A stretch of 64,000 bases of DNA, from contig JACQCF010000010.1 in NCBI GenBank assembly GCA_016201795.1, positions 79,095-143,094 of the forward strand, written 5' to 3'. Of this stretch, positions 1 to 64,000 are shown one piece after another. Numbering within the stretch: position 1 is the first letter of the stretch; each line of letters opens with the position of its first letter. The position numbers and the translations under genes are program-made. The notes beneath the pieces are model-generated. The model was not told the origin of the DNA and searched no databases. It was given only the letters and a program-made list of their open reading frames with translations. Source of the DNA: Candidatus Omnitrophota bacterium (GTDB lineage Bacteria > Omnitrophota > Gorgyraeia > Zapsychrales > Fredricksoniimonadaceae).

Positions 1-1
1 T

Positions 2-2977
2 GGTTTCGATACCACCAGCAATGTCGCCAACGATACGATCAGCCGGTTTAGTTTTTATTACACCGAGCGGCTTAAAACCATTAAGTTTATCAATACCCAG
101 GCTTATGATAATTTTCGTGAGGCGCTGCAAAATCTTATTACGTATCCTACTTCCTTTTATTGCCAGGCCCCGGGGAATGAAAGTTCAGCAAATTGCCAGA
201 ATACGCCGCCGTATGGCCTGAGTTTCAGTTCCTATTGTACACAAGCAAAAACAGATGCGACCATGCCAAAGCTGGGGCCTGTCTGCAATCCCAAATGCGC
301 CGGAAGATCACCTCCTCTGCCTCAAACCGAACCAACTGGATATACTTTTATTGACCCTGCACAAGCCTGGAATGACGCCAATCAGCATTGTTCAGAGCTT
401 TGCAGGACGGACTCTTCGGCACAGTGTCCTAAAAATGCGGCTAATGCCAGCCATCCTTACTATAATCTGCTTTATGACCCTTTTTTGGAGCTTGATTATA
501 AATCCGATGATCCCGCTTCATTCCGCGGCCTTTTAGGTTATGATGACGAGAGTGGAGACCCCACCACGTCTGCCCAAATCCAAAAGACTTTTAGCAAGAA
601 TAAGTCGGTGGGAGTTGTTTATCCCATGCTCTGGGACATGAATGGTTTGCCTGCGGGCAATGATCTGACAACCGCCTTTGGCATCCCTGGTTCCTCGGGT
701 GCTTTATTGACGGACAGCCTTTCCAAGGATCCGGTCAATGGCTTGCAGCTTAACTACCGGCCTGCGGATTCGGATCTTGCCACCGCCTGTACTAATGAAG
801 ATAATGTTAAATATCCTGTTGAAACCGGCATTTGGTGGAAGTCGGGAGCTGACCGCTATTGCTCTGGACCAGCTGGCTTAAGGCCTTATCCTCCGTTAGC
901 GGATGGAGCCGAACCGTATAATTATTGGCCTTATAGTTCATGTCCTTATATGTACAACAGCGCTGGCCAAAAGATCTCTTGTACTCAGAGTACGCAGAAG
1001 TCTCTTTGGGTGCAAGACCGCTTGGATACCATGGTCTATGGTTTAAATAGTTTTTTAAAATTTAACCAGTATTTGCAGAAGATTCCTGAAAAGACATTGG
1101 CCTCGTCGGTGGACACCTGGTATCCGCAAGCAGCTGCCTGGATCGCGCCGCAATGTAAAACTCCAACCGGTGGTCAAAGCTGTGCCGCTGACATCACCAA
1201 TCATCCAGGATGTAGTGCGGTCCAGTATATGATTACTAACAACAACTATGATAGCAGTTACTTAACCTGCAGCCCTAATCACGACGGATATTTGATCCAA
1301 TACATGAATGACCTTTACAATTGGAGAAACCAGCTTGACAATTGGTTGGGGGAGAGCCCTGACCCAACAAAACCCGACCCAACAAAATTTACACAATTCG
1401 GGGACTCTTCCACTGATTTATGCTCAGGCACTATCACTGATGTCATCACATGTTTAAACAGGTATCAAAATATACAGCCCTCTTTTGATACCTGCTGGCA
1501 GAATTTTCCACCAACCACCACCGATGCCGGCGGCAATACCGTTTATCCTGATTTTACCAATACCACCAGCCCGGATTATAACAAGGCTTGCGCCGATCTT
1601 CTCAACGACTATTCAACACAGCAATCATACTTTAGCGGCGTTACCTTTAACCCTGATCCTGCGCTTCCCGCAGGCTTTACGTATAATCGAGACCAGGCCA
1701 CCTATGAGGCATTTCAAAAATGGGTAGAGACGTACACTACTTTTATGGACACCCTTTCTTCCAGGGGGGATGTTTTATCAAGTTTAAAGGACGAGGTAGG
1801 TCACACCAGGGACTTATTTGATGAGGGCTACAAGGATTTTAGTAATTTCCTTGGGTCAGGGGGCCCGGCGGATGATCTGATGCAGGCCAGGCTTGATTCT
1901 CTGGACGATCTCATTAACCGCCTGCCGCCTTTTGTCATCTATGGCTGGAAGGACAAGGGCGGACGCATTGTGGATAACACCATTTCCCACCCGTGGCATT
2001 TGTTGCGGGTGGAAATGAAGTTGCCTCCCAAGAAACCGTGGGTTCATATCTATGAAGACATTTGTCTGGGAGATTTAGTCAGTAGCTTGTATGGAGACAT
2101 CGTCGATGTTTGTAATTACTATGATTTTACTGATGGGGGGACTAAGGATGATCCGCGAGAGGTCTTCTCAAGAGTCACCCGCTGGGACCAGCCGGTGGCC
2201 GGCAATATAACCAAATTTGCCAACAAAATCCCCATCTGGCGGTTTAGATACAATAACCCCAGAGCTGTGGGCGGCGGCGACCCCGCATTAATAAAATCCA
2301 AATGCGTGGGGGAGGTAGCCGAGGATCCTAACCGAGCAGCCTCACCGACATTAGATCCAAACTTTTTAGGCATCGGGTTAAGCGCAGGCACATTTAGTCT
2401 TTTAACTGGAACGCAGCCGGTGGATGACGGTAATGTTGACCCTGACACAAAGCTACCGAGTAGTACTCCTGCGATCGATCCTCTTTTAAGCGCGTCGGAA
2501 CAGAATTCTTATTACGACGCATTTATGATTGATTTTGACCCCCGAGGAAAAATTCCATCTCTTACCAGTAAAGGGTATACACTTAAAGGCGCTGCATGTG
2601 CGGCTGATCCTGATACTCATTGCGCTAACGGAGATTGGGACGTCTGCTGCCCCGCGACCTATTCAGAGTTTCAGTATCGTCCGGCGGGCTGGTGCGCCAC
2701 AACTAATAGAGTGATATGCGCCAAGAGGGCGAGAGTTAAATACATGAAAGACGTACAGGGCAAAGTCCAGGGATGTTTTGATGTGGTGGATCCTTTATTA
2801 AACCAGGGTGTGAAAGCAAGCGCCGGGGCGGGTTACGGAGTGCCAAACAAGCCCCATCATGACTGGCATGAGCAGCTTTATTTAAAAAATTCTCCCGACC
2901 CGAGTAAATTTACTCCTAAGTGTCCATCAGGATCACCTAGTGACGGGAGCACAACCTATGGTGACTGCACATTTTAA
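2..2977 (+). CDS. 5'-partial large Cys/Trp/Tyr/Asn/Pro-rich secreted protein, function unknown (adjacent to Tad-like pilus genes)
   Basis: Frame 2 is open from window position 2 with no stop until TAA 2975-2977, so the listed ATG 263 is internal and the gene continues upstream of the window. Cys-rich, acidic, Pro/Asn/Tyr-rich composition typical of extracellular proteins. No recognisable catalytic motif. Confidence 0.6.
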   Translation, partial: GFDTTSNVANDTISRFSFYYTERLKTIKFINTQAYDNFREALQNLITYPTSFYCQAPGNESSANCQNTPPYGLSFSSYCTQAKTDATMPKLGPVCNPKCAGRSPPLPQTEPTGYTFIDPAQAWNDANQHCSELCRTDSSAQCPKNAANASHPYYNLLYDPFLELDYKSDDPASFRGLLGYDDESGDPTTSAQIQKTFSKNKSVGVVYPMLWDMNGLPAGNDLTTAFGIPGSSGALLTDSLSKDPVNGLQLNYRPADSDLATACTNEDNVKYPVETGIWWKSGADRYCSGPAGLRPYPPLADGAEPYNYWPYSSCPYMYNSAGQKISCTQSTQKSLWVQDRLDTMVYGLNSFLKFNQYLQKIPEKTLASSVDTWYPQAAAWIAPQCKTPTGGQSCAADITNHPGCSAVQYMITNNNYDSSYLTCSPNHDGYLIQYMNDLYNWRNQLDNWLGESPDPTKPDPTKFTQFGDSSTDLCSGTITDVITCLNRYQNIQPSFDTCWQNFPPTTTDAGGNTVYPDFTNTTSPDYNKACADLLNDYSTQQSYFSGVTFNPDPALPAGFTYNRDQATYEAFQKWVETYTTFMDTLSSRGDVLSSLKDEVGHTRDLFDEGYKDFSNFLGSGGPADDLMQARLDSLDDLINRLPPFVIYGWKDKGGRIVDNTISHPWHLLRVEMKLPPKKPWVHIYEDICLGDLVSSLYGDIVDVCNYYDFTDGGTKDDPREVFSRVTRWDQPVAGNITKFANKIPIWRFRYNNPRAVGGGDPALIKSKCVGEVAEDPNRAASPTLDPNFLGIGLSAGTFSLLTGTQPVDDGNVDPDTKLPSSTPAIDPLLSASEQNSYYDAFMIDFDPRGKIPSLTSKGYTLKGAACAADPDTHCANGDWDVCCPATYSEFQYRPAGWCATTNRVICAKRARVKYMKDVQGKVQGCFDVVDPLLNQGVKASAGAGYGVPNKPHHDWHEQLYLKNSPDPSKFTPKCPSGSPSDGSTTYGDCTF

Positions 2978-3446
2978 ACACAGTAATTCTCGTGTCATTG
3001 CGAGGAGTGAAACGACGAAGCAATCTTTTTCTATGGACAAAGAGATTGCTTCGTCGCCTTCGGCTCCTCGCAATGACAGGCGTGGAACTGTTCGCAATGA
3101 CACAAGAGGAGCCTCTGTCATTGAATACATCGTTTTGACAATTATTGTTTTGTCATCATTGTATGTCATGTACAATACGATCAGCAGGGGCATTTTCGGC
3201 AAGCATAAGGTGGCGGGAGATGCGTTTGCCTTCGGTCGTCAGTACGATGCCAGGCGCACCACCACCTGCCGTCAGGACTTTACTTATAGCCAGAACGGCA
3301 CTCCCATCAACGGGGTTTTTTACGACGAGGACTGTTATCAGACGCGTCTGATGCGGCCTTTAGTGAATGGCGGATGTACTCAGGGGGATTTTGCCTGTGA
3401 GGATGTGATTAAAAATTCTTGTATCAGTGATTATTGTAATCAATAA
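2940..3446 (+). CDS. TadE/TadG-like (Flp-type) pseudopilin; start uncertain (ATG 2940 overlaps upstream gene; alternative ATG 3033 lies inside the palindromic element)
   Basis: Translation contains RGASVIEYIVLTIIVLSSL, matching the Flp/TadE N-terminal processing/anchor motif (G-x-x-x-x-E-Y/F followed by a hydrophobic helix). Small Cys-containing C-terminal region. Confidence 0.5.
   Translation: MTGAQPMVTAHFKHSNSRVIARSETTKQSFSMDKEIASSPSAPRNDRRGTVRNDTRGASVIEYIVLTIIVLSSLYVMYNTISRGIFGKHKVAGDAFAFGRQYDARRTTTCRQDFTYSQNGTPINGVFYDEDCYQTRLMRPLVNGGCTQGDFACEDVIKNSCISDYCNQ
2994..3077. repeat. MITE/RPE-like compound palindromic element, copy A (3' of large secreted-protein gene, overlapping 5' leader of TadE-like gene)
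   Basis: GTCATTGCGAGG...CGACGAAGCAATCT...AGATTGCTTCGTCG...CCTCGCAATGAC: 12-bp outer and 14-bp inner inverted repeats. Shares core GTCATTGCGA/GAAGCAATCT/AGATTGCTTC/TCGCAATGAC with three other copies. Confidence 0.8.
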
Positions 3447-3457
3447 AACGGGGCTTT

Positions 3458-4315
3458 ATGATTGTACTTATCTTTTTTTTGATTTTCGTCTCTGTGGGGA
3501 TTTTAGTCTACACCCTCTGGCCGGTGGTGGCGACAAAAGCTCAGGCCATCAATGAAGGGCAGGCGCAGAAGATGGCCTTAAGGTCTGATCTTTACCTGCT
3601 GGAGGATGATCTGCAGAAGACCTATACCCTGGCGCTTTTGGCTCCGCTGGTTTTTGGCGTGGGGGCCTTTATTCTTTTTCCTTCCACCCTGCGTCTGGCG
3701 GGGCTCGTGGTCGGCGTGGTGTTAGGGATTGTTTTGCCGCGGCTGTATGTGAATGCCCTTATTGCCAAAAGAAAGTTGAAGTTTAATGACCAGCTCATTG
3801 ACGCGCTCATGATCATGTCCAGCTCTTTTCGCGGGGGGCTTAGTCTGGTGCAGTCTATTGAGGCGGTCATCGATGAAATGCCCAATCCCATCAAAAGAGA
3901 GTTTGGGGTCGTGCTCGGCGAAAATAAAATGGGGGTGGTGTTCGATGAGAGTCTCAACCGGCTCGCCAAGCGCATGCCTTCGGTGGCGCTCCAGCAGATG
4001 ATCACGGCCATTTTGCTGGCCCGCGAAACCGGCGGTAATTTGCCGGTGATCTTTTCCCGGATCATCAACACCATGCGCGAACGCAAAAAAATAGAACAGA
4101 GTTTAAAGATGCTGACCGTTCAGGGGAAAATTCAGGCGGTGGTCATGACCGGCCTTCCCATTCTTTTTGTCATGGGGGTTTCGGCGTCGAATCCGAGGTT
4201 TTTTGATATTATGTTTCGTATCCCCCAGGGCCAGCAGATGCTGATGGTCTGCGCGGTTCTGTGGATGGTGGGAGCGTTTTTTATATGGCAAATCAGCAAG
4301 TTTAAGGATTTTTAA
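3458..4315 (+). CDS. TadB-like type II secretion system F-domain membrane protein
   Basis: 285-aa polytopic membrane protein, N-terminal TM then a cytoplasmic domain then C-terminal TMs. Sits adjacent to a paralogous 301-aa gene, the typical tadB/tadC pair. Start is preceded by a GGGG Shine-Dalgarno-like stretch. Confidence 0.6.
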   Translation: MIVLIFFLIFVSVGILVYTLWPVVATKAQAINEGQAQKMALRSDLYLLEDDLQKTYTLALLAPLVFGVGAFILFPSTLRLAGLVVGVVLGIVLPRLYVNALIAKRKLKFNDQLIDALMIMSSSFRGGLSLVQSIEAVIDEMPNPIKREFGVVLGENKMGVVFDESLNRLAKRMPSVALQQMITAILLARETGGNLPVIFSRIINTMRERKKIEQSLKMLTVQGKIQAVVMTGLPILFVMGVSASNPRFFDIMFRIPQGQQMLMVCAVLWMVGAFFIWQISKFKDF

Positions 4316-4335
4316 TTATGTCATTGCGAAATGGT

Positions 4336-4429
4336 GTCATTGCGAAGAAGCGAAGCGACTGAAGCAATCTTTTGAGAATCTAATAGATTGCTTCGCTCAC
4401 TGCGTTCGCTCGCAATGACACGAAATCCG
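4336..4429. repeat. MITE/RPE-like compound palindromic element, copy B (intergenic tadB-like/tadC-like)
   Basis: Same core sequence. An extra partial left arm GTCATTGCGAA sits at 4320-4330. Confidence 0.8.
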
Positions 4430-4443
4430 TTTCGGAGAATAAT

Positions 4444-5349
4444 ATGCTCATCTTACCTTTGCTTTTAGTTTTTCTCTCCGTCTTTGCGCTGATCTTAGGA
4501 TTTACGCCTTTATCCATCCAGCCGAAGTTAAAATTGGATTTACCCGTGGCCGGCGGCGAGGGTTTTTCGGCGGGGGCGCCTGCTAAAAAACGGCCTCTGG
4601 ACTTTTTGTTTGGCGGGATACGCAAAATTGCGTTTTTTAACAAACCGTTCACCAACTCCGCTTTGGGCCAGAGGATTTTCAGAGACCTGATGTTAAGCCA
4701 GGTGAGACTTTCCGTTGAGGAATTCTTTTTAATCAAGCAGGCGCTGGCCCTGGGGCTGGTGTGGGTGGCCCTGAAATTCTATCCGGATAAAAATTTTATG
4801 GCTTTTGGTATTCTTATGAGCATGGCCGGCGGCTACTTGATTCCGGAGATTTGGCTGCACGCTAAGGTCCGTAAAATCAAAGCGGCGCTTTTAAAAGATC
4901 TGCCCGACACCGTGGATCTTTTGGGGCTTTGCGTCAATGCCGGATTGGATTTTATGATGGCGCTCAAATACGTGGTGGAAAAGTCCCCCCCGACGGTCAT
5001 TACCGAAGAATTGAAGCTGATGATGCAGGAAATTAACGTGGGCAAGCTGCGGCGGGATGCCCTGCGCGATTTGAGCCGCAAATACGAAATGCCGGATTTA
5101 TCCACTTTTACGCGCACCCTCATTCAGGCCGACCGCATGGGGACCTCGGTCTCGGAAGCGCTCAATATCCTTTCCGAAGATATGCGCGAGACGCGTTTTC
5201 GCCGCGGAGAAACCATGGCGCTCAAAGCTCCGCTGAAAATGCTGGTTCCTTTGCTGTTCTGCATCTTCCCGGTGGTAGCCCTTCTGGTGGCCGGGCCGGT
5301 ATTTTTGGATTTCTTCCACAATAATCCTTTGCGTAATTTAGGCCGGTAA
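4444..5349 (+). CDS. TadC-like type II secretion system F-domain membrane protein
   Basis: 301-aa paralogue of the upstream gene with the same topology. GGAG Shine-Dalgarno 8 nt upstream of ATG 4444. Confidence 0.6.
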   Translation: MLILPLLLVFLSVFALILGFTPLSIQPKLKLDLPVAGGEGFSAGAPAKKRPLDFLFGGIRKIAFFNKPFTNSALGQRIFRDLMLSQVRLSVEEFFLIKQALALGLVWVALKFYPDKNFMAFGILMSMAGGYLIPEIWLHAKVRKIKAALLKDLPDTVDLLGLCVNAGLDFMMALKYVVEKSPPTVITEELKLMMQEINVGKLRRDALRDLSRKYEMPDLSTFTRTLIQADRMGTSVSEALNILSEDMRETRFRRGETMALKAPLKMLVPLLFCIFPVVALLVAGPVFLDFFHNNPLRNLGR

Positions 5350-5354
5350 ACTCT
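5324..5354. repeat. 31-bp direct repeat, copy 1 (3' end of tadC-like coding sequence)
   Basis: ATCCTTTGCGTAATTTAGGCCGGTAAACTCT. Identical except for one base to 6646-6676. Confidence 0.85.
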
Positions 5355-5379
5355 TTTTGCGAAACCACAAAAACAATTC

Positions 5380-5407
5380 TTGACAATTTAAAGTAGTACT
5401 TTAAAAT
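5380..5407 (+). promoter_or_regulatory. sigma70-like promoter TTGACA-16-TAAAAT for AAA+ ATPase gene; predicted leaderless or near-leaderless transcript
   Basis: TTGACA at 5380-5385, TAAAAT at 5402-5407. The ATG lies at 5415, only 7 nt downstream of the -10, with no Shine-Dalgarno. Confidence 0.5.
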
Positions 5408-5414
5408 AGCAAAT

Positions 5415-6635
5415 ATGTACACCACGCGTTTGTTAGAAAAAACTTTGAAAGAAGCCGTGCAGTCTTTTCCGGTGGTTTTTATCGGCGGCCCGCGAAGAAG
5501 CGGCAAGACCACATTATCGCAAACATTCCTGAAAGGATACCGTTATGTCCTTTTGGACGAAATGGATGTGCGTTCGTTAGCCATAGAGGATCCGCGCGGC
5601 TTTCTGGAGAAATATCCGCCCCCGGTCATTATTGATGAAATCCAAAATGCGCCGCATCTTTTATCGCATATCAAAGCCCGTATGGAGGTCAATAAGAAGC
5701 CGGGGCAGTGGATTTTGACCGGTTCTCAACAATGGGCCTTGATGAAAGGTATCAGTGAAACATTGGCCGGGCGCATCGCTATTTTACACTTGTATCCTTT
5801 TTCCATAGAGGAAATTCAAAAGACCCGACGGGTTCATTTAAATGAGGCGGGCGGGTTTGTTAAGAGTTTGATGCAGGCTAAAAAAATACCGGACAAGATG
5901 ATCCCTCTTGGGCGCTGGATTCTACAAGGCGGGTACCCAGAAGTGGTCCTTAATAAGAAAGCGTCTCGCAAACTTTGGTTTTCCAGTTATTTGCAGACTT
6001 ATGTGGATAGGGATGTCCGCGGGCTTATCAAACAATCCAATCTTCATGATTTTGAGCGGTTTGTAAAACTTTTAGCGGCACGCACGGCGCAGGAGCTTAA
6101 TTGTTCCACGCTTTCGCGCGATATCGGCGTTTCCGTTCCTACCATAAAGTCTTGGATTACGCTTTTGGAAACGAGTGGACTCATCTTTCTTTTGATGCCT
6201 TATCATAGAAATTTCGGAAAAAGGATCATCAAAGCGCCCAAGTGTTATTTTATGGATACGGGGCTGGCGGCGTATCTCGTCGGCCTACAGGATGAGGAGC
6301 ACACCCTGCAAGGGCCTATGGCGGGCGCACTCTTCGAGACGGCCTGTGTTGCTCAATTTTATAAACGGTTTACCGCCTTGGTGGACCCTTGTTCACTTTA
6401 CTACTATCGCAGTATGGATGGGTTGGAAGTGGACCTTTTGATTGAAACCGGCAAAACGATTTATCCCATTGAAATGAAATTATCCTCGACCATTGATTAT
6501 GGACGAACAGCGTCTTTGATGAAGTGGCTGGAAATTTCTAAAATCAAAGATGGCCGGGGACTGATCATTTCCGCCTCCAGGGAATTGGGGTCGGTGGGTA
6601 AAAACGTAGCAAACTGCCACTATTCGCTGATTTAA
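5415..6635 (+). CDS. AAA+ ATPase, DUF4143/COG1373 family (ATP-binding protein)
   Basis: Walker A GGPRRSGKTTL and Walker B VIIDEIQ, with a C-terminal DUF4143-like region. Consensus promoter immediately upstream. Confidence 0.8.
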   Translation: MYTTRLLEKTLKEAVQSFPVVFIGGPRRSGKTTLSQTFLKGYRYVLLDEMDVRSLAIEDPRGFLEKYPPPVIIDEIQNAPHLLSHIKARMEVNKKPGQWILTGSQQWALMKGISETLAGRIAILHLYPFSIEEIQKTRRVHLNEAGGFVKSLMQAKKIPDKMIPLGRWILQGGYPEVVLNKKASRKLWFSSYLQTYVDRDVRGLIKQSNLHDFERFVKLLAARTAQELNCSTLSRDIGVSVPTIKSWITLLETSGLIFLLMPYHRNFGKRIIKAPKCYFMDTGLAAYLVGLQDEEHTLQGPMAGALFETACVAQFYKRFTALVDPCSLYYYRSMDGLEVDLLIETGKTIYPIEMKLSSTIDYGRTASLMKWLEISKIKDGRGLIISASRELGSVGKNVANCHYSLI

Positions 6636-6645
6636 ACCCGCCGCC

Positions 6646-6676
6646 ATCCTTTGCGTAATTTGGGCCGGTAAACTCT
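6646..6676. repeat. 31-bp direct repeat, copy 2 (downstream of AAA+ ATPase gene)
   Basis: ATCCTTTGCGTAATTTGGGCCGGTAAACTCT. With copy 1 it brackets the promoter plus ATPase gene (about 1.3 kb). Confidence 0.85.
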
Positions 6677-6682
6677 AACTAA

Positions 6683-6708
6683 CCCCGAACCTCGCAGGTT
6701 CGGAAAAT
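6683..6708. repeat. 26-bp stem-loop element, copy 1 (CCCCGAACCTCGCAGGTTCGGAAAAT)
   Basis: 7-bp stem CCGAACC/GGTTCGG with a 5-nt loop. Lies immediately after the stop codon (6710-6712) of the minus-strand regulator gene, between convergent genes. Confidence 0.7.
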
Positions 6709-6709
6709 T

Positions 6710-7681
6710 TTAAACCTCACTGATCACATCAAACCCTTTAAAGCTGCCGACAATGGCCAGCCCAACAATTTGCCCCCGGCAGAGGTTTTTGCGTTTGATT
6801 TGAGCGGCTGTTTCATTGAGCGTCGCGCCGGAGCCCACCGCATCATCAATAAGCAGGATATTGTTAAAAGGCGTTTTATCTTCCACGATCAGGGTTTGTT
6901 TGGCGTTATCGATACGGTCCTGGAGTTTATTAAGTGTCTTTTGGGCAATAAGGACATCCGTCTTAGCCTTAACAATGGACAGCAGCCGCTGGCGGATATG
7001 GAGCCGCTTTTTTAGCTCATTGATCAGCTGCACTTCGCGTTTGACCGTCGGTGGGATAAAGCCCGCCGCGTCAATATCAAACTGACTGATAATGGTTTTG
7101 ATGGGATGGTCGATGATTTCCACCAGCGCCGCAATCTGTTTTTTGTTCTGGCTGGATTTAGCCAGCAGCACCAGTTGTCCCAGTCTAGTTTTGCCAAAAC
7201 GTTCTATAGCATAAAAATCCAAATAGAAAAGCCTGTCCAATGCGATCTCTTTGAACGTGGAGCGCATTTTAGGCATGCCATCGATGAGTCCCTCTTTTTG
7301 ATATTGGCCATATTGGGCCATGGTTAACGCGTATTCTTTGGCTGTTTTGGCAGCGTCTAAATTTTGCTTGGCACACCAAGCCCTAAAACCGTTGACGCCG
7401 GTTTCTTGCTGTCCTAAAGGTGAAACATAATAAAAGTTTTTTTCAATCACATCCCTCGTTTGTTCATCAAGCAGGAAGATCTGCGGCTGTTCTTTGGGAT
7501 CAGTCAGGGTGTAAAAAACTTTTGGTGGGCGGCCCAGTTTTTGAATTAAGCCTTTTTCACAAAGAACTTTAAGTTGTTTGAAAACAGCCCGGGGGCCTAT
7601 GTTCAAAAGATTATAAAGATCCTTTGGACTGGTCTGGGGGTTTTGAGCAATATATTCTAAGATTTTTTGAGATGTATTCAT
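6710..7681 (-). CDS. PurR-like regulator: N-terminal winged-HTH fused to a phosphoribosyltransferase (PRPP-binding) domain
   Basis: N-terminal HTH-like segment (ILEYIAQNPQTSPKDLYNLLNIGPRAVFKQLKVLCEKGLI). C-terminal PRTase PRPP-binding motif LLIDDAVGSGATL. Perfect palindrome at its start codon and a consensus sigma70-like promoter upstream. Confidence 0.6.
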   Translation of the reverse strand: MNTSQKILEYIAQNPQTSPKDLYNLLNIGPRAVFKQLKVLCEKGLIQKLGRPPKVFYTLTDPKEQPQIFLLDEQTRDVIEKNFYYVSPLGQQETGVNGFRAWCAKQNLDAAKTAKEYALTMAQYGQYQKEGLIDGMPKMRSTFKEIALDRLFYLDFYAIERFGKTRLGQLVLLAKSSQNKKQIAALVEIIDHPIKTIISQFDIDAAGFIPPTVKREVQLINELKKRLHIRQRLLSIVKAKTDVLIAQKTLNKLQDRIDNAKQTLIVEDKTPFNNILLIDDAVGSGATLNETAAQIKRKNLCRGQIVGLAIVGSFKGFDVISEV

Positions 7682-7711
7682 AGTTCATAGTTCATAGTGA
7701 ACTATGAACTA
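7677..7711. promoter_or_regulatory. Perfect 14-bp inverted repeat (TAGTTCATAGTTCA-TAG-TGAACTATGAACTA), candidate operator overlapping the start codon of the PurR-like gene
   Basis: 7681-7694 is the exact reverse complement of 7698-7711. Extended by TTCA at 7677-7680, giving TTCATAG x3. Spans the ATG at 7679-7681 and lies just downstream of the -10. Confidence 0.6.
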
Positions 7712-7712
7712 T

Positions 7713-7741
7713 AATATACCAAGATAAATTGAACTTGTCAA
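7713..7741 (-). promoter_or_regulatory. sigma70 consensus-like promoter (TTGACA-17-TATATT) for PurR-like gene
   Basis: On the minus strand: TTGACA (7736-7741), a 17-nt spacer, then TATATT (7713-7718). Sits directly upstream of the operator palindrome and start codon 7681. Confidence 0.6.
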
Positions 7742-7743
7742 GT

Positions 7744-7769
7744 CCCCGAACCTCGCAGGTTCGGAAAAT
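7744..7769. repeat. 26-bp stem-loop element, copy 2 (identical sequence)
   Basis: Lies immediately after the stop codon (7771-7773) of the minus-strand toxin gene, in the same position relative to the stop as copy 1. Confidence 0.7.
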
Positions 7770-7770
7770 C

Positions 7771-8028
7771 TTAAGGATTTTGTAATAAATCGTGGGTGCC
7801 GATTTTTCTTAAGAAAGCCGTATCGCCAATTTTTTGGTAGGTGATGCGGTAATTGATGTTGACGCGCAACTCCCAAACATCTTTATAACCTGTCATCTTT
7901 TTATGCTCAAGGGAAGGATGGAAGGGATTGTCTCTAAGAAGGGCTAGAGATTTTTTAGCTTGGGTTTGTACTTCACTGGGTAATTTTTGATATAGTTTGA
8001 GAAATTGTTTGGATGTTTCAATGATCAA
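7771..8028 (-). CDS. RelE/ParE-family type II toxin (mRNA interferase)
   Basis: 85-aa protein with RelE/ParE-like signature regions (SKQFLKLYQKLP...NPFHPSL...WELRVNINYRITYQ...IGTHD). TTG start overlaps the upstream antitoxin gene by 11 nt. Confidence 0.65.
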   Translation of the reverse strand: MIIETSKQFLKLYQKLPSEVQTQAKKSLALLRDNPFHPSLEHKKMTGYKDVWELRVNINYRITYQKIGDTAFLRKIGTHDLLQNP

Positions 8029-8311
8029 AATCGTAGTCCTTTTTACCGTCTAAAATATCAAATAACTCCTCAAGATTTTTAGTTTTTGTGACCCGTCCGG
8101 CTTTAATGTCTTCCTCCGCTTCTTTTTCGCCTTTTTGCCATTCTGGCGTGAAGAAATAAGCTTGATCTTTGGGAATGGAGACATGAGGTTTTAAATAAAT
8201 GCCGTTGTGAACAATTTGCACATCCAAATAATCATTTTTGTGTAAATGAAGATTCTTGACCACTTCTTTTGGAATAGCAATTTGGTAATTAGCGCCAAGT
8301 TTTCTAAGCAT
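8018..8311 (-). CDS. AbrB/MazE/SpoVT-family antitoxin (start reassigned to ATG 8311; track ORF extends to TTG 8335)
   Basis: N-terminus MLRKLGANYQIAIPKEVVKNL fits the SpoVT/AbrB swapped-hairpin fold motif. AGGAGG lies 9 nt upstream of ATG 8311. The TTG at 8335 overlaps the predicted -10 box, so it is unlikely to be the start. Confidence 0.6.
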   Translation of the reverse strand: MLRKLGANYQIAIPKEVVKNLHLHKNDYLDVQIVHNGIYLKPHVSIPKDQAYFFTPEWQKGEKEAEEDIKAGRVTKTKNLEELFDILDGKKDYDFDH

Positions 8312-8334
8312 GTTGATCATCCTCCTTTGATTCA

Positions 8335-8362
8335 ACTATATCATAAAATATGGAAATGTCAA
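8335..8362 (-). promoter_or_regulatory. Promoter for antitoxin-toxin operon (TTGACA-16-TATAGT on minus strand)
   Basis: Minus-strand TTGACA corresponds to + strand 8357-8362, and TATAGT to + strand 8335-8340. Followed by AAGGAGG and ATG 8311. Confidence 0.5.
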
Positions 8363-8545
8363 ATTCATATTTTAGTATTTTAGTATATTAACAGTATGGC
8401 GATATGCCATAAAGCGCTATGCCTCAAGCGGGATATCCAAAATTTATGATATCTGTCTATATTATAATTTCCATTATGGAAATATATGTATGTAAGTTTC
8501 CAGTCTGGAAATAAGTTGAATATTCATGATTTTCTCCAAATGAAT

Positions 8546-8660
8546 CCCCTCCCCCTGTGTGGGGAGGGTAAGGGAGGGGGCATAAAAGCGATAATCTCCG
8601 TCGATCCCCCTCCCCTAACCCCTCCCACCAAGACCCGCCGTAGGCGGGTCAAGGGAGGGG
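8546..8660. promoter_or_regulatory. GC-rich nested-palindrome island with G-quadruplex-type G-tract (+ strand) and C-tract (G4 on - strand) motifs, in an AT-rich intergenic region upstream of the giant gene
   Basis: GGGGAGGGTAAGGGAGGGGG at 8561-8580, four G-tracts with loops of 1-3 nt. Near-complementary CCCCCTCCCCTAACCCCTCCC at 8605-8625. Hairpin GACCCGCC-GTAG-GCGGGTC at 8631-8649. Outer arms CCCCTCCCCC (8546-8555) and AAGGGAGGGG (8651-8660). Confidence 0.5.
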
Positions 8661-8776
8661 AATAGTGTAGAAAAACGCACCTTTAAAAGAATTTCGAAAA
8701 AATATTCCAACAGCGACGTAACTTATTGAAAATAAACAATATAAATATTTAAAAGTATTTGAGAAAATTTGCTAAC

Positions 8777-8786
8777 TGTATATAAT
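8777..8786 (+). promoter_or_regulatory. Candidate extended -10 promoter (TGTATATAAT) for giant gene
   Basis: TGnTATAAT-like sequence 65 nt upstream of ATG 8851. No good -35. Only a weak ribosome-binding site before the ATG. Confidence 0.3.
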
Positions 8787-8850
8787 GTGTTATACTCTTC
8801 TTATACGACGAGAACTCGTTAAAATTAGAGCTTAACCAAGCTAATTCTTA

Positions 8851-11800
8851 ATGAATAAAAACGAAGAATTCAATCAAAAAACCCCCCAGGACGATGGTGG
8901 TTTTGCTTTTATTCCAGAGAATATAGATAAAAGCAAAAAATCAGATTTCCCCTCGTTGCAGCCTCCAGAAAGCATTTCCCCAGAGCAGGTTACGTCAATT
9001 AAACCGGAAATTCCTTTAGCCGACAAAAGGCCGTTTGTGAGCAATTTCAAACAATGGATCAGGACGGTCGCCATCGTGATTCTGGCGGTGTTTGTGCCGG
9101 ATCAGGTGAGCTGGGCATTTGGCTATAACCCAACGGTGCTGTATAAAAACCTGCCTATTGCCCAGGCGCCGTTGACTGGGGTAGGGGCGATCAATGATCA
9201 CCCCCAACAGGCAAGCGCCCAGGTTGCCGGTTCGGTGGAATACTTGCTCAAGCAGATCCAGGATAAAGACCGGCTGAGGGTACAATTAAATTTGGATAAT
9301 CAGCCGGTCAGTCAATGGTCAATGGTCAATGGTCAAAATATTCTACCATCCACTATTCACCCTAAACCATTAACCGTTGACACCCGCACCACGTTTGATC
9401 AAAACAACATTGCCAAAATTACCCAGTGGCTCTCTGATCCCAATCTCAATGTTCTTAACTGCGGGGTGTATGCCCTGCAGGAAGTGCTGGCCAAGAAAGG
9501 TATCAACCGCTCCCTGGAAGAAATTTCCGTGCTGACGGTCTCCACGGATTTGCTGGCCAATATCATCAAGGTGGGCGAGCCCAAACTCAAGACCACGTTG
9601 TTTGCCATCAGCAAAGTCGGCTCCGCCCTGGGGCTTAATTACCAGGCGCTTAAAGTCGAGGCCAAAGAGGAGCTCAATTTACCCGCGCCTTTTATCGCCC
9701 ATTTAAACAGCGAGCATTTTGTGACGGTCAAAAAGGTCAGCGGGCACAAAGTCTTTATCGATGATCTTGGCCATCCGCAGATTGTTGAGCGCGCCGAGTT
9801 TGAGAAAAATTTAGACGGGTTTGTGTATACAGAAATTCCGTCAAGTGTCATTGCGAGCGAACACAGTGAGCGAAGCAATCTATTAGATTCTCATCAAAAG
9901 ATTGCTTCAGTCGCTACGCTCCTTCGCAATGACACAGCCATACAATACGAAATCGTCCCCGAAGCCATGCAAGCCTTTGTCTGGGGCGACAAGTGGCGCG
10001 ACAGGTCGCAGAACCTGCCGGGGTTGTTTAACGCCGAACAGTTTGCCATTACCCAACTCACCGCAATCGTGGGAGCCTTTTGCCCGGTATGCGGCCTGGC
10101 CATGACCGTTGGTTATCAAGCTGCCAACGGCGCATCCATGGAGCAAATTGGAATGACCATTGGTATCGCCGTGGCGATGATGGCCTTATCAGCAGCGGTC
10201 GGCGCGGCTAGCAACAGCGGCGGGTCTACTACAGATGCCGGAGGGACAACTGGCACTGGAACAACAGGCACCGAGGTCACGGGAACAACAGGCACCGAGG
10301 TCACGGGAACAACAGGTACGGAAGTCACCGCTGGAACAGGCACACCAGTCGGTACAGGAGTTGGCACTGCAACATCTACAACTCCCACCACTTTCGGGGG
10401 CCGGTTTTGGGGCAATTTTACAGGCAACTTTACTAAACCGGTTTTAAGCGTCGGAAATCTTACCATGAGCTTCGTCGGCATGGCCGCCAGCAGATTGGCG
10501 GGGGACATAGCTACGATTTGCGTGCTGGAGGGAGCCTGCGATCAGACCACCGGATTTATTTTAAGCACCGCGCTTTCGATTGGGTTAACCGTTGGGGTCG
10601 CGTCTGTCGCTAATTTCGGGAAAACTGCTCCTGTGGATGCCAGCAAAGATACACTGGCTAATGGCGGCACAGAATTTGACGCTCAGTACGTTCATGATGC
10701 TGTTGCCGGCGGCGCGAGCCCAGACGATGCCACCTTTTGGGCCTGGTTTGATGGAGCATCAGAAAAGCAAGCTATGTTAATTGGGACGGAAGTCGCCAAA
10801 TTTTCAGGAAGTTTCTCAAATTTCGCAACAGCTTTTGCCAAAGGTCTTGCCAAAGGCCTTGTTTTAGGCGCGGTCAAAGGCATTGTGTCATTGGAAGTCA
10901 CTCAGGCCGTCAACAGCGCCATCTGCCCTCATCAAAATAAATGCAGTGAAAGCGATAAAATTTTGTCGCAGACCCTGGGCACGCTTCTGTCTTCCGTGGC
11001 CTCCGATGTGGCGGTTGCCACGGTGAGGTATATCGGCGATAACATTTCTAAGGGAGCAGCCGGTTTCGGCAAAATGCCGGGAACCCAACCAGGAAAAACA
11101 GATGCTTTTATTGCTGCGGAAAATAAAGTCAAAGATATCAGCAATACGCAGGAGTATGAAACTGCAATGGAAAAGGCTGGGGATGATTGGTTCCGTCAAA
11201 GATACGATAAAGCCATTAAAAATGGCGAAGATCTTAGCAAAATAGATTTTGAGGGGGGCGTTCAACAAGCGGAACAACAGTGGAAGGCTTCCACCAATCA
11301 AGACAACTTTTTTAAGGGTGAACTCGGTTACATGGCAAACAATAACGGCAGCGAAGGCGAGTGGCATCCAGCCAACTTCTTTAAATATACGGGGGTGATT
11401 TTAAAAGCCGACCTTCCCTTTATCGCCGGTCAGCTCACCGGCGGGGCCCTGCGCCTGGCCGCGGCCCAGATGGGCATTAAAGCTGACAGCCAATTCTCCC
11501 AAGGTTTTGCCGCAGCCGGTAACCTCCTGAGCAGTGCAGCTATTCAGTATGGGTTTGACAAAACTTTCAGAGAGAGGCCTTTGCTTGACTTTGATAATGG
11601 AATGAAAGGGTTCAGCTCCAGCATCATAGGAGGTATGGTCATGCTGGGCGCTACCCAGGCGGTCATGTCCATGGGATTAATAGCTTTAGAAGGCGCCATC
11701 GTGGGCAAGGCCCCGGGCAGAAATGCTTCGGCCAGACAACTGCGCGATTATGAAAACAATTTGGCCGTATTTCGAACCACGTTTTTGATCGACACCAGTT

Positions 11801-14800
11801 TCTTAAGCGCCGGAGCGCTGGCATCCTTTGATAAAAATTTCACCGGTGATGCTTCGATAGATTCGGACAAGCAAAGAAACGCGATGCTTGAGGAAGGCAA
11901 GAATGTGCCCGACGGCCAAAACACCTTTGGTAATCGTTTGAATGCGGCCTGGTCTTTGCCGGGAAGCCCTATGTCCAATATGACGGACACCCTTTTTGGC
12001 GGCCCCTACTTGAAACAATATATTAAAACCGGCAGCTTCGGCGGGCTGCATAATTTCGACGCCTATTCCGGCGGGGTGCATGATTTTAATTCCTATTCCG
12101 ACACTCTTCAGCAGCTCAACGGCTACACGCCTGATAATGTGATTGCTGCCGACAATTTATGGAAGCAGATCAAGAAAGGCAATCAAGTTTCCAATTTGCC
12201 CACTGGCTTTACCAGTGTGGGCGGCTTGCTGGTGGCAGATCGTTTCAGCGTGCCGCAAAAACTTTCCAAAGAAGAGCTGCGCATGCAATGGCTTTTGCAA
12301 ATGTCAACTTCCGGGCTTTTATATAACGGGCTCATTCCGATCAGCACCATCAACAGCGTCATGCATCAAGCCGATATTTATGCGTTCAGGCTTGTGCCCG
12401 GCAGTTTCGCGCCCAACGAGCAAGTGCGCGACACTCTTGAGATGCTGGGCTTTGAAGTGCCGCGGCTGATGCAGCGCTACGGCGATGACGGCAAACTCAA
12501 TTATTATCTGGCCACGGGAAGTGTTACGACCAGCACCGGCAAACAGCTGCGCGGTCTGGGGCTTAATGATAAGCAGTATATTGTAGAAGGCAATAAATTA
12601 ACCATGCTTGCGCCGTTGGAGGAAGTAGCAGTTTCCGACGGCAAGATTTCCTCACCTTTAGGCATCACGGCATTAGACCGCGCCGCTGGTAAAACAATTA
12701 ACGTTGTTGGCCAAGATGACCAAGGAATAGAAAGCATCAATTATTCTTCTTCCGTGGATTCTAACGGCAACCGCCATGGGCAAATTCAAGAGACCAGAAT
12801 AGGGGCCAATGGAAGACTGCAAAATTCAACCATGGGTGGAGTTGAAGATGCGCATGGAAATATGTACGTTAGGAATTTTCAACCAGAAATTCGGGTTGGT
12901 AAAACTGATCAAGCAGAAATAGATAGAATTCAAACTGCATACAAAGAAGGTAAAATCACAGAGAAGGAAGCAAGGAGACTCGTCATAAATGCAATCACCG
13001 ATCCTGTGGCTGCGCAAATGCTGGCTGAAGGCATAAAATTCCTTGGCAATTCTGCTCCTCTTAGCCCTGCCAGCATGAACGGTTCCATCATTAATACTCA
13101 AGGCAAACCCATCGCTGCTTTGTATGGCGGCAGTCGAGACGAAAACTGGAGAGATACAACTACCGGGCCGTTACCTCTGGCGTTGACTCTTGTTTTAGGC
13201 AATGGCTTTAATCAAAACAGCAACGGCCAGGTTACCAGCCCGGAAAATGTCACGACCGTTATCCATGTTTCGGGAGGCCTTGATTTCAATCAAGCCATTT
13301 CAGGTAATTACGCAGGCGCTAATTCTGCCACGGACGTAGGGTTTACCAACATTAATAGCTTTGATCCCAAGACCGGTTTAGCCAAAGCGAACGGTTCATG
13401 GACAACGTACTGGGGTGGAGGGATAGTTCCGATGGTTGCTCAAGATCAGGGAGAGGGCCAAGAGCCATCGTCAATCACACAAGCCCGCATAGCCGCTGGT
13501 GGTTCCGTGGCCTGGCGGAAATTTTTAAAAGAAGGCCAGCCCGTTGAGACTCAGGGAACATTCCAACAAGCAGTGGTTGATCTAAGCCAGGGACAACCTA
13601 ATTATGTTATCAGCCGAGAAGGCAGCGTTGGAAAGTTTGTCAATTTCCAAAATGGAAAAGCGGAAATGTTTGATACAAATGGCGGCGGCATGGTTGGTTT
13701 TAATAGTTTTAACACGCCCAAGGAAATGGCTAACCCAGGACTGGTTATCACTAACAATGGAGTGATGGACAATATGGGCGTGTTTGGTTATAGAAAAGGA
13801 GAATGGGGTAATGCGCCCAATGGCAGACAATACTCAAATGCTTTTAAATCTTGGATTGTTTCAAGTGCCGGCATACGCAGCGAGGATTATGTATCTAATG
13901 ATTCTCAAAATCCCTCCTTACAAAAAACAGAAAAAGGGTCTGAATCAGAGTTTAGCCAGTCTAAACTGACAGATCCCTTGGGTAGTCTATTAGGCTACAC
14001 TTCAGTTTTAAATACAAGAGTAAAAGCAAAAGCAGACACCGACATTATCATGAAAGCCACAAGCCCGCTTACTTTTGCTGAAGCCTTGAGTTCAACGCCT
14101 CGATGGATGGGGGTCAGCGGAACCATGACAGTTTCAGGCGGCCAAGGCACCGAGACCATTACTCCCACCATAGGAAGTTTTGCCGTTACTTCTGGAATCA
14201 GCTTGCCTTCATTCCAAATGCAATCGTTCAACCTTGATACTAAAACAGTGACCGATAAAGTCAGCATTGATGTGAAAGACCAGGATGTTTCTAAATTGCC
14301 TATTGCATTGACTCTTCCTGATGGGGTCGCCTTTCCATTTTCTATTCCGATTAGTAATGGAGGTTCAGGCGAAGCCGGCCCGATGCCTGCGGCTTTAAAC
14401 TTTTCTAATGTCAACAGTTTAGTTTCCCCAGTTTCAGATGTTCCTATTTTCGGCACGTCCATGTATTGGGTGCGTACACCTGGTCCAAGAGCGGAATATA
14501 CGGCGGATACGAAGACCAATACAGTTACAGAAGAAGAAAAGCCGGCGGATGAAATTACAGGAATCAGACAGGGCTTTTTAGGATTTCAGGGTGACCTCGT
14601 TAATGGTAGTTTGCAAGATAATCCCACTAATATAAGAGTGCTGGTGGGGAATAATTTGGAAAAAGGATTTCAGATTTCTCAGACCAGCGAGCCTGTGCTT
14701 ATGGGAGAAGGTCCTTTGCCGGCTAGAACTTTTGAAACCAGAAATGAAACAAAAGCAGTCATGCCCGGCGGAAGTTTTGATGTTATCGATGGCCGGGTGA

Positions 14801-17800
14801 GGGTCAGCGACGGCAGTAAAGTGAGGGTCAATGAGAGTATAACCGGCACACAGCTTGGCTCCGGGGTCAGCTTAAGAGATGACATTTACGCGGCAGGAGA
14901 ACCTGCCTTCCGTGGGTTGATGGTTAATAATAAGTTCAACGCTAAAGGTGAGACGGATGTGTCAGTACTGGCGCCCATAGCGAATGAATCGAATCAATAT
15001 ATGAAAATCATTCAGCCATTGTCACCGCTGGAAGTTACGCTTTTTTCCACCCCGCGAGAGATTTCAGGAGGATTATATATTCCTGAGGGGCTTGATATTG
15101 CTGTAGGCGGCCACATTGATCAGCCGGATTACGGCTTCACAGTTAATTTACAAGAATTTGAGAGATCTCCTTCTGGATTGCTGTCAGAAAGTTTTATATT
15201 GGGGCAAGGTCGTTATTTGAATGGATCCCCTGCTGATGTAAAAAGTAAAATCAGTGACAGTGTAGATAGTCAAAAAACTTCCAACGATATTCCTTCACTT
15301 GCTCATGCGGGTGTTGCTGAAATGATTCCTTATGGAGACAAAGCCATCTATACAGCAAATGATCAAGTAGCAGAAAAATTTGTAGCTAAGGTAGAGAATC
15401 ACGAAATAGCTCCGGACACAGCGGGAGGCGAAAAGGACATTGCCAAAGATCAGAAGACCGTAGAAGCTGTCGCTCAAAGCAAAAAATCATATTTAGCTTT
15501 TAACATGAATGCCGATGGGACCTTAACACACAATATCAGTGGTAATCAGGTATTGGTGTTTGATGGGATTACCAAAACAAATCCTTTAAGCAGGAACATG
15601 GACGTAGATACTCAGCTTAAAGATGATAAAGGTAACCCCGAAGGTGTTTATCACTTAGCCAGAGAAGGAGAATTGGCTCTTGGGAATGAAGCTGACCATA
15701 GATTAGTAGGGATGGTGCGTGAGGATAACGGGGGGTATCATTTCTTCGGTACAGACAACTTGGTTTATAAGATCGATAGTCAAAAAGGATGGGGATCTTT
15801 TGCTATAGATGCTGCTCAAAGCCCACAACTATTAGCTGCTATTAACGCCTCAAGAAAGAATCTAGGATTGCCACCTTTAACAGAGAAGATTGTGCGCGGC
15901 CAGATTAATGAAAATAATGCGATTTCTCTTAAATCCAATCCAAATATCAATGGAGGGTTTGACGGTAATATCGATATTTATGGTAATTATTCTCCCGCCT
16001 CCACTGAATCTCTGACCGATGTTAAAGGAAAAATAACCACTTATGATCAAAATGGAAAGAATCCCTTGGATGCATCCATAGGTGGCAAAGGATGGAATTA
16101 TGCTGTTGGTGATGGGAGATGGATTGCTGAAGGTCATCAAGATAATCGGGGACGCCTATGGGGGTATGATTTTACAAATGGTCAAATGTATGTACCAACT
16201 TCTCCGGGAGTATTAGCCAAAATTGATATGGCCCAGCTGAGGGCAGCTGATTCCGATGATGGTTCTAAAATATCTAAGCAAGTGCAAAAACAAAGAACTG
16301 AGGATTGGCTAGATAAAAACTATGGCAATAAAGCTGGCATATATGATGGCCATGGATACATTCCTATGGGTATAATTCAAGACGGCAAGAAAATGAGGCT
16401 GGCTATAGTAAGTAACTATAAAGGGCTTGAGCACATGAACGTCTGGAGTGATGTTGAGAGGGCAGGTTTAGCAACAGGATTTGTTGACTATGTAGAAGTG
16501 GAAATCAACGATAAGACCAAAGAATATTTACAACCTTATTTTTCACAAATAGAAACAGCTGCAGTTGCAAACTCGCTTCAAAACAACAGCTCCTTGCTGT
16601 ATCAGGAATTAAATAAAGCGGGTTACCGTAATATTCTTATGCCGGATGAAATTAATAGTAATACGGTTTCCGTCAAAGGGGTCAGTGAGGATGGAACAAA
16701 ATTGACTGTCACAATGTTAGGCAAAGATATGGAGATTCCTATCAATGAAGGAAATAAAGGACTTTTAACCATCGTTCCTAAGAACAATACTACAAATGTT
16801 GTTGAGAATCAAAAGATGGCAGAAAGCGCGCGCGCTGTTTTACCGAAACAAGGAAACGACTTTCAACAAAAGATGACAGCCTTAGGAGTTAATAAAGACA
16901 ATGTTCATATCGGTTTAGGTTCTGGAAAATCCATCGTCCTAATTGATCAAGGCAACGGCGTGTTTTCTTCCACCGCGGATGCTGAAGGCTCATCCATTGT
17001 AACGGCAGGGAATGTGAATGGTTTAAATGTGCGTAGAACGGCCAGAGAGATTATGGGAAGTGAATACGGTCTGCCTAAAATTAATGTCCCTGATGGAGAG
17101 GATATTTATCTTGTTGCCAATTCAAAGCGATCTAGGGAAGTTGTGAACGCATGGCAAACGGAAATGAATAAAGGTCAGAATAATTTTGTTTTTGCGGTCA
17201 TGGAAGATGGGCGCTCAATATATGTACCTGTTGACGCAATAAAGTCAGTTGGAGCAGGCCGCATATGGTGGTATGGGGAAGACAGCATTAAGCCCGTTTC
17301 TTATTGGGATGGAAAATCCTGGGTTATAGGATTGGTTAAAAAGGAATACTTACCCACCGAAAAACCTAAGTCAATTTCAAACAATCCAGGAGAAGATCCT
17401 GAAATACGAGGAAGATTGAATTCTTTCAAGGTTCGTGCTTATCGGGGTCAAGGCTTGTTTAATTTAGCCAGCAATGATGGCTGGATTTCTATGAATGGAA
17501 AATCTGCCAGCATAGACGGCAACGACCTGCAGAATCAATTCGGCTATATGATAGTGCCTGATTTTCGTGTTTCCGGTTCACAAATGCTGCACAATTCTTT
17601 GAGACCCGATTATGCAGGTTTAGTCCAACGCAATAGGGCTACTGAAATGGAAGGGGCCATCGATGCGGCCTTGGCCGCACCGATAGTTTTAGACGTTGCT
17701 TTGGGAACGCATGGAGTTTTGTCTTCCAGCATTAGAAGTACCGGACTAATGGCAAGAGCAGCCATGGAAGGTGGTCATTTATGGGGACGAAGTGAAGCTA

Positions 17801-20800
17801 TAAATTATTTTGTCGGAAGGGCCTCCTCGGCTTTTGTTCAACAAGTAGCTGACAGGTATGTTTTGAATCGTGTCGCCACATTTGCTGCCGGTAATGTGGC
17901 TTTAGGAAACACATTAAATTTTATGGCCAATGGAAAGCTTTTATCAGGCGATGAGAATCTTAAAGCCGCATTGTTTGGGGCTTTAGTTTCCCGTAATGGC
18001 CTATTTACCCTGCCAGGCAAAGGAGAGTGGGGAACTTTTGGCAAAGAATTATTATATAAAGGCCCTTTCAGTAAGGCCTGGTATAACCCTGCTAAATGGG
18101 GAGCAGCGACGGTTTATTTAGGCATTCCTAATACATTTTCTTTGGTCTCAGGAAACGGACTTCTTCCTCTTAATACTAACATAGCCTTAAGCATGGTTGC
18201 CTTAAGTGCTCCCTTATCAAAGAATTTTACTGCTGCCGGAAAGAATCTGACAGGGATCGCCGGAATACAAAATCATATATACACCCAAGCTTTATTGTGG
18301 GGTCGTGTTGAGGCTGGTGTGGATATTTCCATGAAGGCTTTACAAGGCACGTCAACGAGCTATTACGATGTAGGAGCGTCTTTTGCGACGGGATCTTTGA
18401 AAGGTATGGCTTTTGGTGGTTTAATTGGCACAGCTGCTGAATTGACTTCCTCCGCCCAAGCAGCAGAAAAATTAAACAGACTTAATGGATATGTCCAAAA
18501 TCCAGTGATACGATCTGTCGGGGGAGTGGCAGCAGTACCAACAGTATCCTTCTTATTAAAAACATTAGATGGCAAGGGAACATTTAGGGAAAACCTCAGT
18601 CAAAGTTTCTCATTGGAAAACATGGTTGCCGGAGCCATTATTGGTGGTTTTGCTTCACCTTCCGCGATGAAAATGAATGCATTGTCCCGAACTCTTTATG
18701 GAGCGGGCGTCGGCAGTGCCGCTAAAGTAGCTCATGATTATATTGAAACTAAAAGTCAGGGACGAGATTATTTTACTGGTAGAGGAGGGAAATTTGTTGC
18801 CAGTACAGTGAGTGGGGCTGCCTTAGGTGCTTTGACAGCAGGATTCGCGGGAGGCAATAAAGATATTGTGGGAACATTGAAAGGATTTAAAGAACCATCC
18901 AGGTTATTAGAAGCTTCCGCTCAAGGCGCCAGAACATGGGTCGGTGTTTCGCCGGCATTTACCGTTGGTGGAGCGTTATGGGGAGGATATTTCAATCGCC
19001 TTGAACAATGGATAGACCACGGCGATATGACTGGAACACCTTGGATGCCTGTCCAGGTTGGCCTGGACGAAAGAGATAATCCTATTCAAAAGGAGCTGTT
19101 TAGTAAGAAAGGAATGAAAGTTTTAATTGAAGGAGCTATTCAAGGACCTAAATCTGGTCTGTGGATGGGTCCCGGCTTAAGCATCATCCAGGTTAAAGGA
19201 TCAAAAGTTCCTGAATCCGGCACATTGGGCAGAGCAGTTTATCGTCTTCAGAGACCATTTACGACAGGAAATGGTGCTGAACTTACCAATGGCACTTTGA
19301 ATCGCGCTTGGAGCAATTTTGTTTATATGCCAGGCGTGGTCACGGGCATAAAGGATGTATCGAACTATTTAGCTAATGAAGGGAAATACTCTCTAACTTC
19401 TTTAGCCAATACCATTGATGGCGCAACAGCAGAACAAAGACCAGATTACAAAGTACTTAGCCCTACTGAATTATCTTATGCGGGTTGGACAGGCATGGTG
19501 ACTGTCCCTTCTTATGGTAGCAGAATGGATTATTTGGCCAAAGATTGGGGCGATGCCATGGCCAAGAATGATTATGTACAAGCCGCCAAAATAGTCGAAC
19601 AGATGAAACAAATAGATCCAAATAGCACACTGGTTCCTCAGATGCTTGCCCAGGCTAAGATGGGAAGTTTAAATCAGCTGAGGGCAAGGCAGCAGGGCTT
19701 GGACAAACCCTCCGTTGAATTGGCAGGACAAATCGGTAAGGCTCAAGGAGAAATCGATCAGCTTGTAAAACAAGGGTTGGCCTCCAACGATTCCGCAACT
19801 CGCGAAACTTTTCAGAAACTAAGCAATAATATCGAAGCTAGTCGACAAGCGGATATGGCAGATATTGTCTTACGCTCTGGATCAGAAGTAAAAGACCATG
19901 CAGAGAACCTTTATAGTCGAGCCAGAGAAATAGATCCGGATAACGCTCGAGGTTATTATTTGCGTGAAGCACGCACACGTGCGATGGAATATACACCTGC
20001 TGTAGGTGGAGAAGTTGTGACGAAGGCTGTGTTAGAACAACGTTCACAGCAGGATGCCAAGGTAGATGCTCTGTTGAACAAAGCAGATGCGTTAGCTAAG
20101 GGAGACGAAGCAGCCCAGCAGAGTATCAATGAGATTCGTCAAAACATTTCCGGCTGGCGTGAATATGAAAAATCAATGGACCATAAAGCTAAAGGGGAAA
20201 TTAGAGAAAGTTTTGCGGCTCTCGATCGTGCACATCAAGCAGATCCCGGAAACGGGTTTTATAAACACCGTTTGGCGTATGAACAGCAGCAGTTGCTGGA
20301 AGATAATTTGGGCAAAACGGAAGCAGATTTTAAAGCCATGGATGAATTATATCAGAAAGCTGCGGGGAACATTGCAGAAGCCATCACTCTTTATGAAAAA
20401 GCAGGCCGTCCTGATTTGGTTAAAGAAGCTCAAGCCCTACAGACAGGATTAAAAGTAGGGGACTTAAGCCGTCAGGCAGGACGGTTGTTTATGGAAAATA
20501 AATTTGCTGAGGCACAGGCCAAGATGGAGGAAGCGATTGGTATAAATGCTAAGGATCCGCAGCTACATTTTCAGCTAGCCAATATCCTTAAAGCCAAAGG
20601 GGCAGATGAGGCAACCGTTATTAAAGCCCTTGAGACCTCCAGTGTTTTGTATGCCGATCAGGGCAATGTCGGGATGGTGCATGCAATCATCCAGACCATT
20701 AAAACTTTACAAGGCAAAGTACTAGGAAGGGCTACTTTGGAAAAACCAGCGGCTGCCCAAAAAGTAGCTATCGAGACCACCGGTCCTCCTACTGAGCCAT

Positions 20801-23800
20801 CTAAGACGATGGAACCTGCATTGCCCGCACCTTCAATTAAACCCGCCGGCGAAGTTAACAATCAGCTTTTACTCTTTAGTGAGAATATCGGTCAAGGAAC
20901 AGGGGAGATTAAAAACCGCCCTGAAATAGAGATCTCGGAATCTGCAAGAGCACCAGCAGAGCATCCTGAGTTTGTAATGCCTTTTGTAATCAAGACCGGA
21001 AACGGTGTGGTCATGCGCGACATGACGGTCAGCGAACACAAGGCCTATGAAGAAGGGATCAAATTTCTTCAGAAAGAAAAAGATACCTCCATGTTGGCAA
21101 CAGCAGAGCCCATCTCAGAAAAACCAACTCGCACTAGCCGAGATATATTTAATAATCGACTTTTTGAAATTGTTGAAAACCCTCTTAATCGTTCCTTTGA
21201 TAATGCTCGCCTTGAGAAAATAGACATGAGAGATTCTCTAGAGATAGCTCAAACCCTTTGGAATAAATATCAGAAGGGTGAGACTCTTTCGGATGAAGGA
21301 GTGGAGGGTGCGTTTAAGCGTATGATTATAGAGGGATTGAAAGTAAATGTTGAAAAATTAGGAACCACATTTAAAGCTGATGATTATCAAAATGCCAGTG
21401 CTTTATTAGCGTTAGAATTAGTAAAACGTGCTCTCCACGGACATGAGTCAGTTCGTCAAATCTTCAATGACCCTGCCGGTATCGGTGGTAAAACAGAAAT
21501 GGCTTATGAAGTTGTAGCAGAAGTTTTACGTAGTGACAAAGATGTCCGCATTATCCATGCCACGACCGAGCAAAACGTTGAGACTGCAATTGACAATTAT
21601 GCCAAGCGCGGCCTGGCTGCTCATAGTTTTGTTGATGAAAGGGCAGATAGCGTAGAAAACGGAGTAACTGTTGTCAACACTCGTCAGTTGCTCGAATTAG
21701 CACGCCAGGGGTTGCTTAAAGGCACATTTATTATCGCTGACGAGCCGCAAGCTGGTTTTCAATCTCCATCTTTAATTATGGCTAAACAGCAAGGGTTGGT
21801 TAAGGAATATTTGGAACGTCATCCTGAGGTTCGTGTCCAATATGAACAAGAAATGGCTCATGACAGCAAGCTTTATGAAATCGCTTCACGTCAGGAGAAT
21901 GTTCAAGAGATTATCTCTAAAACACTTGAAAGCGGACAGCAGATACGCCATAGCTTCCAATTTGATACTGAGGCGACCAATCGTATTTTAAGTGAATTTG
22001 AACCAACACCTGAAGCAAAAGCTTTAAACCGCGATAGGGCGCAGCTTAAAGCGTTACTAGAAGGCATTGCCCTAGCGATTAAGGGTGATAAAGTTTATTA
22101 TATCACGGGACTTAATGAAAAAGGGCAAATGGAGTCCTATGCCACGGTTGATGCCCGTACCGAAGTGGTTATGGAGCGTACTTTGTTCGGGGATGAAGGA
22201 TCAGGGCTGTTCACCAGGGCACGTATGGTGGCTATCAAAGGAAACGCGCCATTGGATAAATATGTGGAGGCTTTTGCTGGACGTGAAAATGAAAAAGGCA
22301 GCACCTATGCAGATGCTTTGCAACAATCTCTCGGTTTCATTGGGCTTACGGCTACGGCTAAAGGTTTTGAGGGTTCTTTCCGTTCTATCAAAGCGGGTAC
22401 TATAGAAGTGCGTCCTGAGTTAGGAGTGCTTGACAGTAGGATTGCGGATACGATTCGTTTTGGAGCAGATAAGAGAGAAAGACCAGAATCCATTATTAAT
22501 AATGTTAATGATTTTCTAAACAGTCAAGAAGGACGTAATACCAATCTTACCCTTGTTTCCGAAGTTAATCGTGAAAATAGAGAAAACGCCGGGAAGATAT
22601 TTAGTGAGAGAGCCGGTGTAGAAGTACATGTTATCAATAACGGGGAAGAGTTAAAACAAATTCAAGACCTTATCACTGCAGACCCTGGCAAAAAACGCAT
22701 TGTTATTTTGCAGGTCTATGACGGTAGCAACGTTGCCAAAATGACTGATTTGGCAAAAAAACTCAATGTTCGTGCCAAGGTCATTTTGACCAACGTGGCT
22801 TCTCTTGTAGATATTATGCAAGCTTTTCAGCGTGTCGGTATTGAAGAAAAATTGGCTGAACGCCGTATTCCTGGCAGTGCGCAACAAAGCATTTCCACCA
22901 AAGATATTCGTTTGACCAGCGCCGAAAGGCAGACGTTAGAAACCTTAGTTGATAATGTTGAAGCTGCCCGTCAACTTAAAGAAACAGCGGTGGGTGAGCA
23001 AGACATCCAAGCGGCAGATACGGCCTTAAATCAAGCTCAGGCTCGTTTGCAAACAGAATTGATTCAAGTGGCCCATCACATTCAGTTTGAATTTGATGCG
23101 AATAATACGGTGATGATCGCACGAAACAACCGTCTAAATGGGGAGCTAACTAAGGCTGAACAGGAGGCCATTTATAATGATTTCAATAAAGCTGTTGCCC
23201 GTTTTGATGCGGATTATTTGGCTAAGACCGGTGCGGCATCTGTAAACCGTGCGCTTCTTACCAATAACGGGTATCAGACGTTTGCCTTTAATGAGCATAA
23301 AGAAATTCATCCAGTCAGCATGACAGCCACCAGCACAGCCGTTCAGTTAAACGGTGGCGCTCAGCTACTTCCGGGCCAAACAATCAATCTGACCAATGGA
23401 TTGATCACCAAAAATAATAACATTGTCGGTTTGTTTGCCACACATGATTGGGACGATGAGAAAACTCGGAGTTCTGAGATACTACCTGTTATTAATAATC
23501 AGATCGCATTACCGTTAAACCAGGGCCCACAAAGTTTACTTAATATCCAAGCTTTATATGGTATTGATCGGGATAAACAAATCAGTCTACAAATAAGCGC
23601 CTATAAAGTAGAAGCTACCCCCACTGCTCTAGCTACTCTTAAAGATTTAGGATTAAACCACTATGTGCCTGAGAATGGTTTTGTGACTATTCCTAAACAG
23701 GCATTTGAAAAAGCTTTTGAGATTGATAATGATCTTTATGGTCAATTTGGTTTCTCTCACGCCCAGAACATTATGATTCGCCAGGGTTTCGTGGAGGGCA

Positions 23801-26800
23801 AGGCGCGTGCTATTAATGCTACCCAAAAAATTGACATTTCTACTGAAGAGGGTCAGAAATTAACCCAAGGCCAACAGGCCCTCCAGATTGCTCAAAACAA
23901 GGCCGCAGCCGTGAATCATTTGAAGATTTTCTTACCGGTTCTTAATGGTCGTGGTGTTGATTATGAAGAAGTTGATCTTTCGAACTTGCGGCAGACGGTC
24001 GATCGTATGGCTAGCGCAGCTAAAGAGGATCAACGTTATAAACTCAATTATGACATGGTAACTCCTACAGAACAAAAAGAGCGCATTAACAAGTTGTTCT
24101 TTAATAATCTTATTCAATTGGATGAGAACGGAAAACTTGATGAGGCTCTCGATCCGGAAATTCGCCATCATGTCGAAGAAGCGTACAAAGAATTAAAAGC
24201 GAGAAATATCCCAGTAAGATCATTCATTGCTCGCTTCCAATATAATTTTCGTGATACTAGTTTTGGTGGTCACAGGGGCTCTGGTGGTAAGGAATACGAT
24301 AAAGAAGGCAATGCCATTACTGAACGCGAGGAAAAAGTTGTTCACGTGAATCCTTCTGCGGCTAACATTGCCCCCTATCTTGAAGATACAGAATTGAAGG
24401 ATGTTGATACTGCACAAGAACGCATTGCTGAGACCATCTTGCACGAAGCGTTAAGCCATGTCCGTACTGCTTCTCACTATTCTCAAGTAGAAGTGCGTCG
24501 TATTTGGGAAAAATCGCTTAAAGCCATGGAAATGATGAAACAGAGCGGTAAATCAGTGGTTCAAATTCCTTTAACCAATCGTGAAGGTGTTGAAGAGTAT
24601 GAGGCAATGCGCAATGATAAGGGAGAAATAGTGAGCGCGATGCTGATAAGCATTACTAATACGAGCAAGGAAAATATGCGATTGAAACATCTGGAATTTG
24701 GGAATTATAAGATTTATTTGTTACCCGGACAGAAATTAAATTATAAGGAAGGGAAATTGATAGATAAGGATGGCCAGGTTAAAGATTTCAACCCTAGTCA
24801 GTCAGGCCCACTTACGCTTAGTGACGTTATGGCTAATTTATCAGAAGAAGAAATAGCGGGTATTGAAGCAAAATATTGGGAAGCAGCAGGGCGTATAGGC
24901 GGTAGTAATGAAAAAATTAATCGAATAGCAGAGCTTTTACCGTTTATAAACCACAGCCAGCAAAGTATTGATGAAAAGGAATATGATGTAGCGCTCGACG
25001 CGTACAGAAAAGCTGTTGATCGTTGGCAAGATCGTCAAGATAAGAGCATGCTTTCCTCTTCGAAGGAAGATCACGCCATGGTTACCGCCGATTTATCTCG
25101 TGAAGAAATCGCCAACCGTTTGCACGAATTACTTTCCAGGCCAGCCGCTGAATTCAGGCTTCAACAGCAAGCTAACAACAGATTGTTGATCGAAGCCCAC
25201 AAGCAGATGGTCCGCGCCAATCGGGTTGAACAAGAAAAACTTGCTCAAGCCGTTGCCGATCTTCAAGCCAAAGAAAATCCAACACCAGCAAAAGATTTAA
25301 GTGACGCTTTAAAATTAGCCTTTCCTCAACCAGAAAATATTGAATCTTCTCAGCCGGGTGCGAGCGCAAATCCCGCCATACGTCCTACTTCTCCAGAAGA
25401 ACCAAGTTTGTTGCTCGCACCTGCTGAGGAGGTTGCTCCTGTTCCATCCGCTGAGGTTGAATTCCAGCAGTGGCTTGCAAATTTTGAAAAAGAGCTTGTC
25501 AACGCTGTGCCCAAGGCTTCTCAACAAAAAGCTGTTCCTGCGCCGCGTCTAAGAATTTTACCTTTCGACAGAACCGGTCAGGGGCTGCTTTTTAAGGATG
25601 TGCATAAGAGATTGAAGACCCTTGAGCAGCCGGAACCTCAACTACTTCCTGAATTTAGTATTGGACAATTGCCGTTATTTGTTCCCGTACCAACATTGGG
25701 TGGCAAGAAAATAGAAAAATTACCAGCCGAAATCGACACAAGGACTTTTGAAGAACTGGCTGCTCAAGACGATCTTTTGGCACAAAAGCTCAAGGAGCTG
25801 TATGAACAACAACATGGTCAGCGGGAATTAGCTCAACCTGCGCCGCAACCGACGACTGGTCTGACCGTCGTAAGCGCCCAACCGACTGCTCCTGCCGAAG
25901 CAGGATCGACGTTGTTCCTTACAAGGAATCTCCAAGGGGCAAATCAGGAAAAATTGACCGTCACTGACGAGAAGGACCGGCAATCGCAGTTGGCTATCAC
26001 AGCAGCCTTTAATCAATTAAACAATCCCACCGAGCCAGAGCTGACGCAGGCCTTAAGCAGCGCACTGCCTAAGATTAAAGTAGCGACAGGCACTATTTAT
26101 ACACAGCCCAACACAAAAGCGTTTTTGTGGTTTAATGAGCGCGATAACATCCATCTACTGGAATATTGGCTGGTTCAAGCAGGCGATCACAATTTTGTCT
26201 TGCCCAAGGATTTGAAAGAATGGGCCTTGGCCTTCCCGGCCCTAGAAGGCAAAGTCATGGCCGTGGAAGTTAAACTCAATGACGGCCAAGCGTGGTCTGT
26301 AAAGACTCAGCCTGTTGCGACTGAAGTAGAGCGCGGTATTTCGAATTCCGACAAGTCGATGCTTGCCGATCGGCCGTCGATATCCATGGGGCGCACTCAA
26401 CTCTCTGCCCGTGACACGGCAGTTCATTTGCTTAATTTCAGGATGGAAGTTGCCAATAAGTTAAAACTTCTGACAACGTATCCGGATTTTGATAAAAATG
26501 AGCTGGAGGTTGGCTTCATAGCAGGGCCGTCGGGGATTCCCAGCTTCGAACGCGGCGGGATGAAACGCCAGGTTTACTCGTTTGAGCAGTTCCCCCCTGA
26601 AGGCATAGGCTTCCATACGCATCCGGTCACCAACCATCCGCTTCTGGGGCGTTTGTATTTCAACAGTTTTATTCCGAGCACTCTTGATTTGACTAATACC
26701 CAAGACCGGCTGTCGAAGGAAGTTATTGTCTGGGGCCATCCGGATGTTGGCTTTTTTGCGACAGAGGTGAAGTTTGATCCGGCGACCGACAAGGATGCCA

Positions 26801-29800
26801 TCGCGCTGGTCAGCAAGTTTTCGAACGGGGGCGGAATTTCGCAGATCGAGGTGGCACAGCAGTTGTACGATAAAGGCGTCCTGAAATTTTACCGGCTGAC
26901 GGACAGCAAAGGCAATCCTTACGGCCCGCAAGCCAAACAAGGCCAGGAAATACCTGAATTCGAACCGATCACCATCAACGATGTGCGCGCGTTGTATAAC
27001 TTTGACCGCAAACGCGGACAAGCGTTCGTCATTGATCAGGAAGTTGCAGAGCTTTCGCAATTCAAGGCCCGGAAAGAACAAGAGCTGGAGCTTTTAAATA
27101 AAGGCGTCAATAATTCTAACCTTACTGCGGAAGATAGACGCGTGGCATTGCAGAATGCGATCAATCGATATGCTCGGAATATCGTTCGTTTGGCCAAGGA
27201 AAAAGAAAGCATTGATTTGACTTTGCCGAAATGGGTGATTGGTTCTCAGGCGTCCGACGGGGCGATGACCGCTGAAGAGGTGATTAATGGTGTTGCCGAC
27301 GCTGGTCGATATAAAACCACAATCCAAACACTAAGGCAAAAGTTAGGCCGAGAATTGCTATCCCCATCTCAATCTCCTTCCTTGGCAGGACAAATTAGGG
27401 AAGGTATTAATGGTGCTGTTTATGTGACCTACGCTGATCAATTAAGAACCAAAGACCAAAGATTACAATTATTGATAAACCAAACAGGATTGTTGCCATT
27501 TTATTTGTCTCCTTTGGGGGGGAATATAGCCACGCTAAACAATAACAATCCAAAAGCGATGGCTGCAAGACCCAATTTAATTAATAAGGACACATTCCTT
27601 AGAGCTTCCGCGAAAAATTTACGTCTTGATGAGGTCCAAAATTCATCCATTAGTAGCAATATAACACCGATTGCTGGAGCTGTCAAGGAAGGCGGTATGA
27701 GAGCGCTCGACGGGGCGATGACCTCACAGAATGGCGGGACGGCCACCTCCCGCCGGGATTTCTTGTTGAAGAGGTTCATTCCTGTCGTCGTTGGCGTGGC
27801 TGTTGCGCCGTCTTTATTGGCCCAGCAGACTCAGAAGATTAAATACGCCAATGACAAAAACCATGTCTTTGATTTGCGTACGGCTACAATACTCGATCCT
27901 AAGCAAGAAATTAGCGAAGACCGAATGGGGATTTTCAACAAAGGGAAAGTCGATATTGCCAAAATTTTCTTAGGCCAATGTGTTCTTGTCTTAGCGACCT
28001 TTGAGGGAGATAACCGCGTTGCCATGATGCATCTTGCTTCCGGACGTCTTCTGGATCCAAAAACCGGCAGGAGGGATATTTATGAGTCTTTTGATATAGA
28101 GGATCAAGTACGTAAATTCAAACAGAATTTGCGTGATGCAGGGATCGATTTAGATGATAAAGACCAGAGAAGGAAAGTAACCATTCATACATTCCGCATG
28201 GGCAGCTCTTCCCTTAAACCTAAGTTCTGGCCCACGCTGGATGAGACCCTGACACAGCTTCTCGGCAATTTCGTCAATCACCCGGTCATGCGCGGGTACG
28301 ATGGATTTAAGATGGACTTTAACAGAGTTGATGGGCCGTGGAAAATTAATATTACCGATGTTGCTGATCCAAAGAATGTTTACTATAACTATGAAATTGC
28401 CCCGCGCTCGGGCAAGCTGGTTAAGCAAGACAAGGCCATGACTATCAAACTCGCCGACAGAGCCGTGGTGAGTCATTTGTTGAATTTAGCCCAAACCAAA
28501 CCTATGGATTTTGCCATGGAAGCCAAGAAGGGGCCGGAAGTTCGTGAAATAGCCAAGAGATATTATCCTGTTTTAAGAGACGCCGCGATGTCCGCCAAAA
28601 TCTCCGATTTTGCGGAAAAGGAAACAATAGTAAAGGCTTACCCGGGTGAATTACTTAATCGTTTACATGCCATTACCAAACACCTGGGAAATTCTTTCCC
28701 GAACGACAACGATTGGACGGTGTTTGAATTGATGTTGACGGCGTTAAAGCGTAATTCTCTGATTCAACTGCCATTGAATAAAGTCGCGTTTGTGGGTACT
28801 GATTCCGATGTGTTGCCGAAACTATTTTCTGAGGTTTCACCGCAGTCCAACATCAAGGTCGTGCAGCCGGGTATTTTAAGGAAAGTCTGGGGAGGCCAAG
28901 AACGCTATGTTCATCTTGCCAAAGCCATCCAGCAAGTCGGTTTTGAAGATGAGAATAAGGACATTGATTTTATCTTCAGCACCGGACTATTTAACATGGA
29001 GCTGCAAGAGGCCCAAGGGGACAGGACAGATATGTCTAAACAGGTGATGAACCGTACCAGTCTGCGGCAGTTAGTCGGTCAGGGCACCGCCAATGAACGC
29101 CGCGTTGATATGTGGAAGGCCATCAATGCGCATTTGTCCAAACAGGGAATAGCTGTTATTAATGTTGGACCAATGCGTGACTATAAATTTGAAGCTTTAA
29201 TGAAAGGCGCTGGAGCGCAACCGGAGTGGTTAATAGGAGGCATGTATTTATTTAATAAACAGACAGATCGCGCCATGTTTACACAACGGCCAGAGCAGAA
29301 TGTCGGGTCTTCGACAGAAATGTCTTCCACCACTTTGGGTAAGGATTGGTCGATGGCTTTCCCATGGGTCGATTATGAATTCAAGAAGGCAAAGGATAAG
29401 GCGGAGTTTATTAAGAGCTTCTTTATGGATCGGTTTGGAACCGGTGTTGGTTTGAGCTGGGCGGACGTCAAAGCCTATTTGCAAAAAACAGAACCGGACT
29501 TTGAATCCACCGGCTACGCCGACGGATGGCAGGATCTGGTGGCCATACGTCGGGCGATACAATCGGCCATGGATAGTTTGGATGAAAACCAGTTGATAGA
29601 GCTGTTTACTGCGCCGCCATTCAAAGCACAAATCGCCACAGCGTTTGGCGGCCGGGTCCTATTGCAGAACATGCTTTTATTGTGGAGTTTTGCCCATGGC
29701 ATGAGCACCAAGCAAGACAGAAAAGCCAAAGTCGATGCCTTGCTTAAGACTATATTAGAGAAAGCCGGTGTTTCTAGTGTCGTCCCCGAAAGTATTTATC

Positions 29801-32800
29801 GGGGACCTAGTACTTCAGGAACTTCTGGACCCCCGACAAAAACATTCGGGGGTGACAAAGTTTTGCCTGTGCAATTCCCTGAGCCAGAGCTTCAACCTGC
29901 GCCTGCTATTCGGCCGGTCCCCCTACCCGTGTCATTGCGAGCGAATGAAATGAGCGAAGCAATCTCTTATCCTAATAAAAAGATTGCTTCAGTCGCTTCG
30001 CTCCTTCGCAATGACACCAATGTGGTGGTTATTAATTTCAATCGCATCATGATGAATCCTCAGGCCACGGCCAGGGGGCCAGTAACGAAAACTACAGATG
30101 CCTATAGCCCTGTCCGAGAAGCCCAGCAGATAGCCGATTCTGCTGACGAGGCCATGACGACCATAACTTTAAACAATGGCGTAACAATAGAAACACCTGT
30201 GAAGGAAGCTTCGGAAATAGAAAACCTCATGGGCACGAAAAGAGACCGTCCCGTTGTTATCATGACCACAGAATCTGCCCAGGGTAGTTACTTATTACAA
30301 AATTTTGGAATTACAAAGGGATGGGAATTCTCGCACACCTCGTTGGCTGACATTGAAGAAATTTTGGGGACGAACAATGTTACTGAAAAGATACGTCAGT
30401 TAGTAGCAGAAGAAAAAGTTCGTCGTCAGCAAGAGGATTATACGCCGCGCCAGATCCGTGTGCTCGACTGGGGGGCTGGTTCAGGCACAGCTCTGGAGGA
30501 TTTAGTTAAAGTGTTGGGCGAAGACAGGGAGTATGTTGAACTGATTGCTTATGGCAACATGGTTTATTCTAATCAATCGAACGCAGCCGATAGAACCATT
30601 TTTGATGTGAAAGAAAATTTGGGGGCTTATATTGAACCAGGCAGTATCGACCTTGTCTTTAGTCATTTAGGGCTTTTCCACGCGGGGATTCGGTACATTA
30701 ATGATGATCTCATGGCGCTGGTCCGCGCGGGAGGAACAGTTGTTTTCAATACTGATTCTCCTCAAGCCGTGAAGACGGTATTCCCTGAATCAATGGATGT
30801 AGCGGGGTTAAAAGTCAATTATGTGATTGCTGCTCTGATAAAGAACTTACGGACAAGTTCTGTGGTGGTGTTAAGGCCAGCCTCAGATGCCAGTCCGGTG
30901 ATGACGATGGAGAATGGACAGCCATTGCCGCTGGTCCAGGCACGGGAATTATTAGAACACATGAACAAATGGTTTAAACGTACACCTGTGATGGATGGTG
31001 AACGTGACCGTACCATTAGAACACGGCTTGAAGAAGCCGTCCAATCGAGCCAGCTTAATACAGCCTCTCCTGTTGCCGCATCGTATCGTCGGCTTAAGGA
31101 AGGAGAAATAGCTCAATCCATTGCCCAGTTCTTCAGTGATAAGAACATAAGCGATAAAGCTGATCAGATGAGTCTCGTTAATACTGCTATTGCTTATTTG
31201 CATGCTGGGCAGTGGCAGCCGCATGACGCGGCCATGACGGCAGCGGCGGGAGCAGGACAAGCGGCGGCAGCATCGACCGCGGATATTCTGCAACAGCGTT
31301 TGGGCATTCTCAAGCAGGTCGCCTCTTATGTACAAAAGCATTTTGCCAAACGCCAGGGCAACCCCACGGATGTTCTTTTCAATGATGTGATGTTTGTTGA
31401 TCAGCTTAAGATCGCCGAGAGGATTATCAAAGAACGAATAGCGGTGGCTCCCAATGCTGCAGGTAAATCTCTGGCTGAATTTTTGGCTGCCTTGTCTGTG
31501 GCCCTGGCTGGCCAGCACGCTACATTATTGGGCCGTAACGAAGGTGACATCAGCAAATTCTTTGACGATGTAGACCTGCCGCCTGGCTTTATCGCCACCT
31601 ACCAGCAAATGGCCCAAGAAATCAGTAGCGCCTTTGGCCAAAACATCCGCCTGGTTAACATGGATGAATTAATTGAAGAATATCAGATGGCTCTTGCCAA
31701 AGGAGATGTCCAACAGGCCAAATTACTAGAAGAACAGATTAAGCAAGCTCTTGACGATACCAGCGCCATCAAATTCTTCTCATTGACCAGCCGCGGCCAT
31801 CTGCCGCAGCGTATCAAACACGATCCTAAACTCCTGGCTGCCCTGCAGTCTTCCAAATTAAACGGCATAACGATCCTGGATGAGGCCGATGACCTCTTGT
31901 TGCTTGAGGTAACCTATATCGCTTCTGAGCCGGTGAACGTGGCCAAGAGCGACATAGCCAAAAACATGGTCAAGAAGATCAAGGAACTCTCCAAGCTTAT
32001 TAATATTGAAGGTATCAAGCCAGGCAAAGGCAAGGCTATCAAGAGAGTTGCCACCATTAAAGAATTTGAAGAGGCGCAGCAGAAGAAAGAATTGGCCGTC
32101 TGGTTTAGCGGTCAGATCGGCGTCAATGGTTTGGCCGGTACGCCGGATATGCTGGTGACCAAGGCGGTGTTTGAGCATTTGCACGATTATCCGGCTTATT
32201 TTGTGGAAAGCGTCATTCGCGGCATCATGGAACCGATCAATACAAGACTGGTCCCTGCAGAAAAAGACGGTAAACTCCAGCTGGTGTCCCGCAGCCGCAT
32301 CGGTGAACCTCAGAAGGATTTGATTTTCAGCGAATTCCCTTATCTGATCGTCCAGACCTTGAAATATAACCAGCAGAACTCCGGCCGTAAGATTGTCATT
32401 GATGATTTGCAAGTGACCAGCGCCAGCGTTTACGAAAATCCGATCCAAGAAATCCTTCAAGGCCCCATCGGCGGCGCGACCGCTACCAAGAGCACAGCCC
32501 AGCAAATCATTGAGGCCAAGACAGGTTTGCGCATTGAGCCCGACGATATTATCGGTGGCGAAAGCAATTTGATTGAACAAATGACCTGGTCTGGCCAGCG
32601 TCAAGTGGTGGTTGAACCTGTCGATTCCGTACTCAAACGCGCTTTAGAGCTAGTGCGACAAGCCAAGAGCAATCATCACGGCTCCTTGGTGTTTGCTGAT
32701 AACTATGAAACTCTTCAAGCTACGGCCAAGCTGTTGCGCCAGGAATTCGGCAACGACCAGGTGGATGTTATTGATGGAAGCGAGTCCGATATAAGCAAAT

Positions 32801-35800
32801 ATGAGAATGAGATAGGCAGCAAGCAGCGCATTGTGGTGGCCTTGCCTATCGCCGCCAAACAGCACGACTTTAAAGGCAATATTGATTTGATTATTCTTTA
32901 CGGCGAGCGCTGGACGTTGACCGATGGCACCCACGCAGTCAACCGTATCCTACGCCACGCAGGGGAAACCGGCAGTATTACTGTGTTGACTCAGAAGGAT
33001 GAGCTTAATCAACTCATCGATCAGATTAAGGAACTGACGCCAGATATTGAACGTTTATTACCGCAGAACTCCTCTTATAATGACCTTAAGCAATGGGTGA
33101 ATGATTTTAATAACAGGACCAGTGATCCGGTTGAGTTATTCAAACTGGCCATACGTTTCCATGAATTGCGGCAGCGTTCGCACGCGCATGAGCATGCGGT
33201 GGATACCGTCTTGCGTAACAGCCGTCAGACCTGGCTCTTGAATAAATTAAGGGAAATGGTTCAGTTGCCATCAGCGACGGAGGCTGACAAGCAGGCTTTG
33301 GATTATCTGCAGCAGCGCGAAGCCGTAGGGCATTACGGTTCCACCATGCAGGAGCTTAATACCACTGCCTTGACCGGACGCGATTTGGTCAAGCGCATTT
33401 CCACCATGCGCTGGGATGCGTTAGAATCCATGGCCAATGATCTTTTAGCTTACAGCGAGCCTTCCAGCGGGGCACCTGTCAGCGACGGTATTCGTCGATT
33501 AGCGCAAGAAACGCTGGATTCGATCCAACAGCGCCGTCTGAAGGAAGCCGCCGAATTTATGGTGTATCAGCCAAGCCAGGGCGACTCGGTCAAGGAATCA
33601 GGTGCTTATGAGAATCCTGATCATGAAGCGATCTTGCGCGGGGCGTTGTTCTTAGGTGATGGAATTTTGCCAAGCCGTATCAGCCGTGCCTTTAATGAAC
33701 CACAACAAAGCATAGCTTCGGCCCTTGCCAAGGGTGTCAGCCAGCAGCGTGTTTCTGAATTTAGTGAGCAGGAGATTTCCCCTGAAATGGCCGTCAAAAT
33801 GCTTCATAGCGGTCGTGGCCTGACGGTTTCGCCTACCAACGATGCTTTAACTCAAAATGGCTACTTGTTCTTAGGGATGTGGAAACATCTACAGCTCATT
33901 CAAGGACTGCATGGTCAGCAATTCCGCCGCCTGGCGGATAGGCTGGGAACGGCTTTAATTGGTACCAAAGAAGATGCGTTTAATATAGCACTGGCTTTGT
34001 GGGATTTGAATCTTAAGGATGTAGAAGAAGTCTTGCAATTGGTCAGCGTGGTCGACGGTATTAATACCATTACAGGCGCCAACATAGCGTTGTCTGATGT
34101 GGTGATTGCGCTTGGTTTAAGCCGCGGTAGTTCACAGCAGCTTATCAAGGAAGTTGCCCGCCTGGCAGGCGTGGCGCTGCCAGCTGCCCTTAACGAATAT
34201 TTAGATGCAGTGGTTGGAAAGATTCAAGAAGCCCAACGGCTCCAGAGCCGCATACAGCAACTGCAACTTTTGATGAGTAAGGGAGGATCGTTACCACAAC
34301 GGTGGAGCCTGTGGCGGCAGTTACAGGAAGTTCAAGCGCTGTTGCAGAAGAATCATGCTGAGCGCAGGGGGGCTTTGGAGAAAATTACTTACGCAAATCT
34401 GGAAGCCATGAGAGGTCAGGGTCGCGTGGTGGATGCGCTGCGCCTGTTGGGTGTTAATATTCCTGAGAATCAGGTCAATGAAGAGCAGATTAACCGCACC
34501 TTGAATTTCCTAAGAACTAAGTTGGGCGATGATATCAATAAGATGAATATCACAGATATCGTGGCCGTTATCGGGCAGCCATTAGGCGCCTTATTGTTGC
34601 TTGAGAATCCAGACAGGTCCAATCCGTTGGTCACCGCTATTATAGAGAAGGCGGAAGTCTCTGCCGAATCCATTGACGCCTATATTAAGCGTCATGAGGG
34701 GCAAGCTGATTTCAAATCCAAAGCCAGGAAATTGCAGGCATTGGTCGCTAATAACAGTAGCGTACCGTTAGCCCGCGTGGTGGAAATAATCGGTCTTAAA
34801 CAGGCAGCAGGGTTAATTCAACAAACAGATGAGGATACGCTGAAGTTAGTGCGTGAGGTTGCGGCAGCCGCTGGGGCCAGTGAAGAACAGAAGATGGAAT
34901 TCTGGACAAATCTGTTAGCCCGCCAAGATGCCCAGCCTCAGCAACTGGAAGATGCCGAATTTTGGTTGAAATATGGGTTGTCGTTAAGGAGTATTTACGA
35001 TAACCACGACCGCCTGGTGCCGTTAAAAGCTGTTTTCGTCGGCCAGCCGGTGCTTGATTCGCAAAATAAGGAAGCCTCTATTGATTCTTATTACCGTTAT
35101 TTGGCCCAGCAGGCATTTTTGAATGAGAGATTGGACGAGTTATTGGCCGCTGGCGGTTTAGATCGTATCAACCCTCAGGACATCGAAGCCTACATTAAAA
35201 CTCAAGCCTTGCAGTTGCGTCAACAGGCCAATGAAACCAACACCATACCGGCTGATGGCCGCAGTGTCAGGATTGCCGGGATTAACCAATTAGCCCTGTC
35301 GGGTACAGATACTGAGTTTATAAAGACTGTTTTACGCGTTTTCCTTAAGGCAGACAAGAATGTTAAGGCAGTGGCTTTCGTAGCCAATGATAGGCTGATT
35401 CAGGGCAAAATCTCCGGCAAACTTCAGCCTTATGGAGCACTGCCAGTTCAGTTCAGCCAGGGTTCTGGACTTTTAATCATGCGTCCGGCCGATTTCAATA
35501 ACCCTCAACTGATCACCCAATTAACCCAGCTTGCGTTTTTGGTTGAGCCTGAAAAGCCAGCTTCTACACAACTTGATGAACCTACTGTGCCGATAGCGCC
35601 CCAATCTCAAAATAATTTGTTTACTAACTTATCTACCCGAATGTTCAGCTTGGGCGCTGCCATCGGACTGTTCTTTGCCGCGGAGAGTTTAAAAGCGCAG
35701 GATAATAGCTTCCCTGAGGGCAAGAAAGCCATTGCCCAGTCTACCTCTAATAATAGGCCCAGACAGTGGCCCACAGATGAAGGCGGTCAGACTAGCCGTA

Positions 35801-38800
35801 AAAATCCTTTAGGACCGACCTCTACAGGGCCGACTTTGCCGCAGCCAGCACCTCTGAATCCAACCCCGCCAACACCTGGAGGCTCTGGTAGCAGCGGTAT
35901 TGCACCTCCGCCGATCATTGCGCCAGCACCGCCATCAGCAGCGCCTTTTATAATCAAGCCATCGTTGTCTTTGGCTAGGGCTACAGATATAGCTTTAAGT
36001 TCTGAATCAGGTCGTAAATCGACCGGCGCTGCAAGGCGCACCTATTCTCCCGGTATTACTTTATCTGTACTAGCATTCCTCATGCTAGCATACAGAGTGA
36101 TATTCAAGAGGAACAAGAGTACCATATGGGCGATTACTAATCGCCCGTACAAAGAAGTTTCCGATGCGTTTGTAAGCGAAAGCATTGCAGCGCAGACGGA
36201 TGCAGCAAATGAAGGTGAAGAAACTGTAAGTGCAATAAAACGCAGCAACAGTGGCTTAGCGCAAGCTACGCCCGCTGGAAATACGGAAAGTAGTATACGT
36301 TCTCGCGACATTAATGGGGTCCCGAGCTTGTCAAGGGATACCAGCAATGACGCGGTTATAGGCAGTATCCATAACATTGACATTGGCGCGTCTAACCAAG
36401 CCAACGGGGTCTCCAGAGTACCGGGGATCGAATCCGTGGGCAAAGGTATAAGCGGTCCCGCCTTTGGCGGGATTGGCGACGTAGGCGCTAACAATATAAG
36501 TATAAGTGTAAGTTCTGTGCCCAAGGCCCAAGGTGTGGAAAGTGTACCTGAAATAAGCCGGGGCATTAATAATAGATTTACCCAAGGTTCAACAGGTGCG
36601 TCCGCCACCGCTTTAACTGCAGCGGGGCAAGCAGATAGTCCCGTAGAACGGGATAAATCGAAGGCGCAGAAAGTATTTGTACCCACGGCTGAATTGGAGG
36701 TCGTCAAGACCAAGAATATCGGCGGTGGAATTCGTCTGTTCGCCCGTAATTTAAATTCCACAAAAACCCATGATTCAAGCGCAACCCTAAGCGCCGCTAA
36801 CGTTAGCGGTTCCCAAGCCGCTAACGTCAGCAAAATTTTCCGCATTTCGGCAGTTTTAACCCAATTTATTAACTTTGTGCAGAACAAAACAGGAGGTGCA
36901 CCATGGTCAGCAAAACGCTTCACATTCAGCATTTTGTCAGCATCCCTCGTCTCAATTCTCAAATCGCTACCGCTCGTGACCACCGCAACAAAACGCATAT
37001 CTTCCTTATTGAAGAAAGCGGGCAGGAGGTCTACAAACGCAACGGCCTCAACCAAAGCTGGGTTCGGCTTGAGCAGCAAGACCGTTATCGGCTTATTGAC
37101 CTTCTTAATCACCCCGACACTGTGGGCCGCCCCCGCTACAGCACCGACAATCTCAGCGGCCTCAACTAACTGGCTTGGATTGGCGGGAATAGGAGTTATC
37201 GTCATTGCCTTGGCTCTATTGACGATTGCCCATCTGACAACCAAGAAACATGTCCATGGTAATATCGTGGACATCGTGGACGTTGAGCTTAAAACAGTTG
37301 CTCGATCGATTATCCGATCGATTGTTCAATTTGTTGCTGAACTCATCAAGTCAAAATCAATTTTTGAGGCAATGCGCACAAGGTTCGTTAAAACTATAGT
37401 CTTCGGGGGAGTTGTCTTTACTGTGTTTGTTGCCCCCGCCTATGCGCAAGTAGTTAAGTTCAACGCTTCACCCCAAAGTATTACAATGCAAGTTACCGCC
37501 CTGCCCCGAGCAGGTTTTGTGGATGCCACCCCCGCCTTAAACATCGGCGGGGCAGGCCTGCCCCTCAACCCCGCTGGGGGCGTGTCCCCAGCGGCTGTTA
37601 TGCCGGCAACTATGACCCATGTGCCGGGGAACTATTCCATTGAAGAATTGACCGGTCAAATCAATGAAAGTCTCAAGGATTCTCATGATGTGATTACCCA
37701 GGGAAGAGAAATTATAACCAAGAAATGGGCAACGATGGACTCTACAGAGAAGACCAGATATGTAGAGTCGTTGAAAAATTCAGGCTTGCCAGAAGAAGAA
37801 AAACAGGCGGTATTAGGTGAGCTGGCAGGGCTTGAGAAAGCCTCAGCGACCAACGCCCATAATGACTTAGTTAAAACTGCGGAAGCTAAGCATGCTCAGA
37901 ATATCGAAAAGCCGAAAGAAACCACGCCGACACCGGCCAAAGTAGTTCCAGCAACAAATAATGTGGATGCTACTCCGCCCCAAGAAGATACCTATCACGG
38001 CTTAGCACCAAGCCGTGTGAAACAATTGTTAGATGAACAAAAGACCCGCGTTCAAGCACTGCTGGCTAAGTCCAAAACAGCGGTCACCAATGAGCTTGCC
38101 ATTTATCAGCTGGATGCTCTTACCCAGCTGACAAAATATGAACGCATCATCGTGCGCGCGGCCGATGAGAATGTGAGGAACTATTTCAGCGTTATGGAAT
38201 ATGGCGTTCTACCACCAAGAATCAATGGAGGTCTGAAGAATTCATCAGCGGAGTTTGTTATCTATGATACCGCCAGAGGCTCTTATGTAGTGGTTAGCGA
38301 AGAGAAGTATACCAGGGTCAACAGCGATGAGTTGGTCCAAGTGGCCCATTTGGCTGACCAGTCAGAGATTGCTGTCATCATGAAGGATAATCCCGCAGAT
38401 GTTTATAAGTACATGACTGCCGAGCAGGTGATCAAAGTCTTAGACGAGGCCCATCAACATGGCGTGCGTAACCCGGCTATATTCTTGGCTCATCCGCAAG
38501 TGCCTTCTAACAAAAATTTTGCCAGTACGACAAAAAACCTCAAATACCGCGCCTTAGAAGCACTCTACGGTGCTGTTCCGGGCAAATACCGTATTTATTG
38601 GGGTTCAGATGTACAGACCCATCAGTTTGACCACAACGGCACGTATGATATCGCCAGCCACGTGGCCCACGGCATGATCAAGAAAGATTTCGATGCTAAA
38701 GCTGAACTGAAACGCATCATGCAAGGGGCGGATAAAGATGAAGATGAAAACCTGGAAAAAGAACGGACCAAGACCCAGGATTACTTAAAAAAGACATTAG

Positions 38801-41800
38801 ACAAGAAAGAAGATGGCCGTAGGTTTATTGCCGATCAAATCGCCTTGCAGACCTTGCTACAAGATCATCAGAATGAAGTGGATAATGCCATAGTTGACTT
38901 CATCTTAAGAAAACAGGATTACACACCGCCTTCCTTCCAGGGCGCTATTGAGCAGATGCTCAAAGAGCACCGGACAGCCTTTAGGTCTAAACAAGAGGAT
39001 CCGTTCTTTGGTGTGGGGCTGCAATTTAGCAAGGGCACGCCAGCCAACTTAGCCTTGGGCCGTTTTGGTCATTTAGGTTTACCGATAGGCGGTGACCTTG
39101 GCCTTAACTTCGCTGTTCCTCATGAAGGCGGTATACTCGCGGAGATGGGTCAAACCGGCTTTGGCTTAGCGCAGAATGCAGGAAAGTTGAATCTGGCTTT
39201 GGATGCCGGAATCTTCGCCAATGACAGCTTGAAATTACTCAATACCATGAAAATGCGCAATGCTGACGGCGGTATATACTTGCGCAAAGATTCTCTTGGC
39301 GCTCGCATAGAACATACGTTAGGGTTTAATACCACCAGATTCCTCAATAATAGTAAATATGATACCGAAGAAAATGAGGAACACTTCAAGCTTCGTAATT
39401 TAACCACGCTGGGTCCTGTGGATTCCATGGAAGCAGCTCCTGTCAGACTCTTCCAGCAAATTCCTTGGTTAGGGCATACCTGGGTAGCCAACCTTTTTGG
39501 CAAGACTAATAGTGTGATGCCGTTTGAAACCACCTATCCGGCGGTGCCTGAATTTGGCAGCAAGCCAATTTCATTTAATCGCGCTTCGCTGCTTAATACC
39601 AACAGCATGAATAATTCGTATCTATTATTTGAGACCGAACGCGGCAGCATCGCCCCGTCCTTAACTTATGACAGCAACAAACGTCCTTTGCGCAGCGAAG
39701 AAATGCAATCCTATTATGTCTATGACTTAGCCGCTGGTAAGAAGTATTTGGTTGAACGCAGCCCGATGTTCTATACCTCCAAGCTTGGCGCTGAAGCGGA
39801 TATCAAGGCCTTTACTGAAGATCCTAAACATCCAGAGAATAGATTGTTATGGCAAGATATCGGCGAACGCCATATTCAAAACTCTATTGTGAACGGCTCC
39901 CTGGAAGAAGAGATAGCCCTGAAGCTCAGTGCCAACGACGGCGAGTATGGCCCGATTTTGGGTGCCAGCCGCAACCCGATTAATTTTGAAATCATTGAAT
40001 TGAACAACAGCATCATACCGTTTACCACCAAGCAGCGTATTGCTGATCCTCGTAATCCAGACCGTACTGTGCTAGTGGATGTGGTGAGCGTTCCTAATGA
40101 CCAGTTCCTTGGCTCCATGGGCAGCTCCACCAACCGCGAGTTCTTGCCGATTTATGAGAGTTCACCAGCCGGAAGCGCCCAGTTCTTGGGACTTCATCAT
40201 AAGTATCCTGATGGCACAACACCCGTGATCTGGACATCGCAAGAATTTGGATCTGTCGCTTCCATTGAAAATATGACTAATGCGCCAGCGGTAACACAAG
40301 CGTTGACCAACCGCGTGTGGGTGTCTTTACTCAGAGAAAGCCGCTCAACCAATAATGTTGTTCTCTACAACCATCGCGATTTGAACATTGCCAAACATAA
40401 GGATGAAGTAGAATTTGCTCTGAGCAGCCTCAAGCCGGAAGTTCGCAAAGACATCAACATGGTCTTGGCTGATTACAGCGCCCAGTTAAAAGACAGCGTT
40501 ATCATTCGCAACTATAAGGGTAAATTCAACATTCTCTTATTAAGCCAGAACTTCCTCAGAGATATGGCCGAGAGCATGAAGAATGAACAACCAGCTCAGA
40601 TTAAAGATATTAAAGAAGGCAGTGTGTCTGAAGATATCTTAAAGAGAGCGGCCATGGCCAGAATTGAGATGAGAAACACTGTGATCATAGACGGTAACCG
40701 TATTGGTATTGTGCCGCCTATGCCTAAAGACAAACCGCTCTTGGCTCGCAGCAGCCCTGAGTATCGCGTGAGCTATGTTTCTGATAAACAGGAAGCCCAG
40801 AAGATTATGATTGCCGTCAAACCGGTGAGCAAAGAACCGTTTATTCGTACCTTCAAAGTCAATGGTCGTGAGTTTGGTAAATTCGAACTTAAAGCTTACC
40901 CAGGTGATCCGGCTGTGCCGCTGGTTTACTTTGATTCCAATCGTCCGGCGGATCAGTGGGAACAAATCACCGTCGGCGCTAATTATGAAGATCCGTTGGC
41001 TAAAGTCAACCAAGCCAAGGGCTGGGGCGCGCTGATCAATGCCAAGACCGGCGAACAAACGATCGCCACCAACAATCCAGCTGTTACCCAGGTCATGGCC
41101 ATGGTGGATCAGAAGGCCAAAGAGTTACAACAGAAGAACGTCACCGAAGACAAACTGGTGATTGGATTATTGCGTACCGTGGGTGAGGCCATCAACACCT
41201 ACCATATCACTGACACCAATGTGATCAATCAGGTTAAAACGAATCTAATCAAAAGGTTTAGCCATAAAACAGATCAGGTCAGCAAGGCCGAAGTAGATTA
41301 CATCAAAGATTTAGCCAATGCCGAAGGTACTCAAGCTAAGCTGGATGCTTTAAAGAGTCAGTTAGAGGGCATTGACAATCAACAGAACAAAGCCATACAT
41401 GAAACGTTCTCAGCCATTATGGATCTTGGCGTGGAAATGGGTGATCAGCATCACATTGTAAATCGTGTTAAAGAAATTTCCATGATGGTCACCACCAACG
41501 CGCCGGATGTCTTCACTAATAGCATGAACCAGGTGGTCACCAATTATTTTGATGTAGGCGCACGGGCTTACTACAATCAGTTTAGAAACGATGCGCATAA
41601 GGATTTGAAAGCAGCAGCCAATAGGGTCCTCAATGATTTCGCCAATAGCGCCGCGCATCAGAGTTTTATCAGTCCTTTGGATATGAATACATTGAATAAT
41701 TCCATATCCAGCAATTTAGTGACCATTGCCCAGTACCGCAACTGGCGCACTGTATTCCCAGCCACCAACACCACCGCTCAAATCATCGGTGTGGTGCCGG

Positions 41801-44800
41801 ACGACTTAAGTGGAGCTCGTGATCAAATTTCCACCAATCAATTCAATTTGAACATTGTCCTTGCCAACCAGAGAGCATGGAATGACAGCAACCATACGGA
41901 TACGAACGCGGTGGCGAACTTATTCCAAGAACTGGGTGGACCTAAGGGCATTGAAGCTGGACTCTATTATCACTTAACCGATGACGGCAAACATGATCAA
42001 AATCCTAACTTCCCTGTTATGGGCTATCAATACCGCTTATTGGTCAACAAAGAAGCCTTAAATACCTTGCTTAAACAATATGCCTACTTAGGTGAGAGCG
42101 ATGAATTCATACAAAATCTTAAGGAACTTAACAGTATTAATGAAGCGGAAATTGCCCTAGAGCCGACTGTGTTAAGTGATTTATACAGCGACGAATTAGC
42201 CTGGCAAATGCTCCACAATCACCCTGTGGTTTCTGAATTGCCTGATGAGGTCTTTGCCCGTAAGATTCCGCTGCTGCAAAGCGAATTAAGCATTGCTCAA
42301 CGCAAAGCAGGCATTTTACAGAGAATATTTGCCTCCAACGAGAGATTTACCAACTTGACCAACCAGGTGCCAGTGCATCCGACAGACGATACAATCACCC
42401 CAGAACAGCGTGCCCATGGAGTCATGAGCGTTGAGGATGTGCGCAAAGCCGTGGCTGTTGACAGGGTCAAGATTCAAGTGAAGGTCGCTTACTTCCAGCA
42501 GGTCATTTCTAATATGAAAAAGCAAGGCCGCTTGAGCGCCAAAGACGAAGCTCTGCTTAATCAGTTGATTAACATTGTGCAGACAGAGGAAAACAGGAAT
42601 TTGGATGCGGTGCTCGCCGATGTTGACAAAGATGAGACCTATGTCAGATCTCATGGCACCAGCGAAGACATTAACCAGGTCTTCCAGCGCAAGGCGGATT
42701 TATTGGATCAATTGACCAAGACCATGATTAAGGAAAGAGATATCTTGGTTATCTTAAATGTGGATTTACCTGAAGCCTTCCGTACACCAAAAGATTTAAA
42801 AGATCAGCAAAAGGTTGTTAAGGCCTTCCGCCAGGCCGTGGATTCTTTCTTAAATAGACAGGGCATTGCCAGTCCTAAGCGCGGTTTATTATCAGGCATG
42901 GACAACTTCCAACAAGGACAGTACAGCCGCATTGATTATGACAAGAAGAAAGCTGACCTCGAAGCTGAATTAAAAACCAACTTGCAGACATTGAAATTAA
43001 GCGCTACCAACTTACAGGCAACCGTCAGAAGCAAATACGAAGCCTTAGAGAAAGTGGAAGCGGCCATTGGCACTTATGTTTCCGATAAGGACCAGAAAGC
43101 TCGCCTTCATCAAGAGTTTGCCAAATACCGCAGCGAATCCAAAGAGCCAACCTTCCTTTATATTGGCAACGGCACTATGTTGACTCCTGATGGCAGAGAG
43201 AATGTGTTTGTCAATCCAAGCAGTTCCATGAGACAGCAAGTGGATGTGATGTTCAAACGCTTAGCTACTAGCGGAAACGTGGTAGGTAATTACCTGTTTG
43301 ATATCAATAGAATATTTGGCTTAGAAAACATCAGCCTGCACTTAGGCACCATTGAAACCGAAGGCGGATTGAGCGATCGCGTGTTTGTCATCAGAGGCCA
43401 TACTTCCTTCAAGAAAGCTCAGGCCGTTAATGATTGGGCTTTAGGTCATATCAGCCAGTATCAATTTGACGAAGTTTTAAGCGGCACGGATGCTCCGGGC
43501 TTTAACGATCAGCGTGATTATGTGATTGTCATGGATTCTTTTGCCAAGAAAGGTGAGATTGCCGGCAAGCCGTATCAGGCGTCCATCATGGGTGTTGGTA
43601 TGACCGAGGTCAATCATGAAGGACGTAACTCAGAACACTCCTCAAGCTATCTGGGTGCCTTAAGAGGCAACTTCAATGTGAATTTGTCAACCAACACAAC
43701 CCTTAAAGTCGAAGCAGGCGTGGTGCATGCCGAAGATACCCAGTTGTGGAGATTCCAGTTTACCGATATCTTTTCAGGCCAGGTGCTGCAAGATTTCAGA
43801 GTACCGTCTAAGGTCAACAGCGACTTTGCCTATGGCCGTCAGGGCATTGAACATAAAGTCTTAAACGGCAAGCTGACCTTGAAACTTTACATGAATGAAG
43901 AAATTGACAGCAACAGCTTAACCGGCACCAAGACATATGTGTCCCCATCCGTTGGCGCTGGCTTTAAGGTGCTTAAGTTCCAGGTGGATACAGAAGCAGC
44001 CATAAACCGTGCTGCTTTAAATGTCAGCCGCAGCTTCACTAATGGCAGCACCTGGGGTTACCATGCAGCAGTGATGGATGGTAAGTATAGTTTAGGCGGT
44101 GCGTATAGCTTTAAAGCAGGCAAAAACGATATCACCACCCGCACTCAAACAGACCCAACCGGCCAGAGCTTAGGGTTAAGCGTCAGCCGCAGACTCAGTG
44201 ATCATTTTGGTATGGAGGTGGGGGGCAACGGCAAGCAAGGCGGGTTTGGTGGAACGATAATGGGCAAACTATTCGTCGGCAAGAACAAGAATAAGAAAGA
44301 CATTGCGCCGATTGGCGAGAAAGAGCTGTTACGTCCTGAAGCCGCCTTTACCCAAAGCTATGAAGCTTTGTCCAAGGTCTGGAGAGAAGTTCCTCTGGAT
44401 AGCCGCGATTTGAAAGTGTTGCCCGTGCATGTTTACAAAAAGATCATGGAACTCTCTGCCGGCAACAGCATGCCGGAAGATGCCCGGTTTTTAAAAATTT
44501 ATATTACCGCCGATGGCGACATATTTATCCCGGCGCTGCGCTGGTACGAACACGCCCAGGAATTGCTGGATCAACCCACGGCTATTCTCTTAGATGGTCA
44601 GGGCACCATGGCTGTTGACAGGGCTAGAATTGATGAAGCCATTGACCCACGCAACCTCTGGGTACAGCCGTTTAAGTATGTTGAAGAACAAGACTTGGCT
44701 GCGGACCATATCTTTACCAAGGACGGCGAGAACTATTACACCACCATCAACGGCCATCCGTTCTGGCTGGGTAACAGAGAAACCATGGTGATCCTCTCAA

Positions 44801-47800
44801 AGAATATCTCCAAAGTGTTGCCTGGCGTGACCAGCAAGTTACCGGCGGTGCTTAATCCAAATGTACAGATGATTCAGGAAAGTCTTGGGGTAGGCCGCAT
44901 CCAGATAGATTCATTGACCAATGTGCCGGCAGCTCTTAAAGACACTGTAGATATCAGCCGTGGTGTTGCAATGTTAACCCAAGAACAGCTCAACAGCATT
45001 GCGCATGATGCCGATGGGGTATATAGCCTTCAGGACATCCTTTCTGATAAGCTCAAACGCGACGTGGTTTATGACAAAAACCATCATGAAATCGGCACGA
45101 TGATTTTAGGTATTGAGGGCAAGATTCTATTGGATCGTTTGATGAAAACAGAATGGCAGGTCCTTGAAGAAAATGATGAAGGCAAGGTCACGAAAGCTTA
45201 TTTGCGTACGTTTGAGCAAATTCTCGCCTTACGCGATGATCTTTTAAATAATAAGCATATCAAGAGCGTCAGCCGTTTGATGAGACCAGGCAAGCATGAA
45301 CTCAAACAAGTCATTTGGCTGGTGCCGATGACTATTGATATCCCTCGATTAGACGACAGTGGTGTCAGCGAGGAATATGAGATCATGCCGCAGGCCGACA
45401 TTTTTGCGAATCTCTTTAGACGTATTTTTGAACCCATTGAAAAATTCGCTATGCTACGAGGCTATGTACCTACAGCCCGGGATTTGGGCGTTAAGCTTGG
45501 TGATTATCCGATAGCCAGATTGTATGAGACCAAAGCGCTCGTCAACGGCCAAAAACAAAGCTTGGTGCGGAAGGATGACTTAAGACCTGATGGCACGGTG
45601 TACCGTAGCGGCAAGTTTACCTACGTCGAGGATAACAAGGTTAAAGATGAAAGAACTCATGCTAAAACAATTAAGCTTATCAGTAGCACGATTATGTTTG
45701 AAAACGGCATCAAGGCCATCAATAGTTATAGTGATGATACATTAACCATTGTTGACAAGAAATTCCTTTCAGGCGTACCTGACATGCCATCTCAGAGCCG
45801 TTGGGTTACTGCGCGTGATGAACGTATTCTGGAGAAAAAGCTGGATGAGAAAGAAACGCGTACGCAAAAAGGCTTAAGGGAACATATATGCAACCTTATT
45901 CAACCGGTACAGCTGGCAGACACTAATATAGTAAATCAGGTTAATGACGCCATCCGTGATGCCCAATCTGATGCGTTTTTATTTAACATAGCGACGGCAT
46001 ACCAGACACAAGTATTTGACCACCGTAATCAACAGTCATTGTCTCAAAGGGTGGAGTACTATGATGCCATGGGCCATCTGGTTGTCCAAACAGAGGGTGA
46101 CTGGACGGTTATTAACAGTTACCAAAAAGATCAGATCAAGTCCACGTACGAGTTCTTTAAAAATGAATTTGTTTGGGAGAAGAAATTAAACACATCCGGC
46201 AATAAAAGTTTTTCCAGTGTCGTTGATGCATTATTGAGCAAGGCAAACGATGAAGCGATTAAAGAGTTTAACGAAAAATCAGGATACGTCTACAATAAAA
46301 AATCCGGTGTTGTCGCTCAAGAAGACACGAGCGGCGCACGGGTCAAGGATACGACTCAACTGAGATTATATGATGTTACTAATGCACTGGGTGGCCAGTA
46401 TAGAGAATATCAAAGAATAGGCGATACCTTAGGAAGGGCCTTTGTCAGAGAAGTTGATATGCTTAAACCAGGTACGAATGCTGCAGAGGGTACTCATACA
46501 ACATTCTTTAGTTTCAATAATAATGTTGTCACACGTTCCTACACAGTGAATAAGGCTGGTGAACGATTGGAAAATGAAGCCCTTCGCACCACAAAAGAGG
46601 GTAGCGCGGAAAATGATGCCAAGAACTATCTATATAACTATACAAACTTCAGAGGTGTTGAAGGCATCAGAGCTAAATTTTTATCTGACCCGACAGGCGT
46701 GCCGGTCTGGGATCAAATAGCTAACAAGAGAACATACAATAAATTTGGGAAGAGTATTTATAGATTGAGAAACGAACGCATTGAATATGACATTATGCCG
46801 GATGGTTCAAGAAAAGCAGAATTCCTTCCGATATTCGCCCACACAGATTATGCCTTCTTTAAGATTAACTTAGGTCAATACTTTGGGGAGTTTGCTTCTA
46901 AACGTCAGCCAATGAGTGTCAAGACCTTTGATGCCGCGGCTAATCATGTTGACAGGATAGAGTTCCTTGTCAAAGGACGGGACGGTGGGGAGAAATTCAG
47001 AGTATTCTTGAATGATCATTTAGGTGTCATTAATGAAAAAGAAATACAGGCGATTTACAATAAAGACACAACAGGCCCGACTGTATTAACGGCCGCTAAG
47101 AATTGGCAACCCGTTATCCTTAACCTTTCTAACTTTAAAAATAATCTGTTGAATGCCAATAGAGAACTTGACCTGAAACAACTGGCTCAAATTGGCGTAT
47201 CTTATGGTAACGACGAAGGCAATAAAGAAGGCGCTGAAATCTATATAACAGAATTGCAGTTTGTTAAGAAAGATGGTTCTAAGATCCCGGTCGGTTTAAT
47301 TGCCGGTGTCATTAACGCGACAGGCAATGTCCCAACCTTTAAGTTTAGAAAGCCGATGGGAGCCAATCCAAATTCTGATACCGACTTCTTTACCAATGAA
47401 GTTTACTTCACCGAATCAATGCCTTGGTATATCCGCTCAGGGATAACAGTTACGGTTAATAAGAAGGATCCATTAGATGACCGAGAAATTGGTACGCCTC
47501 AACCTGGCAATGTCGTTGGCATCAGCGATACCGAATTATCACCGGATAACCTGTTGGTTTCCCGCGACTTCTCCATCTTACCCGGTTCAACGGGATTCAA
47601 GGTCGTAAGGCCGCAAGGACAGGTTTATTTCAATGGATACTTTGAATCACAAGACAAATATAACGGCGGCGAACGTTTCAATGACTTAAACGTCTGGCTC
47701 GATTTCGTTATCGCTGATGATAAGGGCATGCCGCGATTCTCGATCAATAGCAAAACAGACGAGCTGCAATCTGTTTATCGTTATAAGGTCACGACCGATC

Positions 47801-50800
47801 ACGATCTTCTGATCGCCAAATATGACATTAAGCAACAGGCCATGGTTGTCAAGAAATACGGCAAGAGCCAAGATGGTATCGTCCGCTGGGAAATGAAAGG
47901 ATTCTTTGACCATACTCTTCCGATGAGCAGTCGCAAGCTTGTGGACAGTTTTGGTACCTATGTCTACGACGCAGTGGGTAAGAATTATGATGATGATCAC
48001 ATCCTCTTCCCATGGACTTGGGAACGGTCCAATGAAAGGCACGGCCGATTCTACAGAATGTTATTCGGGTCAGCCGATGCGCCAAAGGAAGATGTTCAAA
48101 AAATGATCACGGATGATGATCCAGATTTCGTTAAATGGGCTGCGGCTATCGAGCAAGCCAAAACGCAAATTGACTCCATGCCAAAATTAAGAATATCATC
48201 GGTTCAGAATGGCTCAGCCCCGGATGAATATACATACGGACCGGACAGGGCTATTTATTCGTATAGTAATACATTTTTCTGGTGGGCATTAGGTGCCTTT
48301 GTAGCATTCCTTATTTCGACATTAGTATTAGTTTATAAACAATTGCGTCTTCGTAGAAACAAGATACAAGGATTAAATGCTGAAAGTAAAAATCCAGCTC
48401 TTCCAGCAGTGCGCTATACAGAAGCTCAAGTGAAGGCAGCGGTCCGCAGTATATACGAAGATGTTCAGGCGCTTGATTTAGGGCACCTTACTGATCCTGA
48501 CTTTGTCGATACAATTGTTAATCAAATGAAAGCCCACAAGCAGATCAAGACACCGGCCGGTTCTCCTGATGAGTTGGAAGCTATTGATGTTGATAAAGCG
48601 GTAATTTTGGTCAAAGATCCCAAGGCAGCATCAGGCGTCCGTGAAGTTAAATTTAAGCTCTTTGTCTGGCAAGTCATATTTGGGAAAAATCAGCTTAAGG
48701 AACTTGCTTCCAATTCAGCCTTTATGGCTCGATTGGTGAAAGACGCGGAAGATATCTTTGAAAATCGGGTGGATGTGGTCAAATCGAATGATGAGGAACC
48801 GCAAAAGGTGAAACGCAACAAAGAAGTTATGCTGGTGGTCAAGGCCTATAATTCTCTTTGGAGATTAGTCCTCGGTCACCAATTCTCATTAATCCACATG
48901 AACTTATTAAAACGACGGTTTTCCATCAAGGTCGAAGACGTCAACTTCTTATATGAACACTTTGATGAGCTTGTTCTCGGTAAAGATCCACAAAACGAGT
49001 ATATGGATCCTGAAGAAGCCAAGCGCCTTAATCCAAACAGAATTCTTGAAACGGTTGATTATCTTAAATCCAACCAACAAGCATTAGAGCGGTTTACTCA
49101 CAATATTTTAAAAGCTATTCAGAAAAAGAGAAATCAACTGTACCCCGGGCCTGTCAAGAAGACGATTTTAATGGCTCTTATTCCTCTTAAGTTAATTTGG
49201 GATTTAGGGAAAGGCATTTGGAATAAAAATTACAAAAACGCCACCGGCGCATCATTCTGGCTGACGATCATCAGCGGATTAGGCGTTTATGCCGCTCTGA
49301 CAGCCAAGATTTGGATTGCCGAAGTATTACCGCATTTTGTCTATATTGCGCGCGTTTTAGCTTCCGGCGCCGGATTCGACGCTACCTTCGCCTTTTCACC
49401 ATTGGTCGTTGGACTAAAAATACTTATCTTGCTGTCGGCCGGATTGGTGATCATGTGGGTTGTCGGTTCGTTCGTTGCCTGGGTGTCAGGCCGTATCGAT
49501 AGGGCCTTCCCGATCAAAACAATGAACGACATCGTGACGGAAATGCCCGGCGCATTAGATAAGCTGTTAAAAGATAATCTAGAACGACAAAAAGATGTTA
49601 TTGACGATTGGAACGCGATGATTGAAGATGCCCGGCGCGAGTATAGAATTTCTTCAGAGTTAGCTGTAGGATTAAGCTTCCCAGGTAAAGATAGTAGAGT
49701 AACATTTGAACATATCTTTGGAAACATTACGGTTAAAGATTTACAAGCAATCGAAAAGGCCCTCAGGCGCGAAATCAAGAGCTTTGCCAATAATCTCTTG
49801 CGTAAAACCAAAATGCCTGAAATCGCACCAATCTATGAACATTTAAAGAGCTTGTGGGTACGCTTGGTCTGGAGAGGCGACTCATTCTTCACCTCTTGGT
49901 CAGAATTAATTACGAAGAAAAATTGGAACGGATTATCGCTTATCGGGCAGGTCAGAAAAGGGTATAACATCGCATGGCAAATTTTTGTCAACGAGATGGC
50001 AATAAATCCAAAGTTCAATGCTTTAGTTAAAAAAGAGGTGAAGTGCTTAGCCAATGAAGACATTGAAGATGTTATGGAAAGAATCAAAAAGATCTCGTAT
50101 GACGATTATCAATATATCGTCTCAGAAATTGAACTATTCGCTAATGAAAGATTGCAAACTGTTTGGAAGACCATGCGCAATACTCTTCGTATCCGACGGG
50201 CTTATCGCAGACAGTTAGTCAAAGCCATCCAAGAAAAGCAAGAGTATGTTGAACATAAATTAGGAAAGATGTTTGCTCGCATGACACCTGATGTATTAGG
50301 GGCTTATGTTCAATATAAGGATGCGCTAGAGACCGAGTTAAAGCCGACCGCCCAATCAGCTGAGCAGTTCCGGTCAGGCTTGACAGCGGAGCAATTGGCC
50401 TTTGAGCGAGAAAACGCGGATATCATTAAGGCCTTGGATAGCTTAGTGAATGAGAAGTTCCAGCCGATCCTAGCCGTTGCCGCGAGCAAGAGCAAGGTGC
50501 AAGGCTCTGAAGATAGTCAAAATGCTCTGGAATATGCCAAACGCTTAAAGTGGGATGCAGTATTTGTTCAAGAGAATTCCTTGGCCGAAGAAGGCGTGGG
50601 AAGCTATAAAGGGTTCTTCTTGGGGCAATTGCTTTATCATGCCAAGGGAGAAGTGGTCCTCTTTATAGACGCTGATACGGAAATCACTTACTCCAATGCC
50701 AGGAAGATGCTTAATGCTCTCACAGAGTTTAATGATGAGAAGCTGGGTATCTTAAACTTCAAACAATATATTTACAACAGAGATTATAACTTGGCCACCT

Positions 50801-53800
50801 GGCTGGGTGGTACGGCTATGCGTGCCCTTTGGAGCCCGACCTTTAGAACACGTAATTTGGTTGGTAATCCGACGTTCCTCGGGCACGGTGCTATGATCCG
50901 AACTGATTATCTCAGAGAATTCTTCGGGGCCCAGCCGGATTATGTTGCTGAGGATATCATGATCGCTTTACTCTTTAGAAAATATGGAGTTGATGTCCGT
51001 TATGCGGATTACCTGGAAATGGGTGAAGGTATTGAGCAGTCTCTCGCGGACTATATGTCCCCAACCACCAAGAAATGGGCGCAGGGTACAAAAGAAGTTA
51101 CCAAAGGGCAAGGATTCAAACAATTAATATGGACCAAAGAAGTTCCGTTGAACGAACGAATCGACATTTGGTTACATGGTGTCGGGTTCTACACGATCCT
51201 CCACATGTTAGTTCCTGTAACTATTGTCCTCTATTTTGTTAATAATATGATTGGAATTAATCCATTTGCAATTATGGCGTATTTCATCGCTTTTGTCGGT
51301 ATGGCGGCCTCCATGGGGATCAATGCATATCTTTTGGTCGATAGGCTGGAAGGCGGCGAAGACGACGGCGGCATTAAAAACGCGTTCAAGAGTTTCGGCC
51401 TGTTCTTAGCTAAGGGCGCCCTCTTCTTCTGGACGCTTTTGATCGGAAACCAGATCATGGGCGTCATCATCGGTTGGATGGAGAGAGCCGAGTATATCAC
51501 CAGTAAGAAAGGCCCTGGTTTAACCCAAGAGAACCCGCGCCAGATGTACAACAGAACAAGGGGCGCAACGATTATGGCAGTTGGATTAGGATTGTTCATC
51601 GCCTTGTATACGTTAGCGGCAAACTTCATTATATCGCTTCCGATAGTTGCTTATGACCAGGAGTTCCCGTATCAGGTTATTGCTTCCATTCTCTATATTA
51701 TCGTTCAGATCAGCTGGGTCGCTTCGATCTCCTTATTTAATCCGGGACGAACGTTGCTTGGAAAAGCCAAAGATATCCTCTATCATATCGGGTATGCCTT
51801 AGAAGATATTGTCAACTTCTTGATTCGTGATCCGTTTATGAGACGTGTAGTGTACAGATATGTTTATCCGCTTTATCGGCTTATCGCAAATGGCTTTGAC
51901 AGCGACAGAACGGTTGTTGATATAGCCAACCGTCTATTAGGTCAAAAGAATGTTGAGTTGGATGAAGCAAATCTGAAGGCAATCTTCGGAGAAGATAAGG
52001 TCAATAGAGTCGCCGGTGTGTTTAAAGCAGGTCAGTTTGGCCAACAAGGAAGCCGTGCCATGACACGCAGCGGCAGGGAGAGGGAAAGAGAATTGGTATC
52101 TAAGATTATCTATGAAGATATGATGCGCATGGGACGGGATTTAGTTAAGGTCTTCTACGAAAAGAATAAAGTTGCACCAAATGACGATGAAATTGAAGAA
52201 TTTGCACAACGCTGGATTTATGAAGGCGGTAAATTTAACAGGGCGGTACGTAAACTCAATGATTATTTATCTATCCGGGTACCGAAACGGGAATTCTCTA
52301 CAACATTCGACCGTTTAGTTGATCACTTGTCATCAACGCAATCATTCTTGTTGGCTATGCAGGCCTACCGCCGCGTTATCGGCAGCGAAGAGAAGTTTAA
52401 GGACGATTACACCAAATTTTTATCTAACGGAAATAAAGCCTATGATCGGACACAAATTTCACAGAACAGCACAACAAAGCTGAGGGTATTAGCCGGTACC
52501 CTGGGTGTTGGGTTTGCAGTTATAGGCTTTGCGGTCGGATTAACGGTTATCGCTTATGCCCTCTTAGGCGTGTCTTTAGTTATACTCATCGGCAGTGCGT
52601 ATCTTCATATCATGGGCATCAGCACGATGGGTGAATTTATGCAAATGGTTAAAGGTCAAGCTGTACTCCACGGCTCCATTACAATAGACGCTGATGTTGA
52701 AAAAACTTTAGAGAATATCTGGGCTGATCCTTTCAAATCACTCAACCAGTTGGCTAATGAATTAACCATTGAATACCTAATGAATGAAGAACCGCGCGAT
52801 GCGGGTGAGTTAAGTTATGACCAATTCAAGCGACGTATCATTCAGGTTGTTACCGGGAACGAGTTAGACTTTGGCAACCCTGAAATCGCCAAGGCGGCAA
52901 AGACGGAAGCCAAAGAATTTATCATCCGCGTTTTAAGAGAATCGGATCAGGTCAAGCTTCCGGATGATGTCGGCGCCGAGGTCTTTATTAAGGAATTTTA
53001 TAATCGATACATTTTATCCCAAGCCGAAGTCAGCCTTGTTTATTCAACAGATAACAACGGTGAAGGCGTTCTGGATATGAAACTCATTGAAGAGATGCTG
53101 GTGATCAATCCTAACTTAAAAGTTTACCTTGTACCTAAAAGCCGGCCGGTCAGAAATGACTTTTCTTATATGGACGCCAATCGGGTTATGGCTATGACGT
53201 TAGAATTGGCCCGAAGACGAGGCGATGTTAATAAATATGACATCTTCAAGAAATTAAGAAGATTTAAAGGAAATTCAGAAGAAGGACGATTCCATATCTT
53301 TGAGCATGGCCCGATGGTTCAAGGTCTTGATCCGACCGGCATCAGTAAAGAGTTCTCATTCTTATTAAGAGAAGGACGAACGATTGAAGAAAGTCAACGT
53401 CGTGGTAATAAACTTGTCGATAAACGAGAAGTGGTTATGTTCAACAAAGGTCAGGCCAATGCCGAAATTAAGGGATGGCAGGCACCAGCCTATCTCGGGT
53501 TCATGGTCAAGGGCCGTGTTGCCGAAAAAGCTCACGGTGTCAGTAGGGACCGTCAACCGCAGGCTTCGATATTTGTCGGATTACGAGCCGGTATTCCGCA
53601 TTATATAGATTGGGCGATAGCGCACCGGGCGGATTTTGATCCTTATGCAGAGAAGTTCTTAAGCTCAGCCAGGCAGACAACCAAAGATTACATCAATGCG
53701 ATTATGGGTGCGAAGTTCAGAAAGATGTTGGGAGATAAGTTTGGTTGGGATGTTGACTTTGGTAAAAATAAATATAAACCATTAACAAATGAAATATTGT

Positions 53801-56800
53801 TTGCCCATCTTTTTAAAGGACGCTGGACAGATTTGCAGAAAAGAAAAGGCGATAATGAGTTTGTCGATTTCTTTATTAGCAAAATAGAAGAGATTTATTC
53901 CGATACGACGCTTGATGATGCGCAAAGAAGAGCCGCGGTAGAAAAGTTATTTAAAGAGTTAAAAGCTGAAGTGAAAAAGGCTCTCGAGGGTATGAAAAAA
54001 GGTATTGAAGAGAAAGCTCCCGGCATCGTTGCGAAGGCCTTTGATGAAATTTTAGCGGGTATCGATGCCGAATTTAATGAAGCTATAGAGGAGGCTAAAA
54101 AAGCCCACATGTTTGAGGTGGCACGTAGAGATGATGCTATTAAGCAGGCCATTTTGGCTGCCAGAGCAGAGCTTGAGAAAGAGGTGGAGCAGTTGGTTGC
54201 AGGGGTTAATGCGAAGCAGAACAAAATCGATGCAGTCATTGGAGATTTCTCTACTGTCAGTAGCCGCCTTGGCGCTGTCCAGCAACGGGTTAAGCTGGTG
54301 ATCGATGATATACAAAAACGGATTCAACAATATTATCGTCAAGGGGCTGAGATGCAAGGCGACAATTATAAAGGTTTTGGCAATTATGTTCCGCCGACGG
54401 AGGAACACCATAAGCGCGACTTATATGCCACTTATGAACAGTTACGCGAGGACAGCGAAGCCATTGTCGCTCAATTGAGACAGCTGAGAGAATTTTATGA
54501 GTCCAGAGGATACCAAGGGGATGAATCGGTAAAGTTCCTGGATAAAACGATTACCGCGATATTGAAGTTATTCTATAACTCAAGAAACGCCCTTAAAGAC
54601 TTAGCCGATGACAAAGCGTTACTGGCCGGATCAAGCGGCAGCGCCAGGCGCGATGCCATGGAGATGGAAGACAAGTTAAAAGTCCTTATGCATGCCTTAG
54701 TGGATAATGCCTTTAAACAAGTTCTCGAACACAAAGATGACAATATCTTCGGCGCCTTTAGATACCGGGCTGGTCAAATCTTGGCAGCAATTTATGAACA
54801 AGAACCGGGCGTTAATCAAAGCAGTGCCTTAAAGAGACGATACCAAAATATCCTCAATCAATTAACCTTCTGGTTTAGAAATATTGAACAAAGATATATC
54901 CACAATCACGCTCTTGGACTTATCAGCGCTGCTGATCAGACAGAACTTAAAGCTGCGCTCAATGAAGAAATAACAGCGCTCGAAGAATTATTGCTCGGTG
55001 TCAGGTCTGCCAAACATCAGGAAGTCAGCAGTCCTACTGCCGATGCCGGAGAAAACAAAGCGGTCATGCTGGCCAGTCGAATTGGAGCCATCAGAAGCAA
55101 GTTGCGTGATGCTCTGTGGGCCACGCTTACGGTCAAGGTTGAGCAACCGTTGGAAAAAGCCCTTATTGACGGGGAGATGACGATGGCTCAAAAGAAAAAA
55201 GTTTCCTTTGTTGAGCATATTGTTCCGCCGGTTACACCGATTCCGCAGGTCGACAGAGAGGACAAGACAGCAACAATCTTTAGTGAAAAACGAAATGAGC
55301 GATTTGTTGTTAGCTGGGGCTGGGCCAAACTGACAGGAGTCATCCTGTTTATCAGCGGCTTTATTATGGCATTTAATTCAGTGATCATTCGCGTGGTTGT
55401 CGGTGGTATAGGGCAGTTTGTCTTAAGAGAAAAAGGCATTGCCAACGACATTCTTGGGCAGATCACGCTGCCGGGTATCCGAGAATCAGCAGTCATGGGA
55501 ATGATCGCTATGGTTGCCGGTATTATGCTGATGGTTGTGGCCGGACGATTACGGTTCTATGCGGAGTTGGCGGTGCATGCTCCGGAGCACACCAATGACG
55601 ACAATCGTAAATTGCTGTTTAAGGGATCTATTGATACCAGCCGTGATCCGTCGGATAAAGTTTTGGTCAGAAGTAGCCGGGGCATTGTCCATCAAAGGGG
55701 TGGACGTATTTATGTCAATAAAACCGTATTATTAAAGAATTTCGGATTGCCGGCCCGTGTTTGGATGTTGGTATCAGCGATGACACAAACAATACATTAT
55801 AGAATTCCGCTATTAGTTTATATTCCGATTTTTGGTTCAATTCTAAGAGACACGGTTACAGCCCTGGTCGGAATTGCGCCGGTGGTCCTTGCCGCGATTG
55901 CCGCCTATGTGTTGGGCATGAATTGGTTAGAGATCCTTGGAGTAGCAGGTATAGGGGCTGTCGGCATGGCTTCCGTTGCAGGTATCTATTCTGCTTATGT
56001 TGGGATGACACATAAAGAAATAAATCTCCGTGAGTTTGACTTAGCATTTAAGAAGGCCTCCGGAGCAGACCAAGGTGCAGAGTGGAAGCTCACATCGAAA
56101 GAAACGGAAGAAGAGAAGATAAAGAGGATTAAGAGAAAAGAAGACAAGATTAATGATTTTGTTCAAGAATTCGTTGAAAATTATCTTAAGACCGAACGAG
56201 AGATTAAGATACTGCTGCTTGGCCTCAACGAAGATAGTGTTAAGCCGTTAAGAGAGTTTATTAATAATTACATGAAGAAAATTGGTAAAAATAATATTCA
56301 AATTGAGGTTTTAATAGACGCTGATGCGGAAAACTTAAAGGCATCCGCAAACGGATATAAGGCGGATGTTATTCTCGCCGTGGGTAACAAATTTGCCGAG
56401 AAAACTGGTTGGACAAAACCGACGTATGTCGCCTTTAACATTAACAAGGAAAATGCCGTTAAGCACGGGGTCGGCCTTAAGAAAGATAAGACCACCGGCG
56501 CAATCACCAGCTCAATTAACGGAAATGAAATATATCCGGCCTTTATCGCCCTGAAGCCGGGCGTAGAGCATATTGCCTATAATAATGAAACTGGCGAAAA
56601 TATACAAATTCAGTATACCTCCGAATATATAGAAGCGTTACTCAGCACGCAATATTATGCCTTAAGAAAATATGTTTATAAGGGTGAAGAAGAGAGATTG
56701 CTGAAAGATATCAAGAAAGATATGGATACGAGTACGAAAGGCTTAGGGTTACCTTTTGCTTATATTGTCCTGGGTGCGGTTCCGATTTTTGAAAAAGAAT

Positions 56801-59800
56801 CAGTCATCGGTGAATATCTGCCCAACTTCCAGCTGCAGAGTGTTGCCGGAAATCAGGAATTAGAAGAGTATATTAGTAAGATTGACGGCGCCGGTGCCGG
56901 CGGCGGCGGCGGGTTCACCTTTGTCACCTTAGTGGGACATAAGGAAGCGGCCAAAGGCAAGGGTATTGTTGCCGCCTATTCACCGACTTCCGATAACGGC
57001 GGGTCTACCGGGGAATTACGTATCGTGTTTATGCCGTTTAGAGGAACGACCGTGGCTATGGGTGATGGTATTCAAGTTACGCAGATGAACTTAGACATGA
57101 CGAAACATAAAATTTTGGAGATGCGTGTCGCTTCGGTAGGAACCAATGTTTTTGACGAAAAGTTCGGCGGAAGAGAAACAATGACCGCCACTGTGTTAAC
57201 CAAGATTATTGAGGAGATTAACAACCCGACAACGGATGACGGTACCAATCTTCTGGATACCCCGCTGCCGGTATACTTCTTGGCTAATCAATTAGCGCTC
57301 TCTAAGGTCTTTGATAAAAAGTTTCTTTTGGCCAAGACAGAAGAAGGCCGCCGCAGATATCCCAACCTTAATTTAAGAGGCGCGTCCATCCGAAACCTCG
57401 TTTGGATGGCCATGGCTGAACGGTACAATATCTATCCTGATGTTAGAGACCCTGTTGAAGCCGGGAAGAAAAAGGTCGAAAAGATGGAAGATCCGGAATA
57501 TGAGCAGTATAAGAAAGATTTGGCAGAGCGATTTAAGGCCTTCCAATGGATGCTTGAGAAGGCGACCACCACTCAATTTAAGGATCATGAAGGAAAGTAT
57601 ACCGGACAGGTTCACCAGGCCAATCCAACGATCAGCGGTTCCGAGATTGCCGTAACCTTTAAAGCACCGGTGACCGAAGATGAGATCAAGGTCATCGAAG
57701 CAAAGCTGCATGACTTCCGTAAATTCCTTTCAGAGGATCGACGTACGATTTATGGGCAGAGATTTATTGATAAACTTGAGCCGCCATATACAGCTTATCA
57801 AAGAGAACGTGATGTCGAAACAAATAATAGAGTTGTTGATTTTGAGGCTATGGGATCCTTCGTTCCTATTCATGAATCAGAGAGGGCCGCTGATGAAACC
57901 GAACGAACTATGAATCCTAAGAAATACAGAGGCCAAGAGATAGAATACAGACCGATGGCTCAACCAGGATGGTATCTGAAGATCAACACCGAGATCTTTG
58001 TCAATCAGGAATATATCGATACGCTTAAGGGAGCTAAGGTTAATACATTCGGTGCCGGTAGTTTGTTCAGCAGTCAGCTGCCTCAGTTAATTACCCGAGG
58101 AGCCGTTGATGCCTTGCTTCTGACAAAAGCGATCAATATCTTTGTCTTTAACAACGTTGCCATCGAAGAAACAATGAACATGAAGGCCATTGATATCATT
58201 AAATTTGTCGAAAAGCTGGCCTCACGGCATGTCTCTGATGACGTAGCCAAGATCATCGCCCAAAGACGCGGCTTGCAGGAGGGTGAATATTCCAGAGGAC
58301 AAGACGGCGAAAATAAAGGCGTATATTTCACGAAAGACAGCGATTACCTCATCCGCTTCGGCGATCTCTTTGACGGATATATTATTAACAAAGATGAGAC
58401 GCTGAAGAAAATTGAAGCGGAAATGAACAAGTTTAAAGATGAGAAAGTTGATGTGGCTCTGACAGTTTCAGAAGCGAAAAGAGCAGAGCTAATCGCTCAA
58501 ATACAACGGTATATTGTGATACAGCGAACTAAACTCGGTGAAGTTAATGCAAAGCTTGCGGCTTTACCAACCACAGATTTGACAGAGGAGCAACAGCAGC
58601 AAAAATCGCTGCTTACAGGGTATAAGGAATTCTATGAAGCTGACTTAAAGAAGGCTGAAAAATACATTGGGCAAATTACAGCGGAAGTTGTCAATGAAAG
58701 TCAATATAAACATGGGATATTAACGGTGTATGACGGCAGTGATGTTTCCTATGACGCCGAATTCAATAAGCTTGATATTGGTAAACGATATTTTGATGAA
58801 CAGGGCAATGACATTACCTGGATGTACAACTATGACAATCCGACCTATGGTTTCTACGGCGGTGGCCCCATGTGGATTGACGAAGAAGGAAACCGCTATA
58901 TAGAAAAAGGTTCGGATAACTTCTTCCGTATCATCGCTGACGCAGAACATTTTGAATACGTTGTCCCGAGCGAGAAGATCAGAAAAGAGTTGATCCATTA
59001 CAATAAGTATGTCCACTTCCTGTATACTCATCCGCTATTTGCTCGAAAAATCGGCGTTGATTTGACTGACCTTAAAGGCGACCTCGGACGGTTATCCTGG
59101 TATATCCATGACGGCCGTCTGGTGGGTGCACGGACCGAGGCCGGGCGATTTAGAGATGCCTTTGTCTTGAGTGATAAGGATAGGGAATATTTGGCCAAAC
59201 GTAATATCAAACATCCATATGAAGAAAATGTCCTCTCCTGGGTGCAAAAGCCTCTCAAAGCCGCCGGCCCGATTGTGGAGTTTGAAGATTTTGTGGCTTT
59301 GGATTCAGGACGCGTTAGCGCAATTATGACTGAGATCAAAAAATTACATGAAAGCATAAGAAAGCAATTCATCTTGTATTCCGGTCCGTCAGCGGTTGGA
59401 AAGAGCCCGCTTTGGAGACAGATGCAAAGGATGTATCCAGACACCTTCAGCCGAATCATCCTGTACCATTCAAGAGCTATGCGGCCGGGAGAAGGTGAAG
59501 GGGTTGATTATTACTTCCGGACAACTGAAGAGATTGAGCGTCTCGCTAAAGAGCAAGAAGATTTTGTGACCATGGATGTTTATGGGCAGATTCAGGGCAT
59601 TAACTTAAAAGACGTGAATGCGGCAGTTCAAAGCGGAAAGATAGCGATCGCTGAAGTCTCGGTTGATTGGGCGGATCATTTAAGAAAACTTTATCCGGAA
59701 ATCATCTATAGCATATTTGTTGCGCCGCTTAGCGATGTAGAAATAAAAGCCCGTGCCCAAGCCAGCGGAAAATCAGCGGATGAAGTTATCTACGAAGAGA

Positions 59801-62800
59801 TGCTTAATCGGCAGAATGAACGACACGCCGAGATGCCGACGGCAGAGGCCAAAAGAAAAGATCGGGCAAGAGCAGCGGTTGAAGAGATGGCCCGCAGAGG
59901 GGAATATGATGCCGTGGTTGTTAACGCTGACCTCAGAGATTTAAGCAGCTATGCTTCCCGCTGGGAAGGCTTGGAAGGACAGGCCTTGGTTGCAGAATTT
60001 ATGGCCTTGGTGAAGAAAGCCACCGCCTCCTTCCGTACCCGTCCCGGCAAAGAAGAACCGACCGATGAAGCCGTTCGTGAAACGATCGCCCAAATCGGTG
60101 GATTAGAACAAATGGCGGTTGTTGAGGATAAAGCCATTGAAAATGCGGTGAAAACATTAGAAAGACTTGGGCAACATGATGCGGCAAGATTATTAGAAAG
60201 AGCAGCCGAAATCGAAGAAGCCCATCAGGAAGCGCTCAGGTTTGAACATTTGGCCGTGGCTAACAGAGCCTTGAGGAACGCGGAACGTTTGGCCTTACAG
60301 GCTCGGGATGAAGCAGGGGCTCAACAGGCCTTAAAAGAATACGCAACGGCAATCACATTTTATCAGAAAGTCGATTCCGATGAGGCCAGGCAGAACCTGA
60401 AAGTCGCTCAAGCCAAAGAAAAGAGATTACGTAAGTCTCTCAAAGACTTCAAAGAATATTTTGATGTTATATCGGAGTCTGGTGAAAAGACGACAGAGAC
60501 TGTTTCCCGTTTTGAGGCGCATCAAAGAGGGATACGGCACGGCGGCATCAGTTTGATGGTTTTTGACCATGCTGGCCGTTTCCTGGGACAAATAAGGGCA
60601 GCGGACAAAGATGTCTTCCCATCGAAGCTTTCCAATGCCGCTGCCGGACACATCAAGGCCGGGCATGGACCCTATGAAACTTTATTGGCCGAAGGTCCGG
60701 AGGAAATCAGCATCGGCAGTAAGTCATTGGCATTGAATGAATCAAACGTCCACCAAATCGGCAAAGACTATGCCTATGATGGTTATCTGGAAATGTTTGA
60801 GTTTACTTATTTAAATGCCGCAGAAAAACAGGCGCTGGTTCAAGTGATGCAGGCGCGTTTGGGCAATCAGCAAGGCACAAAGACCCAACACATTCTGTAT
60901 GACATTAATGATGAATTATCGGTGATTTACCTGTTCACCTTCAATGCCACCCAACACCAGGCCTTAAATGAATTGGCGCAGGCCATCAGCCAGCAGACCG
61001 GGACTGGCCACGGCAATTATACCTATAATCGGGAGAAGAAATCTTTGTATGTTTACGCGCTCAACAGTCAGGAAGAAGATTTAGTGAATGAGATTATGTC
61101 GCAGATGAGAGGTGGTACACAGTTGCAGGAAACGGGTGAGGGCAAGGGCGAGGTGGCGGGATTGCGGTGGGTGGACTTTGATCATTTGGTTGAAGAATTC
61201 CATGCCCGTCCGCAGCAGTACACCGACGTGTTTGTTCCGTTGTTGACGGATGCACAAATCGTTGCACAGATCAAACAGGCGCAGCAAGCCGGAAACCGCA
61301 GGGTTTATGTGTTGGCCGATGTGGATAAAACATTATTACCTAAAGGTCAAACCTTACATGAACCTCAACAGGCCGCCATGCGTGATACGTTGGTGGGTGT
61401 TGTGGACGTGGTCACAAAAGCAGGTATCATTTCCGGAAATTCCCGTGCCGCTCAAAACAAACGCATCGTTGCTGGCATTACCGCAAAGGCCCGTCCCGAT
61501 ATTGACATGTATGTTAACGGTGGTGGCACATTGATGCAGTTGGCCGGCAACGACCAGTGGCAGAGCCGCAATATAGGCGGTGATTTGAAACAAGAACATT
61601 TGAATGCCGTGGTTGAAATTTTAACGGATCTGGCGGTGAATAAGAAGTTCCTGATGGATGAAGAAGAATTGGCAGCTTGGCGAGCGTATTTCAGTACCCG
61701 TCCGTCCGAGGGACCATTTAGCAACTCATTACCGGAAGGCTTCGGCCGTCGCCGCAATAAGGACTTTCATTTCGCGTTTGATTTCAGCTGGATCAACGGG
61801 AACAGCAATTTCAAGGTAGGTATTTTTGATGCCGAAGTTCTCGAAAACTCTCCGACGGACAGGAATTTACCGGTCACGGCTCCGTATGTCGAGACCCGTG
61901 ATGGAGTTTCATTCACAATTAAACCGTTATTAGGCTGGCAGGAATTGTTGCCTGACCGGGGCGAAGCGGCAGATATCCGTATTCGCTTGATTGAACATAT
62001 TGAACGCGAACTTGGCCGCCGTGGATTGGCCGGCGTTTATGAATTACGTCCGGGTGGCTCTTTGAGTATTGACGTGGTGCAGAAGGGCATTGATAAAGGT
62101 GTTGCGCTGTTGGATTTTGTCCGCCGTCATAACGTACGCCGGGTGAAAGTGTTCTCCGTCAGCGCCAATCCCCAGCGGCATGCTGCTTCCGTGCAGGGGA
62201 AGGTCACCTGGATTGGAGTTGGAGAACAAGCCACGCAGGCATTTTTACGCAAAGCCCTGGATGAAGGGACCCTGGCCAAGGAAGAGGAAGGGACATTGTG
62301 GTATATCGCCGACGAATTGAGCGAAAACGGTAATGACGTCCCGGCCGTGCTCGCCGCCGAAGCAGCCGGTCTGCTGGTTGTTCCGCAACCGGCGATTACC
62401 TCTAATCGCACGGCGGCCGAACGCAGAATCGCAGAGGGTGGGGTCAAGATTCGTCATTATGCTCCGCATACTTTGGAAAATTACGCGCAGCAACTGCAAT
62501 CAGGGTTCGAGGCCATTGGCGTGAATGCCCGGTTTGAAGTGGCGCAAAAAGGTGAAACGGCTCAAGCCTTCGCGGCACGGATCCAAGGACAAGTCGCGGA
62601 TGTGTCGATTGTGCAATTCCATGGCGCGGAAAAAGAAAAGCCGGTTGTTGCTCTGGATTATCCCGGCGAAGTTGTTGTGTTGATCCACCGTCCGGAAGAA
62701 GTTCTTTTAAGATACGGCTCGGCCAAGGTCCAGGAAATGTTAGCCAAGGCTAAGGCCATCATTCTCTTAGGCCGGGCGATGCGCAAAGAATATCAGCAAT

Positions 62801-64000: not shown

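Follow-up and report, generated by a model that had tools for sequence, protein, structure and literature searches.

A candidate defence ATPase-nuclease gene bracketed by copies of the tadC 3′ end in an Omnitrophota genome: probable cassette insertion without a transposase of its own

The gene that follows tadC in the window (the whole 64-kb stretch of Omnitrophota DNA analysed here) encodes an AAA_14-DUF4143 protein and is enclosed, together with its promoter, by two copies of a 31-nt sequence shared with the end of tadC. The reading that we favour, with a probability of about 0.7, is that promoter and ATPase gene form a horizontally acquired defence-type cassette, inserted right after tadC with duplication of a piece of the target and with no need for a transposase or integrase encoded by the element. 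On this reading, the insertion left the duplicated piece behind, so that the right-hand 31-nt copy represents an orphaned remnant of the end of tadC, and the ATPase is the cargo of the insertion, not its engine. The parts of the locus are as follows.

4444..5349, plus strand: TadC-like (T2SSF) pilus gene, target and anchor (Pfam T2SSF, E=9e-17; homologues are named TadC)
5324..5354, plus strand: R1a, left copy of the 31-nt direct repeat, ATCCTTTGCGTAATTTAGGCCGGTAAACTCT; last 26 nt of tadC including the stop codon, and 5 nt more
5355..5378, plus strand: junction or filler DNA from the repeat to the conserved cassette; A-rich, not conserved between loci
5380..5407, plus strand: the cassette's own promoter, TTGACA, 16-nt spacer, TAAAAT; sigma-70-like, 11/12 consensus match
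5415..6635, plus strand: AAA_14 + DUF4143 protein of 406 aa; ORC/STAND-like ATPase, wHTH and PD-(D/E)xK nuclease domain; PADLOC PDC-S01
6636..6645, plus strand: filler DNA of 10 nt from the ATPase stop codon to the right repeat, ACCCGCCGCC
6646..6676, plus strand: R1b, right copy of the 31-nt repeat, ATCCTTTGCGTAATTTGGGCCGGTAAACTCT; orphan relic of the tadC 3′ end

An earlier note on this DNA had reported 31-bp repeats at 5324-5354 and 6646-6676 that differ by one base, and both its coordinates and the identity (30/31) proved exact. The sole mismatch (5340 A, 6662 G) changes a TTA to a TTG leucine codon and is synonymous in the tadC frame. The left copy was also correctly described as the last codons of the tadC-like gene, since it contains 26 nt of the ORF 4444-5349 and ends the protein with ...NNPLRNLGR*. 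The corresponding C-terminus, FLDFFHNNPL(R/K/H)NLG(R/H)*, is conserved in relatives, and because relatives of 72-85% identity keep it, R1a is taken as the native copy. Besides promoter and ATPase gene, only the 24-nt spacer and the 10 nt before R1b lie between the repeats. With up to 3 mismatches allowed, the 31-mer has two matches in the 64-kb window and none in 100 dinucleotide-preserving shuffles. It was found neither in the rest of the window nor in ~100 related loci, and within this range it is not a widespread or terminator-type repeat, which the earlier note had named as a refutation.

The 1291-nt insert (5355-6645) holds a single ORF, and no transposase, integrase or other mobility gene was detected in it by ORF and Pfam analysis, in agreement with the earlier note. 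The product scores well above the curated Pfam cut-offs both for AAA_14 (93.5 bits, cut-off 27; E=1e-26) and for DUF4143 (155.1 bits, cut-off 28.1; E=2e-45). Residues of the Walker A (G30/K31/T32), Walker B (D74) and nuclease (D340/E353/K355) motifs are invariant, and an AF2 model searched with Foldseek matched 2qen, 2fna, ORC and STAND proteins. The likeness to PADLOC PDC-S01 / COG1373 (AAA_14-DUF4143) is a full-length HMM match (E=2e-105 across residues 2-398). The PDC-S01 / COG1373 family is enriched near defence genes. The protein can be considered a candidate anti-phage ATPase-nuclease of PDC-S01; no demonstrated function or anti-phage experiment was found in the searched literature for any member. 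The DUF4143-type nuclease domain has been placed in the PD-(D/E)XK superfamily (PMC3424549). No relatives of the ATPase were found in IMG/VR, and plasmids and a few metagenomic phage records hold distant relatives only. The promoter carries a palindrome at 5387-5405 (TTTAAAGT-AGT-ACTTTAAA), and the promoter motif is kept throughout the ~60 homologous loci, even in relatives with 50% identity. As far as can be judged from the sequence, the ATPase is probably autoregulated through this palindrome, and since the ATG lies 7 nt past the -10 box, its mRNA is probably leaderless.

Further cassettes adjoin on the right.

6683..6713: R2a, first copy of a second 31-nt direct repeat, 6 nt from R1b; hairpin CCGAACCTCGCAGGTTCGG and stop codon of the phosphoribosyltransferase (PRTase) gene
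6710..7681, minus strand: wHTH + phosphoribosyltransferase-like gene, second cassette, bracketed by R2a and R2b
7744..7774: R2b, second hairpin-repeat copy; overlaps the stop codon of the ParE-like gene
7771-8028, minus strand: ParE-like toxin
8018-8335, minus strand: MazE-like antitoxin

R2a and R2b are identical at 30/31 positions, and R2 consists of an exact 26-nt hairpin segment that extends through a mismatch into two stop codons; that R1 and R2 both measure 31 nt is probably a coincidence. The neighbour had been called PurR-like, and the wHTH+PRTase architecture is indeed present: the gene matches Pfam HTH_24 and, weakly, Pribosyltran, while in PADLOC it matches the C-terminal part of PsyrT (1e-13) and retron PRTase/ShosT-like profiles. 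It has a promoter at 7741-7713 (11/12 match) and, beside it, a 15-nt perfect palindrome (I22) at 7680-7712. The ParE/MazE pair (7771..8335) has its own promoter at 8362-8335 and low GC (0.33-0.38). On the favoured reading, the site, with the conserved tad operon on one side and a giant gene on the other, is a variable spot that has received three or more cassettes with promoters of their own, namely the ATPase, the wHTH-PRTase gene and the ParE/MazE pair. No tRNA or known RNA targets were found in the window.

Relatives of TadC support the insertion reading. They have no ATPase gene after tadC, so that a shared gene order, which the earlier note had named as evidence against insertion, was not observed. 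Another gene directly follows tadC in them and is missing from the window, where a tblastn search with their downstream genes gave no match. However, in the nearest relatives (72-85% aa), which also lack the ATPase, synteny is lost after tadC, and no genome near enough to show an empty site turned up. In exact-protein look-ups, contigs of the same sample were the only ones to carry TadC and the PRTase gene, and the ATPase had no record. Neither these look-ups nor the TadC relatives yielded an empty-site allele of the window locus, and at L022, the best-sampled repeat-bracketed locus, reached through its flanking Fic gene, 19/19 contigs were filled. Since no empty-site allele was found at either place, insertion is deduced from context rather than seen directly.

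The cassette also recurs elsewhere. A unit of ~1.26 kb, which begins with the -35 box and ends with the stop codon, occurs in ~60 related Omnitrophota loci with unrelated surroundings. Between cassettes 90-95% identical, homology ends at about -42 from the ATG. The conserved part in the ~60 loci reaches from -42 to the stop codon, and beyond it the flanks bear no relation to one another. In 7/46 distinct loci the unit is bracketed by direct repeats of local sequence, compared to 0.67% of control positions (p ~3e-8). Their lengths are 31, 39, 53, 57, 123, 142 and ~310 nt and their sequences differ. Outside this formal test, L031 has a repeat of ~660 nt, in which two-thirds of an RluA-like gene lie as an orphan. 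No bracketing repeat is seen at about 85% of the ATPase loci, a point against the favoured reading, and the repeat-rich loci L019/L049, L046, L014 and L043 were set aside, the flanking repeats there being dispersed REP-like elements. The copies are near-identical in L032 (57/57), L027 (52/53) and the window. The same bracketing was observed for the adjacent PRTase cassette in the window, for toxin-antitoxin cassettes in L029, L061 and L063, and for cassettes in L100 and L103, loci that were picked by way of a Fic gene and whose examined 20-kb stretch holds no ATPase. In the window and in L022, L032 and L100, the inner edge of the repeat comes within 0-5 nt of a stop or start codon. No conserved ends or common motif were seen in repeats or junctions across loci.

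How could a target piece be duplicated in this way? The data suggest, as the most likely mechanism, one-sided homologous recombination with an illegitimate join, because the repeat copies are sometimes like diverged alleles. Such a process would resemble homology-facilitated illegitimate recombination (HFIR), which combines a homologous anchor on one side with a microhomology junction on the other, in a naturally transformable host. It is proposed that the incoming DNA would derive from a related donor in which the cassette already lay beside the same conserved gene. On the tadC side, this DNA would undergo homologous recombination with the recipient. On the other side it would be joined illegitimately, a short way before the end of the recipient's own tadC, and because of the position of this join the last 26 coding bases of the recipient's tadC would be retained as the second copy. 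This is supported by allele-like copies in L103, where the orphan keeps frame and stop codon at ~70% identity, in L100, where it keeps its ATG and has an in-frame 2-codon indel, and in L022, with 4 synonymous and 1 non-synonymous differences; the single mismatch in the window is also synonymous. The closeness of inner repeat edges to stop or start codons counts in its favour as well. Against it stand the ratio of 6 synonymous to 5 non-synonymous differences in L031 and the orphan copy of L063, whose side is "wrong" if a simple one-sided anchor is assumed. Moreover, experimental HFIR was reported to yield mainly deletions, and for a duplication to arise, another copy of the chromosome or a replication fork is required.

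The second explanation places the duplication in situ. Two single-strand breaks, 31 nt apart in the window and tens to hundreds elsewhere, would be filled in after ligation of a linear cassette, with the cassette's own AAA+/PD-(D/E)xK protein or another variable-distance nuclease as the cutter. An in-situ break model of this kind was suggested for restriction enzymes by Kobayashi's group. The repeats sit tightly on the cassette and are near-identical in the youngest cases (L032, L027 and the window), the nuclease motif of the cargo is intact, further repeat-bracketed cassettes cluster beside ATPase genes, and nucleases are present in all published cases. The window pair, 31 nt with one mismatch, is compatible with in-situ duplication and with an allelic origin alike. 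We nevertheless consider this explanation unlikely: staggers of 300-660 nt are hard to obtain from paired nicks, copies in several loci differ like alleles rather than decayed duplicates, repeat edges fall at gene ends, and bracketed cassettes occur without an ATPase in the stretch examined (L100 and L103) and with toxin-antitoxin cargo that has no nuclease. A bolder form, in which the PDC-S01 gene would be an autonomous one-gene mobile element, its product binding the promoter palindrome or target, translocating, cutting at variable distances, making its own long duplications and turning its surroundings into a landing pad for defence and toxin-antitoxin cassettes, appears improbable. The idea that the ATPase drives insertion is weakened by the Fic-chosen loci, where repeat-bracketed cassettes exist with no ATPase in the stretch examined.

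Comparably improbable is Campbell-type integration, in which a small circular DNA carrying the cassette and a short patch equal to the tadC end would enter by RecA exchange, duplicating the patch and leaving repeats that later permit excision or amplification. Variable repeat length would follow naturally, restriction-modification units with long flanking repeats are reported to amplify, and the L063 arrangement fits reintegration at a scar. RecA-dependent exchange has a minimum of ~25 nt, which all observed repeats (24-660 nt) essentially reach. However, the cassette must have been joined to its target beforehand, so that spread is explained but not origin, and neither a circular form nor tandem amplification was seen in any contig.

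The least convincing explanations concern site-specific recombination and the lack of any insertion. A length of 31 nt is typical of att cores and a gene 3′ end is a typical integrase target, so the 31-mer might be an att core at which an integrase encoded elsewhere moves a non-autonomous cassette. Yet the repeats around near-identical cassettes (90-95% nt) are unrelated, differ widely in length and have no motif in common. The ORFs that precede the giant gene include no integrase, no attC-like structure is present, and the cassette has its own promoter. Judged by the variable repeats, this possibility appears already largely refuted, and we give it very little credence. The wording of the earlier note, "target-site duplication or site-specific cassette insertion", is thus supported as regards an inserted single-gene cassette with a duplicated tadC 3′ end but not as regards site specificity, as the repeats are unrelated, 31 to ~660 nt long, and have no common att core. 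Among the candidates tried and rejected, an att site and a classical transposon or IS with fixed-length TSD are ruled out because the repeats vary between loci (31 to ~660 nt); for the transposon, there is also no transposase and no conserved termini. A site-specific integrative element was rejected given repeats unrelated between loci and no integrase among the window ORFs tested, and an integron cassette given the 11/12 promoter, the 10-nt gap with no imperfect-palindrome attC, and no intI seen. Finally, it is scarcely credible that no insertion occurred and that the repeats match by chance, serve as a duplicated functional signal or stem from an assembly artefact: 31 is a common assembler k-mer size and a second 31-nt pair adjoins, but the shuffles gave no match, the imperfect copies make a k-mer artefact less likely since an internal base differs and they are not a shared k-mer, both junctions are also covered by contigs L001 and L013, which a different assembler built from run SRR12113409, the right copy is a piece of coding sequence away from its gene, and the pattern recurs in other assemblies.

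The movement of defence genes without transposases or integrases is poorly understood. To our knowledge, "insertion with long target duplication", described for restriction-modification genes in 2000-2010, has never been explained. The window and its relatives carry this footprint into a phylum that has been little studied, and extend it to a candidate defence ATPase-nuclease, to a PRTase effector and to toxin-antitoxin pairs. A single 1.26-kb cassette with sharp limits has left it at no fewer than seven or eight independent places, a natural series in which staggered breaks in situ can be weighed against homologous capture of foreign DNA from one side. Recently acquired defence genes in metagenome-assembled genomes might also be recognised by a simple mark, the orphaned fragment of a gene end that lies past a gene with its own promoter. 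If the PDC-S01 gene were autonomous after all, it would represent a transposase-free class of selfish element and explain a 25-year-old puzzle of long target duplication.

Three known systems can be compared. Like integron cassettes, single-gene accessory, defence and toxin-antitoxin cassettes are stacked at one spot; unlike them, those of the window have no attC, attI or intI, carry their own promoters, run in both directions and lie between variable, target-derived repeats. HFIR and the displacement arrays of T6SS effector-immunity, Rhs and CDI loci form the second comparison (PMC5361080, with its references 41, 42 and 47), and the orphan arrays of T6SS/Rhs loci offer a precedent. There, too, modules enter beside a conserved anchor gene without a recombinase, orphan gene-end fragments are left downstream, and successive events build arrays. 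However, the orphan in those systems is a whole variable 3′ region with an immunity gene, whereas here it comprises 26 coding bases.

The pattern known from restriction-modification and mcrA genes, with repeats from >30 to ~420 bp that often reach into the 3′ end of a neighbouring gene (2000, Gene 259:99; Furuta et al. 2010, PMC2853133; single-gene mcrA case, PMC2993543), is the same. Shared features are a compact defence-gene unit with no transposase or integrase, a cargo that encodes a nuclease (predicted in the window), and repeats >30 bp that are unique, vary in sequence between sites and often overlap the 3′ end of a flanking gene. Measured against the criteria for such insertions, R1 exceeds 30 bp at a borderline 31 nt, it is not a dispersed genomic repeat in the 64-kb window and ~100 related loci, and the insert is far below 20 kb with no mobility gene; the pairing of R and M gene homologues for which Furuta et al. 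2010 screened is absent, as the window cargo is a PDC-S01 ATPase-nuclease with no methyltransferase. The differences are a PDC-S01 AAA+/PD-(D/E)xK gene, with PRTase and toxin-antitoxin genes alongside, in place of R-M cargo, an Omnitrophota host, a window insertion judged from its context, and many independent events by one conserved 1.26-kb cassette, with copies that are partly allele-like. The window cassette matches "insertion with long target duplication" as described by Kobayashi's group, and we class it with that process, as a case in which the cargo is new.

Both 31-nt direct repeats that the earlier note had placed around the ATPase gene, at 5324-5354 and 6646-6676, were recovered at exactly those coordinates and are identical at 30/31 positions. 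No further match with up to three mismatches is present in the 64-kb window, and none was obtained in dinucleotide-preserving shuffles of it (0/100). A dispersed repeat is not indicated either, as the 31-mer is absent from the rest of the window and the window's 31-mers have zero occurrences in about 100 other loci.

Features at the tadC end of the window
4444-5349: T2SSF/TadC-like ORF, C-terminus ...NNPLRNLGR and stop
5324-5354: left copy of the first 31-nt repeat, followed by 24 nt of non-conserved DNA
5380-5407: sigma-70-like promoter, TTGACA-16-TAAAAT, 11/12 consensus match
5387-5405: palindrome TTTAAAGT-AGT-ACTTTAAA, between and over both promoter hexamers
5415-6635, plus strand: ATPase ORF, 406 aa, then 10 nt up to the right repeat
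6646-6676: right copy of the first repeat
6683-6713 and 7744-7774: second 31-nt direct-repeat pair, 30/31, with hairpin CCGAACCTCGCAGGTTCGG and stop codons
7680-7712: perfect 15-nt inverted repeat ATAGTTCATAGTTCA TAG TGAACTATGAACTAT, between PRTase promoter and start codon

The left copy consists of the final 26 nt of the TadC-like ORF plus 5 nt, and the sole mismatch (A at 5340, G at 6662) is synonymous in the tadC frame (TTA/TTG, leucine). Since the C-terminal motif FLDFFHNNPL(R/K/H)NLG(R/H), ending at the stop codon, is common to TadC relatives (72-85% identity), the left copy is the native tadC end and the right copy is an out-of-context coding fragment. A k-mer assembly artefact was ruled out, because the copies differ internally and contigs of another assembler (Logan, run SRR12113409) span the junctions. 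The proposal of a cassette inserted with a duplicated target is supported by this native end at the left, the orphan copy at the right, and local repeats around the same unit elsewhere; the alternative of site-specific insertion is not, as repeat sequence and length vary between loci. No empty site (a locus without the insert) was found, so the insertion of the ATPase cassette at the tadC end is inferred from comparison between loci.

ATPase loci from genomes (24) and metagenomes (49) were compared; the ATPase forms about 90 protein clusters at 74-84% identity, nearly all of 406 aa. All loci keep the promoter, the palindrome, and the ATG spacing, even at 50% protein identity, and the flanks upstream of about -42 and past the stop codon are unrelated. 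In cassette pairs with 90-95% DNA identity, homology ends sharply at -42 to -48 and +3 to +8, so the unit that spreads consists of the ORF and its promoter; it has ragged flanks and lacks terminal repeats. Because the ATG lies 7 nt past the -10 box, the ATPase mRNA is probably leaderless. Some subsets of loci share an extra 40-80 nt upstream, or a downstream PrimPol-helicase gene. In the related locus L014, this is an 820-aa gene (7357-9819) with a CRISPR-associated-type PrimPol domain and SF2 helicase; a conserved gene also follows the cassette in L017, L038, L044, L046, and L047, and the two genes may constitute a two-gene system.

The ATPase matches AAA_14 and DUF4143, both over Pfam cut-offs, and DUF4143 is included in the PD-(D/E)XK nuclease superfamily (PMC3424549). 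Its full-length PADLOC match is the candidate defence family PDC-S01 (E = 2e-105). Walker A G30/K31/T32, Walker B D74, and the motif D340...E353-x-K355 are invariant in 24 homologues. The structures nearest to its AlphaFold model (mean pLDDT 77.5), at weak scores (TM ~0.4), are the archaeal Walker ATPases 2qen and 2fna, ORC subunits, and STAND NTPases including Avs4. Neither PDB relatives by sequence nor functional studies of the family in the searched literature were found.

By a fixed criterion, outside which L031 falls, local repeats bracket the ATPase in 7/46 distinct loci; within these loci, 0.67% of control positions are bracketed (binomial p = 3e-8).

Direct repeats around the ATPase (locus: length; identity; duplicated DNA)
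Window: 31 nt; 30/31; tadC 3' end
L056: 39 nt; weak
L027: 53 nt; 52/53; 3' region of convergent Maf-like gene
L032: 57 nt; perfect; final 57 nt, to its stop codon, of an upstream gene annotated PilO
L052: 123 nt; ~3 mismatches; intergenic DNA
L022: 142 nt; ~92%; 5 nt plus first 137 nt of DUF1016 gene
L067: ~310 nt; several segments with small gaps; intergenic DNA
L031: ~660 nt; ~97% over first 401 nt; 3' two-thirds of RluA-like gene (orphan copy)

In L031 (5160-6100 and 6183-7316), the RluA orphan right of the ATPase holds a 233-nt REP/MITE-like insertion missing from the intact copy, and a further DUF4143 ATPase, divergent and 377 aa long, comes just downstream. In two unrelated loci, a DUF1016_N (YhcG-like nuclease) gene supplies the duplicated target, its 5' end, with the ATPase as cargo in L022 (6242-7240) and a Fic gene in L100 (7404-8477); this gene end may be a preferred landing site.

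The second repeat pair of the window starts 6 nt past the right copy of the first and brackets a minus-strand wHTH-PRTase gene; both flanking genes terminate within the repeat. This gene has its own promoter (11/12 match) and resembles the PRTase part of PsyrT, retron effectors, and ShosT (PADLOC match); the inverted repeat at 7680-7712 is probably an operator for its own wHTH domain. The low-GC DNA beyond it holds a ParE-like/MazE-like pair that has a promoter of its own. In relatives, a 162-166-aa gene directly follows tadC, and in L005 more sugar-modification genes come next, before a giant gene; none of these intervening genes is present in the window. Between the tad operon and the giant gene there is thus a variable spot, filled here by three self-promoted defence/toxin-antitoxin cassettes.

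The giant gene itself is a single plus-strand open frame from 8845 to the window end (64000), of >18,385 codons; in L005, the gene in the corresponding place after the tad operon encodes 17,991 aa. It contains three tandem copies of the 24-nt unit CACGGGAACAACAGGCACCGAGGT (10254-10325). REP-like palindromic elements TGTCATTGCGA...TCGCAATGACA with ~40-nt arms (3013-3105, 4314-4421, 9845-9935, 29929-30017) are found between genes of the tad operon and, as two copies, within the giant frame, which they leave unbroken. G-rich/C-rich inverted repeats GGGGAGGGTAAGGGAGGGGG / CCCCCTCCCCTAACCCCTCC lie at 8540-8675, in the low-GC DNA (0.33-0.38) that separates the toxin-antitoxin pair from the giant gene. 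A 904-aa ORF (263-2977) that precedes the TadB/TadC-like genes has no Pfam match, as is also the case for ORFs of 1230-1314 aa at this position in relatives.

Other cargo is bracketed in the same manner.

Repeat-bracketed cassettes of other cargo (locus: cargo; repeat; setting)
Window: wHTH-PRTase gene; 31 nt; adjoins ATPase
L029: AbiE-like pair; 39 nt; adjoins ATPase
L061: small toxin-antitoxin pair; 51 nt, perfect; adjoins ATPase
L063: two toxin-antitoxin pairs; 33 nt, perfect; adjoins ATPase
L100: Fic gene; 86 nt
L103/L104: HTH/Fic pair; 24 nt, perfect, extending to ~70 nt at ~70% identity

The last two are distinct cases from control loci chosen via the Fic 'mobile mystery protein B' (86 kb, with no ATPase in the stretches examined); TadC-chosen control loci (86 kb) yielded no such cassette. 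Bracketing of other cargo, also in stretches without the ATPase, implies that the footprint is general to accessory-cassette insertion in these bacteria, and the ATPase is cargo of the insertion, not its driver. In L063 (3722-5345), the repeat is an internal 3' segment of a PIN-toxin gene, with the orphan copy upstream of the two toxin-antitoxin pairs and the intact PIN-toxin gene between the copies, an arrangement that no simple insertion model fits.

Several repeat pairs look like diverged alleles and not like a later-decayed duplicate. The L103 orphan keeps its reading frame and stop codon at ~70% identity, and that of L100 retains the ATG and differs by an in-frame two-codon indel adjoining the 86 nt, which carry one mismatch. 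The L022 copies show 4 synonymous vs 1 non-synonymous differences, plus clustered changes making stop codons in the orphan; those of L027 run on into alternative short C-terminal tails; those of L031 are ambiguous (6 synonymous vs 5 non-synonymous). In the window, L032, L022, and L100, the distance from the cassette-proximal repeat edge to the nearby start or stop codon is 0-5 nt, as expected if the repeat marks where donor/recipient homology ceases. Allele-like copies and such edges favour a model in which donor DNA would be captured by homologous pairing within the conserved flanking gene, the other side being joined illegitimately, slightly 'too far back'. The proposed capture is akin to homology-facilitated illegitimate recombination, which usually yields deletions, a point against it. 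The window's own 31 nt, which do not discriminate between insertion models, also count against it, and L063 does not fit it in simple form. In-situ staggered breaks and Campbell-type integration are both live as sources of the repeats. An att core and a classical transposase are excluded by the variable repeat sequence and length, and integron cassettes by absent attC and own promoters.

The favoured capture has parallels in T6SS/Rhs loci with their orphan arrays (PMC5361080), and partial duplications are reported to arise from natural transformation (PMC3784515). Long target duplication was described for Helicobacter restriction-modification genes (Nobusato et al. 2000) and later, in several phyla, for R-M genes of all types and a lone mcrA gene, mostly in naturally competent species; the repeats (>30 to ~420 bp) occur nowhere else in the genome, many of them overlap a flanking gene at its 3' end, the inserts lack mobility genes, and nuclease double-strand breakage and amplification through the repeats were proposed (PMC2853133, PMC2993543). 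The window, from a Candidatus Omnitrophota MAG, is a further instance of this insertion mode, which is known but still lacks an explanation; the cargo and the phylum are new, and the independent events are unusually many.

Follow-up and report, generated by a model that had tools for sequence, protein, structure and literature searches.

The question raised by this locus is what a GC-rich, palindromic island at positions 8546 to 8660 represents in the spacer between a TA operon and a divergently oriented giant gene in the 64-kb stretch of DNA analyzed here (hereafter, the window). The first-pass annotation had emphasized the capacity of the island to form a G-quadruplex (G4) or i-motif and had offered three identities for it, a structured regulatory element, a small RNA, or a member of a repeat family. 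We consider it probable, at about 75%, that the island is a gene-less inverted pair of BoxC/PIT-type units that was inserted in the spacer, and that it is the non-autonomous counterpart of a cassette in which two such units enclose a DUF559 gene, most closely that of locus L120.

The sequence features named in the annotation were confirmed at their coordinates. The G-tract block GGGGAGGGTAAGGGAGGGGG occupies 8561 to 8580, and the C-tract block CCCCCTCCCCTAACCCCTCCC, 25 nt downstream at 8606 to 8626, is 80% complementary to it over 20 nt. The outer arms CCCCTCCCCC (8546 to 8555) and GGGAGGGG (8653 to 8660) are present, as is a perfect hairpin composed of GACCCGCC (8632 to 8639), GTA, and GGCGGGTC (8643 to 8650), the position of which is one base to the left of the value from a quick count. 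The island is indeed GC rich, with a GC content of 0.64 in 8550 to 8649 versus 0.22 to 0.32 in the flanking intergenic DNA. Folding, which had been proposed as a check, predicted very stable structures for 8546 to 8660 on both the plus strand (-74.4 kcal/mol; z = -5.9) and the minus strand (-79.5 kcal/mol; z = -6.6), and none of 200 shuffles was as good in either case; these ViennaRNA values count Watson-Crick pairs only. The core 20-mer, with up to three mismatches, occurs once in the 64 kb, and none of 100 shuffles contained any match. The island sequence is far beyond chance, and a search across the whole window for a second pyrimidine/purine hairpin found none besides the island.

The island resolves into two units, one readable on each strand. 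The left unit (8546 to 8580, plus strand; about 35 nt) is a triplex motif consisting of a pyrimidine arm, CCCTCCCC (8547 to 8554), a first loop, CTGTGT (8555 to 8560), a purine arm, GGGGAGGG (8561 to 8568), a 3-nt loop, TAA (8569 to 8571), and a mirrored purine arm, GGGAGGGGG (8572 to 8580). In antiparallel register, all eight of its triads are allowed purine-motif triads (seven G.G-C and one A.A-T). The right unit (8606 to 8660, minus strand) is an inverted copy and reads, on its own strand, pyrimidine arm CCCCTCCC (8660 to 8653; the outer arm GGGAGGGG of the plus strand), purine arm GGGAGGGG (8626 to 8619), loop TTA (8618 to 8616), and mirrored purine arm GGGGAGGGGG (8615 to 8606), again with eight of eight allowed triads. 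Its first loop, between 8653 and 8626, is 26 nt long and holds the small GC hairpin (8632 to 8650) described above. Between the two units lies a 25-nt center, CATAAAAGCGATAATCTCCGTCGAT (8581 to 8605), the place that is taken by a DUF559 gene in full-length relatives. Thus, the island is an inverted pair of triplex-type units.

This arrangement, a C-rich arm, a short loop, a complementary G-rich arm, a 3-nt loop, and a mirrored G-rich arm, follows the order of parts in the BoxC/PIT/TMECO repeats, which are intrastrand-triplex repeats of Escherichia coli and other Proteobacteria. The discovery of BoxC reportedly goes back to Bergler in 1992. BoxC has been known as a palindromic repeat of E. coli since the 1990s (references 46 and 47 in PMC4666352), and the family was treated in later studies (Bachellier 1999; Hoyne and Maher 2000, 2002; Holder et al. 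2015 [PMC4666352]). The shared features extend to the 3-nt loop (TTA, TAA, or CCG), the triads (G.G-C, A.A-T, and T.A-T, the class II purine motif), and the genomic habit, since among relatives of the window units, as among the published repeats, copies are interspersed, often form inverted pairs on opposite strands, are associated with variable regions, and show no preference for gene class or position; in E. coli, five inverted BoxC-type pairs are known (PMC4666352). However, the strict TMECO pattern CCCTCNCCC-N3-6-GGGNGAGGG-N3-GGGNGAGGG does not describe the window units, the arms of which (CCCTCCCC/GGGGAGGG/GGGAGGGG) are 8 nt long with a single A, whereas those of TMECO (CCCTCNCCC/GGGNGAGGG) are 9 nt long. 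The 26-nt first loop of the right unit with its nested hairpin also exceeds the range of the published searches, which allowed 0 to 10 nt (Hoyne et al.) or 1 to 6 nt (Holder et al.). Furthermore, the host is a member of the Omnitrophota rather than of the Proteobacteria, and relatives of the window unit occur in frame inside genes, although the E. coli BoxC copies have been described as always intergenic.

The suggestion that the island belongs to a repeat family was borne out when the module was sought beyond this locus. More than 118 genomic stretches contained the core 20-mer, and many phyla were represented, with hosts in the Alphaproteobacteria, Nitrospirota, Omnitrophota, Planctomycetota, Chloroflexota, Dormibacterota, and others. 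The 20-mer was often present in several copies within one MAG and often as inverted pairs 20 to 120 nt apart. The window itself holds one inverted pair only, while relatives are multicopy in several MAGs. Family members are intergenic, between convergent or divergent genes, or lie in frame inside open reading frames (ORFs), including those of orthologous giant proteins (in some cases at the N terminus), QueC-like and aminotransferase-like genes, and large Omnitrophota proteins. Rickettsia palindromic elements insert at variable protein loops and are about 100 to 150 bp long. They resemble the present family as small palindromic repeats found in frame in coding genes (also discussed in PMC3733652), but they are an unrelated sequence family of another length, and the window copy is intergenic. 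Only five viral stretches carried the core 20-mer, and viral contigs yielded no relative of DUF559; phages were accordingly set aside as a vector. Thus, BoxC-type triplex repeats with near-identical unit sequences reach far beyond the Proteobacteria, into the Omnitrophota, Nitrospirota, Planctomycetota, and other phyla.

The variation within the family bears on how the units fold. Among the asymmetric units of the loci selected by protein, 64 of 95 were perfect in the mirror register versus 11 of 95 in the direct register, and when the third arms were shuffled 500 times, 10.9 units were perfect on average and never more than 20. The third-strand base opposite an A-T pair was A in 124 cases, T in 41, C in 3, and G in none. 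Across the family, the covarying structure is a Watson-Crick pyrimidine/purine hairpin with a mirrored third purine arm, which is the intrastrand-triplex grammar. The canonical G4 motif (four runs of three or more G's, loops of 1 to 7 nt) is found in GGGGAGGGTAAGGGAGGGGG and, on the minus strand, in GGGAGGGGTTAGGGGAGGGGG, and 70 of 112 family units are G4 capable, nearly as many as the 77 of 112 that comply with the triads, which counts against our preferred reading. The G4/i-motif capacity stands as a property of the sequence, but what covaries in the family is the hairpin with its mirrored third arm. For the related E. coli TMECO oligonucleotide, NMR revealed a triplex rather than a G4, and circular dichroism (CD) and NMR showed the TMECO single strand to form a stable triplex in vitro, results that concern TMECO oligonucleotides only (PMC4666352). 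The duplex won out after the complementary strand was added, earlier work on the repeat had detected no promoter or terminator activity, and Holder et al. found no stable triplex in vivo (PMC4666352). The units probably act as DNA and would fold only when single-stranded, during replication or repair.

The surroundings of the island were compared with those of orthologous giant genes. The giant ORF starts with the ATG at 8851 and extends past the end of the window, and on the other side lies a MazE-type antitoxin ORF (PF04014) on the minus strand, the upstream side of which ends near 8320 to 8335. The best sigma-70-like site of the TA operon, TTGACA-16-TGnTATAGT (8335 to 8362, minus strand; 11 of 12 consensus positions), is about 185 nt from the element and faces away from it. 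About 100 nt downstream of the element, a promoter block of the giant gene (8759 to 8796, plus strand) consists of TTGAGA-16-TATAAT followed by GTGTTATACT, and its sigma-70-like site (8759 to 8786) also matches the consensus at 11 of 12 positions. The island thus does separate the two best promoter-like sites, as the annotation had noted, and lies upstream of each; nothing points to this separation as its function. Orthologs L200, L201, and L202 share the block AAATTTGCT..TGTATATAAT(A/G)TGTTATACT of the giant-gene promoter. Besides, two operator-like palindromes of the form TTTCCA-N3-TGGAAA (8467 to 8513) have conserved counterparts ahead of the orthologous giant genes; in L200 to L202, repeats of ATTTCCATTCTGAAT / CAGAATGGAAAT occupy the equivalent location. 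Both promoter blocks and these palindromes are context and lie outside the element.

The element itself was absent from all four orthologous upstream regions in which it was sought (L200 to L203, all from Omnitrophota), in which the promoter and the TTTCCA repeats are kept. The proteins of these orthologs are only about 55% identical, and the comparison provides no clean empty site marking insertion boundaries. In the relatives, the same spacer, from the operator-like repeats to the promoter, harbors other small palindromic repeats. Because the element is missing where the promoter and operator-like repeats persist, it appears to be a lineage-specific insertion in a variable spacer and not a conserved regulator of either operon, and locally it is likely to have no effect, or only an incidental one, on the TA and giant-gene promoters. 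A Logan contig covering the same locus breaks inside the element, which hints at further copies.

These comparisons weigh on the two regulatory identities that had been offered for the island. A G4/i-motif switch between the divergent TA and giant-gene promoters, the folding of which would modulate transcription or supercoiling, could draw on features that are real: the location between divergent promoters, the G4 capacity of a majority of family units, and the purine half of each unit, which on its G-rich strand offers four runs of three or more G's separated by short loops (1-3-1 on the plus strand). We nevertheless regard it as very unlikely, since a switch of this kind should not be missing in four of four orthologous regions that conserve the promoter and operator-like repeats, the family has no positional preference and places some copies inside ORFs, and a G4 leaves both the complementary pyrimidine arm and the mirror-register A/T covariation unexplained; the results obtained with TMECO (PMC4666352), that is, a triplex by NMR, a prevailing duplex with the complement, and no promoter or terminator activity, point the same way. 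A repeat family without positional preference, which the annotation had itself named as telling against regulation, is what we found, together with absence from the orthologous regions, so that a structured regulatory element is unsupported. It is still less probable, to the point of being barely credible, that the island encodes a structured small RNA or acts in cis at the RNA level, for example, as a leader, an attenuator, or a terminator. Great stability is predicted for the RNA fold of either strand, but this equal folding is expected of a DNA palindrome, and the one weak terminator-like match (minus strand, 8568 to 8547) is without a proper T tract. An Rfam scan of the window gave no match at the gathering threshold, and at E values up to 10 it gave only sub-threshold chance matches, almost all of them to eukaryotic miRNA hairpin models. 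Moreover, neither promoter-like site, the conserved one included, has the element downstream of it, the orthologous loci lack the element, and RNA does not support triplexes of the purine motif (cited in PMC4666352).

If the island is a repeat pair, the question becomes what accompanies such pairs elsewhere. Among 119 loci (the window locus L001 and 118 motif-selected loci, L002 to L119), only three DUF559 ORFs were present, each bracketed by two units. When DUF559 genes were instead selected by protein, pyrimidine/purine hairpins were found on both flanks in 55 of 72 cases and on at least one flank in 70 of 72, compared with 0 and 30, respectively, of 943 control positions; the 80 DUF559 loci collected were those most similar to the unit-flanked queries, and the association may hold for one subfamily only. 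The DUF559 ORF was intact in 78 of the 80 loci, and the ExDGxxH motif was present in all 80. The encoded protein, of about 110 amino acids, is a Vsr-like PD-(D/E)XK nuclease with weak sequence similarity to Vsr (PMC1189080). The annotation of PDB entry 3HRL, the structure of a DUF559 protein of Neisseria gonorrhoeae, reads just "endonuclease-like protein." The gap within inverted unit pairs was bimodal, 18 to 118 nt in gene-less pairs and 325 to 410 nt in pairs with DUF559, and the full-length cassette (unit, DUF559 gene, and inverted unit) measures about 430 bp. To our knowledge, neither a cleavage activity nor a target has been reported for DUF559.

The cassettes behave as discrete blocks. 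They are 80 to 88% identical to one another in unrelated flanks, the homology between L148 and L175 extends from one outer unit edge to the other and no further, and the gene-less pair L088 has units identical to those of the cassette L095 and differs from it by a single indel of about 316 nt. The window pair can be placed among them: its left unit aligns to, and has its arms (GGGGAGGG and GGGAGGGG) in common with, the left unit of the DUF559 cassette L120, and its right unit aligns to the right unit of L120 over the full length, nested hairpin included. The hairpin in L120 is GCCCCGCC-TTT-GGCGGGGC, in which one compensatory pair differs (A-T versus C-G), and similar nested hairpins occur in the cassettes L141, L145, and L191. 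Among the relatives found, L120 thus seems to be the closest to the window copy. No DUF559 ORF was found in the whole 64 kb, so the window pair is of the gene-less form. An alignment of its 25-nt center to the gene ends of L095 and L120, made in search of a DUF559 remnant, gave at best an 8-nt match to the 5' end of the gene, and an HMM search over all gene-less centers detected no remnant of a DUF559 gene.

A related configuration exists in E. coli, where the intergenic region between ycjD, the DUF559 gene of that species, and fabI carries a BoxC copy downstream of ycjD. The segment sapF-ycjD-BoxC-fabI is present in 3,346 of 5,426 E. coli genomes, and the alternative allele is not an empty pair but a 7.5-kb eefRABCD efflux cluster. 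The ycjD-BoxC locus fits a variable locus. Holder et al. (PMC4666352) reported no mobility genes near the E. coli copies, in contrast to the bracketing of DUF559 by units of the window family. Our literature search, which covered DUF559 and repeats, ycjD, translated repeat peptides, and later papers on triplex repeats outside subscription-only sources, turned up no paper that connects DUF559 with BoxC.

Other routes by which such pairs could move have to be weighed against this association. The arrangement recalls REP sequences, which are likewise short GC-rich palindromic units with inverted doublets (REPINs) and occasional copies in ORFs, and also REPtrons, in which a few inverted unit pairs bracket a small enzyme gene among many gene-less copies (PMC3116915, PMC3733652). 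A REP doublet or a MITE that depends for its movement on a conventional transposase, either a RAYT/IS200-like Y1 enzyme or that of an insertion sequence, with the DUF559 link incidental, would account for the inverted doublet of a short GC-rich palindromic unit; in addition, the GI REP of Pseudomonas fluorescens has GGGAGGGGG/CCCCCTCCC arms (PMC3116915), and REPs are known inside ORFs too (PMC3733652). However, the GTAG or CGTC tag of REPs is lacking at the ends of the window units, which read (A/T)T-CCCC and GGGG-A(A/T), and GTAG occurs in the island only in the loop of the nested hairpin (8640 to 8643). The mirrored third arm is foreign to REPs, which are also largely species specific, whereas the unit sequence of the window family is the same across phyla. 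The bracketed gene encodes a DUF559 PD-(D/E)XK nuclease rather than the Y1 (IS200-like) RAYT transposase of REPtrons, and in an all-against-all clustering of ORFs from the 118 unit-bearing loci, DUF559 was the sole recurrent neighbor within 200 nt. The flanks of about 20 pairs contained no consistent target-site duplication, only a short inverted-repeat extension, (A/T)T...A(A/T). A MITE was therefore rejected despite the inverted ends, as the gene-bearing relatives encode DUF559 and no known transposase, and we regard conventional transposition as a whole as highly improbable.

A more serious competitor, although in our view an unlikely one, holds that the units spread or arise without a dedicated enzyme, for example, by template switching or slippage at stalled forks or by hairpin-loop-targeted insertion, that DUF559 is a homing-type selfish gene colonizing the centers of existing pairs, and that the window copy was never related to a cassette. 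PD-(D/E)XK or Vsr-like homing endonuclease genes are known, such as those for I-Ssp6803I and I-Bth0305I. Like them, DUF559 is a small stand-alone nuclease gene that is present or absent as a discrete block between conserved flanks, but its cassette has no intron or intein, and it is flanked by a dispersed repeat instead of by a unique host gene. The bimodal gaps, the lack of decayed intermediates, and the gene-less centers free of remnants fit insertion of the gene at least as well as its deletion; small palindromic repeats do nest in one another's loops; and units far outnumber DUF559 genes, with three genes per 118 unit-bearing loci. On the other hand, the gene-less centers are unconserved and so offer no obvious homing site besides the units, and the homology of cassettes stops at the outer edges of the units, not at the edges of the gene. 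This account and our preferred one differ only in which part moves.

For the preferred reading, a mechanism can be outlined. DUF559 would recognize or nick the units, in folded or duplex form, and it is through this action, in cis or in trans, that pairs would be copied, made to home, or maintained. We put the chance that the nuclease drives the pairs in this way at somewhat short of even, and we hold more tentatively still to its widest form, in which the BoxC/PIT/TMECO repeats would be the terminal inverted repeats of minimal selfish cassettes that cross phyla and have DUF559 as their sole gene, with gene-less pairs and in-frame copies as non-autonomous derivatives copied or maintained by DUF559.

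For the locus, the comparison removes the story of a conserved switch controlling the giant gene or the TA operon and portrays the spacer as one that tolerates repeat insertions. For the repeat family, long an orphan, the DUF559 gene that lies between the same two units in full-length relatives may explain how it spreads. Should the nuclease act on the units, what spreads BoxC/PIT and why these loci are unstable, a question 30 years old, would become directly testable. If the wider proposal is true, it would provide the first function for DUF559 (E. coli YcjD; PDB 3HRL), a very common domain, and would reveal a new, nuclease-driven mechanism of repeat spread.

The four sequence blocks named in the first-pass annotation were all confirmed, namely, the G-rich 20-mer GGGGAGGGTAAGGGAGGGGG (8561-8580, + strand), the C-tract block CCCCCTCCCCTAACCCCTCCC (8606-8626), the hairpin GACCCGCC-GTA-GGCGGGTC (8632-8650), and the outer arms CCCCTCCCCC (8546-8555) and GGGAGGGG (8653-8660). 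The GC fraction reaches 0.64 within this island (8546-8660) versus 0.22 to 0.32 in both flanks, and both strands fold far above shuffled sequence (z = -5.9 and -6.6). The blocks form two inverted units separated by a centre of 25 nt of ordinary sequence. The left unit (+ strand) consists of a pyrimidine arm (CCCTCCCC), the loop CTGTGT, a purine arm (GGGGAGGG), the loop TAA, and a second purine arm (GGGAGGGGG), and the right unit (- strand) of CCCCTCCC, a 26-nt loop with a small GC hairpin nested inside it, GGGAGGGG, TTA, and GGGGAGGGGG. In both units the second purine arm mirrors the first, and antiparallel fold-back of each unit gives 8/8 allowed purine-motif triads (G.G-C, A.A-T). With up to 3 mismatches allowed, the 20-mer had one match in the window and none in 100 shuffles; a search for further pyrimidine/purine hairpins across the 64-kb window found none besides the element, which is present in one copy in these 64 kb of the source genome.

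We scanned one genome per species with the 20-mer and found it in at least 118 stretches, from Alphaproteobacteria, Nitrospirota/Thermodesulfovibrionia, Omnitrophota, Planctomycetota, Chloroflexota, Dormibacterota, Bdellovibrionales, and others. Among the matches listed, single MAGs carried several copies, and a complementary pyrimidine arm lay 5' of the 20-mer in every case. The suggestion that the island belongs to a repeat family was thus upheld. Many copies are inverted pairs like that of the window, and others form one long palindrome. The Logan contig of the same locus (SRR12113409_116617, L001) stops inside the element, at 8587, right after GGGGGCATAAAA. Assembly graphs break in this way at repeats, and the break would fit an element that is repeated in that sample or difficult to sequence through. 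Besides, three units stand in tandem with a 189-nt period in Kaistia dalseonensis (L086, 97-494), which is a different, tandem mode of unit amplification. At three loci of a single Anaerolineales MAG (L090, L098, and L106), the unit is adjoined by the same stretch of ~60 nt (GAAGAAGCAATGTCCTTGTGACTGCCCGATTTCTACATCTT...), which suggests that a larger repeat, or the end of an IS, either targets the unit or moves with it.

In E. coli, the sequence CCCCTCGCCCCTCTGGGGAGAGGGTTAGGGTGAGGGG between ycjD and fabI is the BoxC repeat, which was renamed PIT element and afterwards TMECO; the TMECO pattern is CCCTCNCCC-N3-6-GGGNGAGGG-N3-GGGNGAGGG (PMC4666352). Five inverted pairs are found among the 23 E. 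coli copies, loci with TMECO vary more than control loci, and Holder et al. found no transposase, integrase, mobile-element association, or mobility functions near the sites (PMC4666352). The window unit shares the architecture of TMECO, but its arms are 8 nt long and include a single A, so that it counts as a relative and does not match strictly. We assign a probability of about 0.9 to the element being a BoxC/PIT-type inverted pair, i.e., a repeat insertion rather than an RNA gene. With this classification, and with an Rfam search of the element that found no family, the proposed small RNA was not borne out.

As a single strand, TMECO adopts a class II purine-motif intrastrand triplex of very high stability (Tm of 70 to 82°C; CD and NMR) and explicitly no G4; once the complement is there, the duplex wins out, and DMS footprinting in vivo did not find a stable triplex (PMC4666352). 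We applied a triad test to 95 hairpins, counted without redundancy, in which the purine arm is asymmetric and the third segment G-rich; all came from protein-retrieved loci (L120-L199), so that a DNA query could not bias the result. The triad rule was followed perfectly by 64/95 in the mirror register and by 11/95 in the direct register, and when third arms were shuffled among units (500 trials), the number of perfect units averaged 10.9 and never exceeded 20. The third-arm base opposite an A-T pair was A in 124 cases, T in 41, C in 3, and G in none. These patterns argue for a triplex grammar that is under selection throughout the family. The island had also been described as G4 capable, and such potential is indeed common (70/112 units versus 77/112 that are triad perfect), but it leaves the pyrimidine arm and the mirror co-variation unexplained.

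To the left of the element, on the minus strand, lie a MazE-type antitoxin gene and an 85-aa partner ORF; to the right, a giant ORF starts at 8851 and extends past the window end, with >18,000 codons inside the window. Promoter-like sites score best at 8362-8335 (-) and 8759-8786 (+), and therefore the island is upstream of both, in agreement with its earlier placement between the TA-operon and giant-gene promoters. The N terminus of the giant protein is Peptidase_C39, and its Omnitrophica homologs are distant orthologs (~55% identical), four of whose contigs (L200-L203) cover the upstream region. A promoter block (AAATTTGCT..TGTATATAAT.TGTTATACT; 8764-8796) and operator-like TTTCCA/TGGAAA repeats are common to the window and L200-L202. 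The pyrimidine/purine element was found upstream of the giant gene in 0/4 of L200-L203, so conservation at orthologous loci did not hold, and the spacer from repeats to promoter there has other small palindromic repeats in its stead. This makes the element a lineage-specific insertion in an insertion-tolerant spacer. Because it is absent from the orthologs and upstream of both promoters, and because earlier work on the E. coli repeat found neither promoter nor terminator activity (PMC4666352), the structured regulatory element once proposed finds no support, and the element probably has no dedicated regulatory role at this locus.

The TTTCCA-N3-TGGAAA palindromes (8467-8483 and 8497-8513; also 8349-8357), with homologous ATTTCCATTCTGAAT / CAGAATGGAAAT repeats upstream of the giant genes in L200-L202, are probably operator sites of some regulator. 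Two T2SSF (PilC-like) genes lie directly 5' of the giant ORF in L200-L203; in the window, a 406-aa ORF, an HTH/PRTase-like ORF, and the MazE-type TA pair are inserted between them and the giant ORF. The other spacer repeats (L200, 2560-2660; L202, 1880-1910 and 2040-2110) are of two types, GTCATTCCCGCGAAAGCGGGAATCC, which occurs in frame as 'IPAKAGIH' in the protein P0004, and GTAGGGGCCGAC...GTCGGCCC / GGGCGGAC...GTCCGCCCCTAC; both are repeat types widespread in metagenomes.

BoxC copies of E. coli are reported to lie only between genes, whereas units here also lie in frame in conserved genes. Among the orthologous giant proteins, 'VPSPSVGRVREGG' is encoded in P0001 and P0003, with a gap there in P0002, and P0003 has 'PPPGGEGQGGGN' at a second hot spot; in the window, this spot is taken by a different in-frame palindromic repeat. 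Further in-frame units occur in large Omnitrophota proteins and, in Thermodesulfovibrionia, in QueC-like (two copies in one ORF) and aminotransferase-like (HisC/CobD-like) ORFs. Triplex-type examples, including those in giant-protein N termini, are at L202 2700-2745, L045 5128-5955, L039 1487-2896, L015, L054, L032, L046, and L097, and encode peptides such as PSPSRGEGKGGGE or SLPPVGRVREGG. Inside the giant ORF of the window, an 87-nt near-perfect hairpin at 9860-9950 (+) (GTCATTGCGAGCGAAC...GATTGCTTC...CGCAATGAC; -44 kcal/mol) encodes 'ASEHSERSNLLDSHQKIASVATLLRNDT' in frame, which the orthologous proteins lack; it is a second palindromic repeat, unrelated to the element, inserted in frame.

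Clustering of ORFs from the 118 unit-bearing loci revealed one small family directly between two inverted units, in a Rickettsiales MAG, Bradyrhizobium japonicum, and an Omnitrophota MAG. It is DUF559 (PF04480; E = 1e-37 to 1e-41), and these three are the only DUF559 ORFs within ~800 kb of analysed loci. In the reverse test, a DUF559 profile gave 562 confirmed metagenomic loci, of which the best 80 were used. Among the 72 genes with both flanks available in this sample, which leans towards the subfamily of the query proteins, pyrimidine/purine hairpins stood on both sides of 55 (versus 0/943 control positions) and on at least one side of 70 (versus 30/943), and the full arrangement of a left-type unit upstream and a right-type unit downstream was seen in 41. 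Arm sequences vary between cassettes and the grammar is constant; the second purine arm often lies 4 to 12 nt 5' of the start codon, Shine-Dalgarno-like. Another inverted repeat (..AAAATGAGTGGGTAA / TTACCCAC..TTT..) brackets several cassettes (L143, L147, L175, L138, and L167). Small GC hairpins also sit inside the loops of units, and the insertion of one small palindromic repeat seems to favour the loop or centre of another.

Spacing of paired units is bimodal, either 18 to 118 nt or 325 to 410 nt with DUF559 inside. Cassettes that share 80 to 88% identity occur in unrelated contexts, and homology between L148 and L175 starts exactly at the left unit's outer edge and stops just past the right unit. 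Units are identical (35/35 and 22/22 nt) in two loci of Omnitrophota MAGs, the gene-less pair L088 and the cassette L095, which differ by one ~316-nt block, the gene. The window units match both ends of cassette L120, with the same arms and, save one compensatory base-pair change, the same GC hairpin nested in the right unit. The element is thus probably the gene-less counterpart of a DUF559 cassette.

NCBIfam places E. coli YcjD in DUF559. In several E. coli phylogroups, ycjD stands in place of the eefRABCD operon between sapF and fabI, according to a 2026 paper that infers at least two independent events (PMC12817139); the ycjD-BoxC allele is present in 3346/5426 E. coli genomes surveyed. 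The gap holds either ycjD with BoxC (K-12; L204, 5040-5850) or the 7.5-kb eefRABCD efflux cluster (APEC E19019; L211). The right-hand boundary is ~25 nt from the BoxC unit, and a partial duplication of the ycjD 3' end lies downstream of ycjD.

In the best 80 of the 562 loci, DUF559 ORFs were intact in 78 and always kept the ExDGxxH motif, with a median pairwise identity of 53%. The closest solved structure, 3HRL, is annotated 'endonuclease-like protein', and the family has weak similarity to Vsr (PMC1189080). Literature on DUF559, ycjD, BoxC/TMECO/PIT, and translated repeat peptides yielded no DUF559-repeat link, although PIT-element papers may contain an earlier mention. The data would equally fit a serious variant in which DUF559, as a homing-type gene, colonises pre-existing pairs and the units spread by another route. 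Our own reading, held tentatively and drawn from genomic association only, is that DUF559 might act on the units and drive their spread or maintenance.

Follow-up and report, generated by a model that had tools for sequence, protein, structure and literature searches.

A giant gene of probable Omnitrophota origin, open over at least 55 kb, encodes a putatively membrane-anchored series of enzyme modules

Genes at the locus

The window (the whole stretch of DNA that we analyzed, 64,000 nt) holds a short run of genes followed by a giant open reading frame (ORF).

263 to 2977, forward strand: Cys-rich protein of 904 aa, with 29 Cys (3.2%) and no known family; a conserved upstream neighbor
3458 to 4315 and 4444 to 5349, forward strand: two genes of ~290 to 300 aa with one T2SSF domain each (PF00482, E = 8e-15 and 9e-17)
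5415 to 8335, mixed strands: insertion specific to the window, separating the T2SSF genes from the giant gene and comprising the next four genes
5415 to 6635, forward strand: DUF4143/AAA_14 ATPase
6710 to 7681, reverse strand: HTH-phosphoribosyltransferase
7771 to 8028, reverse strand: RelE/ParE-like toxin
8018 to 8335, reverse strand: AbrB/MazE-like antitoxin
8851 to 64000, forward strand: 5' part of the giant ORF, with no in-frame stops, GC1 > GC2 in all tiles, and no internal repeats

The two T2SSF genes are predicted to encode TadB/TadC-like platform proteins. They are ~70 to 77% identical (tblastx) to genes at two related loci, L001 and L002, which have the same gene order. These loci encode proteins of 913 to 929 aa at the position of the 904-aa neighbor, and their tblastx similarity to the window gene is short and weak. 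The upstream order that is common to the relatives is a Cys-rich protein of ~900 aa, a small gene, and the two T2SSF (TadB/C-like) genes; upstream, L001 also has small genes with a match to class III signal peptides. In L001 and L002, only ~290 to 430 nt separate the T2SSF genes from the giant gene. Within the window-specific insertion, two genes are flanked by 31-nt direct repeats. A look-up of the exact DUF4143 protein sequence gave no recorded match.

A single reading frame that is open at the window end

The original prediction was that one uninterrupted ORF begins with ATG at 8851, just after a TAA, and runs off the end of the window, and this was confirmed. Translating 8851 to 63999 in frame gave 18,383 sense codons and not one TAA, TAG, or TGA. 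Codon 18,384 has just its first base (64000) inside the window, which leaves the ORF open at the window end, and its length (at least 55,149 nt, or at least 18,383 aa) is a lower bound. An in-frame TAA (8842 to 8844) lies upstream of the start codon (8851 to 8853), and this start is supported because homologs align from the same methionine (MNKNEEF in one sequence and MAKNEDF in the other). The remaining five frames of the window contain 823 to 1,713 stops, and the other two forward frames contain 951 and 1,602 stops across the ORF itself. Given a stop probability of 0.0565 from the base composition, the chance of a stop-free frame is about 1e-464. An alternative genetic code is irrelevant, as all three stop codons are absent in frame. 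GC1 exceeded GC2 in 19 of 19 tiles of 3 kb, so the coding signature is continuous, and the significant family matches, all in one frame, span aa 204 to aa 17,336.

We considered whether the ORF might be an artifact, with separate genes joined by misassembly or stop codons lost to sequencing errors. GC3 does vary along the ORF (0.35 at nt 14,851 to 23,850 and ~0.52 at nt 29,851 to 44,850), and a palindromic element is repeated at two places inside it. However, a chimera would require a frame that is open by chance over 55 kb, in independent assemblies of relatives the ORF likewise stays open to the edge of the locus, and the domain matches share one frame along the full length. Besides the palindromic element of ~91 nt, there are no long repeats that might mislead an assembler. 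An artifact is hardly credible.

About 87% of the giant protein has no match to known families, and no Rfam family matched anywhere in the window. Very long bacterial genes are usually explained as repeat adhesins or fibers or as nonribosomal peptide or polyketide (NRPS/PKS) megasynthases. The size of the gene would suit either, and long Cys-free stretches rich in G, S, T, and N (see below) are typical of secreted surface proteins. However, RTX/Bap-like giant surface proteins consist of tandem arrays of homologous domains, and the window protein lacks such arrays: a self-BLASTP search gave no internal match at E < 1e-5, Tandem Repeats Finder identified just two tiny arrays in the DNA (75 and 62 nt), and no Pfam tile had an Ig-like, cadherin, or RTX match. 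This contradicts an adhesin repeat array, in line with the original prediction. A megasynthase is contradicted by the lack of condensation, adenylation (AMP-binding), carrier (PP-binding), and ketosynthase families across overlapping Pfam tiles of 1,000 and 5,000 aa. Overall, we consider it very unlikely that the protein is of either kind.

Relatives of the giant gene

In 26 of the 30 loci examined, the homologous ORF has no stop before the fetched DNA ends, and it reaches ~3,500 to 3,780 aa where the full 10-kb flank is present. The single apparent split, in L001, coincides with a G9 homopolymer, and in another frame the ORF goes on. The relatives are collinear with the window protein up to aa 3,688; past aa ~3,700, none could be aligned, except at the motor described below. 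No relative turned up when collections of genome and metagenome contigs were scanned with peptide patterns from the last 600 aa.

Of 28 related loci from GTDB, 19 are titled Omnitrophota or Omnitrophica, 8 are titled "uncultured Planctomycetales," and 1 is titled Elusimicrobia. The N-terminal matches carry the names Candidatus Omnitrophota or Omnitrophica. Homologous sequence over the first ~1,250 aa, together with synteny, thus points indirectly to Omnitrophota, an uncultured and probably predatory or parasitic bacterial phylum.

Modules of the giant protein

The giant protein is a succession of different modules, as predicted. All of the features below are on the forward strand.

9067 to 9123, forward strand: signal anchor, aa 73 to 91, from a hydropathy scan; kept in all homologs
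9460 to 9825, forward strand: peptidase C39, aa ~204 to 325 (PF03412, E = 2e-13; 50.6 bits, cut-off 22)
9845 to 9935, forward strand: in-frame palindromic element of ~91 nt, aa 332 to 362 (SVIASEHSERSNLLDSHQKIASVATLLRNDT); hairpin of -43.5 kcal/mol, z = -7.9
10042 to 11688, forward strand: hydrophobic cluster (aa 398 to 416, 433 to 451, 569 to 587, and 928 to 946) with a low-complexity G/T/A-rich linker and a conserved ICVxxGAC motif
11362 to 12600, forward strand: module of unknown fold, aa 838 to 1250, common to 10 related Omnitrophota loci (tblastn and alignment A4)
18109 to 19920, forward strand: module of unknown fold, aa 3087 to 3690, common to L001, L007, L023, and L027
19888 to 20610, forward strand: TPR repeats, aa ~3680 to 3920 (TPR_11, 30.9 bits, cut-off 26.8; TPR_14, 27.8 bits, cut-off 23.5)
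29929 to 30019, forward strand: palindromic element, second copy, also in frame, aa 7027 to 7057; hairpin of -41.9 kcal/mol, z = -7.7
30406 to 30780, forward strand: possible class I SAM-methyltransferase, aa ~7186 to 7310, with motif I VLDWGAGSG at aa 7204 to 7212
31348 to 33780, forward strand: divergent SecA-like/SF2 ATPase, aa ~7500 to 8310, with Walker A APNAAGKS at aa 7533 and ILDEADDLLLLEVTYIASEP at aa 7674 to 7693
46957 to 47139, forward strand: weak match to CBM30-like carbohydrate-binding domains, aa 12,703 to 12,763 (PF21582, E = 7e-4, under the cut-off); a hint only
50656 to 51732, forward strand: GT2 glycosyltransferase, aa 13,936 to 14,148 (PF13632, E = 1e-15; PF13506, E = 2e-5)
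52684 to 53241, forward strand: DUF89/ARMT1-like damage-control phosphatase, aa 14,612 to 14,797 (PF01937, E = 3e-14; NCBIfam, E = 9e-8)
58000 to 58287, forward strand: CofD/YvcK-like partial match, aa 16,384 to 16,479 (PF01933, 29.6 to 31.1 bits, cut-off 30; TIGR01826, E = 2e-8)
59371 to 59820, forward strand: guanylate kinase, aa 16,841 to 16,990, with P-loop GPSAVGKS (PF00625, E = 2e-17; TIGR03263, E = 6e-24)
60478 to 60858, forward strand: NUDIX fold, aa ~17,210 to 17,336, IDI/YfcD-like (NF002995, E = 9e-9; NF011922, E = 5e-6)

Most of the modules named in the original prediction were recovered: the signal anchor, the C39-like peptidase and the TPR-like repeats (both over their Pfam cut-offs), a DEAD-like ATPase, a GT2 with a transmembrane (TM) cluster, and a guanylate-kinase-like module. 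The predicted SAM-methyltransferase has its motif I, but its Pfam matches are weak (Methyltransf_23, E = 0.01; Methyltransf_28, Methyltransf_11, and Methyltransf_25, E = 0.04 to 0.18), and a search of this region against PDB sequences gave nothing significant. The supposed HAD phosphatase was not borne out: it has no DxDxT motif, and the phosphatase-like module is DUF89/ARMT1 instead. The CofD/YvcK-like and NUDIX modules were absent from that list, and these two calls are weaker. The NUDIX-fold region also matches YfcD in PDB (E = 1e-3) and PF00293 (E = 0.007), and a regular expression found no canonical NUDIX box in the giant protein.

The GT2 domain runs into ~5 to 6 hydrophobic helices (aa 14,108 to 14,294, by hydropathy), an arrangement likewise seen in membrane-embedded processive synthases. 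Against PDB, the guanylate kinase region matched 25 guanylate kinases down to E = 3e-14 and four guanylate-kinase-like domains of MAGUK proteins. When tiles of 5,000 aa were compared to PDB sequences, three of the four had no match, and profiles of the two conserved modules (aa 838 to 1250 and aa 3087 to 3690) found no relative there.

An N-terminal peptidase behind a signal anchor

The first ~420 residues comprise the signal anchor and the C39 domain and are 46 to 63% identical to proteins from metagenome-assembled genomes (MAGs) of Candidatus Omnitrophota (alignment A2). The anchor is preceded by LADKRPFVSNFKQWIRT and followed by YNPTVLYKNLP, and it is predicted to be N-in/C-out because the N-terminal side is rich in K and R. 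In the peptidase, Cys204 (LNCG), His289 (EHFVTV), and Asp305 are invariant in seven sequences (alignments A1 and A2), and the motif context (NCG and EHF) suggests that they form the catalytic triad. Structure prediction for the head from the seven sequences was unusable (pLDDT of 38).

Like the C39 domains of bacteriocin-exporting ABC transporters (PCAT/ComA type), the window domain matches PF03412 above the cut-off, and its Cys, His, and Asp positions are invariant across the family. However, the window domain lies behind a signal anchor and not within an ABC transporter: neither ABC_membrane nor ABC_tran matched any tile of the giant protein. The C39 domains of PCATs are cytoplasmic, whereas the window domain is predicted to be extracytoplasmic, and no double-glycine substrates for it were recognized in the giant chain.

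Could the giant chain be a true polyprotein, from which its C39 domain or other proteases release a large number of separate enzymes and surface proteins? The invariant Cys204, His289, and Asp305 of the peptidase would fit, as would a series of heterogeneous, nonrepeated enzyme modules with TM clusters between them, and West-Roberts et al. raised the same idea as speculation (10.1101/2023.11.21.568195). However, leader-type double-glycine motifs are not enriched in the giant chain (strict, 2 versus 0.8 expected; loose, 2 versus 2.8), the peptidase is predicted to be extracytoplasmic and hence apart from the presumably cytoplasmic enzyme modules, and cleavage of any Omnitrophota giant protein is unreported. 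We consider a polyprotein unlikely, and it is similarly doubtful that the giant ORF is a way to co-express and co-export separate products.

A divergent, probably SecA-like motor

The predicted DEAD-like ATPase is present, and it is very divergent and probably SecA-like. Only 19 relatives were found among 1.84e9 representative proteins, and word-indexed homolog searches gave no match, whether started from the motor region or from its alignment (A3). When the A3 profile was compared to PDB, the best match was SecA2 (4uaq, E = 3e-5), followed by more SecAs, Vasa, and Mfd. SecA proteins are the best PDB matches at lobe 1, and SecA from T. maritima aligns at lobe 2. This second lobe is Helicase_C-like (aa 7932 to 8036; Helicase_C, E = 2e-4).

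Like SecA, the motor has a Walker A motif and a DEAD motif. The TYIxS segment that follows DEAD resembles DEARTPLIIS of SecA. Unlike SecA, the motor is embedded in a giant chain, and no preprotein-binding, scaffold, or wing domain was detected. None of the Pfam families SecA_DEAD, SecA_PP_bind, and SecA_SW matched the window motor, and SecA_DEAD matches just 1 of 13 members of the motor family (E = 0.004). Single-sequence structure prediction for the motor was unusable (pLDDT of 36).

Membrane topology, cysteines, and palindromic elements

A crude hydropathy scan identified 29 windows with a Kyte-Doolittle mean of at least 1.6, which merge into ~24 clustered hydrophobic segments. By the parity of these segments, the catalytic domain of GT2 falls on the wrong side of the membrane, so at least one segment must be miscalled. 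If only the strong hydrophobic segments are counted, then the segment with the methyltransferase and the motor is predicted to be cytoplasmic.

Cysteine is almost entirely avoided, with 10 Cys in 18,383 aa, and the relatives avoid it likewise. Past the head domain, Cys makes up ~0.05% of the protein. Long stretches (aa ~950 to 6,300 and ~9,500 to 13,100) are Cys-free and rich in G, S, T, and N.

The palindromic element has the pattern GTCATTGCGAR-N14-16-GAAGCAATC. The copy at 9845 to 9935 is an insertion relative to most homologs, which have a gap in the alignment there. At the region of the second copy, upstream of the motor, the window has no similarity to the relative P0007. Rickettsia palindromic elements are protein-coding palindromes that lie in frame within genes, according to the account of Ogata et al. 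(2000) given in PMC10969869. Both kinds of elements are short, are found between genes and in frame within genes, and add a peptide while leaving the frame intact. The Rickettsia elements are longer (~150 nt, versus ~91 nt in the window) and differ in sequence and lineage; four copies of the window element were seen. The papers on Omnitrophota giant genes that we consulted mention neither cysteine avoidance nor in-frame palindromic elements.

A member of a published class of giant genes

The window ORF is very probably the 5' 55 kb of a membrane-anchored, multi-enzyme giant gene from Omnitrophota, of a class that has been published as the "Archaeovorin" type (West-Roberts et al. 2023) and as class 1, or the PF03412 architecture cluster (Nielsen and Lui 2026). 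Giant genes of Omnitrophota have already been described, so the window ORF adds a striking new example to a known phenomenon. The original prediction described genes of this size as very rare in prokaryotes, which holds for prokaryotes at large but not within this lineage: 77 of 116 Velamenicoccia genomes have ORFs of over 20 kb (PMC10066038). In a recent catalog of 5,761 proteins of at least 10,000 aa, 94% of the long proteins have TM helices or a signal peptide, and the PF03412 architecture cluster has 24 members (10.64898/2026.06.07.730766). At 18,383 aa or more, the window ORF exceeds the thresholds of Seymour (>20 kb) and of Nielsen and Lui (≥10,000 aa); West-Roberts et al. used >30,000 aa, to be compared with a known length of at least 18,383 aa.

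Omnitrophota giant proteins are reported to have C39 near an N-terminal signal peptide, divergent SecA DEAD domains, many TM helices, a T2SS-like locus upstream, and a set of glycosyltransferase (GT), methyltransferase, NUDIX, and TPR domains (10.1101/2023.11.21.568195). In this class, a C39 (or S8) peptidase follows the N-terminal signal peptide or anchor. The window ORF has the anchor and C39, numerous TM segments in the crude scan, the divergent, probably SecA-like motor, a GT (GT2), NUDIX, TPR, possibly a methyltransferase (a weak match), mostly unannotated sequence, and a T2SS/Tad-like locus directly upstream. There are also differences. Good conservation with the retrieved sequences is confined to the first ~420 aa. 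In the published class, GT5 and GT1 are reported as the commonest GTs, whereas the window has a membrane GT2, and the typical glycoside hydrolase and HEAT repeat were not detected in the available 18,383 aa. Conversely, the guanylate kinase, DUF89, and CofD/YvcK-like modules are unnamed in the two giant-gene papers ("guanylate" has 0 occurrences). The giant ORF of Velamenicoccus archaeovorus LiM encodes 39,678 aa with 42 TM helices (PMC10066038), or ~1 TM helix per 945 aa, versus ~1 per 770 aa in the window ORF.

A tentative functional model

As a whole, the following model is tentative, and we would not be surprised if it proved wrong. The giant chain would be made as one polypeptide and inserted many times into the cytoplasmic membrane. 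The Cys-free stretches rich in G, S, T, and N would lie outside the cytoplasm and form a cell "coat" or contact surface, while the modules that depend on ATP, SAM, or nucleotides would be kept on the cytoplasmic side. The SecA-like motor may aid the export of the protein's own extracytoplasmic segments, and the GT2 and nucleotide-handling modules may make or remodel a surface glycan. The predicted extracytoplasmic C39 may trim the giant chain or another substrate. The giant protein and the adjacent Tad-like pilus might jointly serve to attach to a host or prey cell and to attack it, an idea already proposed for V. archaeovorus, which has a Tad locus and in which peptides from the giant ORF rise 3-fold in attached cells (PMC10066038).

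A more specific reading, which we regard as distinctly unlikely, is that the motor helps to thread the whole chain to and fro through the cytoplasmic membrane and that the extracytoplasmic C39 domain of the chain then cuts it, with the family-wide scarcity of Cys as an adaptation to unfolded export and the palindromes as a sign that the frame is under selection. If self-cutting is true, then the products of C39 would be envelope-bound enzymes and coat proteins; if threading is true, then a chain tens of thousands of residues long would be exported unfolded.

Few genes known from any organism are as long as the giant genes of Omnitrophota. This locus provides a clean example free of repeats, in which the start is well defined, the C39 head is intact, and a motor can be recognized along with several modules that handle nucleotides and glycans. 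The tolerance of palindromic elements in frame and the drop in Cys are both simple observations that can be tested at the level of the family. If Cys avoidance is general across the thousands of cataloged giant proteins, then it would constrain models of how they are exported and folded.

A single reading frame of at least 55 kb

The original prediction described a stop-free frame that opens at ATG 8851, behind an in-frame TAA (8842-8844), and runs to the end of the window. We recovered the same start, and in-frame translation of 8851-63999 met none of the three stop codons (TAA, TAG, TGA) in 18,383 codons. The window's remaining five frames contain 823-1,713 stops each, and across the giant ORF the other two forward frames contain 951 and 1,602. 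At a per-codon stop probability of 0.0565 (from base composition), the chance of a stop-free run of 18,383 codons is about 1e-464. The start codon is backed by homologues that begin at an aligned methionine. Because there are no stops, because GC1 exceeds GC2 in all 19 of the 3-kb tiles, and because the significant family matches, which span aa 204 to aa 17,336, all lie in this one frame, we conclude that the giant ORF is genuinely coding throughout, up to the edge of the window, which confirms the original observation. The frame is still open at base 64000, so the gene is at least 55,149 nt long.

GC3 ranges from 0.35 to 0.54 across segments of the ORF (about 0.35-0.36 in 14851-23850 versus about 0.52 in 29851-44850). 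These differences suggest a mosaic history, with modules of different origin or age fused in one frame.

Modules of the giant protein

We searched Pfam with 5,000-aa tiles and two offset sets of 1,000-aa tiles, then with focused tiles, and also searched NCBIfam and PDB sequences. The modules were as follows.

aa 73-91: signal anchor (hydropathy scan)
aa 204-325: peptidase C39 (E 2e-13, exceeds the cut-off)
aa ~3,680-3,920: TPR repeats (TPR_11 and TPR_14, both over the cut-off in a 300-aa tile)
aa ~7,500-8,310: ATPase motor (Walker A, weak Helicase_C, SecA profile matches)
aa 13,936-14,148: GT2 glycosyltransferase (E 1e-15), continuing into about 5-6 hydrophobic helices (aa 14,108-14,294)
aa 14,612-14,797: DUF89/ARMT1 phosphatase (E 3e-14)
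aa 16,384-16,479: CofD/YvcK-like, partial (score about at the cut-off)
aa 16,841-16,990: guanylate kinase (E 6e-24; 25 PDB guanylate kinases matched)
aa ~17,210-17,336: NUDIX fold (E 9e-9 against the IDI model)

Most of the modules originally predicted from the sequence were found again: the signal anchor, C39, TPR, GT2 with its transmembrane cluster, and guanylate kinase. However, a motif scan found no HAD signature in the protein; the DUF89 domain is most likely what had been taken for a HAD phosphatase. A predicted SAM-methyltransferase (aa ~7,186-7,310) does have the motif VLDWGAGSG, yet its family E-values are just 0.01-0.18, so this putative domain is weakly supported. A CBM30-like match (aa 12,703-12,763) is only a hint of a carbohydrate-binding module. 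Recognised modules make up roughly 13% of the chain; the remainder had no match in Pfam, NCBIfam, or PDB sequences.

The gene had also been described as something other than a repeat array. Indeed, self-BLASTP found no internal repeats in the protein and Tandem Repeats Finder found just two short arrays in the gene, which rules out a repeat adhesin.

A probable SF2-type motor

The region predicted to be a DEAD-like ATPase contains a Walker A motif (APNAAGKS, aa 7533), the segment ILDEADDLLLLEVTYIASEP at aa 7674-7693, and a weak Helicase_C match (aa 7,932-8,036). A word-indexed homologue search with this motor found nothing. When 1.84 billion representative proteins were searched exhaustively with HMMER, just 19 relatives emerged. 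Nine of the 19 are shorter than 1,000 aa, and the longer ones are fragments of 3,100-5,600 aa. We ran a profile of 13 motor regions from these relatives (alignment A3) against PDB sequences. The top match was SecA2 (4uaq, E 3e-5), followed at lobe 1 by several further SecA proteins; at lobe 2, Thermotoga SecA was aligned, and Vasa and Mfd matched too. Pfam's SecA_DEAD matched only one of the 13 regions (E 0.004). Given that SecA2 ranks first and that SecA_DEAD matches a single region, we read the motor as a probable SF2-type ATPase whose closest solved relatives are SecA proteins; membership in the SecA family is not demonstrable from these comparisons.

Relatives of the giant gene

The first 1,200 aa match six proteins, all with PF03412; three are NCBI entries named Candidatus Omnitrophota or Omnitrophica. 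Identity is concentrated in aa 1-421 (46-63% in alignment A2, of the N-terminal head), where C204 (LNCG), H289 (EHFVTV), and D305 are among the invariant residues. When GTDB species representatives were scanned for the pattern of the N-terminal alignment, 28 loci came up, titled Candidatus Omnitrophota/Omnitrophica (19), "uncultured Planctomycetales" (8, which are third-party assemblies), and Elusimicrobia (1). Of the 30 loci examined, 26 had a homologous ORF that was still open where the fetched sequence stopped, and it reached about 3,500-3,780 aa in every locus with a full 10-kb flank. Collinearity of the relatives with the giant protein extends over aa 520-1,250, 1,900-2,650, and 3,087-3,690; profiles of two of these conserved modules had no match among solved structures.

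In one related locus (L001, a public metagenome contig), the C39 gene is apparently split after 1,251 aa (region 13700-14041). The break falls on a G9 homopolymer and reading resumes in a different frame; this points to a frameshift rather than to a genuine end of the gene. Thus, at least some database "C39 proteins" of 1,000-1,450 aa are truncated or frameshifted heads of giant genes.

Upstream genes and palindromic elements

The genes upstream of the giant ORF are listed here.

263-2977: 904-aa cysteine-rich protein (29 Cys), no known family
ending at 3446: small gene, between the cysteine-rich gene and the T2SSF pair
3458-4315 and 4444-5349: two T2SSF genes, single domain each
5415-6635: DUF4143/AAA_14 ATPase gene, inside a ~3-kb insertion
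6710-7681, minus strand: HTH-phosphoribosyltransferase gene, inside the insertion
7771-8335: RelE/AbrB-type toxin-antitoxin pair, inside the insertion

Two related loci, L001 and L002, have the same order (a 913-929-aa gene, a ~120-aa gene, and two T2SSF genes) and then the C39 ORF directly: the ~3-kb insertion that separates the T2SSF pair from the giant gene in the window is in neither. The T2SSF genes are about 70-77% identical to those of L001 and L002 (tblastx), and from their size and single domain, we take the proteins to be TadB/TadC-like. In contrast, the 904-aa gene has only short, weak tblastx matches to its large counterparts. These ~900-930-aa genes upstream of the T2SSF pair (L001 4784-7537; L002 1862-4603 and 4624-7413) have no known family, bar one weak Big_7 hint in L002. 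Small genes farther upstream in L001 carry class III signal peptides.

Two pairs of 31-nt direct repeats (97% identical) each bracket one gene of the insertion: the ATPase gene (5324-5354 and 6646-6676) and the phosphoribosyltransferase gene (6683-6713 and 7744-7774). The repeat at 5324-5354 takes in the end of the second T2SSF gene.

We also noticed a palindromic (MITE/REP-like) element of about 91 nt with four copies in the window:

2980-3091 and 4332-4422: intergenic
9845-9935 (aa 332-362): in the giant ORF, in frame and stop-free
29929-30019 (aa 7,027-7,057): in the giant ORF, in frame and stop-free

Its half-unit pattern has eight matches in the window versus zero expected, and each copy folds as a long, strong hairpin, with energies between -42 and -64 kcal/mol and z-scores between -6 and -9. 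Rfam had no match for it. The copy at 9845-9935 is an insertion relative to four of the six homologues. The homologous protein P0004 has a different repeat-derived insert at this spot, and a related locus, L007, has a half-unit near it (L007 matches are at 3080-3111, 4367-4402, and 6591-6624); the region behind the C39 domain may therefore be a hot spot for insertions. The closest analogy is to Rickettsia palindromic elements, which also insert in frame in genes (PMC10969869).

Scarcity of cysteine

The giant chain has 10 cysteines in 18,383 aa (0.054%), at aa 204, 411, 414, 557, 563, 692, 698, 6377, 12347, and 13732. Seven, including the putative catalytic C204, are in the first 700 aa, and three are in the other 17,685 aa; positional base composition predicts about 257. 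The cysteine content of neighbouring genes is 0-3.6% (3.2% in the adjacent 904-aa gene). Relatives show the same scarcity:

Tails of the giant ORFs of L003-L030: 30 in 55,067 aa (0.054%)
Heads of those same ORFs: 0.95%
The eight longest fragments with the motor: 0-3 cysteines per fragment (1,400-5,600 aa)
L001 second ORF (14041-23756): 0 in 3,238 aa

The word "cysteine" is absent from the main text of four papers on giant or huge proteins.

Topology and possible role

A hydropathy scan found 29 hydrophobic windows, merging to about 24 segments, with clusters at aa 73-946, 6,305, 9,067-9,530, 13,143-13,542, 14,108-14,580, and 15,490-15,713. The flank before the first transmembrane segment is K/R-rich, and this segment is predicted to be an N-in anchor, which would place the C39 domain outside the cytoplasm. 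In contrast, the C39 domains of bacteriocin exporters are cytoplasmic. Counting strong hydrophobic segments alone, aa ~950-6,300 (rich in G/S/T/N and including the TPR repeats) would be outside, and the methyltransferase and motor segment would be inside, in agreement with their dependence on SAM and ATP. Farther along, the catalytic domain of GT2 comes out on the wrong face of the membrane by this count, so at least one hydrophobic segment must be miscalled and the topology is provisional.

Most probably, the protein is one chain that crosses the cytoplasmic membrane back and forth many times. Less probably, the chain is a polyprotein that is cut into separate products. The original prediction likened the gene to a polyprotein, and C39 cleavage was also raised as an idea by West-Roberts et al. 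(10.1101/2023.11.21.568195). The C39 peptidase with its intact triad is all that speaks for this; double-glycine leader-like motifs are no commoner in the chain than in locally shuffled sequence. As a single membrane-stitched chain, the protein would present very large surface segments and may hold the enzymes that handle nucleotides and sugars on the inner side of the membrane. Its own motor might aid its export, and it may work with the Tad-like pilus where the bacterium meets its host or prey.

Relation to known giant proteins

In the study of Seymour et al., 77 of 116 Velamenicoccia genomes had ORFs longer than 20 kb, which were reported as common in other Omnitrophota classes too; the ORF of V. 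archaeovorus LiM encodes 39,678 aa with 42 transmembrane helices, its peptides were up three-fold in attached cells, and a Tad locus was expressed (PMC10066038). West-Roberts et al. described giant proteins of up to 85,804 aa, with C39 at the N-terminus near signal peptides, many transmembrane helices, divergent SecA DEAD domains without scaffold and wing, and a conserved T2SS-like locus upstream; their "Archaeovorin" domains include glycosyltransferases, methyltransferases, peptidases, NUDIX, TPR, and HEAT (10.1101/2023.11.21.568195). Nielsen and Lui catalogued 5,761 proteins of at least 10,000 aa (maximum 147,155 aa), with a "multi-enzyme" class and a PF03412 architecture cluster of 24 proteins (10.64898/2026.06.07.730766).

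The gene in the window agrees with the published Omnitrophota giant genes on every tested feature except SecA and glycoside hydrolase/HEAT: neither a glycoside hydrolase nor a HEAT repeat was detected in the available part of the protein, and the motor's matches do not settle a SecA assignment. The motor would fit the "divergent SecA DEAD" description. The gene belongs to an already described class. As this class has been described since 2022-2023 and is now catalogued in thousands, the gene will not surprise a specialist. It is chiefly useful as a clean example, and its scarce cysteine and in-frame palindromic elements are two further observations, at the family level, that could be tested cheaply.

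Follow-up and report, generated by a model that had tools for sequence, protein, structure and literature searches.

Four copies of a palindromic element of 88–91 nt, with ends GTGTCATTGCGA...TCGCAATGACAC, were found in a 64,000-nt stretch of Omnitrophota DNA (the window, to which all positions refer), and two of them lie in frame inside a giant gene. The presence of the feature was confirmed. Taken as a whole, the evidence makes it probable that the four copies are recently inserted, non-autonomous hairpin elements, perhaps mobilized by a GIY-YIG nuclease and tolerated in frame where they entered coding sequence.

Each copy is an inverted doublet. Copy 1 (2992–3079, a near-perfect hairpin), copy 3 (9845–9935) and copy 4 (29929–30017) are on the forward strand, and copy 2 (4334–4421) is on the reverse strand, opposite in orientation to copies 3 and 4. 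The preliminary description had listed all four as compound hairpins; all were recovered, but the palindrome extends 2 bases further on each side (GT...AC) and copy 2 stops at 4419/4421, not at 4429. The terminal inverted repeats of the four copies are perfect over 12 nt. Two lone termini were also present. The right terminus TTCGCAATGACAC at 3090–3103 (10-mer at 3092–3101) is located 11 nt 3' of copy 1 and is complementary to the left end of that copy, forming an inverted pair with it. The left terminus GTCATTGCGA at 4320–4329 is located 6 nt 5' of copy 2. A span of less than 7 kb that takes in the T2SSF genes and the beginning of the giant gene holds copies 1 to 3 and both lone termini. Searched on both strands, the 10-mer GTCATTGCGA had 10 exact matches in the 64 kb against an expectation of about 0.12 (2 x 64000 / 4^10). 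With one mismatch, 11 matches were counted against a shuffle mean of 4.3, and 11 was reached in none of 100 shuffles. An nhmmer search over the window found no decayed copies beyond the four and the lone termini; on inspection, two candidates (17774 and 40443) and a GTCATCCTGAG head (21818) were attributed to chance.

All eight arms in the window read YGTC-ATTGC...GCAAT-CT. A test for an oriented motif resolved each arm into a head, YGTCAT, and a palindromic stem followed directly by a C. As the preliminary description had supposed, all four copies are hairpins: every copy gave a single long hairpin, with energies of −41 to −57 kcal/mol (z = −6.5 to −10.9). Window arms folded singly as single-stranded DNA gave −1.5 to −5.1 kcal/mol with z near 0, no better than shuffled sequences. 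The stable structure in the window copies is the hairpin between the two arms, as opposed to a single-arm fold. No Rfam family matched at gathering thresholds, and permissive E-values returned generic hairpins only, such as miRNA precursors. Searched in the literature, the 10-mer gave primer noise only and longer ATTGCGAG-type strings gave no paper; the paper on Ssn nucleases (PMC11893778) was reached through the sister string GTCATTCCCGC.

Copy 1 is divergent, with 76–82% identity to the other copies, and has a fold of −56.8 kcal/mol (z −10.9). It follows a 904-aa gene, whose stop is at 2977, and precedes a small conserved gene. Both it and copy 2 had been described as intergenic, which holds for copy 2 and is not clearly so for copy 1, since copy 1 is in frame with an ORF at 2940–3446. 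Its loop contains the sole canonical in-frame start 5' of the conserved part of the small gene, an ATG at 3033. It is possible that copy 1 supplies the start codon of this gene, and copy 1 may be partly coding. Copy 2 lies between two T2SSF genes (3458–4315 and 4444–5349). When reverse-complemented, it has 93% identity to copy 3, loop included, and 88% to copy 4. No transposase gene adjoining the copies was seen among the window genes.

The giant ORF starts with the ATG at 8851 on the forward strand and runs past the end of the window at 64000 (>18,380 codons); the reading frame is open from 8845 to the window end, over 18,385 codons. Its product carries a Peptidase_C39 domain at residues 204–325 near the N-terminus, and its homologues come from Candidatus Omnitrophota MAGs. 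The preliminary description had proposed that two copies lie within this ORF without breaking the frame and add about 29 codons each, and this proved correct. Copy 3 occupies codons 333–361 (peptide VIASEHSERSNLLDSHQKIASVATLLRND), in the variable linker that joins the Peptidase_C39 domain to the conserved motif VPxxxQAFVWGDKWRD. Copy 4 occupies codons 7027–7055 (peptide VSLRANEMSEAISYPNKKIASVASLLRND), within a proline-rich region; homologues begin to align some 36 residues further downstream, to a domain that resembles, by eye, a putative methyltransferase. The right arms of both encode KIASVA(S/T)LLRND and the loops differ by 2 nt, in line with the preliminary description. A six-frame check showed that copies 3 and 4 each have one stop-free frame, which is the frame used. 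The common right-arm peptide and the common orientation of the two copies are explained largely by this single open frame of six. Core lengths of 87 and 85 nt are not both multiples of three under one boundary definition, which we counted against the mobile-element explanation. An AlphaFold model of the first 700 residues had a mean pLDDT of 38, too poor to place the copy 3 insert.

All nine homologues of the giant protein that could be aligned (8 from databases at 37–55% identity and 1 from a metagenome) are without the copy 3 insert, and orthologue homology runs on at both sides. The 29-residue peptide without the palindrome was not found in any of the nine. This comparison had been proposed as a check of the insertion, and its outcome bears the insertion out. 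A metagenome scan yielded two relatives, both distant, and searches for closer relatives did not yield an empty site at nucleotide resolution. A syntenic Omnitrophica locus (L131), whose T2SSF proteins are 61% and 64% identical to those of the window, is without copies 1 to 3. Where the window carries copies 1 and 2, this locus shows spacers 1, 23 and 14 nt long; the 14-nt one matches the copy 2 site and is free of the element. For copy 4, no orthologue across the site was found by word-indexed search, and a full HMMER scan matched the downstream domain only (query residues 666–950). Because no orthologue covers this region, DNA identity is the one line of evidence from which we infer that copy 4 is an insertion like copy 3. 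To either side of it the frame runs on unbroken for thousands of codons.

In a second Omnitrophota contig (L130), the orthologous giant gene carries two single arms in frame. One, from a sister subfamily (GTCATTCTGAGCCCGAAGGGCGAAGAATCTC), is at the same linker as copy 3, and the other is near residue 130. The same linker was struck independently in two orthologous giant genes.

Further copies of the doublet are numerous in other genomes. The same doublet was present in at least 120 genome contigs from many phyla, with hosts among Alpha-, Gamma- and Deltaproteobacteria, Bacteroidota, Cyanobacteria, Chloroflexota, Nitrospirota, Planctomycetota, Patescibacteria, Rickettsiales and Coxiellaceae; the Rickettsiales carrying the family include Ca. 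Tisiphia. At least 120 IMG/VR contigs also carried it, a count that does not in itself establish carriage by bona fide phages. In BLAST searches of cultured phage and plasmid collections, one phage record matched in part and no plasmid record matched. The doublet form prevails, with 134 heads paired versus 17 unpaired. No direct repeats that could represent a target-site duplication flanked 136 copies, and these flanks showed a palindromic Y(−1)/R(+1) preference only, with no defined insertion site. In minimum-energy folds of arms from other genomes, ATTGC paired with GCAAT in 222 of 269. The arm interior there is most often GCGNAGC, with N free, and sister heads covary (ATTCT/AGAAT, ATCCT/AGGAT, ATTCCCGC/GCGGGAAT). 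In-frame inserts were found in UvrA (L048), with Pfam domains on either side, and in GuaA (L041), within the GATase domain. The view that in-frame colonization is uncommon outside Rickettsia was therefore too strong, given these two inserts and a review in which in-frame MITE fusions are not unusual (PMC10969869).

The association with GIY-YIG genes was examined starting from the gene side, as loci selected for the element yielded few. Arms of this type lie within about 60–350 nt of a 96-aa GIY-YIG (PF01541) gene in every context examined; in L252 and L253 they lie within about 20 nt, and the arm heads of L252 are one- or two-base variants. Four unrelated contigs (L126, L249, L252 and L253) have an arm-gene-arm arrangement around the GIY-YIG gene, in which the forward arm is 13–37 nt 5' of the start and the inverted arm overlaps the stop or is at most 8 nt away. 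This fixed layout suggests that the doublets are gene-less derivatives of such an arm-flanked GIY-YIG element. Neither the 64-kb window nor the two other Omnitrophota contigs, L130 and L131, contained a GIY-YIG gene. A scan of element-selected loci found only one each in L103 and L249 and a weak match in L157. Among 120 loci selected for the doublet, one had a GIY-YIG gene, which fits action in trans and gives it no statistical support.

Ssn GIY-YIG nucleases bind and cut single-stranded DNA beside CGTCATTCCCGCGMAVGCGGGAATCYRG-type hairpins flanking their own genes (PMC11893778). The window arms share with these NTS/SRM repeats the YGTCAT head, the palindromic stem and the C right after the stem; both families are spread widely across phyla, and in other genomes arms of the window type lie around small single-domain GIY-YIG genes. 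Stem and unit differ: the window stem, ATTGC...GCAAT, has an interior that is long and pairs weakly, outside the SRM pattern, and the window unit, an inverted doublet, folds into a single long hairpin. The nucleases flanked by NTS/SRM are of cd10448 type, of which the 96-aa PF01541 proteins here are candidate members. NTS are seldom intragenic (2%), and in-frame coding copies were not described (PMC11893778). The published SRM pattern, HGTCWYN(0-2)YYVSBRHN(0-5)WNVSBRGN(0-2)RNCYNB, found the NTS control and had no match in the window, arms included. The pattern under-counts repeats of this kind.

Rickettsia palindromic elements (RPEs) resemble the window element in layout and behaviour. Both are short palindromic repeats located between and inside genes and read through in frame, with a peptide added at tolerated sites (PMC10969869), and copy 3 is likewise palindromic, in frame in a coding gene and missing from nine homologues. 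RPEs are about 150 bp long and form ten families in Rickettsia, whereas the window element is 88–91 nt, occurs in Omnitrophota and belongs to a family of many phyla. The mobilizing enzyme of RPEs is not established; Rickettsia is among the genomes with more than 300 SRM hairpins (PMC11893778). The analogy to RPEs and MITEs drawn in the preliminary description is supported by the in-frame palindrome, the likeness at the DNA level and the occurrence in both orientations and in coding and non-coding DNA. It does not extend to a classical MITE: the lack of a target-site duplication makes the element MITE-like rather than a MITE proper.

The possibility that the element is a classical MITE or REPIN, mobilized by a DDE or a RAYT tyrosine transposase, with proximity to GIY-YIG genes coincidental (for example through shared intergenic hot spots), is quite improbable. 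Classical MITEs (Correia, ERIC, Nezha and others) are likewise small and non-coding, with terminal inverted repeats, many copies and occasional in-frame intragenic fusions, and the window holds four copies of 88–91 nt with perfect 12-nt ends. REPINs likewise consist of two inverted, short, imperfect palindromes with a short spacer, and a repeat-flanked single-copy gene is their presumed mobilizer. The inverted doublet with its perfect termini would fit either, and doublets form arrays, so that any gene inside an array is flanked. However, classical MITEs have target-site duplications and an origin in DDE-transposase insertion sequences, neither of which was seen here, and the absence of direct repeats around the 136 copies led us to reject a classical MITE with such duplications. 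The putative partner that shares the arms, seen in other genomes only, encodes a GIY-YIG nuclease and no known transposase. REPs have a head of GTAG type and are served by Y1 (IS200/IS605-like) RAYT transposases, mostly within one species lineage; the head here is GTCA, the linked gene, in other genomes, is a GIY-YIG nuclease, and the scanned genes of the window included no Y1 transposase. The head sequence led us to reject a GTAG-headed REP/RAYT element. The arm-gene-arm spacing, fixed in four unrelated contigs, is not the loose proximity that coincidence implies, and no transposase gene stands beside the window copies.

That the host keeps the copies for use is unlikely, yet less so. The hairpins could serve as single-strand nuclease sites limiting recombination or transformation at surface-protein loci, or as RNA hairpins affecting mRNA stability or translation, and their place at a Tad-like pilus and giant surface-protein locus would then not be accidental. 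In Neisseria, NTS have been proposed to limit recombination and transformation, and they cluster beside membrane and host-interaction genes with an effect on transformation (PMC11893778). The grouping of three of the four copies and both half-sites in 7 kb and the great stability of the hairpins point the same way. Against this, orthologous loci work without the copies, their position is not conserved across relatives, the coding copies occupy the sole stop-free frame as a passive filter predicts, and Rfam offered generic hairpins below threshold only. It is very improbable that the 29 residues represent a motif conserved in the giant protein, or that metagenome assembly created the copies as joins at repeats. 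The shared KIASVA(S/T)LLRND would fit a motif, but the likeness is at the nucleotide level (88–93%) and includes the reverse-oriented intergenic copy, and the peptide is missing in all homologues; the motif was rejected as largely refuted. The window is probably metagenome-assembled and repeats can yield chimeric joins, but orthologue homology spans copy 3 and the frame stays open for thousands of codons around copy 4.

A mobile hairpin element remains the probable explanation. Against it count the missing target-site duplication and defined insertion site, the lack of a GIY-YIG gene in the window, L130 and L131, the mismatch with the published SRM pattern, the single-arm folds no better than shuffles and the near absence from cultured phage and plasmid records at BLAST sensitivity. 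Its unit would be an inverted doublet of two arms of about 35 nt, (Y)GTC-ATTGC-...-GCAAT-C(Y), with a short variable loop, and its insertion into this Omnitrophota genome would be fairly recent. How it moves we infer as follows. The doublets may be the gene-less form of a larger element in which two inverted arms surround the 96-aa GIY-YIG gene, whose product resembles the Ssn single-strand nucleases that cut beside NTS/SRM hairpins. Acting in trans from elsewhere in the genome, this nuclease would nick single-stranded DNA beside each arm, and the doublet would be copied or moved. Copies in the giant gene would persist only through the single open frame and orientation, a frame-keeping length and linkers that tolerate 29 residues, and would then be transcribed and translated within the giant protein, as for RPEs.

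A broader proposal is offered tentatively, with somewhat less than even confidence: that a mobile element flanked by hairpins, with an Ssn-like GIY-YIG single-strand nuclease as its sole gene, exists in a gene-less form as the GTCATTGCGAG doublets. Such an element would be a class of transposable element without a described mechanism, present in more than 10 bacterial phyla and missed by the SRM motif. It would be a general agent of RPE-style in-frame colonization, reaching housekeeping enzymes such as UvrA and GuaA and entering time and again the giant surface proteins of Omnitrophota, in which long linkers would act as sinks.

In-frame palindromic colonization has been treated mainly as a peculiarity of Rickettsia, and its engine is not known. 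Here one element family colonizes genes in frame in a deeply different phylum, as well as core enzymes of other bacteria, and the fixed arm-gene-arm layout makes the GIY-YIG nuclease a concrete candidate for the mobilizing enzyme. Giant genes may grow and diversify partly through accumulated inserts of this kind.

The sequence GTCATTGCGA or its reverse complement had 10 exact matches in the 64-kb window, against about 0.12 expected by chance, and 11 matches when up to one mismatch was allowed, a number that 0 of 100 shuffles reached. These matches form four inverted doublets, located at 2992-3079 (copy 1), 4334-4421 (copy 2), 9845-9935 (copy 3) and 29929-30017 (copy 4), and lone termini adjoin copy 1 (3092-3101) and copy 2 (4320-4329). 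The four doublets noticed in the preliminary description were recovered, with the end of copy 2 corrected from 4429 to 4421. Running a profile of all four doublets over the window yielded zero additional decayed copies. All four copies have perfect 12-nt termini, GTGTCATTGCGA...TCGCAATGACAC, and an interior of two arms of about 35 nt with loop-side ends GAAGCAATCT and AGATTGCTTC, separated by a variable loop of 8-17 nt. A single long hairpin was predicted for each (-41 to -57 kcal/mol, z -6.5 to -10.9), in agreement with the hairpin initially proposed. Copies 2, 3 and 4 constitute one subfamily whose two arms are unlike each other, copy 2 being opposite in orientation to copies 3 and 4. The reverse complement of copy 2 has 93% identity to copy 3, from which it differs at three substituted positions and by one 3-nt indel in the loop, and 88% to copy 4; copy 1 was more symmetrical and shared 76-82% identity with copies 2-4. 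The copies are inserted palindromic repeats, and the high identity of scattered copies in both orientations points to a recent spread at the DNA level.

The giant ORF is open from 8845 to the window end (18,385 codons, start ATG at 8851), encodes a Peptidase_C39 domain at residues 204-325 and has homologues in Candidatus Omnitrophota MAGs. As originally described, copies 3 and 4 lie in frame within it, 29 codons each (codons 333-361 and 7027-7055), and have the right-arm peptide KIASVA(S/T)LLRND in common. That copy 3 is an insertion rather than a conserved protein motif was upheld by nine homologues that align on either side of it, eight from the database (37-55% identity) and one from a metagenome; the 29 residues are absent in 9 of 9. 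Copy 3 sits in a linker of variable length that joins the C39 domain to the invariant motif QAFVWGDKWRD. The copy 4 site was covered by none of the giant-protein homologues found, and on its 88% nucleotide identity to other copies copy 4 is probably an insertion as well. Its surroundings are proline-rich, and homologue alignments begin only about 36 residues further on, at a downstream domain that by eye looks methyltransferase-like. A structure model of the giant protein was uninformative.

Each of these two copies contains stops in five of six frames, and the sole open frame is the one used by the giant gene, to which intragenic copies are limited. The common orientation, the shared peptide and the seemingly compensating loop lengths are therefore the expected residue of a survival filter and do not speak for design. 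The core lengths of copies 1-4 were 84, 84, 87 and 85 nt, and no single boundary rule makes both intragenic cores (87 and 85 nt) multiples of three. The giant ORF occupies 86% of the window but contains just copies 3 and 4 and no lone terminus, a shortage that fits the loss of most intragenic insertions.

Within the giant ORF, the stretch at about 30100-31000 (residues 666-950 of query 28129-31728) was the sole mid-protein query part with detectable relatives (58 matches, best E 4e-15); its VLDWGAGSG motif suggests a methyltransferase-type domain, and it had no Pfam match. Tandem repeats were present at 10254-10325 (24 nt x 3, encoding TGTEVTGT repeats) and 9318-9340 (GTCAATG x 3).

Of the two copies first taken as intergenic, copy 2 was so placed, whereas copy 1 is in frame with ORF 2940-3446. 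The last 115 residues of this ORF, whose product had no Pfam match, are homologous to an equivalently placed 115-aa protein of L131, a contig of an Omnitrophica MAG (32% identity, E 9e-17). Upstream of the conserved hydrophobic segment ASVIEYIVL, the one canonical start codon in frame is an ATG in the copy 1 loop (3033), so copy 1 may now give the small protein its start and N-terminal leader. L131 has the gene order of the window (large protein, 115-aa protein, two T2SSF proteins with 61% and 64% identity, giant gene), with spacers of 1, 23 and 14 nt at the positions of window copies 1 and 2.

The window region 5350-8840, with an ATPase gene, a winged-helix/phosphoribosyltransferase-like gene and a MazE-like gene, is missing in the syntenic L131 locus. 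The DUF4143/AAA_14 ATPase gene (5415-6635) is flanked by 31-nt direct repeats, 97% identical (5324-5354, the 3' end of the T2SSF gene, and 6646-6676), and looks like an inserted gene cassette. Other 31-nt direct repeats, with hairpin CCCCGAACCTCGCAGGTTCGG, lie at 6683-6713 and 7744-7774 on either side of the winged-helix gene (6710-7681, minus strand), at whose 5' end a perfect palindrome, TAGTTCATAGTTCATAGTGAACTATGAACTATA (7680-7712), may be an operator. Upstream of the giant gene, 8546-8660 contains two G/C-rich palindromes of the CCCCTCCCC...GGGGAGGG type; the PPPGGEGQGG at the equivalent post-C39 linker of homologue P0005 might descend from a repeat of this kind.

To find the family in other genomes, the pattern GTCATTGCGA-N50-75-TCGCAATGAC was searched in a one-genome-per-species collection (at least 120 contigs) and in IMG/VR (at least 120 matches). 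Among the matches listed, doublet contigs were labelled Bradyrhizobium, sphingomonads, Mucilaginibacter, Pedobacter, Flavobacterium, Nostoc, Microcoleus, Rivularia, Nitrospirota, Chloroflexota, Planctomycetota, Patescibacteria, Deltaproteobacteria, Coxiellaceae and Rickettsiales including Ca. Tisiphia. A window copy searched at BLAST sensitivity was almost absent from cultured phage and plasmid records. Heads, the conserved 5' ends of arms, formed 134 doublets against 17 unpaired among the matches listed, most of the latter with a mutated partner. Three of about 131 listed copies were clearly within real genes, in frame: in UvrA (L048; ...GPTS[VIASKAKQSHSTGSANNGIATSPLAPRND]NNGER..., with Pfam domains on either side), in the GATase domain of GuaA (L041), where the domain match runs across the insert, and in a Bacteroidales protein (L106). 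The supposed rarity of such insertions outside Rickettsia is, in view of these cases, overstated. In the giant-gene orthologue of L130, another Omnitrophota contig, a single in-frame arm of a sister subfamily, GTCATTCTGAGCCCGAAGGGCGAAGAATCTC (3895-3925, VILSPKGEESQ), occupies the same post-C39 linker as copy 3, so this linker was hit independently in two lineages. A second such arm, GTCATCCTGAGCGAAGCGAAGGATCTC (3389-3415, HPERSEGSH), lies near residue 130.

About 90 nt from the doublet through which it was found, contig L103 carries a 96-aa GIY-YIG gene, whose product has more than 8,000 homologues in the protein collection. The sole match of the 96-aa proteins was PF01541, with no PDB relative. 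Arms of this type occurred near the gene in each of the contigs retrieved by way of it, and in four unrelated contigs (L126, L249, L252, L253) the gene is bracketed exactly by a forward and an inverted arm. In L126, 18 nt separate the forward arm from the ATG, and GAGATTAC... of the inverted arm overlaps with the TGA; L253 is arranged likewise with TGAGATTGCC, and L249 has TAGATTGCC. In L252, with variant heads GTCTCTGCGAG / CTCGCAAAGAC, the inverted arm begins 8 nt after the stop and the arm interiors are mutually reverse complementary except for two bases. Gene deletion from such a unit would leave a doublet. No GIY-YIG gene was found in the 64-kb window, L130 or L131.

The units of L252 (1480-1936) and L253 (1340-1860) lie within branched-chain amino-acid ABC transporter operons, between genes, and those of L126 and L249 are surrounded by dense doublet arrays. 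Two 96-aa GIY-YIG proteins, P0093 (MAG labelled Methylacidiphilales; XisH/XisI genes as neighbours) and P0175 (MAG labelled Ignavibacteriales), were 84% and 72% identical to a cyanobacterial one, which suggests recent cross-phylum transfer or, for P0093, mis-binning.

Across sister subfamilies, head and partner sequences covary (ATTGC/GCAAT, ATTCT/AGAAT, ATCCT/AGGAT, ATTCCCGC/GCGGGAAT). For 269 ATTGC-type arms, ATTGC paired with GCAAT in 222 minimum-energy folds, and the commonest interior was GCGNAGC with the middle base free. Covariation and fold pairing indicate that each arm is a unit by itself. A literature search with the string GTCATTCCCGC pointed to the Neisseria NTS, CGTCATTCCCGCGMAVGCGGGAATCYRG, and the wider class of Ssn-related motifs (SRM) (PMC11893778). 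Ssn are small GIY-YIG proteins that bind and cut single-stranded DNA beside NTS/SRM hairpins; cleavage depends on the three bases that precede the stem, and the C that follows it matters for binding (PMC11893778). These hairpins flank the nuclease gene, a layout likened by the authors to an insertion sequence (PMC11893778). The window arms similarly read YGTC, stem, then C, but the published SRM pattern had no match in them and single window arms gave no stable ssDNA hairpin; structurally the arms represent a variant of NTS/SRM hairpins.

With the corrections given above, the preliminary interpretation is supported. The elements are MITE-like but not classical MITEs, as no target-site duplication was seen at the flanks of copies among the matches listed, which show a palindromic Y/R preference. 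REP/RAYT elements differ in the GTAG head, absent here, and that identity failed too; the inverted doublet arrangement is similar to that of REPINs. The likeness to Rickettsia palindromic elements stood, as functionally the same phenomenon in another phylum (PMC10969869).

In the likeliest mechanism, which is inferred, a GIY-YIG-type nuclease encoded elsewhere in the window's genome would recognise each arm in single-stranded DNA and nick a few bases outside it. An inverted doublet would then be nicked at both outer borders, on opposite strands, making copying or transfer possible, and selection would purge intragenic copies save in-frame, stop-free ones in tolerant linkers. With a chance we put a little short of even, the doublets are derivatives of a GIY-YIG-driven class of mobile elements that is behind in-frame protein colonisation across many phyla.

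Follow-up and report, generated by a model that had tools for sequence, protein, structure and literature searches.

Whether the giant genes of Omnitrophota give rise to one chain or to cut pieces is openly stated as unknown, and published work on these proteins likewise gives their cleavage points as unknown. N-terminal C39 peptidase domains have been described on Omnitrophota giant proteins, with self-cleavage proposed (West-Roberts et al., 2023, bioRxiv 10.1101/2023.11.21.568195), and a PF03412 architecture cluster has been reported for ‘Archaeovorin’-type giant proteins (bioRxiv 10.64898/2026.06.07.730766). As such domains are already published, their presence on a giant protein is not new, and relatives of the protein studied here already carry C39 names at NCBI. 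Neither of the two papers mentions a double-glycine or leader motif. The question raised by the present locus is whether, and where, an N-terminal C39 peptidase cuts the chain that carries it.

The window, by which we mean the whole 64,000-nucleotide stretch of DNA that was analysed, contains a giant ORF at nt 8851..64000 (+). It starts with an ATG at nt 8851, the preceding in-frame stop being at nt 8842, and continues without an in-frame stop past the window end. The encoded protein of at least 18,383 aa is multi-domain, in agreement with the sequence-only reading, which had put its length at 18,000 aa or more. Elsewhere in the protein, Pfam matches were found to Glyco_trans_2_3, Guanylate_kin and an ARMT1-like domain, together with a sub-threshold match to CofD, and 37 hydrophobic segments were counted. 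There was no Pfam match to ABC_membrane or ABC_tran across the 18,383 aa. A divergent SecA DEAD helicase domain has been reported for ‘most’ full-length Omnitrophota giant proteins (West-Roberts et al., 2023); a search of the 18,383 aa that the window covers gave no SecA_DEAD match at E ≤ 0.001, and such a domain may be located in the part of the protein past the window end.

The window protein is a new sequence, its closest genome relative being 65% identical over the N-terminal module. Every one of the 21 related genome loci, like every named relative, belongs to Omnitrophota. Tad/type II secretion-like genes lie at nt 2940..5349 (+) and comprise a 168-aa pseudopilin-like ORF (G|ASVIEY) and two T2SSF (TadB/TadC-like) genes (Pfam T2SSF, E = 8e-15 and 9e-17). 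In 13 Omnitrophota loci, this trio of genes immediately precedes the C39 giant gene and shares its strand. No prepilin peptidase was seen within the 64-kb window. The protein resembles the ‘Archaeovorin’-type proteins in its Omnitrophota origin, in a coding length of the order of tens of thousands of codons, in a C39 domain placed near the N-terminus by a signal-like segment, in its many hydrophobic segments and in a gene that adjoins type II secretion/Tad-like genes.

A C39 peptidase domain behind a predicted membrane anchor

The protein begins with a tail (aa 1-68, nt 8851..9054, +) that is predicted to be cytoplasmic and is poorly conserved, both its length and its sequence varying in the alignment of relatives. 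A conserved N-terminal GG leader was considered here and rejected, as the GG at aa 16-17 is not kept in homologues. The tail leads into TM1 (aa 69-91, nt 9055..9123, +), a hydrophobic segment with a Kyte-Doolittle peak of 1.79, which corresponds to the membrane anchor previously read ahead of the C39 domain and may be a signal anchor or an extended signal peptide. Its C-terminal end consists of the conserved motif F-x-P-[ED]-Q-x-[AS]-x-A, with F81 kept in 97, P83 in 94, Q85 in 95 and A89 in 97 rows of a 101-row alignment with 4 gaps. Lys and Arg together average 3.5 on the N side of TM1 and 1.3 on the C side, and the N side is the higher in 113/125 relatives. Given this bias, the positive-inside rule predicts that the C39 module lies outside the cytoplasm. 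Cleavage by signal peptidase I between A89 and F90 is also possible, since S87-W88-A89 (nt 9109..9117, +) fits the -3/-1 rule; of 97 relatives, all have Ala at -1 and 94 have Ala or Ser at -3.

The region that had been read as a C39 peptidase, nt 9388-9840, translates in frame 1 without stops and contains LNCGVYAL at aa 201-208 (nt 9451-9474) and HFVTV at aa 289-293 (nt 9715-9729). Comparison with Pfam PF03412 (Peptidase_C39) upheld that assignment: the model matched aa 204-325 when run against a 151-aa piece (E = 1e-13, 51.7 bits) and scored 47 bits against the first 500 aa of the giant protein, its gathering score being 22 bits, and the match is far beyond chance. With the family HMM the domain extends over aa 173-334 (nt 9367..9852, +), the Pfam core corresponding to nt 9460-9825. 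An AlphaFold model, which shows the papain-like alpha+beta fold of C39 domains, has a mean pLDDT of 87.4, with values of 90-98 in the C39 core. Its best Foldseek match was LahT150 (6mpz; E = 2e-6, TM-score normalised to target (TMt) 0.73, rmsd 2.6 Å over 128 columns), followed by PCAT1, the ComA PEP and the HlyB CLD, with LahT150, PCAT1 and ComA matching at TMt 0.72-0.75; the C39-like structures 3zua and 3b79 were also among the matches. Sequence searches of the PDB with the domain or its profile gave only marginal matches to 6mpz (E = 0.1-0.4), so the link to solved structures rests on the Pfam profile and the fold comparison. The NCBIfam PCAT models scored 15-27 bits, their cutoffs lying above 500, and the family profile, with 534 matches among 1.84 billion proteins, does not reach ordinary PCAT domains.

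The catalytic residues were counted over domain copies from representatives sharing ≤50% identity. Cys204, the predicted nucleophile (N-C-G; nt 9460..9462, +), is Cys in 143 and Ser in 3 of 146 aligned copies, and His289, the predicted general base (E-H-F-V; nt 9715..9717, +), is His in 142/144. The two residues fit the C39 pattern of a catalytic Cys in a C-G motif that opens a helix and a catalytic His in an H-F/Y-V motif on a beta-strand. The third triad residue, named beforehand as a test of the C39 assignment, is present as Asp305 (nt 9763..9765, +), 16 residues after His289; Asp, Glu or Asn occupies this position in 134/141 copies (114, 14 and 6, respectively). His101 and Asp117 of LahT150 show the same 16-residue spacing (PMC6363468). 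The oxyanion-hole Gln at Cys-6 is absent, with Asn198 in its place in the window and a column that is variable and gapped in 52/153 copies; the role of this Gln has itself been questioned for LahT150 (PMC6363468). Judged by its triad, the protease appears catalytically intact. Sequence profile and structural model together confirm the domain as a papain-like cysteine peptidase of the C39 family that has kept its Cys, His and Asp.

A leader-like motif behind the domain

The last C39 strand is followed by a linker or insert (aa 335-363, nt 9853..9939, +) that is specific to the window protein and gapped in most relatives. Behind it lies a double-glycine-leader-like motif at aa 364-382 (QYEIVPEAMQAFVWGDKWR; nt 9940..9996, +), in which Gly379 is encoded by nt 9985-9987, and after the motif come two hydrophobic segments, TM2 (aa 398-421, containing CPVC) and TM3 (aa 433-451), at nt 10042..10203 (+). 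The published leader consensus is Leu(-12)-X3-Glu(-8)-Leu(-7) with GG, GA or GS, positions -4, -7 and -12 occupying hydrophobic pockets (PMC6363468). In the relatives, the chain reads L(-12)-S/T-x-x-E(-8)-A-K-x-I/V(-4)-x-G(-2)-A/G(-1) at 15-21 residues past the domain, which is the double-glycine leader consensus.

The full consensus is present in 54 relatives. In this GG/GA group (54/101 N-terminal modules), position -12 is hydrophobic in 100%, -11 is Ser or Thr, -8 is Glu or Gln in 51/54, and Ile or Val at -4 and Gly at -2 are both found in 100%; -1 is Ala (45) or Gly (9). The sequence after the leader is polar and variable in the GG/GA sister subgroups, as is usual for cleavage sites. The form found in the window has diverged (VPEAMQAFVWG379D): V-12, V-4 and G-2 agree with the leader consensus, M-8, Q-7 and D-1 differ from it, and Trp stands at -3. 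The 43 modules of the window's own group keep V/I at -12, V/I at -4 and G at -2, and have S (16), D (15) or N (10) at -1. Throughout, the Gly is invariant; G379 shares this with C204 and H289 in one of our alignments (A3).

The strict leader pattern was found in 51/129 of the segments directly after a C39 domain, compared with 5 matches over the remaining ~239,000 residues of these proteins, an enrichment of ~380-fold. In four multi-copy proteins, the motif also stands behind the first internal C39 copy. We know of no such leader motif behind the C39 domain of ordinary PCAT transporters. An NCBIfam scan of ten 36-aa motif segments returned no leader family at a meaningful E-value, although short-motif models probably fail the filters of such a scan. 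An AlphaFold model based on 31 sequences gives aa 361-380 a pLDDT of 92-96, though the preceding insert is at 60-75, and in this model only there is a beta-bridge at Asn203, beside Cys204, with bridges at W378-G379. From pLDDT and DSSP only, we infer that G379 may dock at Cys204.

Ways in which the protease may act

We propose that the first ~380 residues may form a self-contained processing module. TM1, as a signal anchor or long signal peptide, would place the region that follows it on the outside of the cytoplasmic membrane, and the C39 protease would fold there with its Cys204-His289-Asp305 triad. The chain would then continue into a built-in C39 recognition element like that of bacteriocin precursors, namely an amphipathic leader that closes with an invariant Gly. 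This leader-like segment would be bound by the protease of the same chain or of an adjacent copy, which would make a single cut at or beside Gly379, the candidate scissile bond being G379/D380 or D380/K381. Such a cut would split the anchor-protease-leader module from the 18,000+ aa that follow it, and after a cut at G379/D380 the remainder would be kept in the membrane by TM2 and TM3. On the sequence and model evidence, we give about an even chance to the claim that the protease cuts once, at or next to Gly379, and so detaches the N-terminal module.

A more far-reaching outcome was envisaged by the sequence-only reading and by West-Roberts et al. (2023), in which the C39 domain would cut many inter-domain linkers to yield separate enzymes. 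That idea is published as a hypothesis, and the protein does hold several unrelated enzyme domains and a protease that appears intact. However, the 18,383 aa are not enriched in possible sites: GG occurs 105 times and in shuffled sequence 98.5 ± 9 times, GA 110 times against an expectation of 125, leader-like patterns 6 times against 8.4, and GS is not enriched either. A leader HMM of the window type matched aa 364-382 (32 bits) and nothing else over this length, while the canonical leader HMM had zero matches. In the relatives, too, the strict motif is nearly confined to the spot right behind the C39 domain, and many membrane passes are predicted between the domain and large parts of the protein. 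These counts point to a single candidate site and do not support dicing into many units, which we consider improbable. The self-processing first suggested gains support from the conserved leader-like motif directly after the domain, but a cutting of the chain at GG/GA linkers to give ‘separate functional units’ is not borne out. The accompanying suggestion of a partner substrate fared no better in the window, in which a six-frame scan for small GG-leader ORFs returned only noise with stop codons.

The segment behind the domain might also fill the C39 groove uncut, as a pseudo-substrate or structural plug, at least in the WG[D/S/N] subgroup. The protease would then be auto-inhibited, or the segment would serve in juxtamembrane packing before TM2, and other substrates, if any, would be reached after its displacement. 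The window subgroup has lost Glu(-8) and carries D or N at -1 in 25/43 modules, which is unusual for C39 sites; a segment rich in W378/W382 precedes TM2 by 16 residues, a placement often seen with membrane-interface helices; and a stable plug would equally give the high pLDDT of the segment. Moreover, three Cys-to-Ser relatives retain AFVWG, which suggests that the segment can have a non-substrate role. Apart from these Cys-to-Ser relatives, features counting against the cleavage model include the Asp at -1 in the window, in place of the Gly, Ala or Ser of known C39 sites, as well as Met for Glu at -8, the Trp at -3, the missing oxyanion Gln, the lack of a leader family in the NCBIfam scan and the predicted position of the domain outside the cytoplasm. 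Against an uncut plug, on the other hand, stand the invariant Gly at -2 and a -1 position that remains small or polar, the commonest form in the window subgroup (16/43) being GS, which is known to be cleavable. In the sister subgroups the GG/GA leaders are of textbook form and precede polar, variable sequence, and the catalytic triad is strongly conserved. We regard an uncut role as possible but rather unlikely. Action in trans, on prey surface or cytosolic proteins (as with the C39 toxins StbD-CT, Cpe1 and Tox-PL-C39) or on Tad-like pilus parts such as the pseudopilin with its G|ASVIEY site, would be in keeping with the occurrence of C39 toxin domains in polymorphic toxins (PMC3482391). The giant Omnitrophota proteins have been linked to predation, and the pseudopilin and TadB/TadC genes are syntenic in the 13 loci, with no prepilin peptidase in the window. 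Prepilins, however, are cleaved at the cytoplasmic face by aspartic peptidases, whereas the C39 domain is predicted to lie outside. The domain also sits at the membrane-proximal N-terminus and not at a delivered C-terminal tip, and its action on other proteins would leave the fused leader-like motif behind it unexplained, so that we think this very unlikely. Lastly, a non-catalytic C39-like domain, as in HlyB, might bind or chaperone part of the giant protein during export, a role that would suit the presence of 3zua and 3b79 among the structural matches and the missing oxyanion Gln. Yet C39-like domains of the HlyB type are without the catalytic Cys, while 95-98% of the relatives studied here retain Cys, His and Asp, and active peptidases are the best structural matches. 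On account of the conserved triad, including Cys204, we reject a non-catalytic domain of the HlyB type as the main reading and find it hardly credible.

Comparison with known systems

The domain resembles the peptidase domains of the AMS/PCAT enzymes (LahT150, PCAT1, ComA; MEROPS C39) in fold, triad and His-to-Asp spacing, and the leader consensus of these enzymes (L-12, E-8, hydrophobic -4, GG/GA/GS) is what follows the domain in the relatives. Unlike them, it has no ABC membrane or ATPase domains, its Gln at Cys-6 is not conserved, and it has a signal-like segment ahead of it and is predicted to lie outside the cytoplasm, where theirs lie inside. The leader in AMS/PCAT systems is the N-terminus of a separate small peptide, whereas here it belongs to the same chain and lies C-terminal of the protease. 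To our knowledge, every characterised leader-cleaving C39 domain differs in location from the extracytoplasmic one predicted here.

The C39 domain of StbD-CT is self-processing and cleaves in cis behind a Gly-Gly of a flanking linker, in a Cys-dependent reaction that releases the domain from its tether (bioRxiv 10.64898/2026.05.07.723447). The window domain is like those of StbD-CT and Cpe1 in lying within a very large protein, although self-cleavage was observed there and a candidate site only is present here. In StbD-CT and Cpe1, the site is a bare GG located N-terminal of the domain, which is a C-terminal delivered toxin. Here, in contrast, the candidate site is C-terminal of the domain, the module is N-terminal and the whole leader pattern is found. 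Cysteine proteases of other families also process or release giant surface or secreted proteins at small-residue sites, as in the MARTX and large clostridial toxins (C80) and in LapG/LapA (C93). These families are unrelated or distantly related to C39, with InsP6 and c-di-GMP/LapD as activators and other site motifs.

The present analysis adds to this picture the absence of an attached ABC transporter in combination with a predicted extracytoplasmic location, a leader-like motif in cis and the restriction to one candidate site. The reading that we prefer, a single cut at or next to Gly379, would make the protein its own ‘bacteriocin precursor plus processing enzyme’. We suggest tentatively, and at a little under even chances, that this is a new kind of built-in maturation device, in which an exported C39 protease has its own double-glycine leader joined in cis behind it. 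The conserved leader-like motif turns a vague idea of self-cleavage into a precise prediction, namely a Cys204-dependent cut at G379 ± 1, and the single-site evidence argues against the more dramatic dicing model.

So far, C39 domains have been known in two arrangements, either fused to a transporter and active on separate peptides or as toxin domains preceded by a GG. If confirmed, the present one would be a third, in which the domain is exported and a full leader follows it in the same chain. One autocatalytic cut, made at the invariant Gly, would, if true, define a cleavage point in an Omnitrophota giant protein for the first time. It would release a free ~290-aa periplasmic protease, provided that signal peptidase also cuts at A89, or alternatively it would free the giant remainder from the anchor at the N-terminus, possibly in a regulated manner during prey attachment.

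The C39 domain of the giant protein

Both motifs on which the sequence-only reading based its C39 peptidase call, LNCGVYAL and HFVTV, are present in nt 9388–9840, which is open in frame 1. They belong to a single forward-strand ORF that begins at an ATG at nt 8851, just after a stop at nt 8842, and runs without an in-frame stop to the window end (nt 64000), encoding a giant protein of at least 18,383 residues. Pfam Peptidase_C39 (PF03412, gathering score 22) matched aa 204–325 with 47 bits when the first 500 aa were used as the query, and matched the 151-aa piece proposed by that reading with 51.7 bits (E = 1e-13). The NCBIfam models that cover entire ABC exporters with a peptidase domain aligned to the C39 domain alone, scoring 15–27 bits against cutoffs above 500. 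In a Pfam scan of the 18,383 visible residues, neither ABC transporter domains nor a further C39 copy appeared; the matches outside C39 were Glyco_trans_2_3, guanylate kinase and ARMT1-like, with CofD sub-threshold.

Sequence searches of PDB chains with the C39 domain gave marginal matches only. Two AlphaFold models were built, one from 9 sequences (core pLDDT 79–92) and one from 31 (mean pLDDT 87.4, pTM 0.83), and for both the best Foldseek match was LahT150 (6mpz), a double-glycine protease (target-normalised TM-score 0.73, rmsd 2.6 Å, 22% identity). PCAT1 and the ComA peptidase domains came next, followed by non-catalytic C39-like domains.

Searched by profile, a set of 1.84 billion representative proteins returned 534 relatives at E ≤ 0.001, 140 of them at E ≤ 1e-30, and residue columns were counted over 153 domain copies from 147 representatives. 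The Cys204 column holds Cys in 143 of 146 copies and the His289 column His in 142 of 144, and the Asp305 column, counted in 141 copies, holds Asp in 114, Glu in 14 and Asn in 6. Asp305 lies 16 residues after His289, the same spacing as in LahT150. The sole canonical C39 feature missing from the window domain is the Gln six residues before Cys: the window protein has Asn198 there, and the domain copies vary at this column or lack it. A role for this Gln has been doubted in the LahT150 study (PMC6363468). The HMM match and the third catalytic residue, the two points on which the sequence-only reading had staked its call, are both present. The C39 assignment is correct and statistically solid.

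The 18,383 visible residues of the giant protein contain just 10 Cys (0.05%), at aa 204, 411, 414, 557, 563, 692, 698, 6377, 12347 and 13732. Seven lie within the first 700 aa, namely the catalytic Cys204, a CPVC in the second hydrophobic segment and two Cx5C pairs that are kept in homologues, leaving three across the other ∼17,700 aa.

Module layout and the leader-like motif

The C39 domain is preceded by one hydrophobic segment (TM1, aa 69–91) and followed by two (TM2, aa 398–421; TM3, aa 433–451). This layout recurs in the family, where the domain starts at median residue 132 and 116 of 142 Met-starting proteins have a hydrophobic segment upstream of it. Across 125 relatives, Lys+Arg averaged 3.5 in the 15 residues before TM1 and 1.3 in the 15 after, the N side being the richer in 113. 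The positive-inside rule predicts a cytoplasmic N-tail and a C39 domain outside the cytoplasm, whereas that of ABC exporters is cytoplasmic. The end of TM1 (aa 81–94, nt 9091–9132) is nearly invariant in 97 relatives, F-x-P-[ED]-Q-x-[AS]-[WQ]-A-x-x-Y-[ND], with Ala89 in all 97, a conservation far above the need of a plain anchor. The sequence there, SWA/F, fits the -3/-1 rule of signal peptidase I (AXA site), and the TM1 ‘membrane anchor’ may therefore be a long cleavable signal peptide. Directly after TM3 is a Gly/Thr-rich low-complexity tract of tandem ‘TGTTGTEV’ units (nt ∼10215–10365, aa ∼455–505).

Alignment of 101 N-terminal modules revealed a short conserved block directly after the C39 domain, with positions counted from an invariant Gly (-2). 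In a group of 54 representatives three positions are uniform, with L/I/V at -12, I/V at -4 and G at -2, each in 100%. Position -15 is hydrophobic, -11 is S/T, -8 is E/Q (51/54), -7 is A/S, -6 is K, and -1 is A in 45 and G in 9, as in LSDKEAQGIMGA/R, LTPAESKKILGA/G and LTKEEASGILGG/YT. In the published consensus, a leader has Leu(-12)-X3-Glu(-8)-Leu(-7) and ends in GG, GA or GS, and its positions -4, -7 and -12 occupy hydrophobic pockets of the enzyme (PMC6363468). By sequence, the block in this group is a double-glycine leader signature. Its Gly lies 15–21 residues past the end of the domain profile. A strict form of the pattern occurred in 51 of 129 post-domain stretches of 50 residues, against only five occurrences in the remaining ∼239,000 residues of these proteins, an enrichment of ∼380-fold. 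Four relatives with several internal C39 copies again carry the motif behind the first copy. These Omnitrophota proteins (P0063, P0111, P0149 and P0141) have two or three copies, at residues ∼570–790 and ∼1570–2000, and no single N-terminal copy; no later copy has the motif behind it, and three of these proteins have a later copy in which the triad Asp is replaced by Ser.

The motif of the window protein is of a derived form that it shares with a second subgroup, 43 representatives in all. Here -12 is V/I, -11 is P/S, -8 is M/L, -6 is A, -5 is F, -4 is V/I, -3 is W and -2 is G; -1 is S (16), D (15) or N (10), and K and then W/Y come next. The window protein's own version, VPEAMQAFVWG379D380/KW, is encoded at nt 9940–9996, and Gly379 is among just eight invariant columns of the 31-sequence alignment, with Cys204 and His289. 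In the AlphaFold model from these sequences aa 361–380 have pLDDT 92–96 despite the 60–75 of the preceding window-specific insert, which implies that the modelled segment is packed against the C39 domain. A beta-bridge at Asn203, adjoining the nucleophile, appears in the 31-sequence model only, which also has bridges at Trp378–Gly379; from these we infer contact of the motif with the active site. The insert comprises ∼30 aa after the final C39 strand and ahead of the motif (aa 335–363, nt 9853–9939); it is absent from most relatives and has low model confidence.

Proposed self-cleavage and alternative roles

The simplest meaning of a recognition sequence placed behind its own protease on one chain would be self-cleavage at that sequence, here the leader-like motif. 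There is experimental precedent for this within C39: StbD-CT, a self-cleaving toxin domain, cuts in cis after Gly-Gly in the linker beside its C39 domain and needs its catalytic Cys to do so (bioRxiv 10.64898/2026.05.07.723447). The reading favoured here is a single cut at or beside Gly379, which would part the anchor-protease-leader module from a remainder that would stay membrane-bound via TM2 and TM3. StbD-CT cuts GyrB between its two Gly residues and, by analogy, the scissile bond, if cleaved, could be G379/D380 instead of D380/K381.

Four features of the motif make it a serious rival possibility that in the window protein it is a pseudo-substrate or structural element, possibly an auto-inhibitory one. 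Glu(-8) is lost in the window's subgroup, and -1 is often Asp or Asn, which, to our knowledge, canonical C39 enzymes do not accept. Moreover, AFVWG is kept in three relatives with Cys replaced by Ser, and the Trp-rich segment lies directly before a membrane helix. The idea that the C39 domain dices the whole giant protein into separate functional units at GG or GA linkers, as the sequence-only reading had raised, found no support. Counts in the giant protein, set against those expected from shuffles, showed no enrichment of GG (105 observed, 98.5 ± 9 expected), GA (110 observed, 125 expected) or leader-like patterns (6 observed, 8.4 expected). A profile of the window-type motif matched aa 364–382 only (32 bits) in the 18,383 residues, and a canonical-leader profile matched nothing in them. 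No small ORFs with a GG leader were found in the window.

Gene neighbourhood and relation to earlier reports

Upstream of the giant gene (within nt 263–5349), on the same forward strand, are a 904-aa ORF with no Pfam match, a 168-aa pseudopilin-like ORF with a GTG start at nt 2940 and a prepilin-type motif (G/ASVIEY), and, up to nt 5349, two T2SSF (TadB/TadC-like) genes identified by Pfam. The pseudopilin-like and two T2SSF genes directly precede a C39 giant gene, on the same strand, in 13 Omnitrophota loci (L004, L006–L009, L011–L013, L016, L017 and L019–L021), across which the 904-aa ORF is weakly conserved. The first 38 nt of the 168-aa ORF (2940–2977) coincide with the end of the 904-aa ORF, suggesting that the two are translationally coupled or that the shorter one truly starts further downstream. 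Three extra genes, missing from most syntenic loci, separate the TadC-like gene from the giant gene (nt 5415–8335): a forward-strand AAA_14/DUF4143 ATPase gene and, on the reverse strand, an HTH and phosphoribosyltransferase-like gene and a MazE/AbrB-like antitoxin gene with no obvious toxin partner.

West-Roberts et al. (2023; bioRxiv 10.1101/2023.11.21.568195) have reported C39 domains at the N-terminus of giant proteins from Omnitrophota and suggested that these proteins cleave themselves, with many of the genes close to type II secretion-like genes. Their paper gives the cleavage points as unknown and nowhere mentions double-glycine, a leader or a cleavage site. A PF03412 architecture cluster of 24 proteins, among long proteins of Omnitrophota, appears in a preprint from 2026 (bioRxiv 10.64898/2026.06.07.730766). 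Relatives from Candidatus Omnitrophota, Gygaella and Gorgyraea are named “cysteine peptidase family C39 domain-containing protein” by NCBI, and each of the 21 related loci found in the genome collection comes from an Omnitrophota MAG (four with a Planctomycetales label), the best with 65% identity over the module. Thus, neither the presence of C39 on such proteins nor the idea of self-processing is new as such, and the group to which the window protein adds a member had been described before. New here are a specific and conserved candidate cleavage site in cis that had not been reported, the prediction that the C39 domain lies outside the cytoplasm, and evidence that speaks against dicing at multiple sites. 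The giant protein presents a C39 peptidase in an arrangement that had not been characterised.
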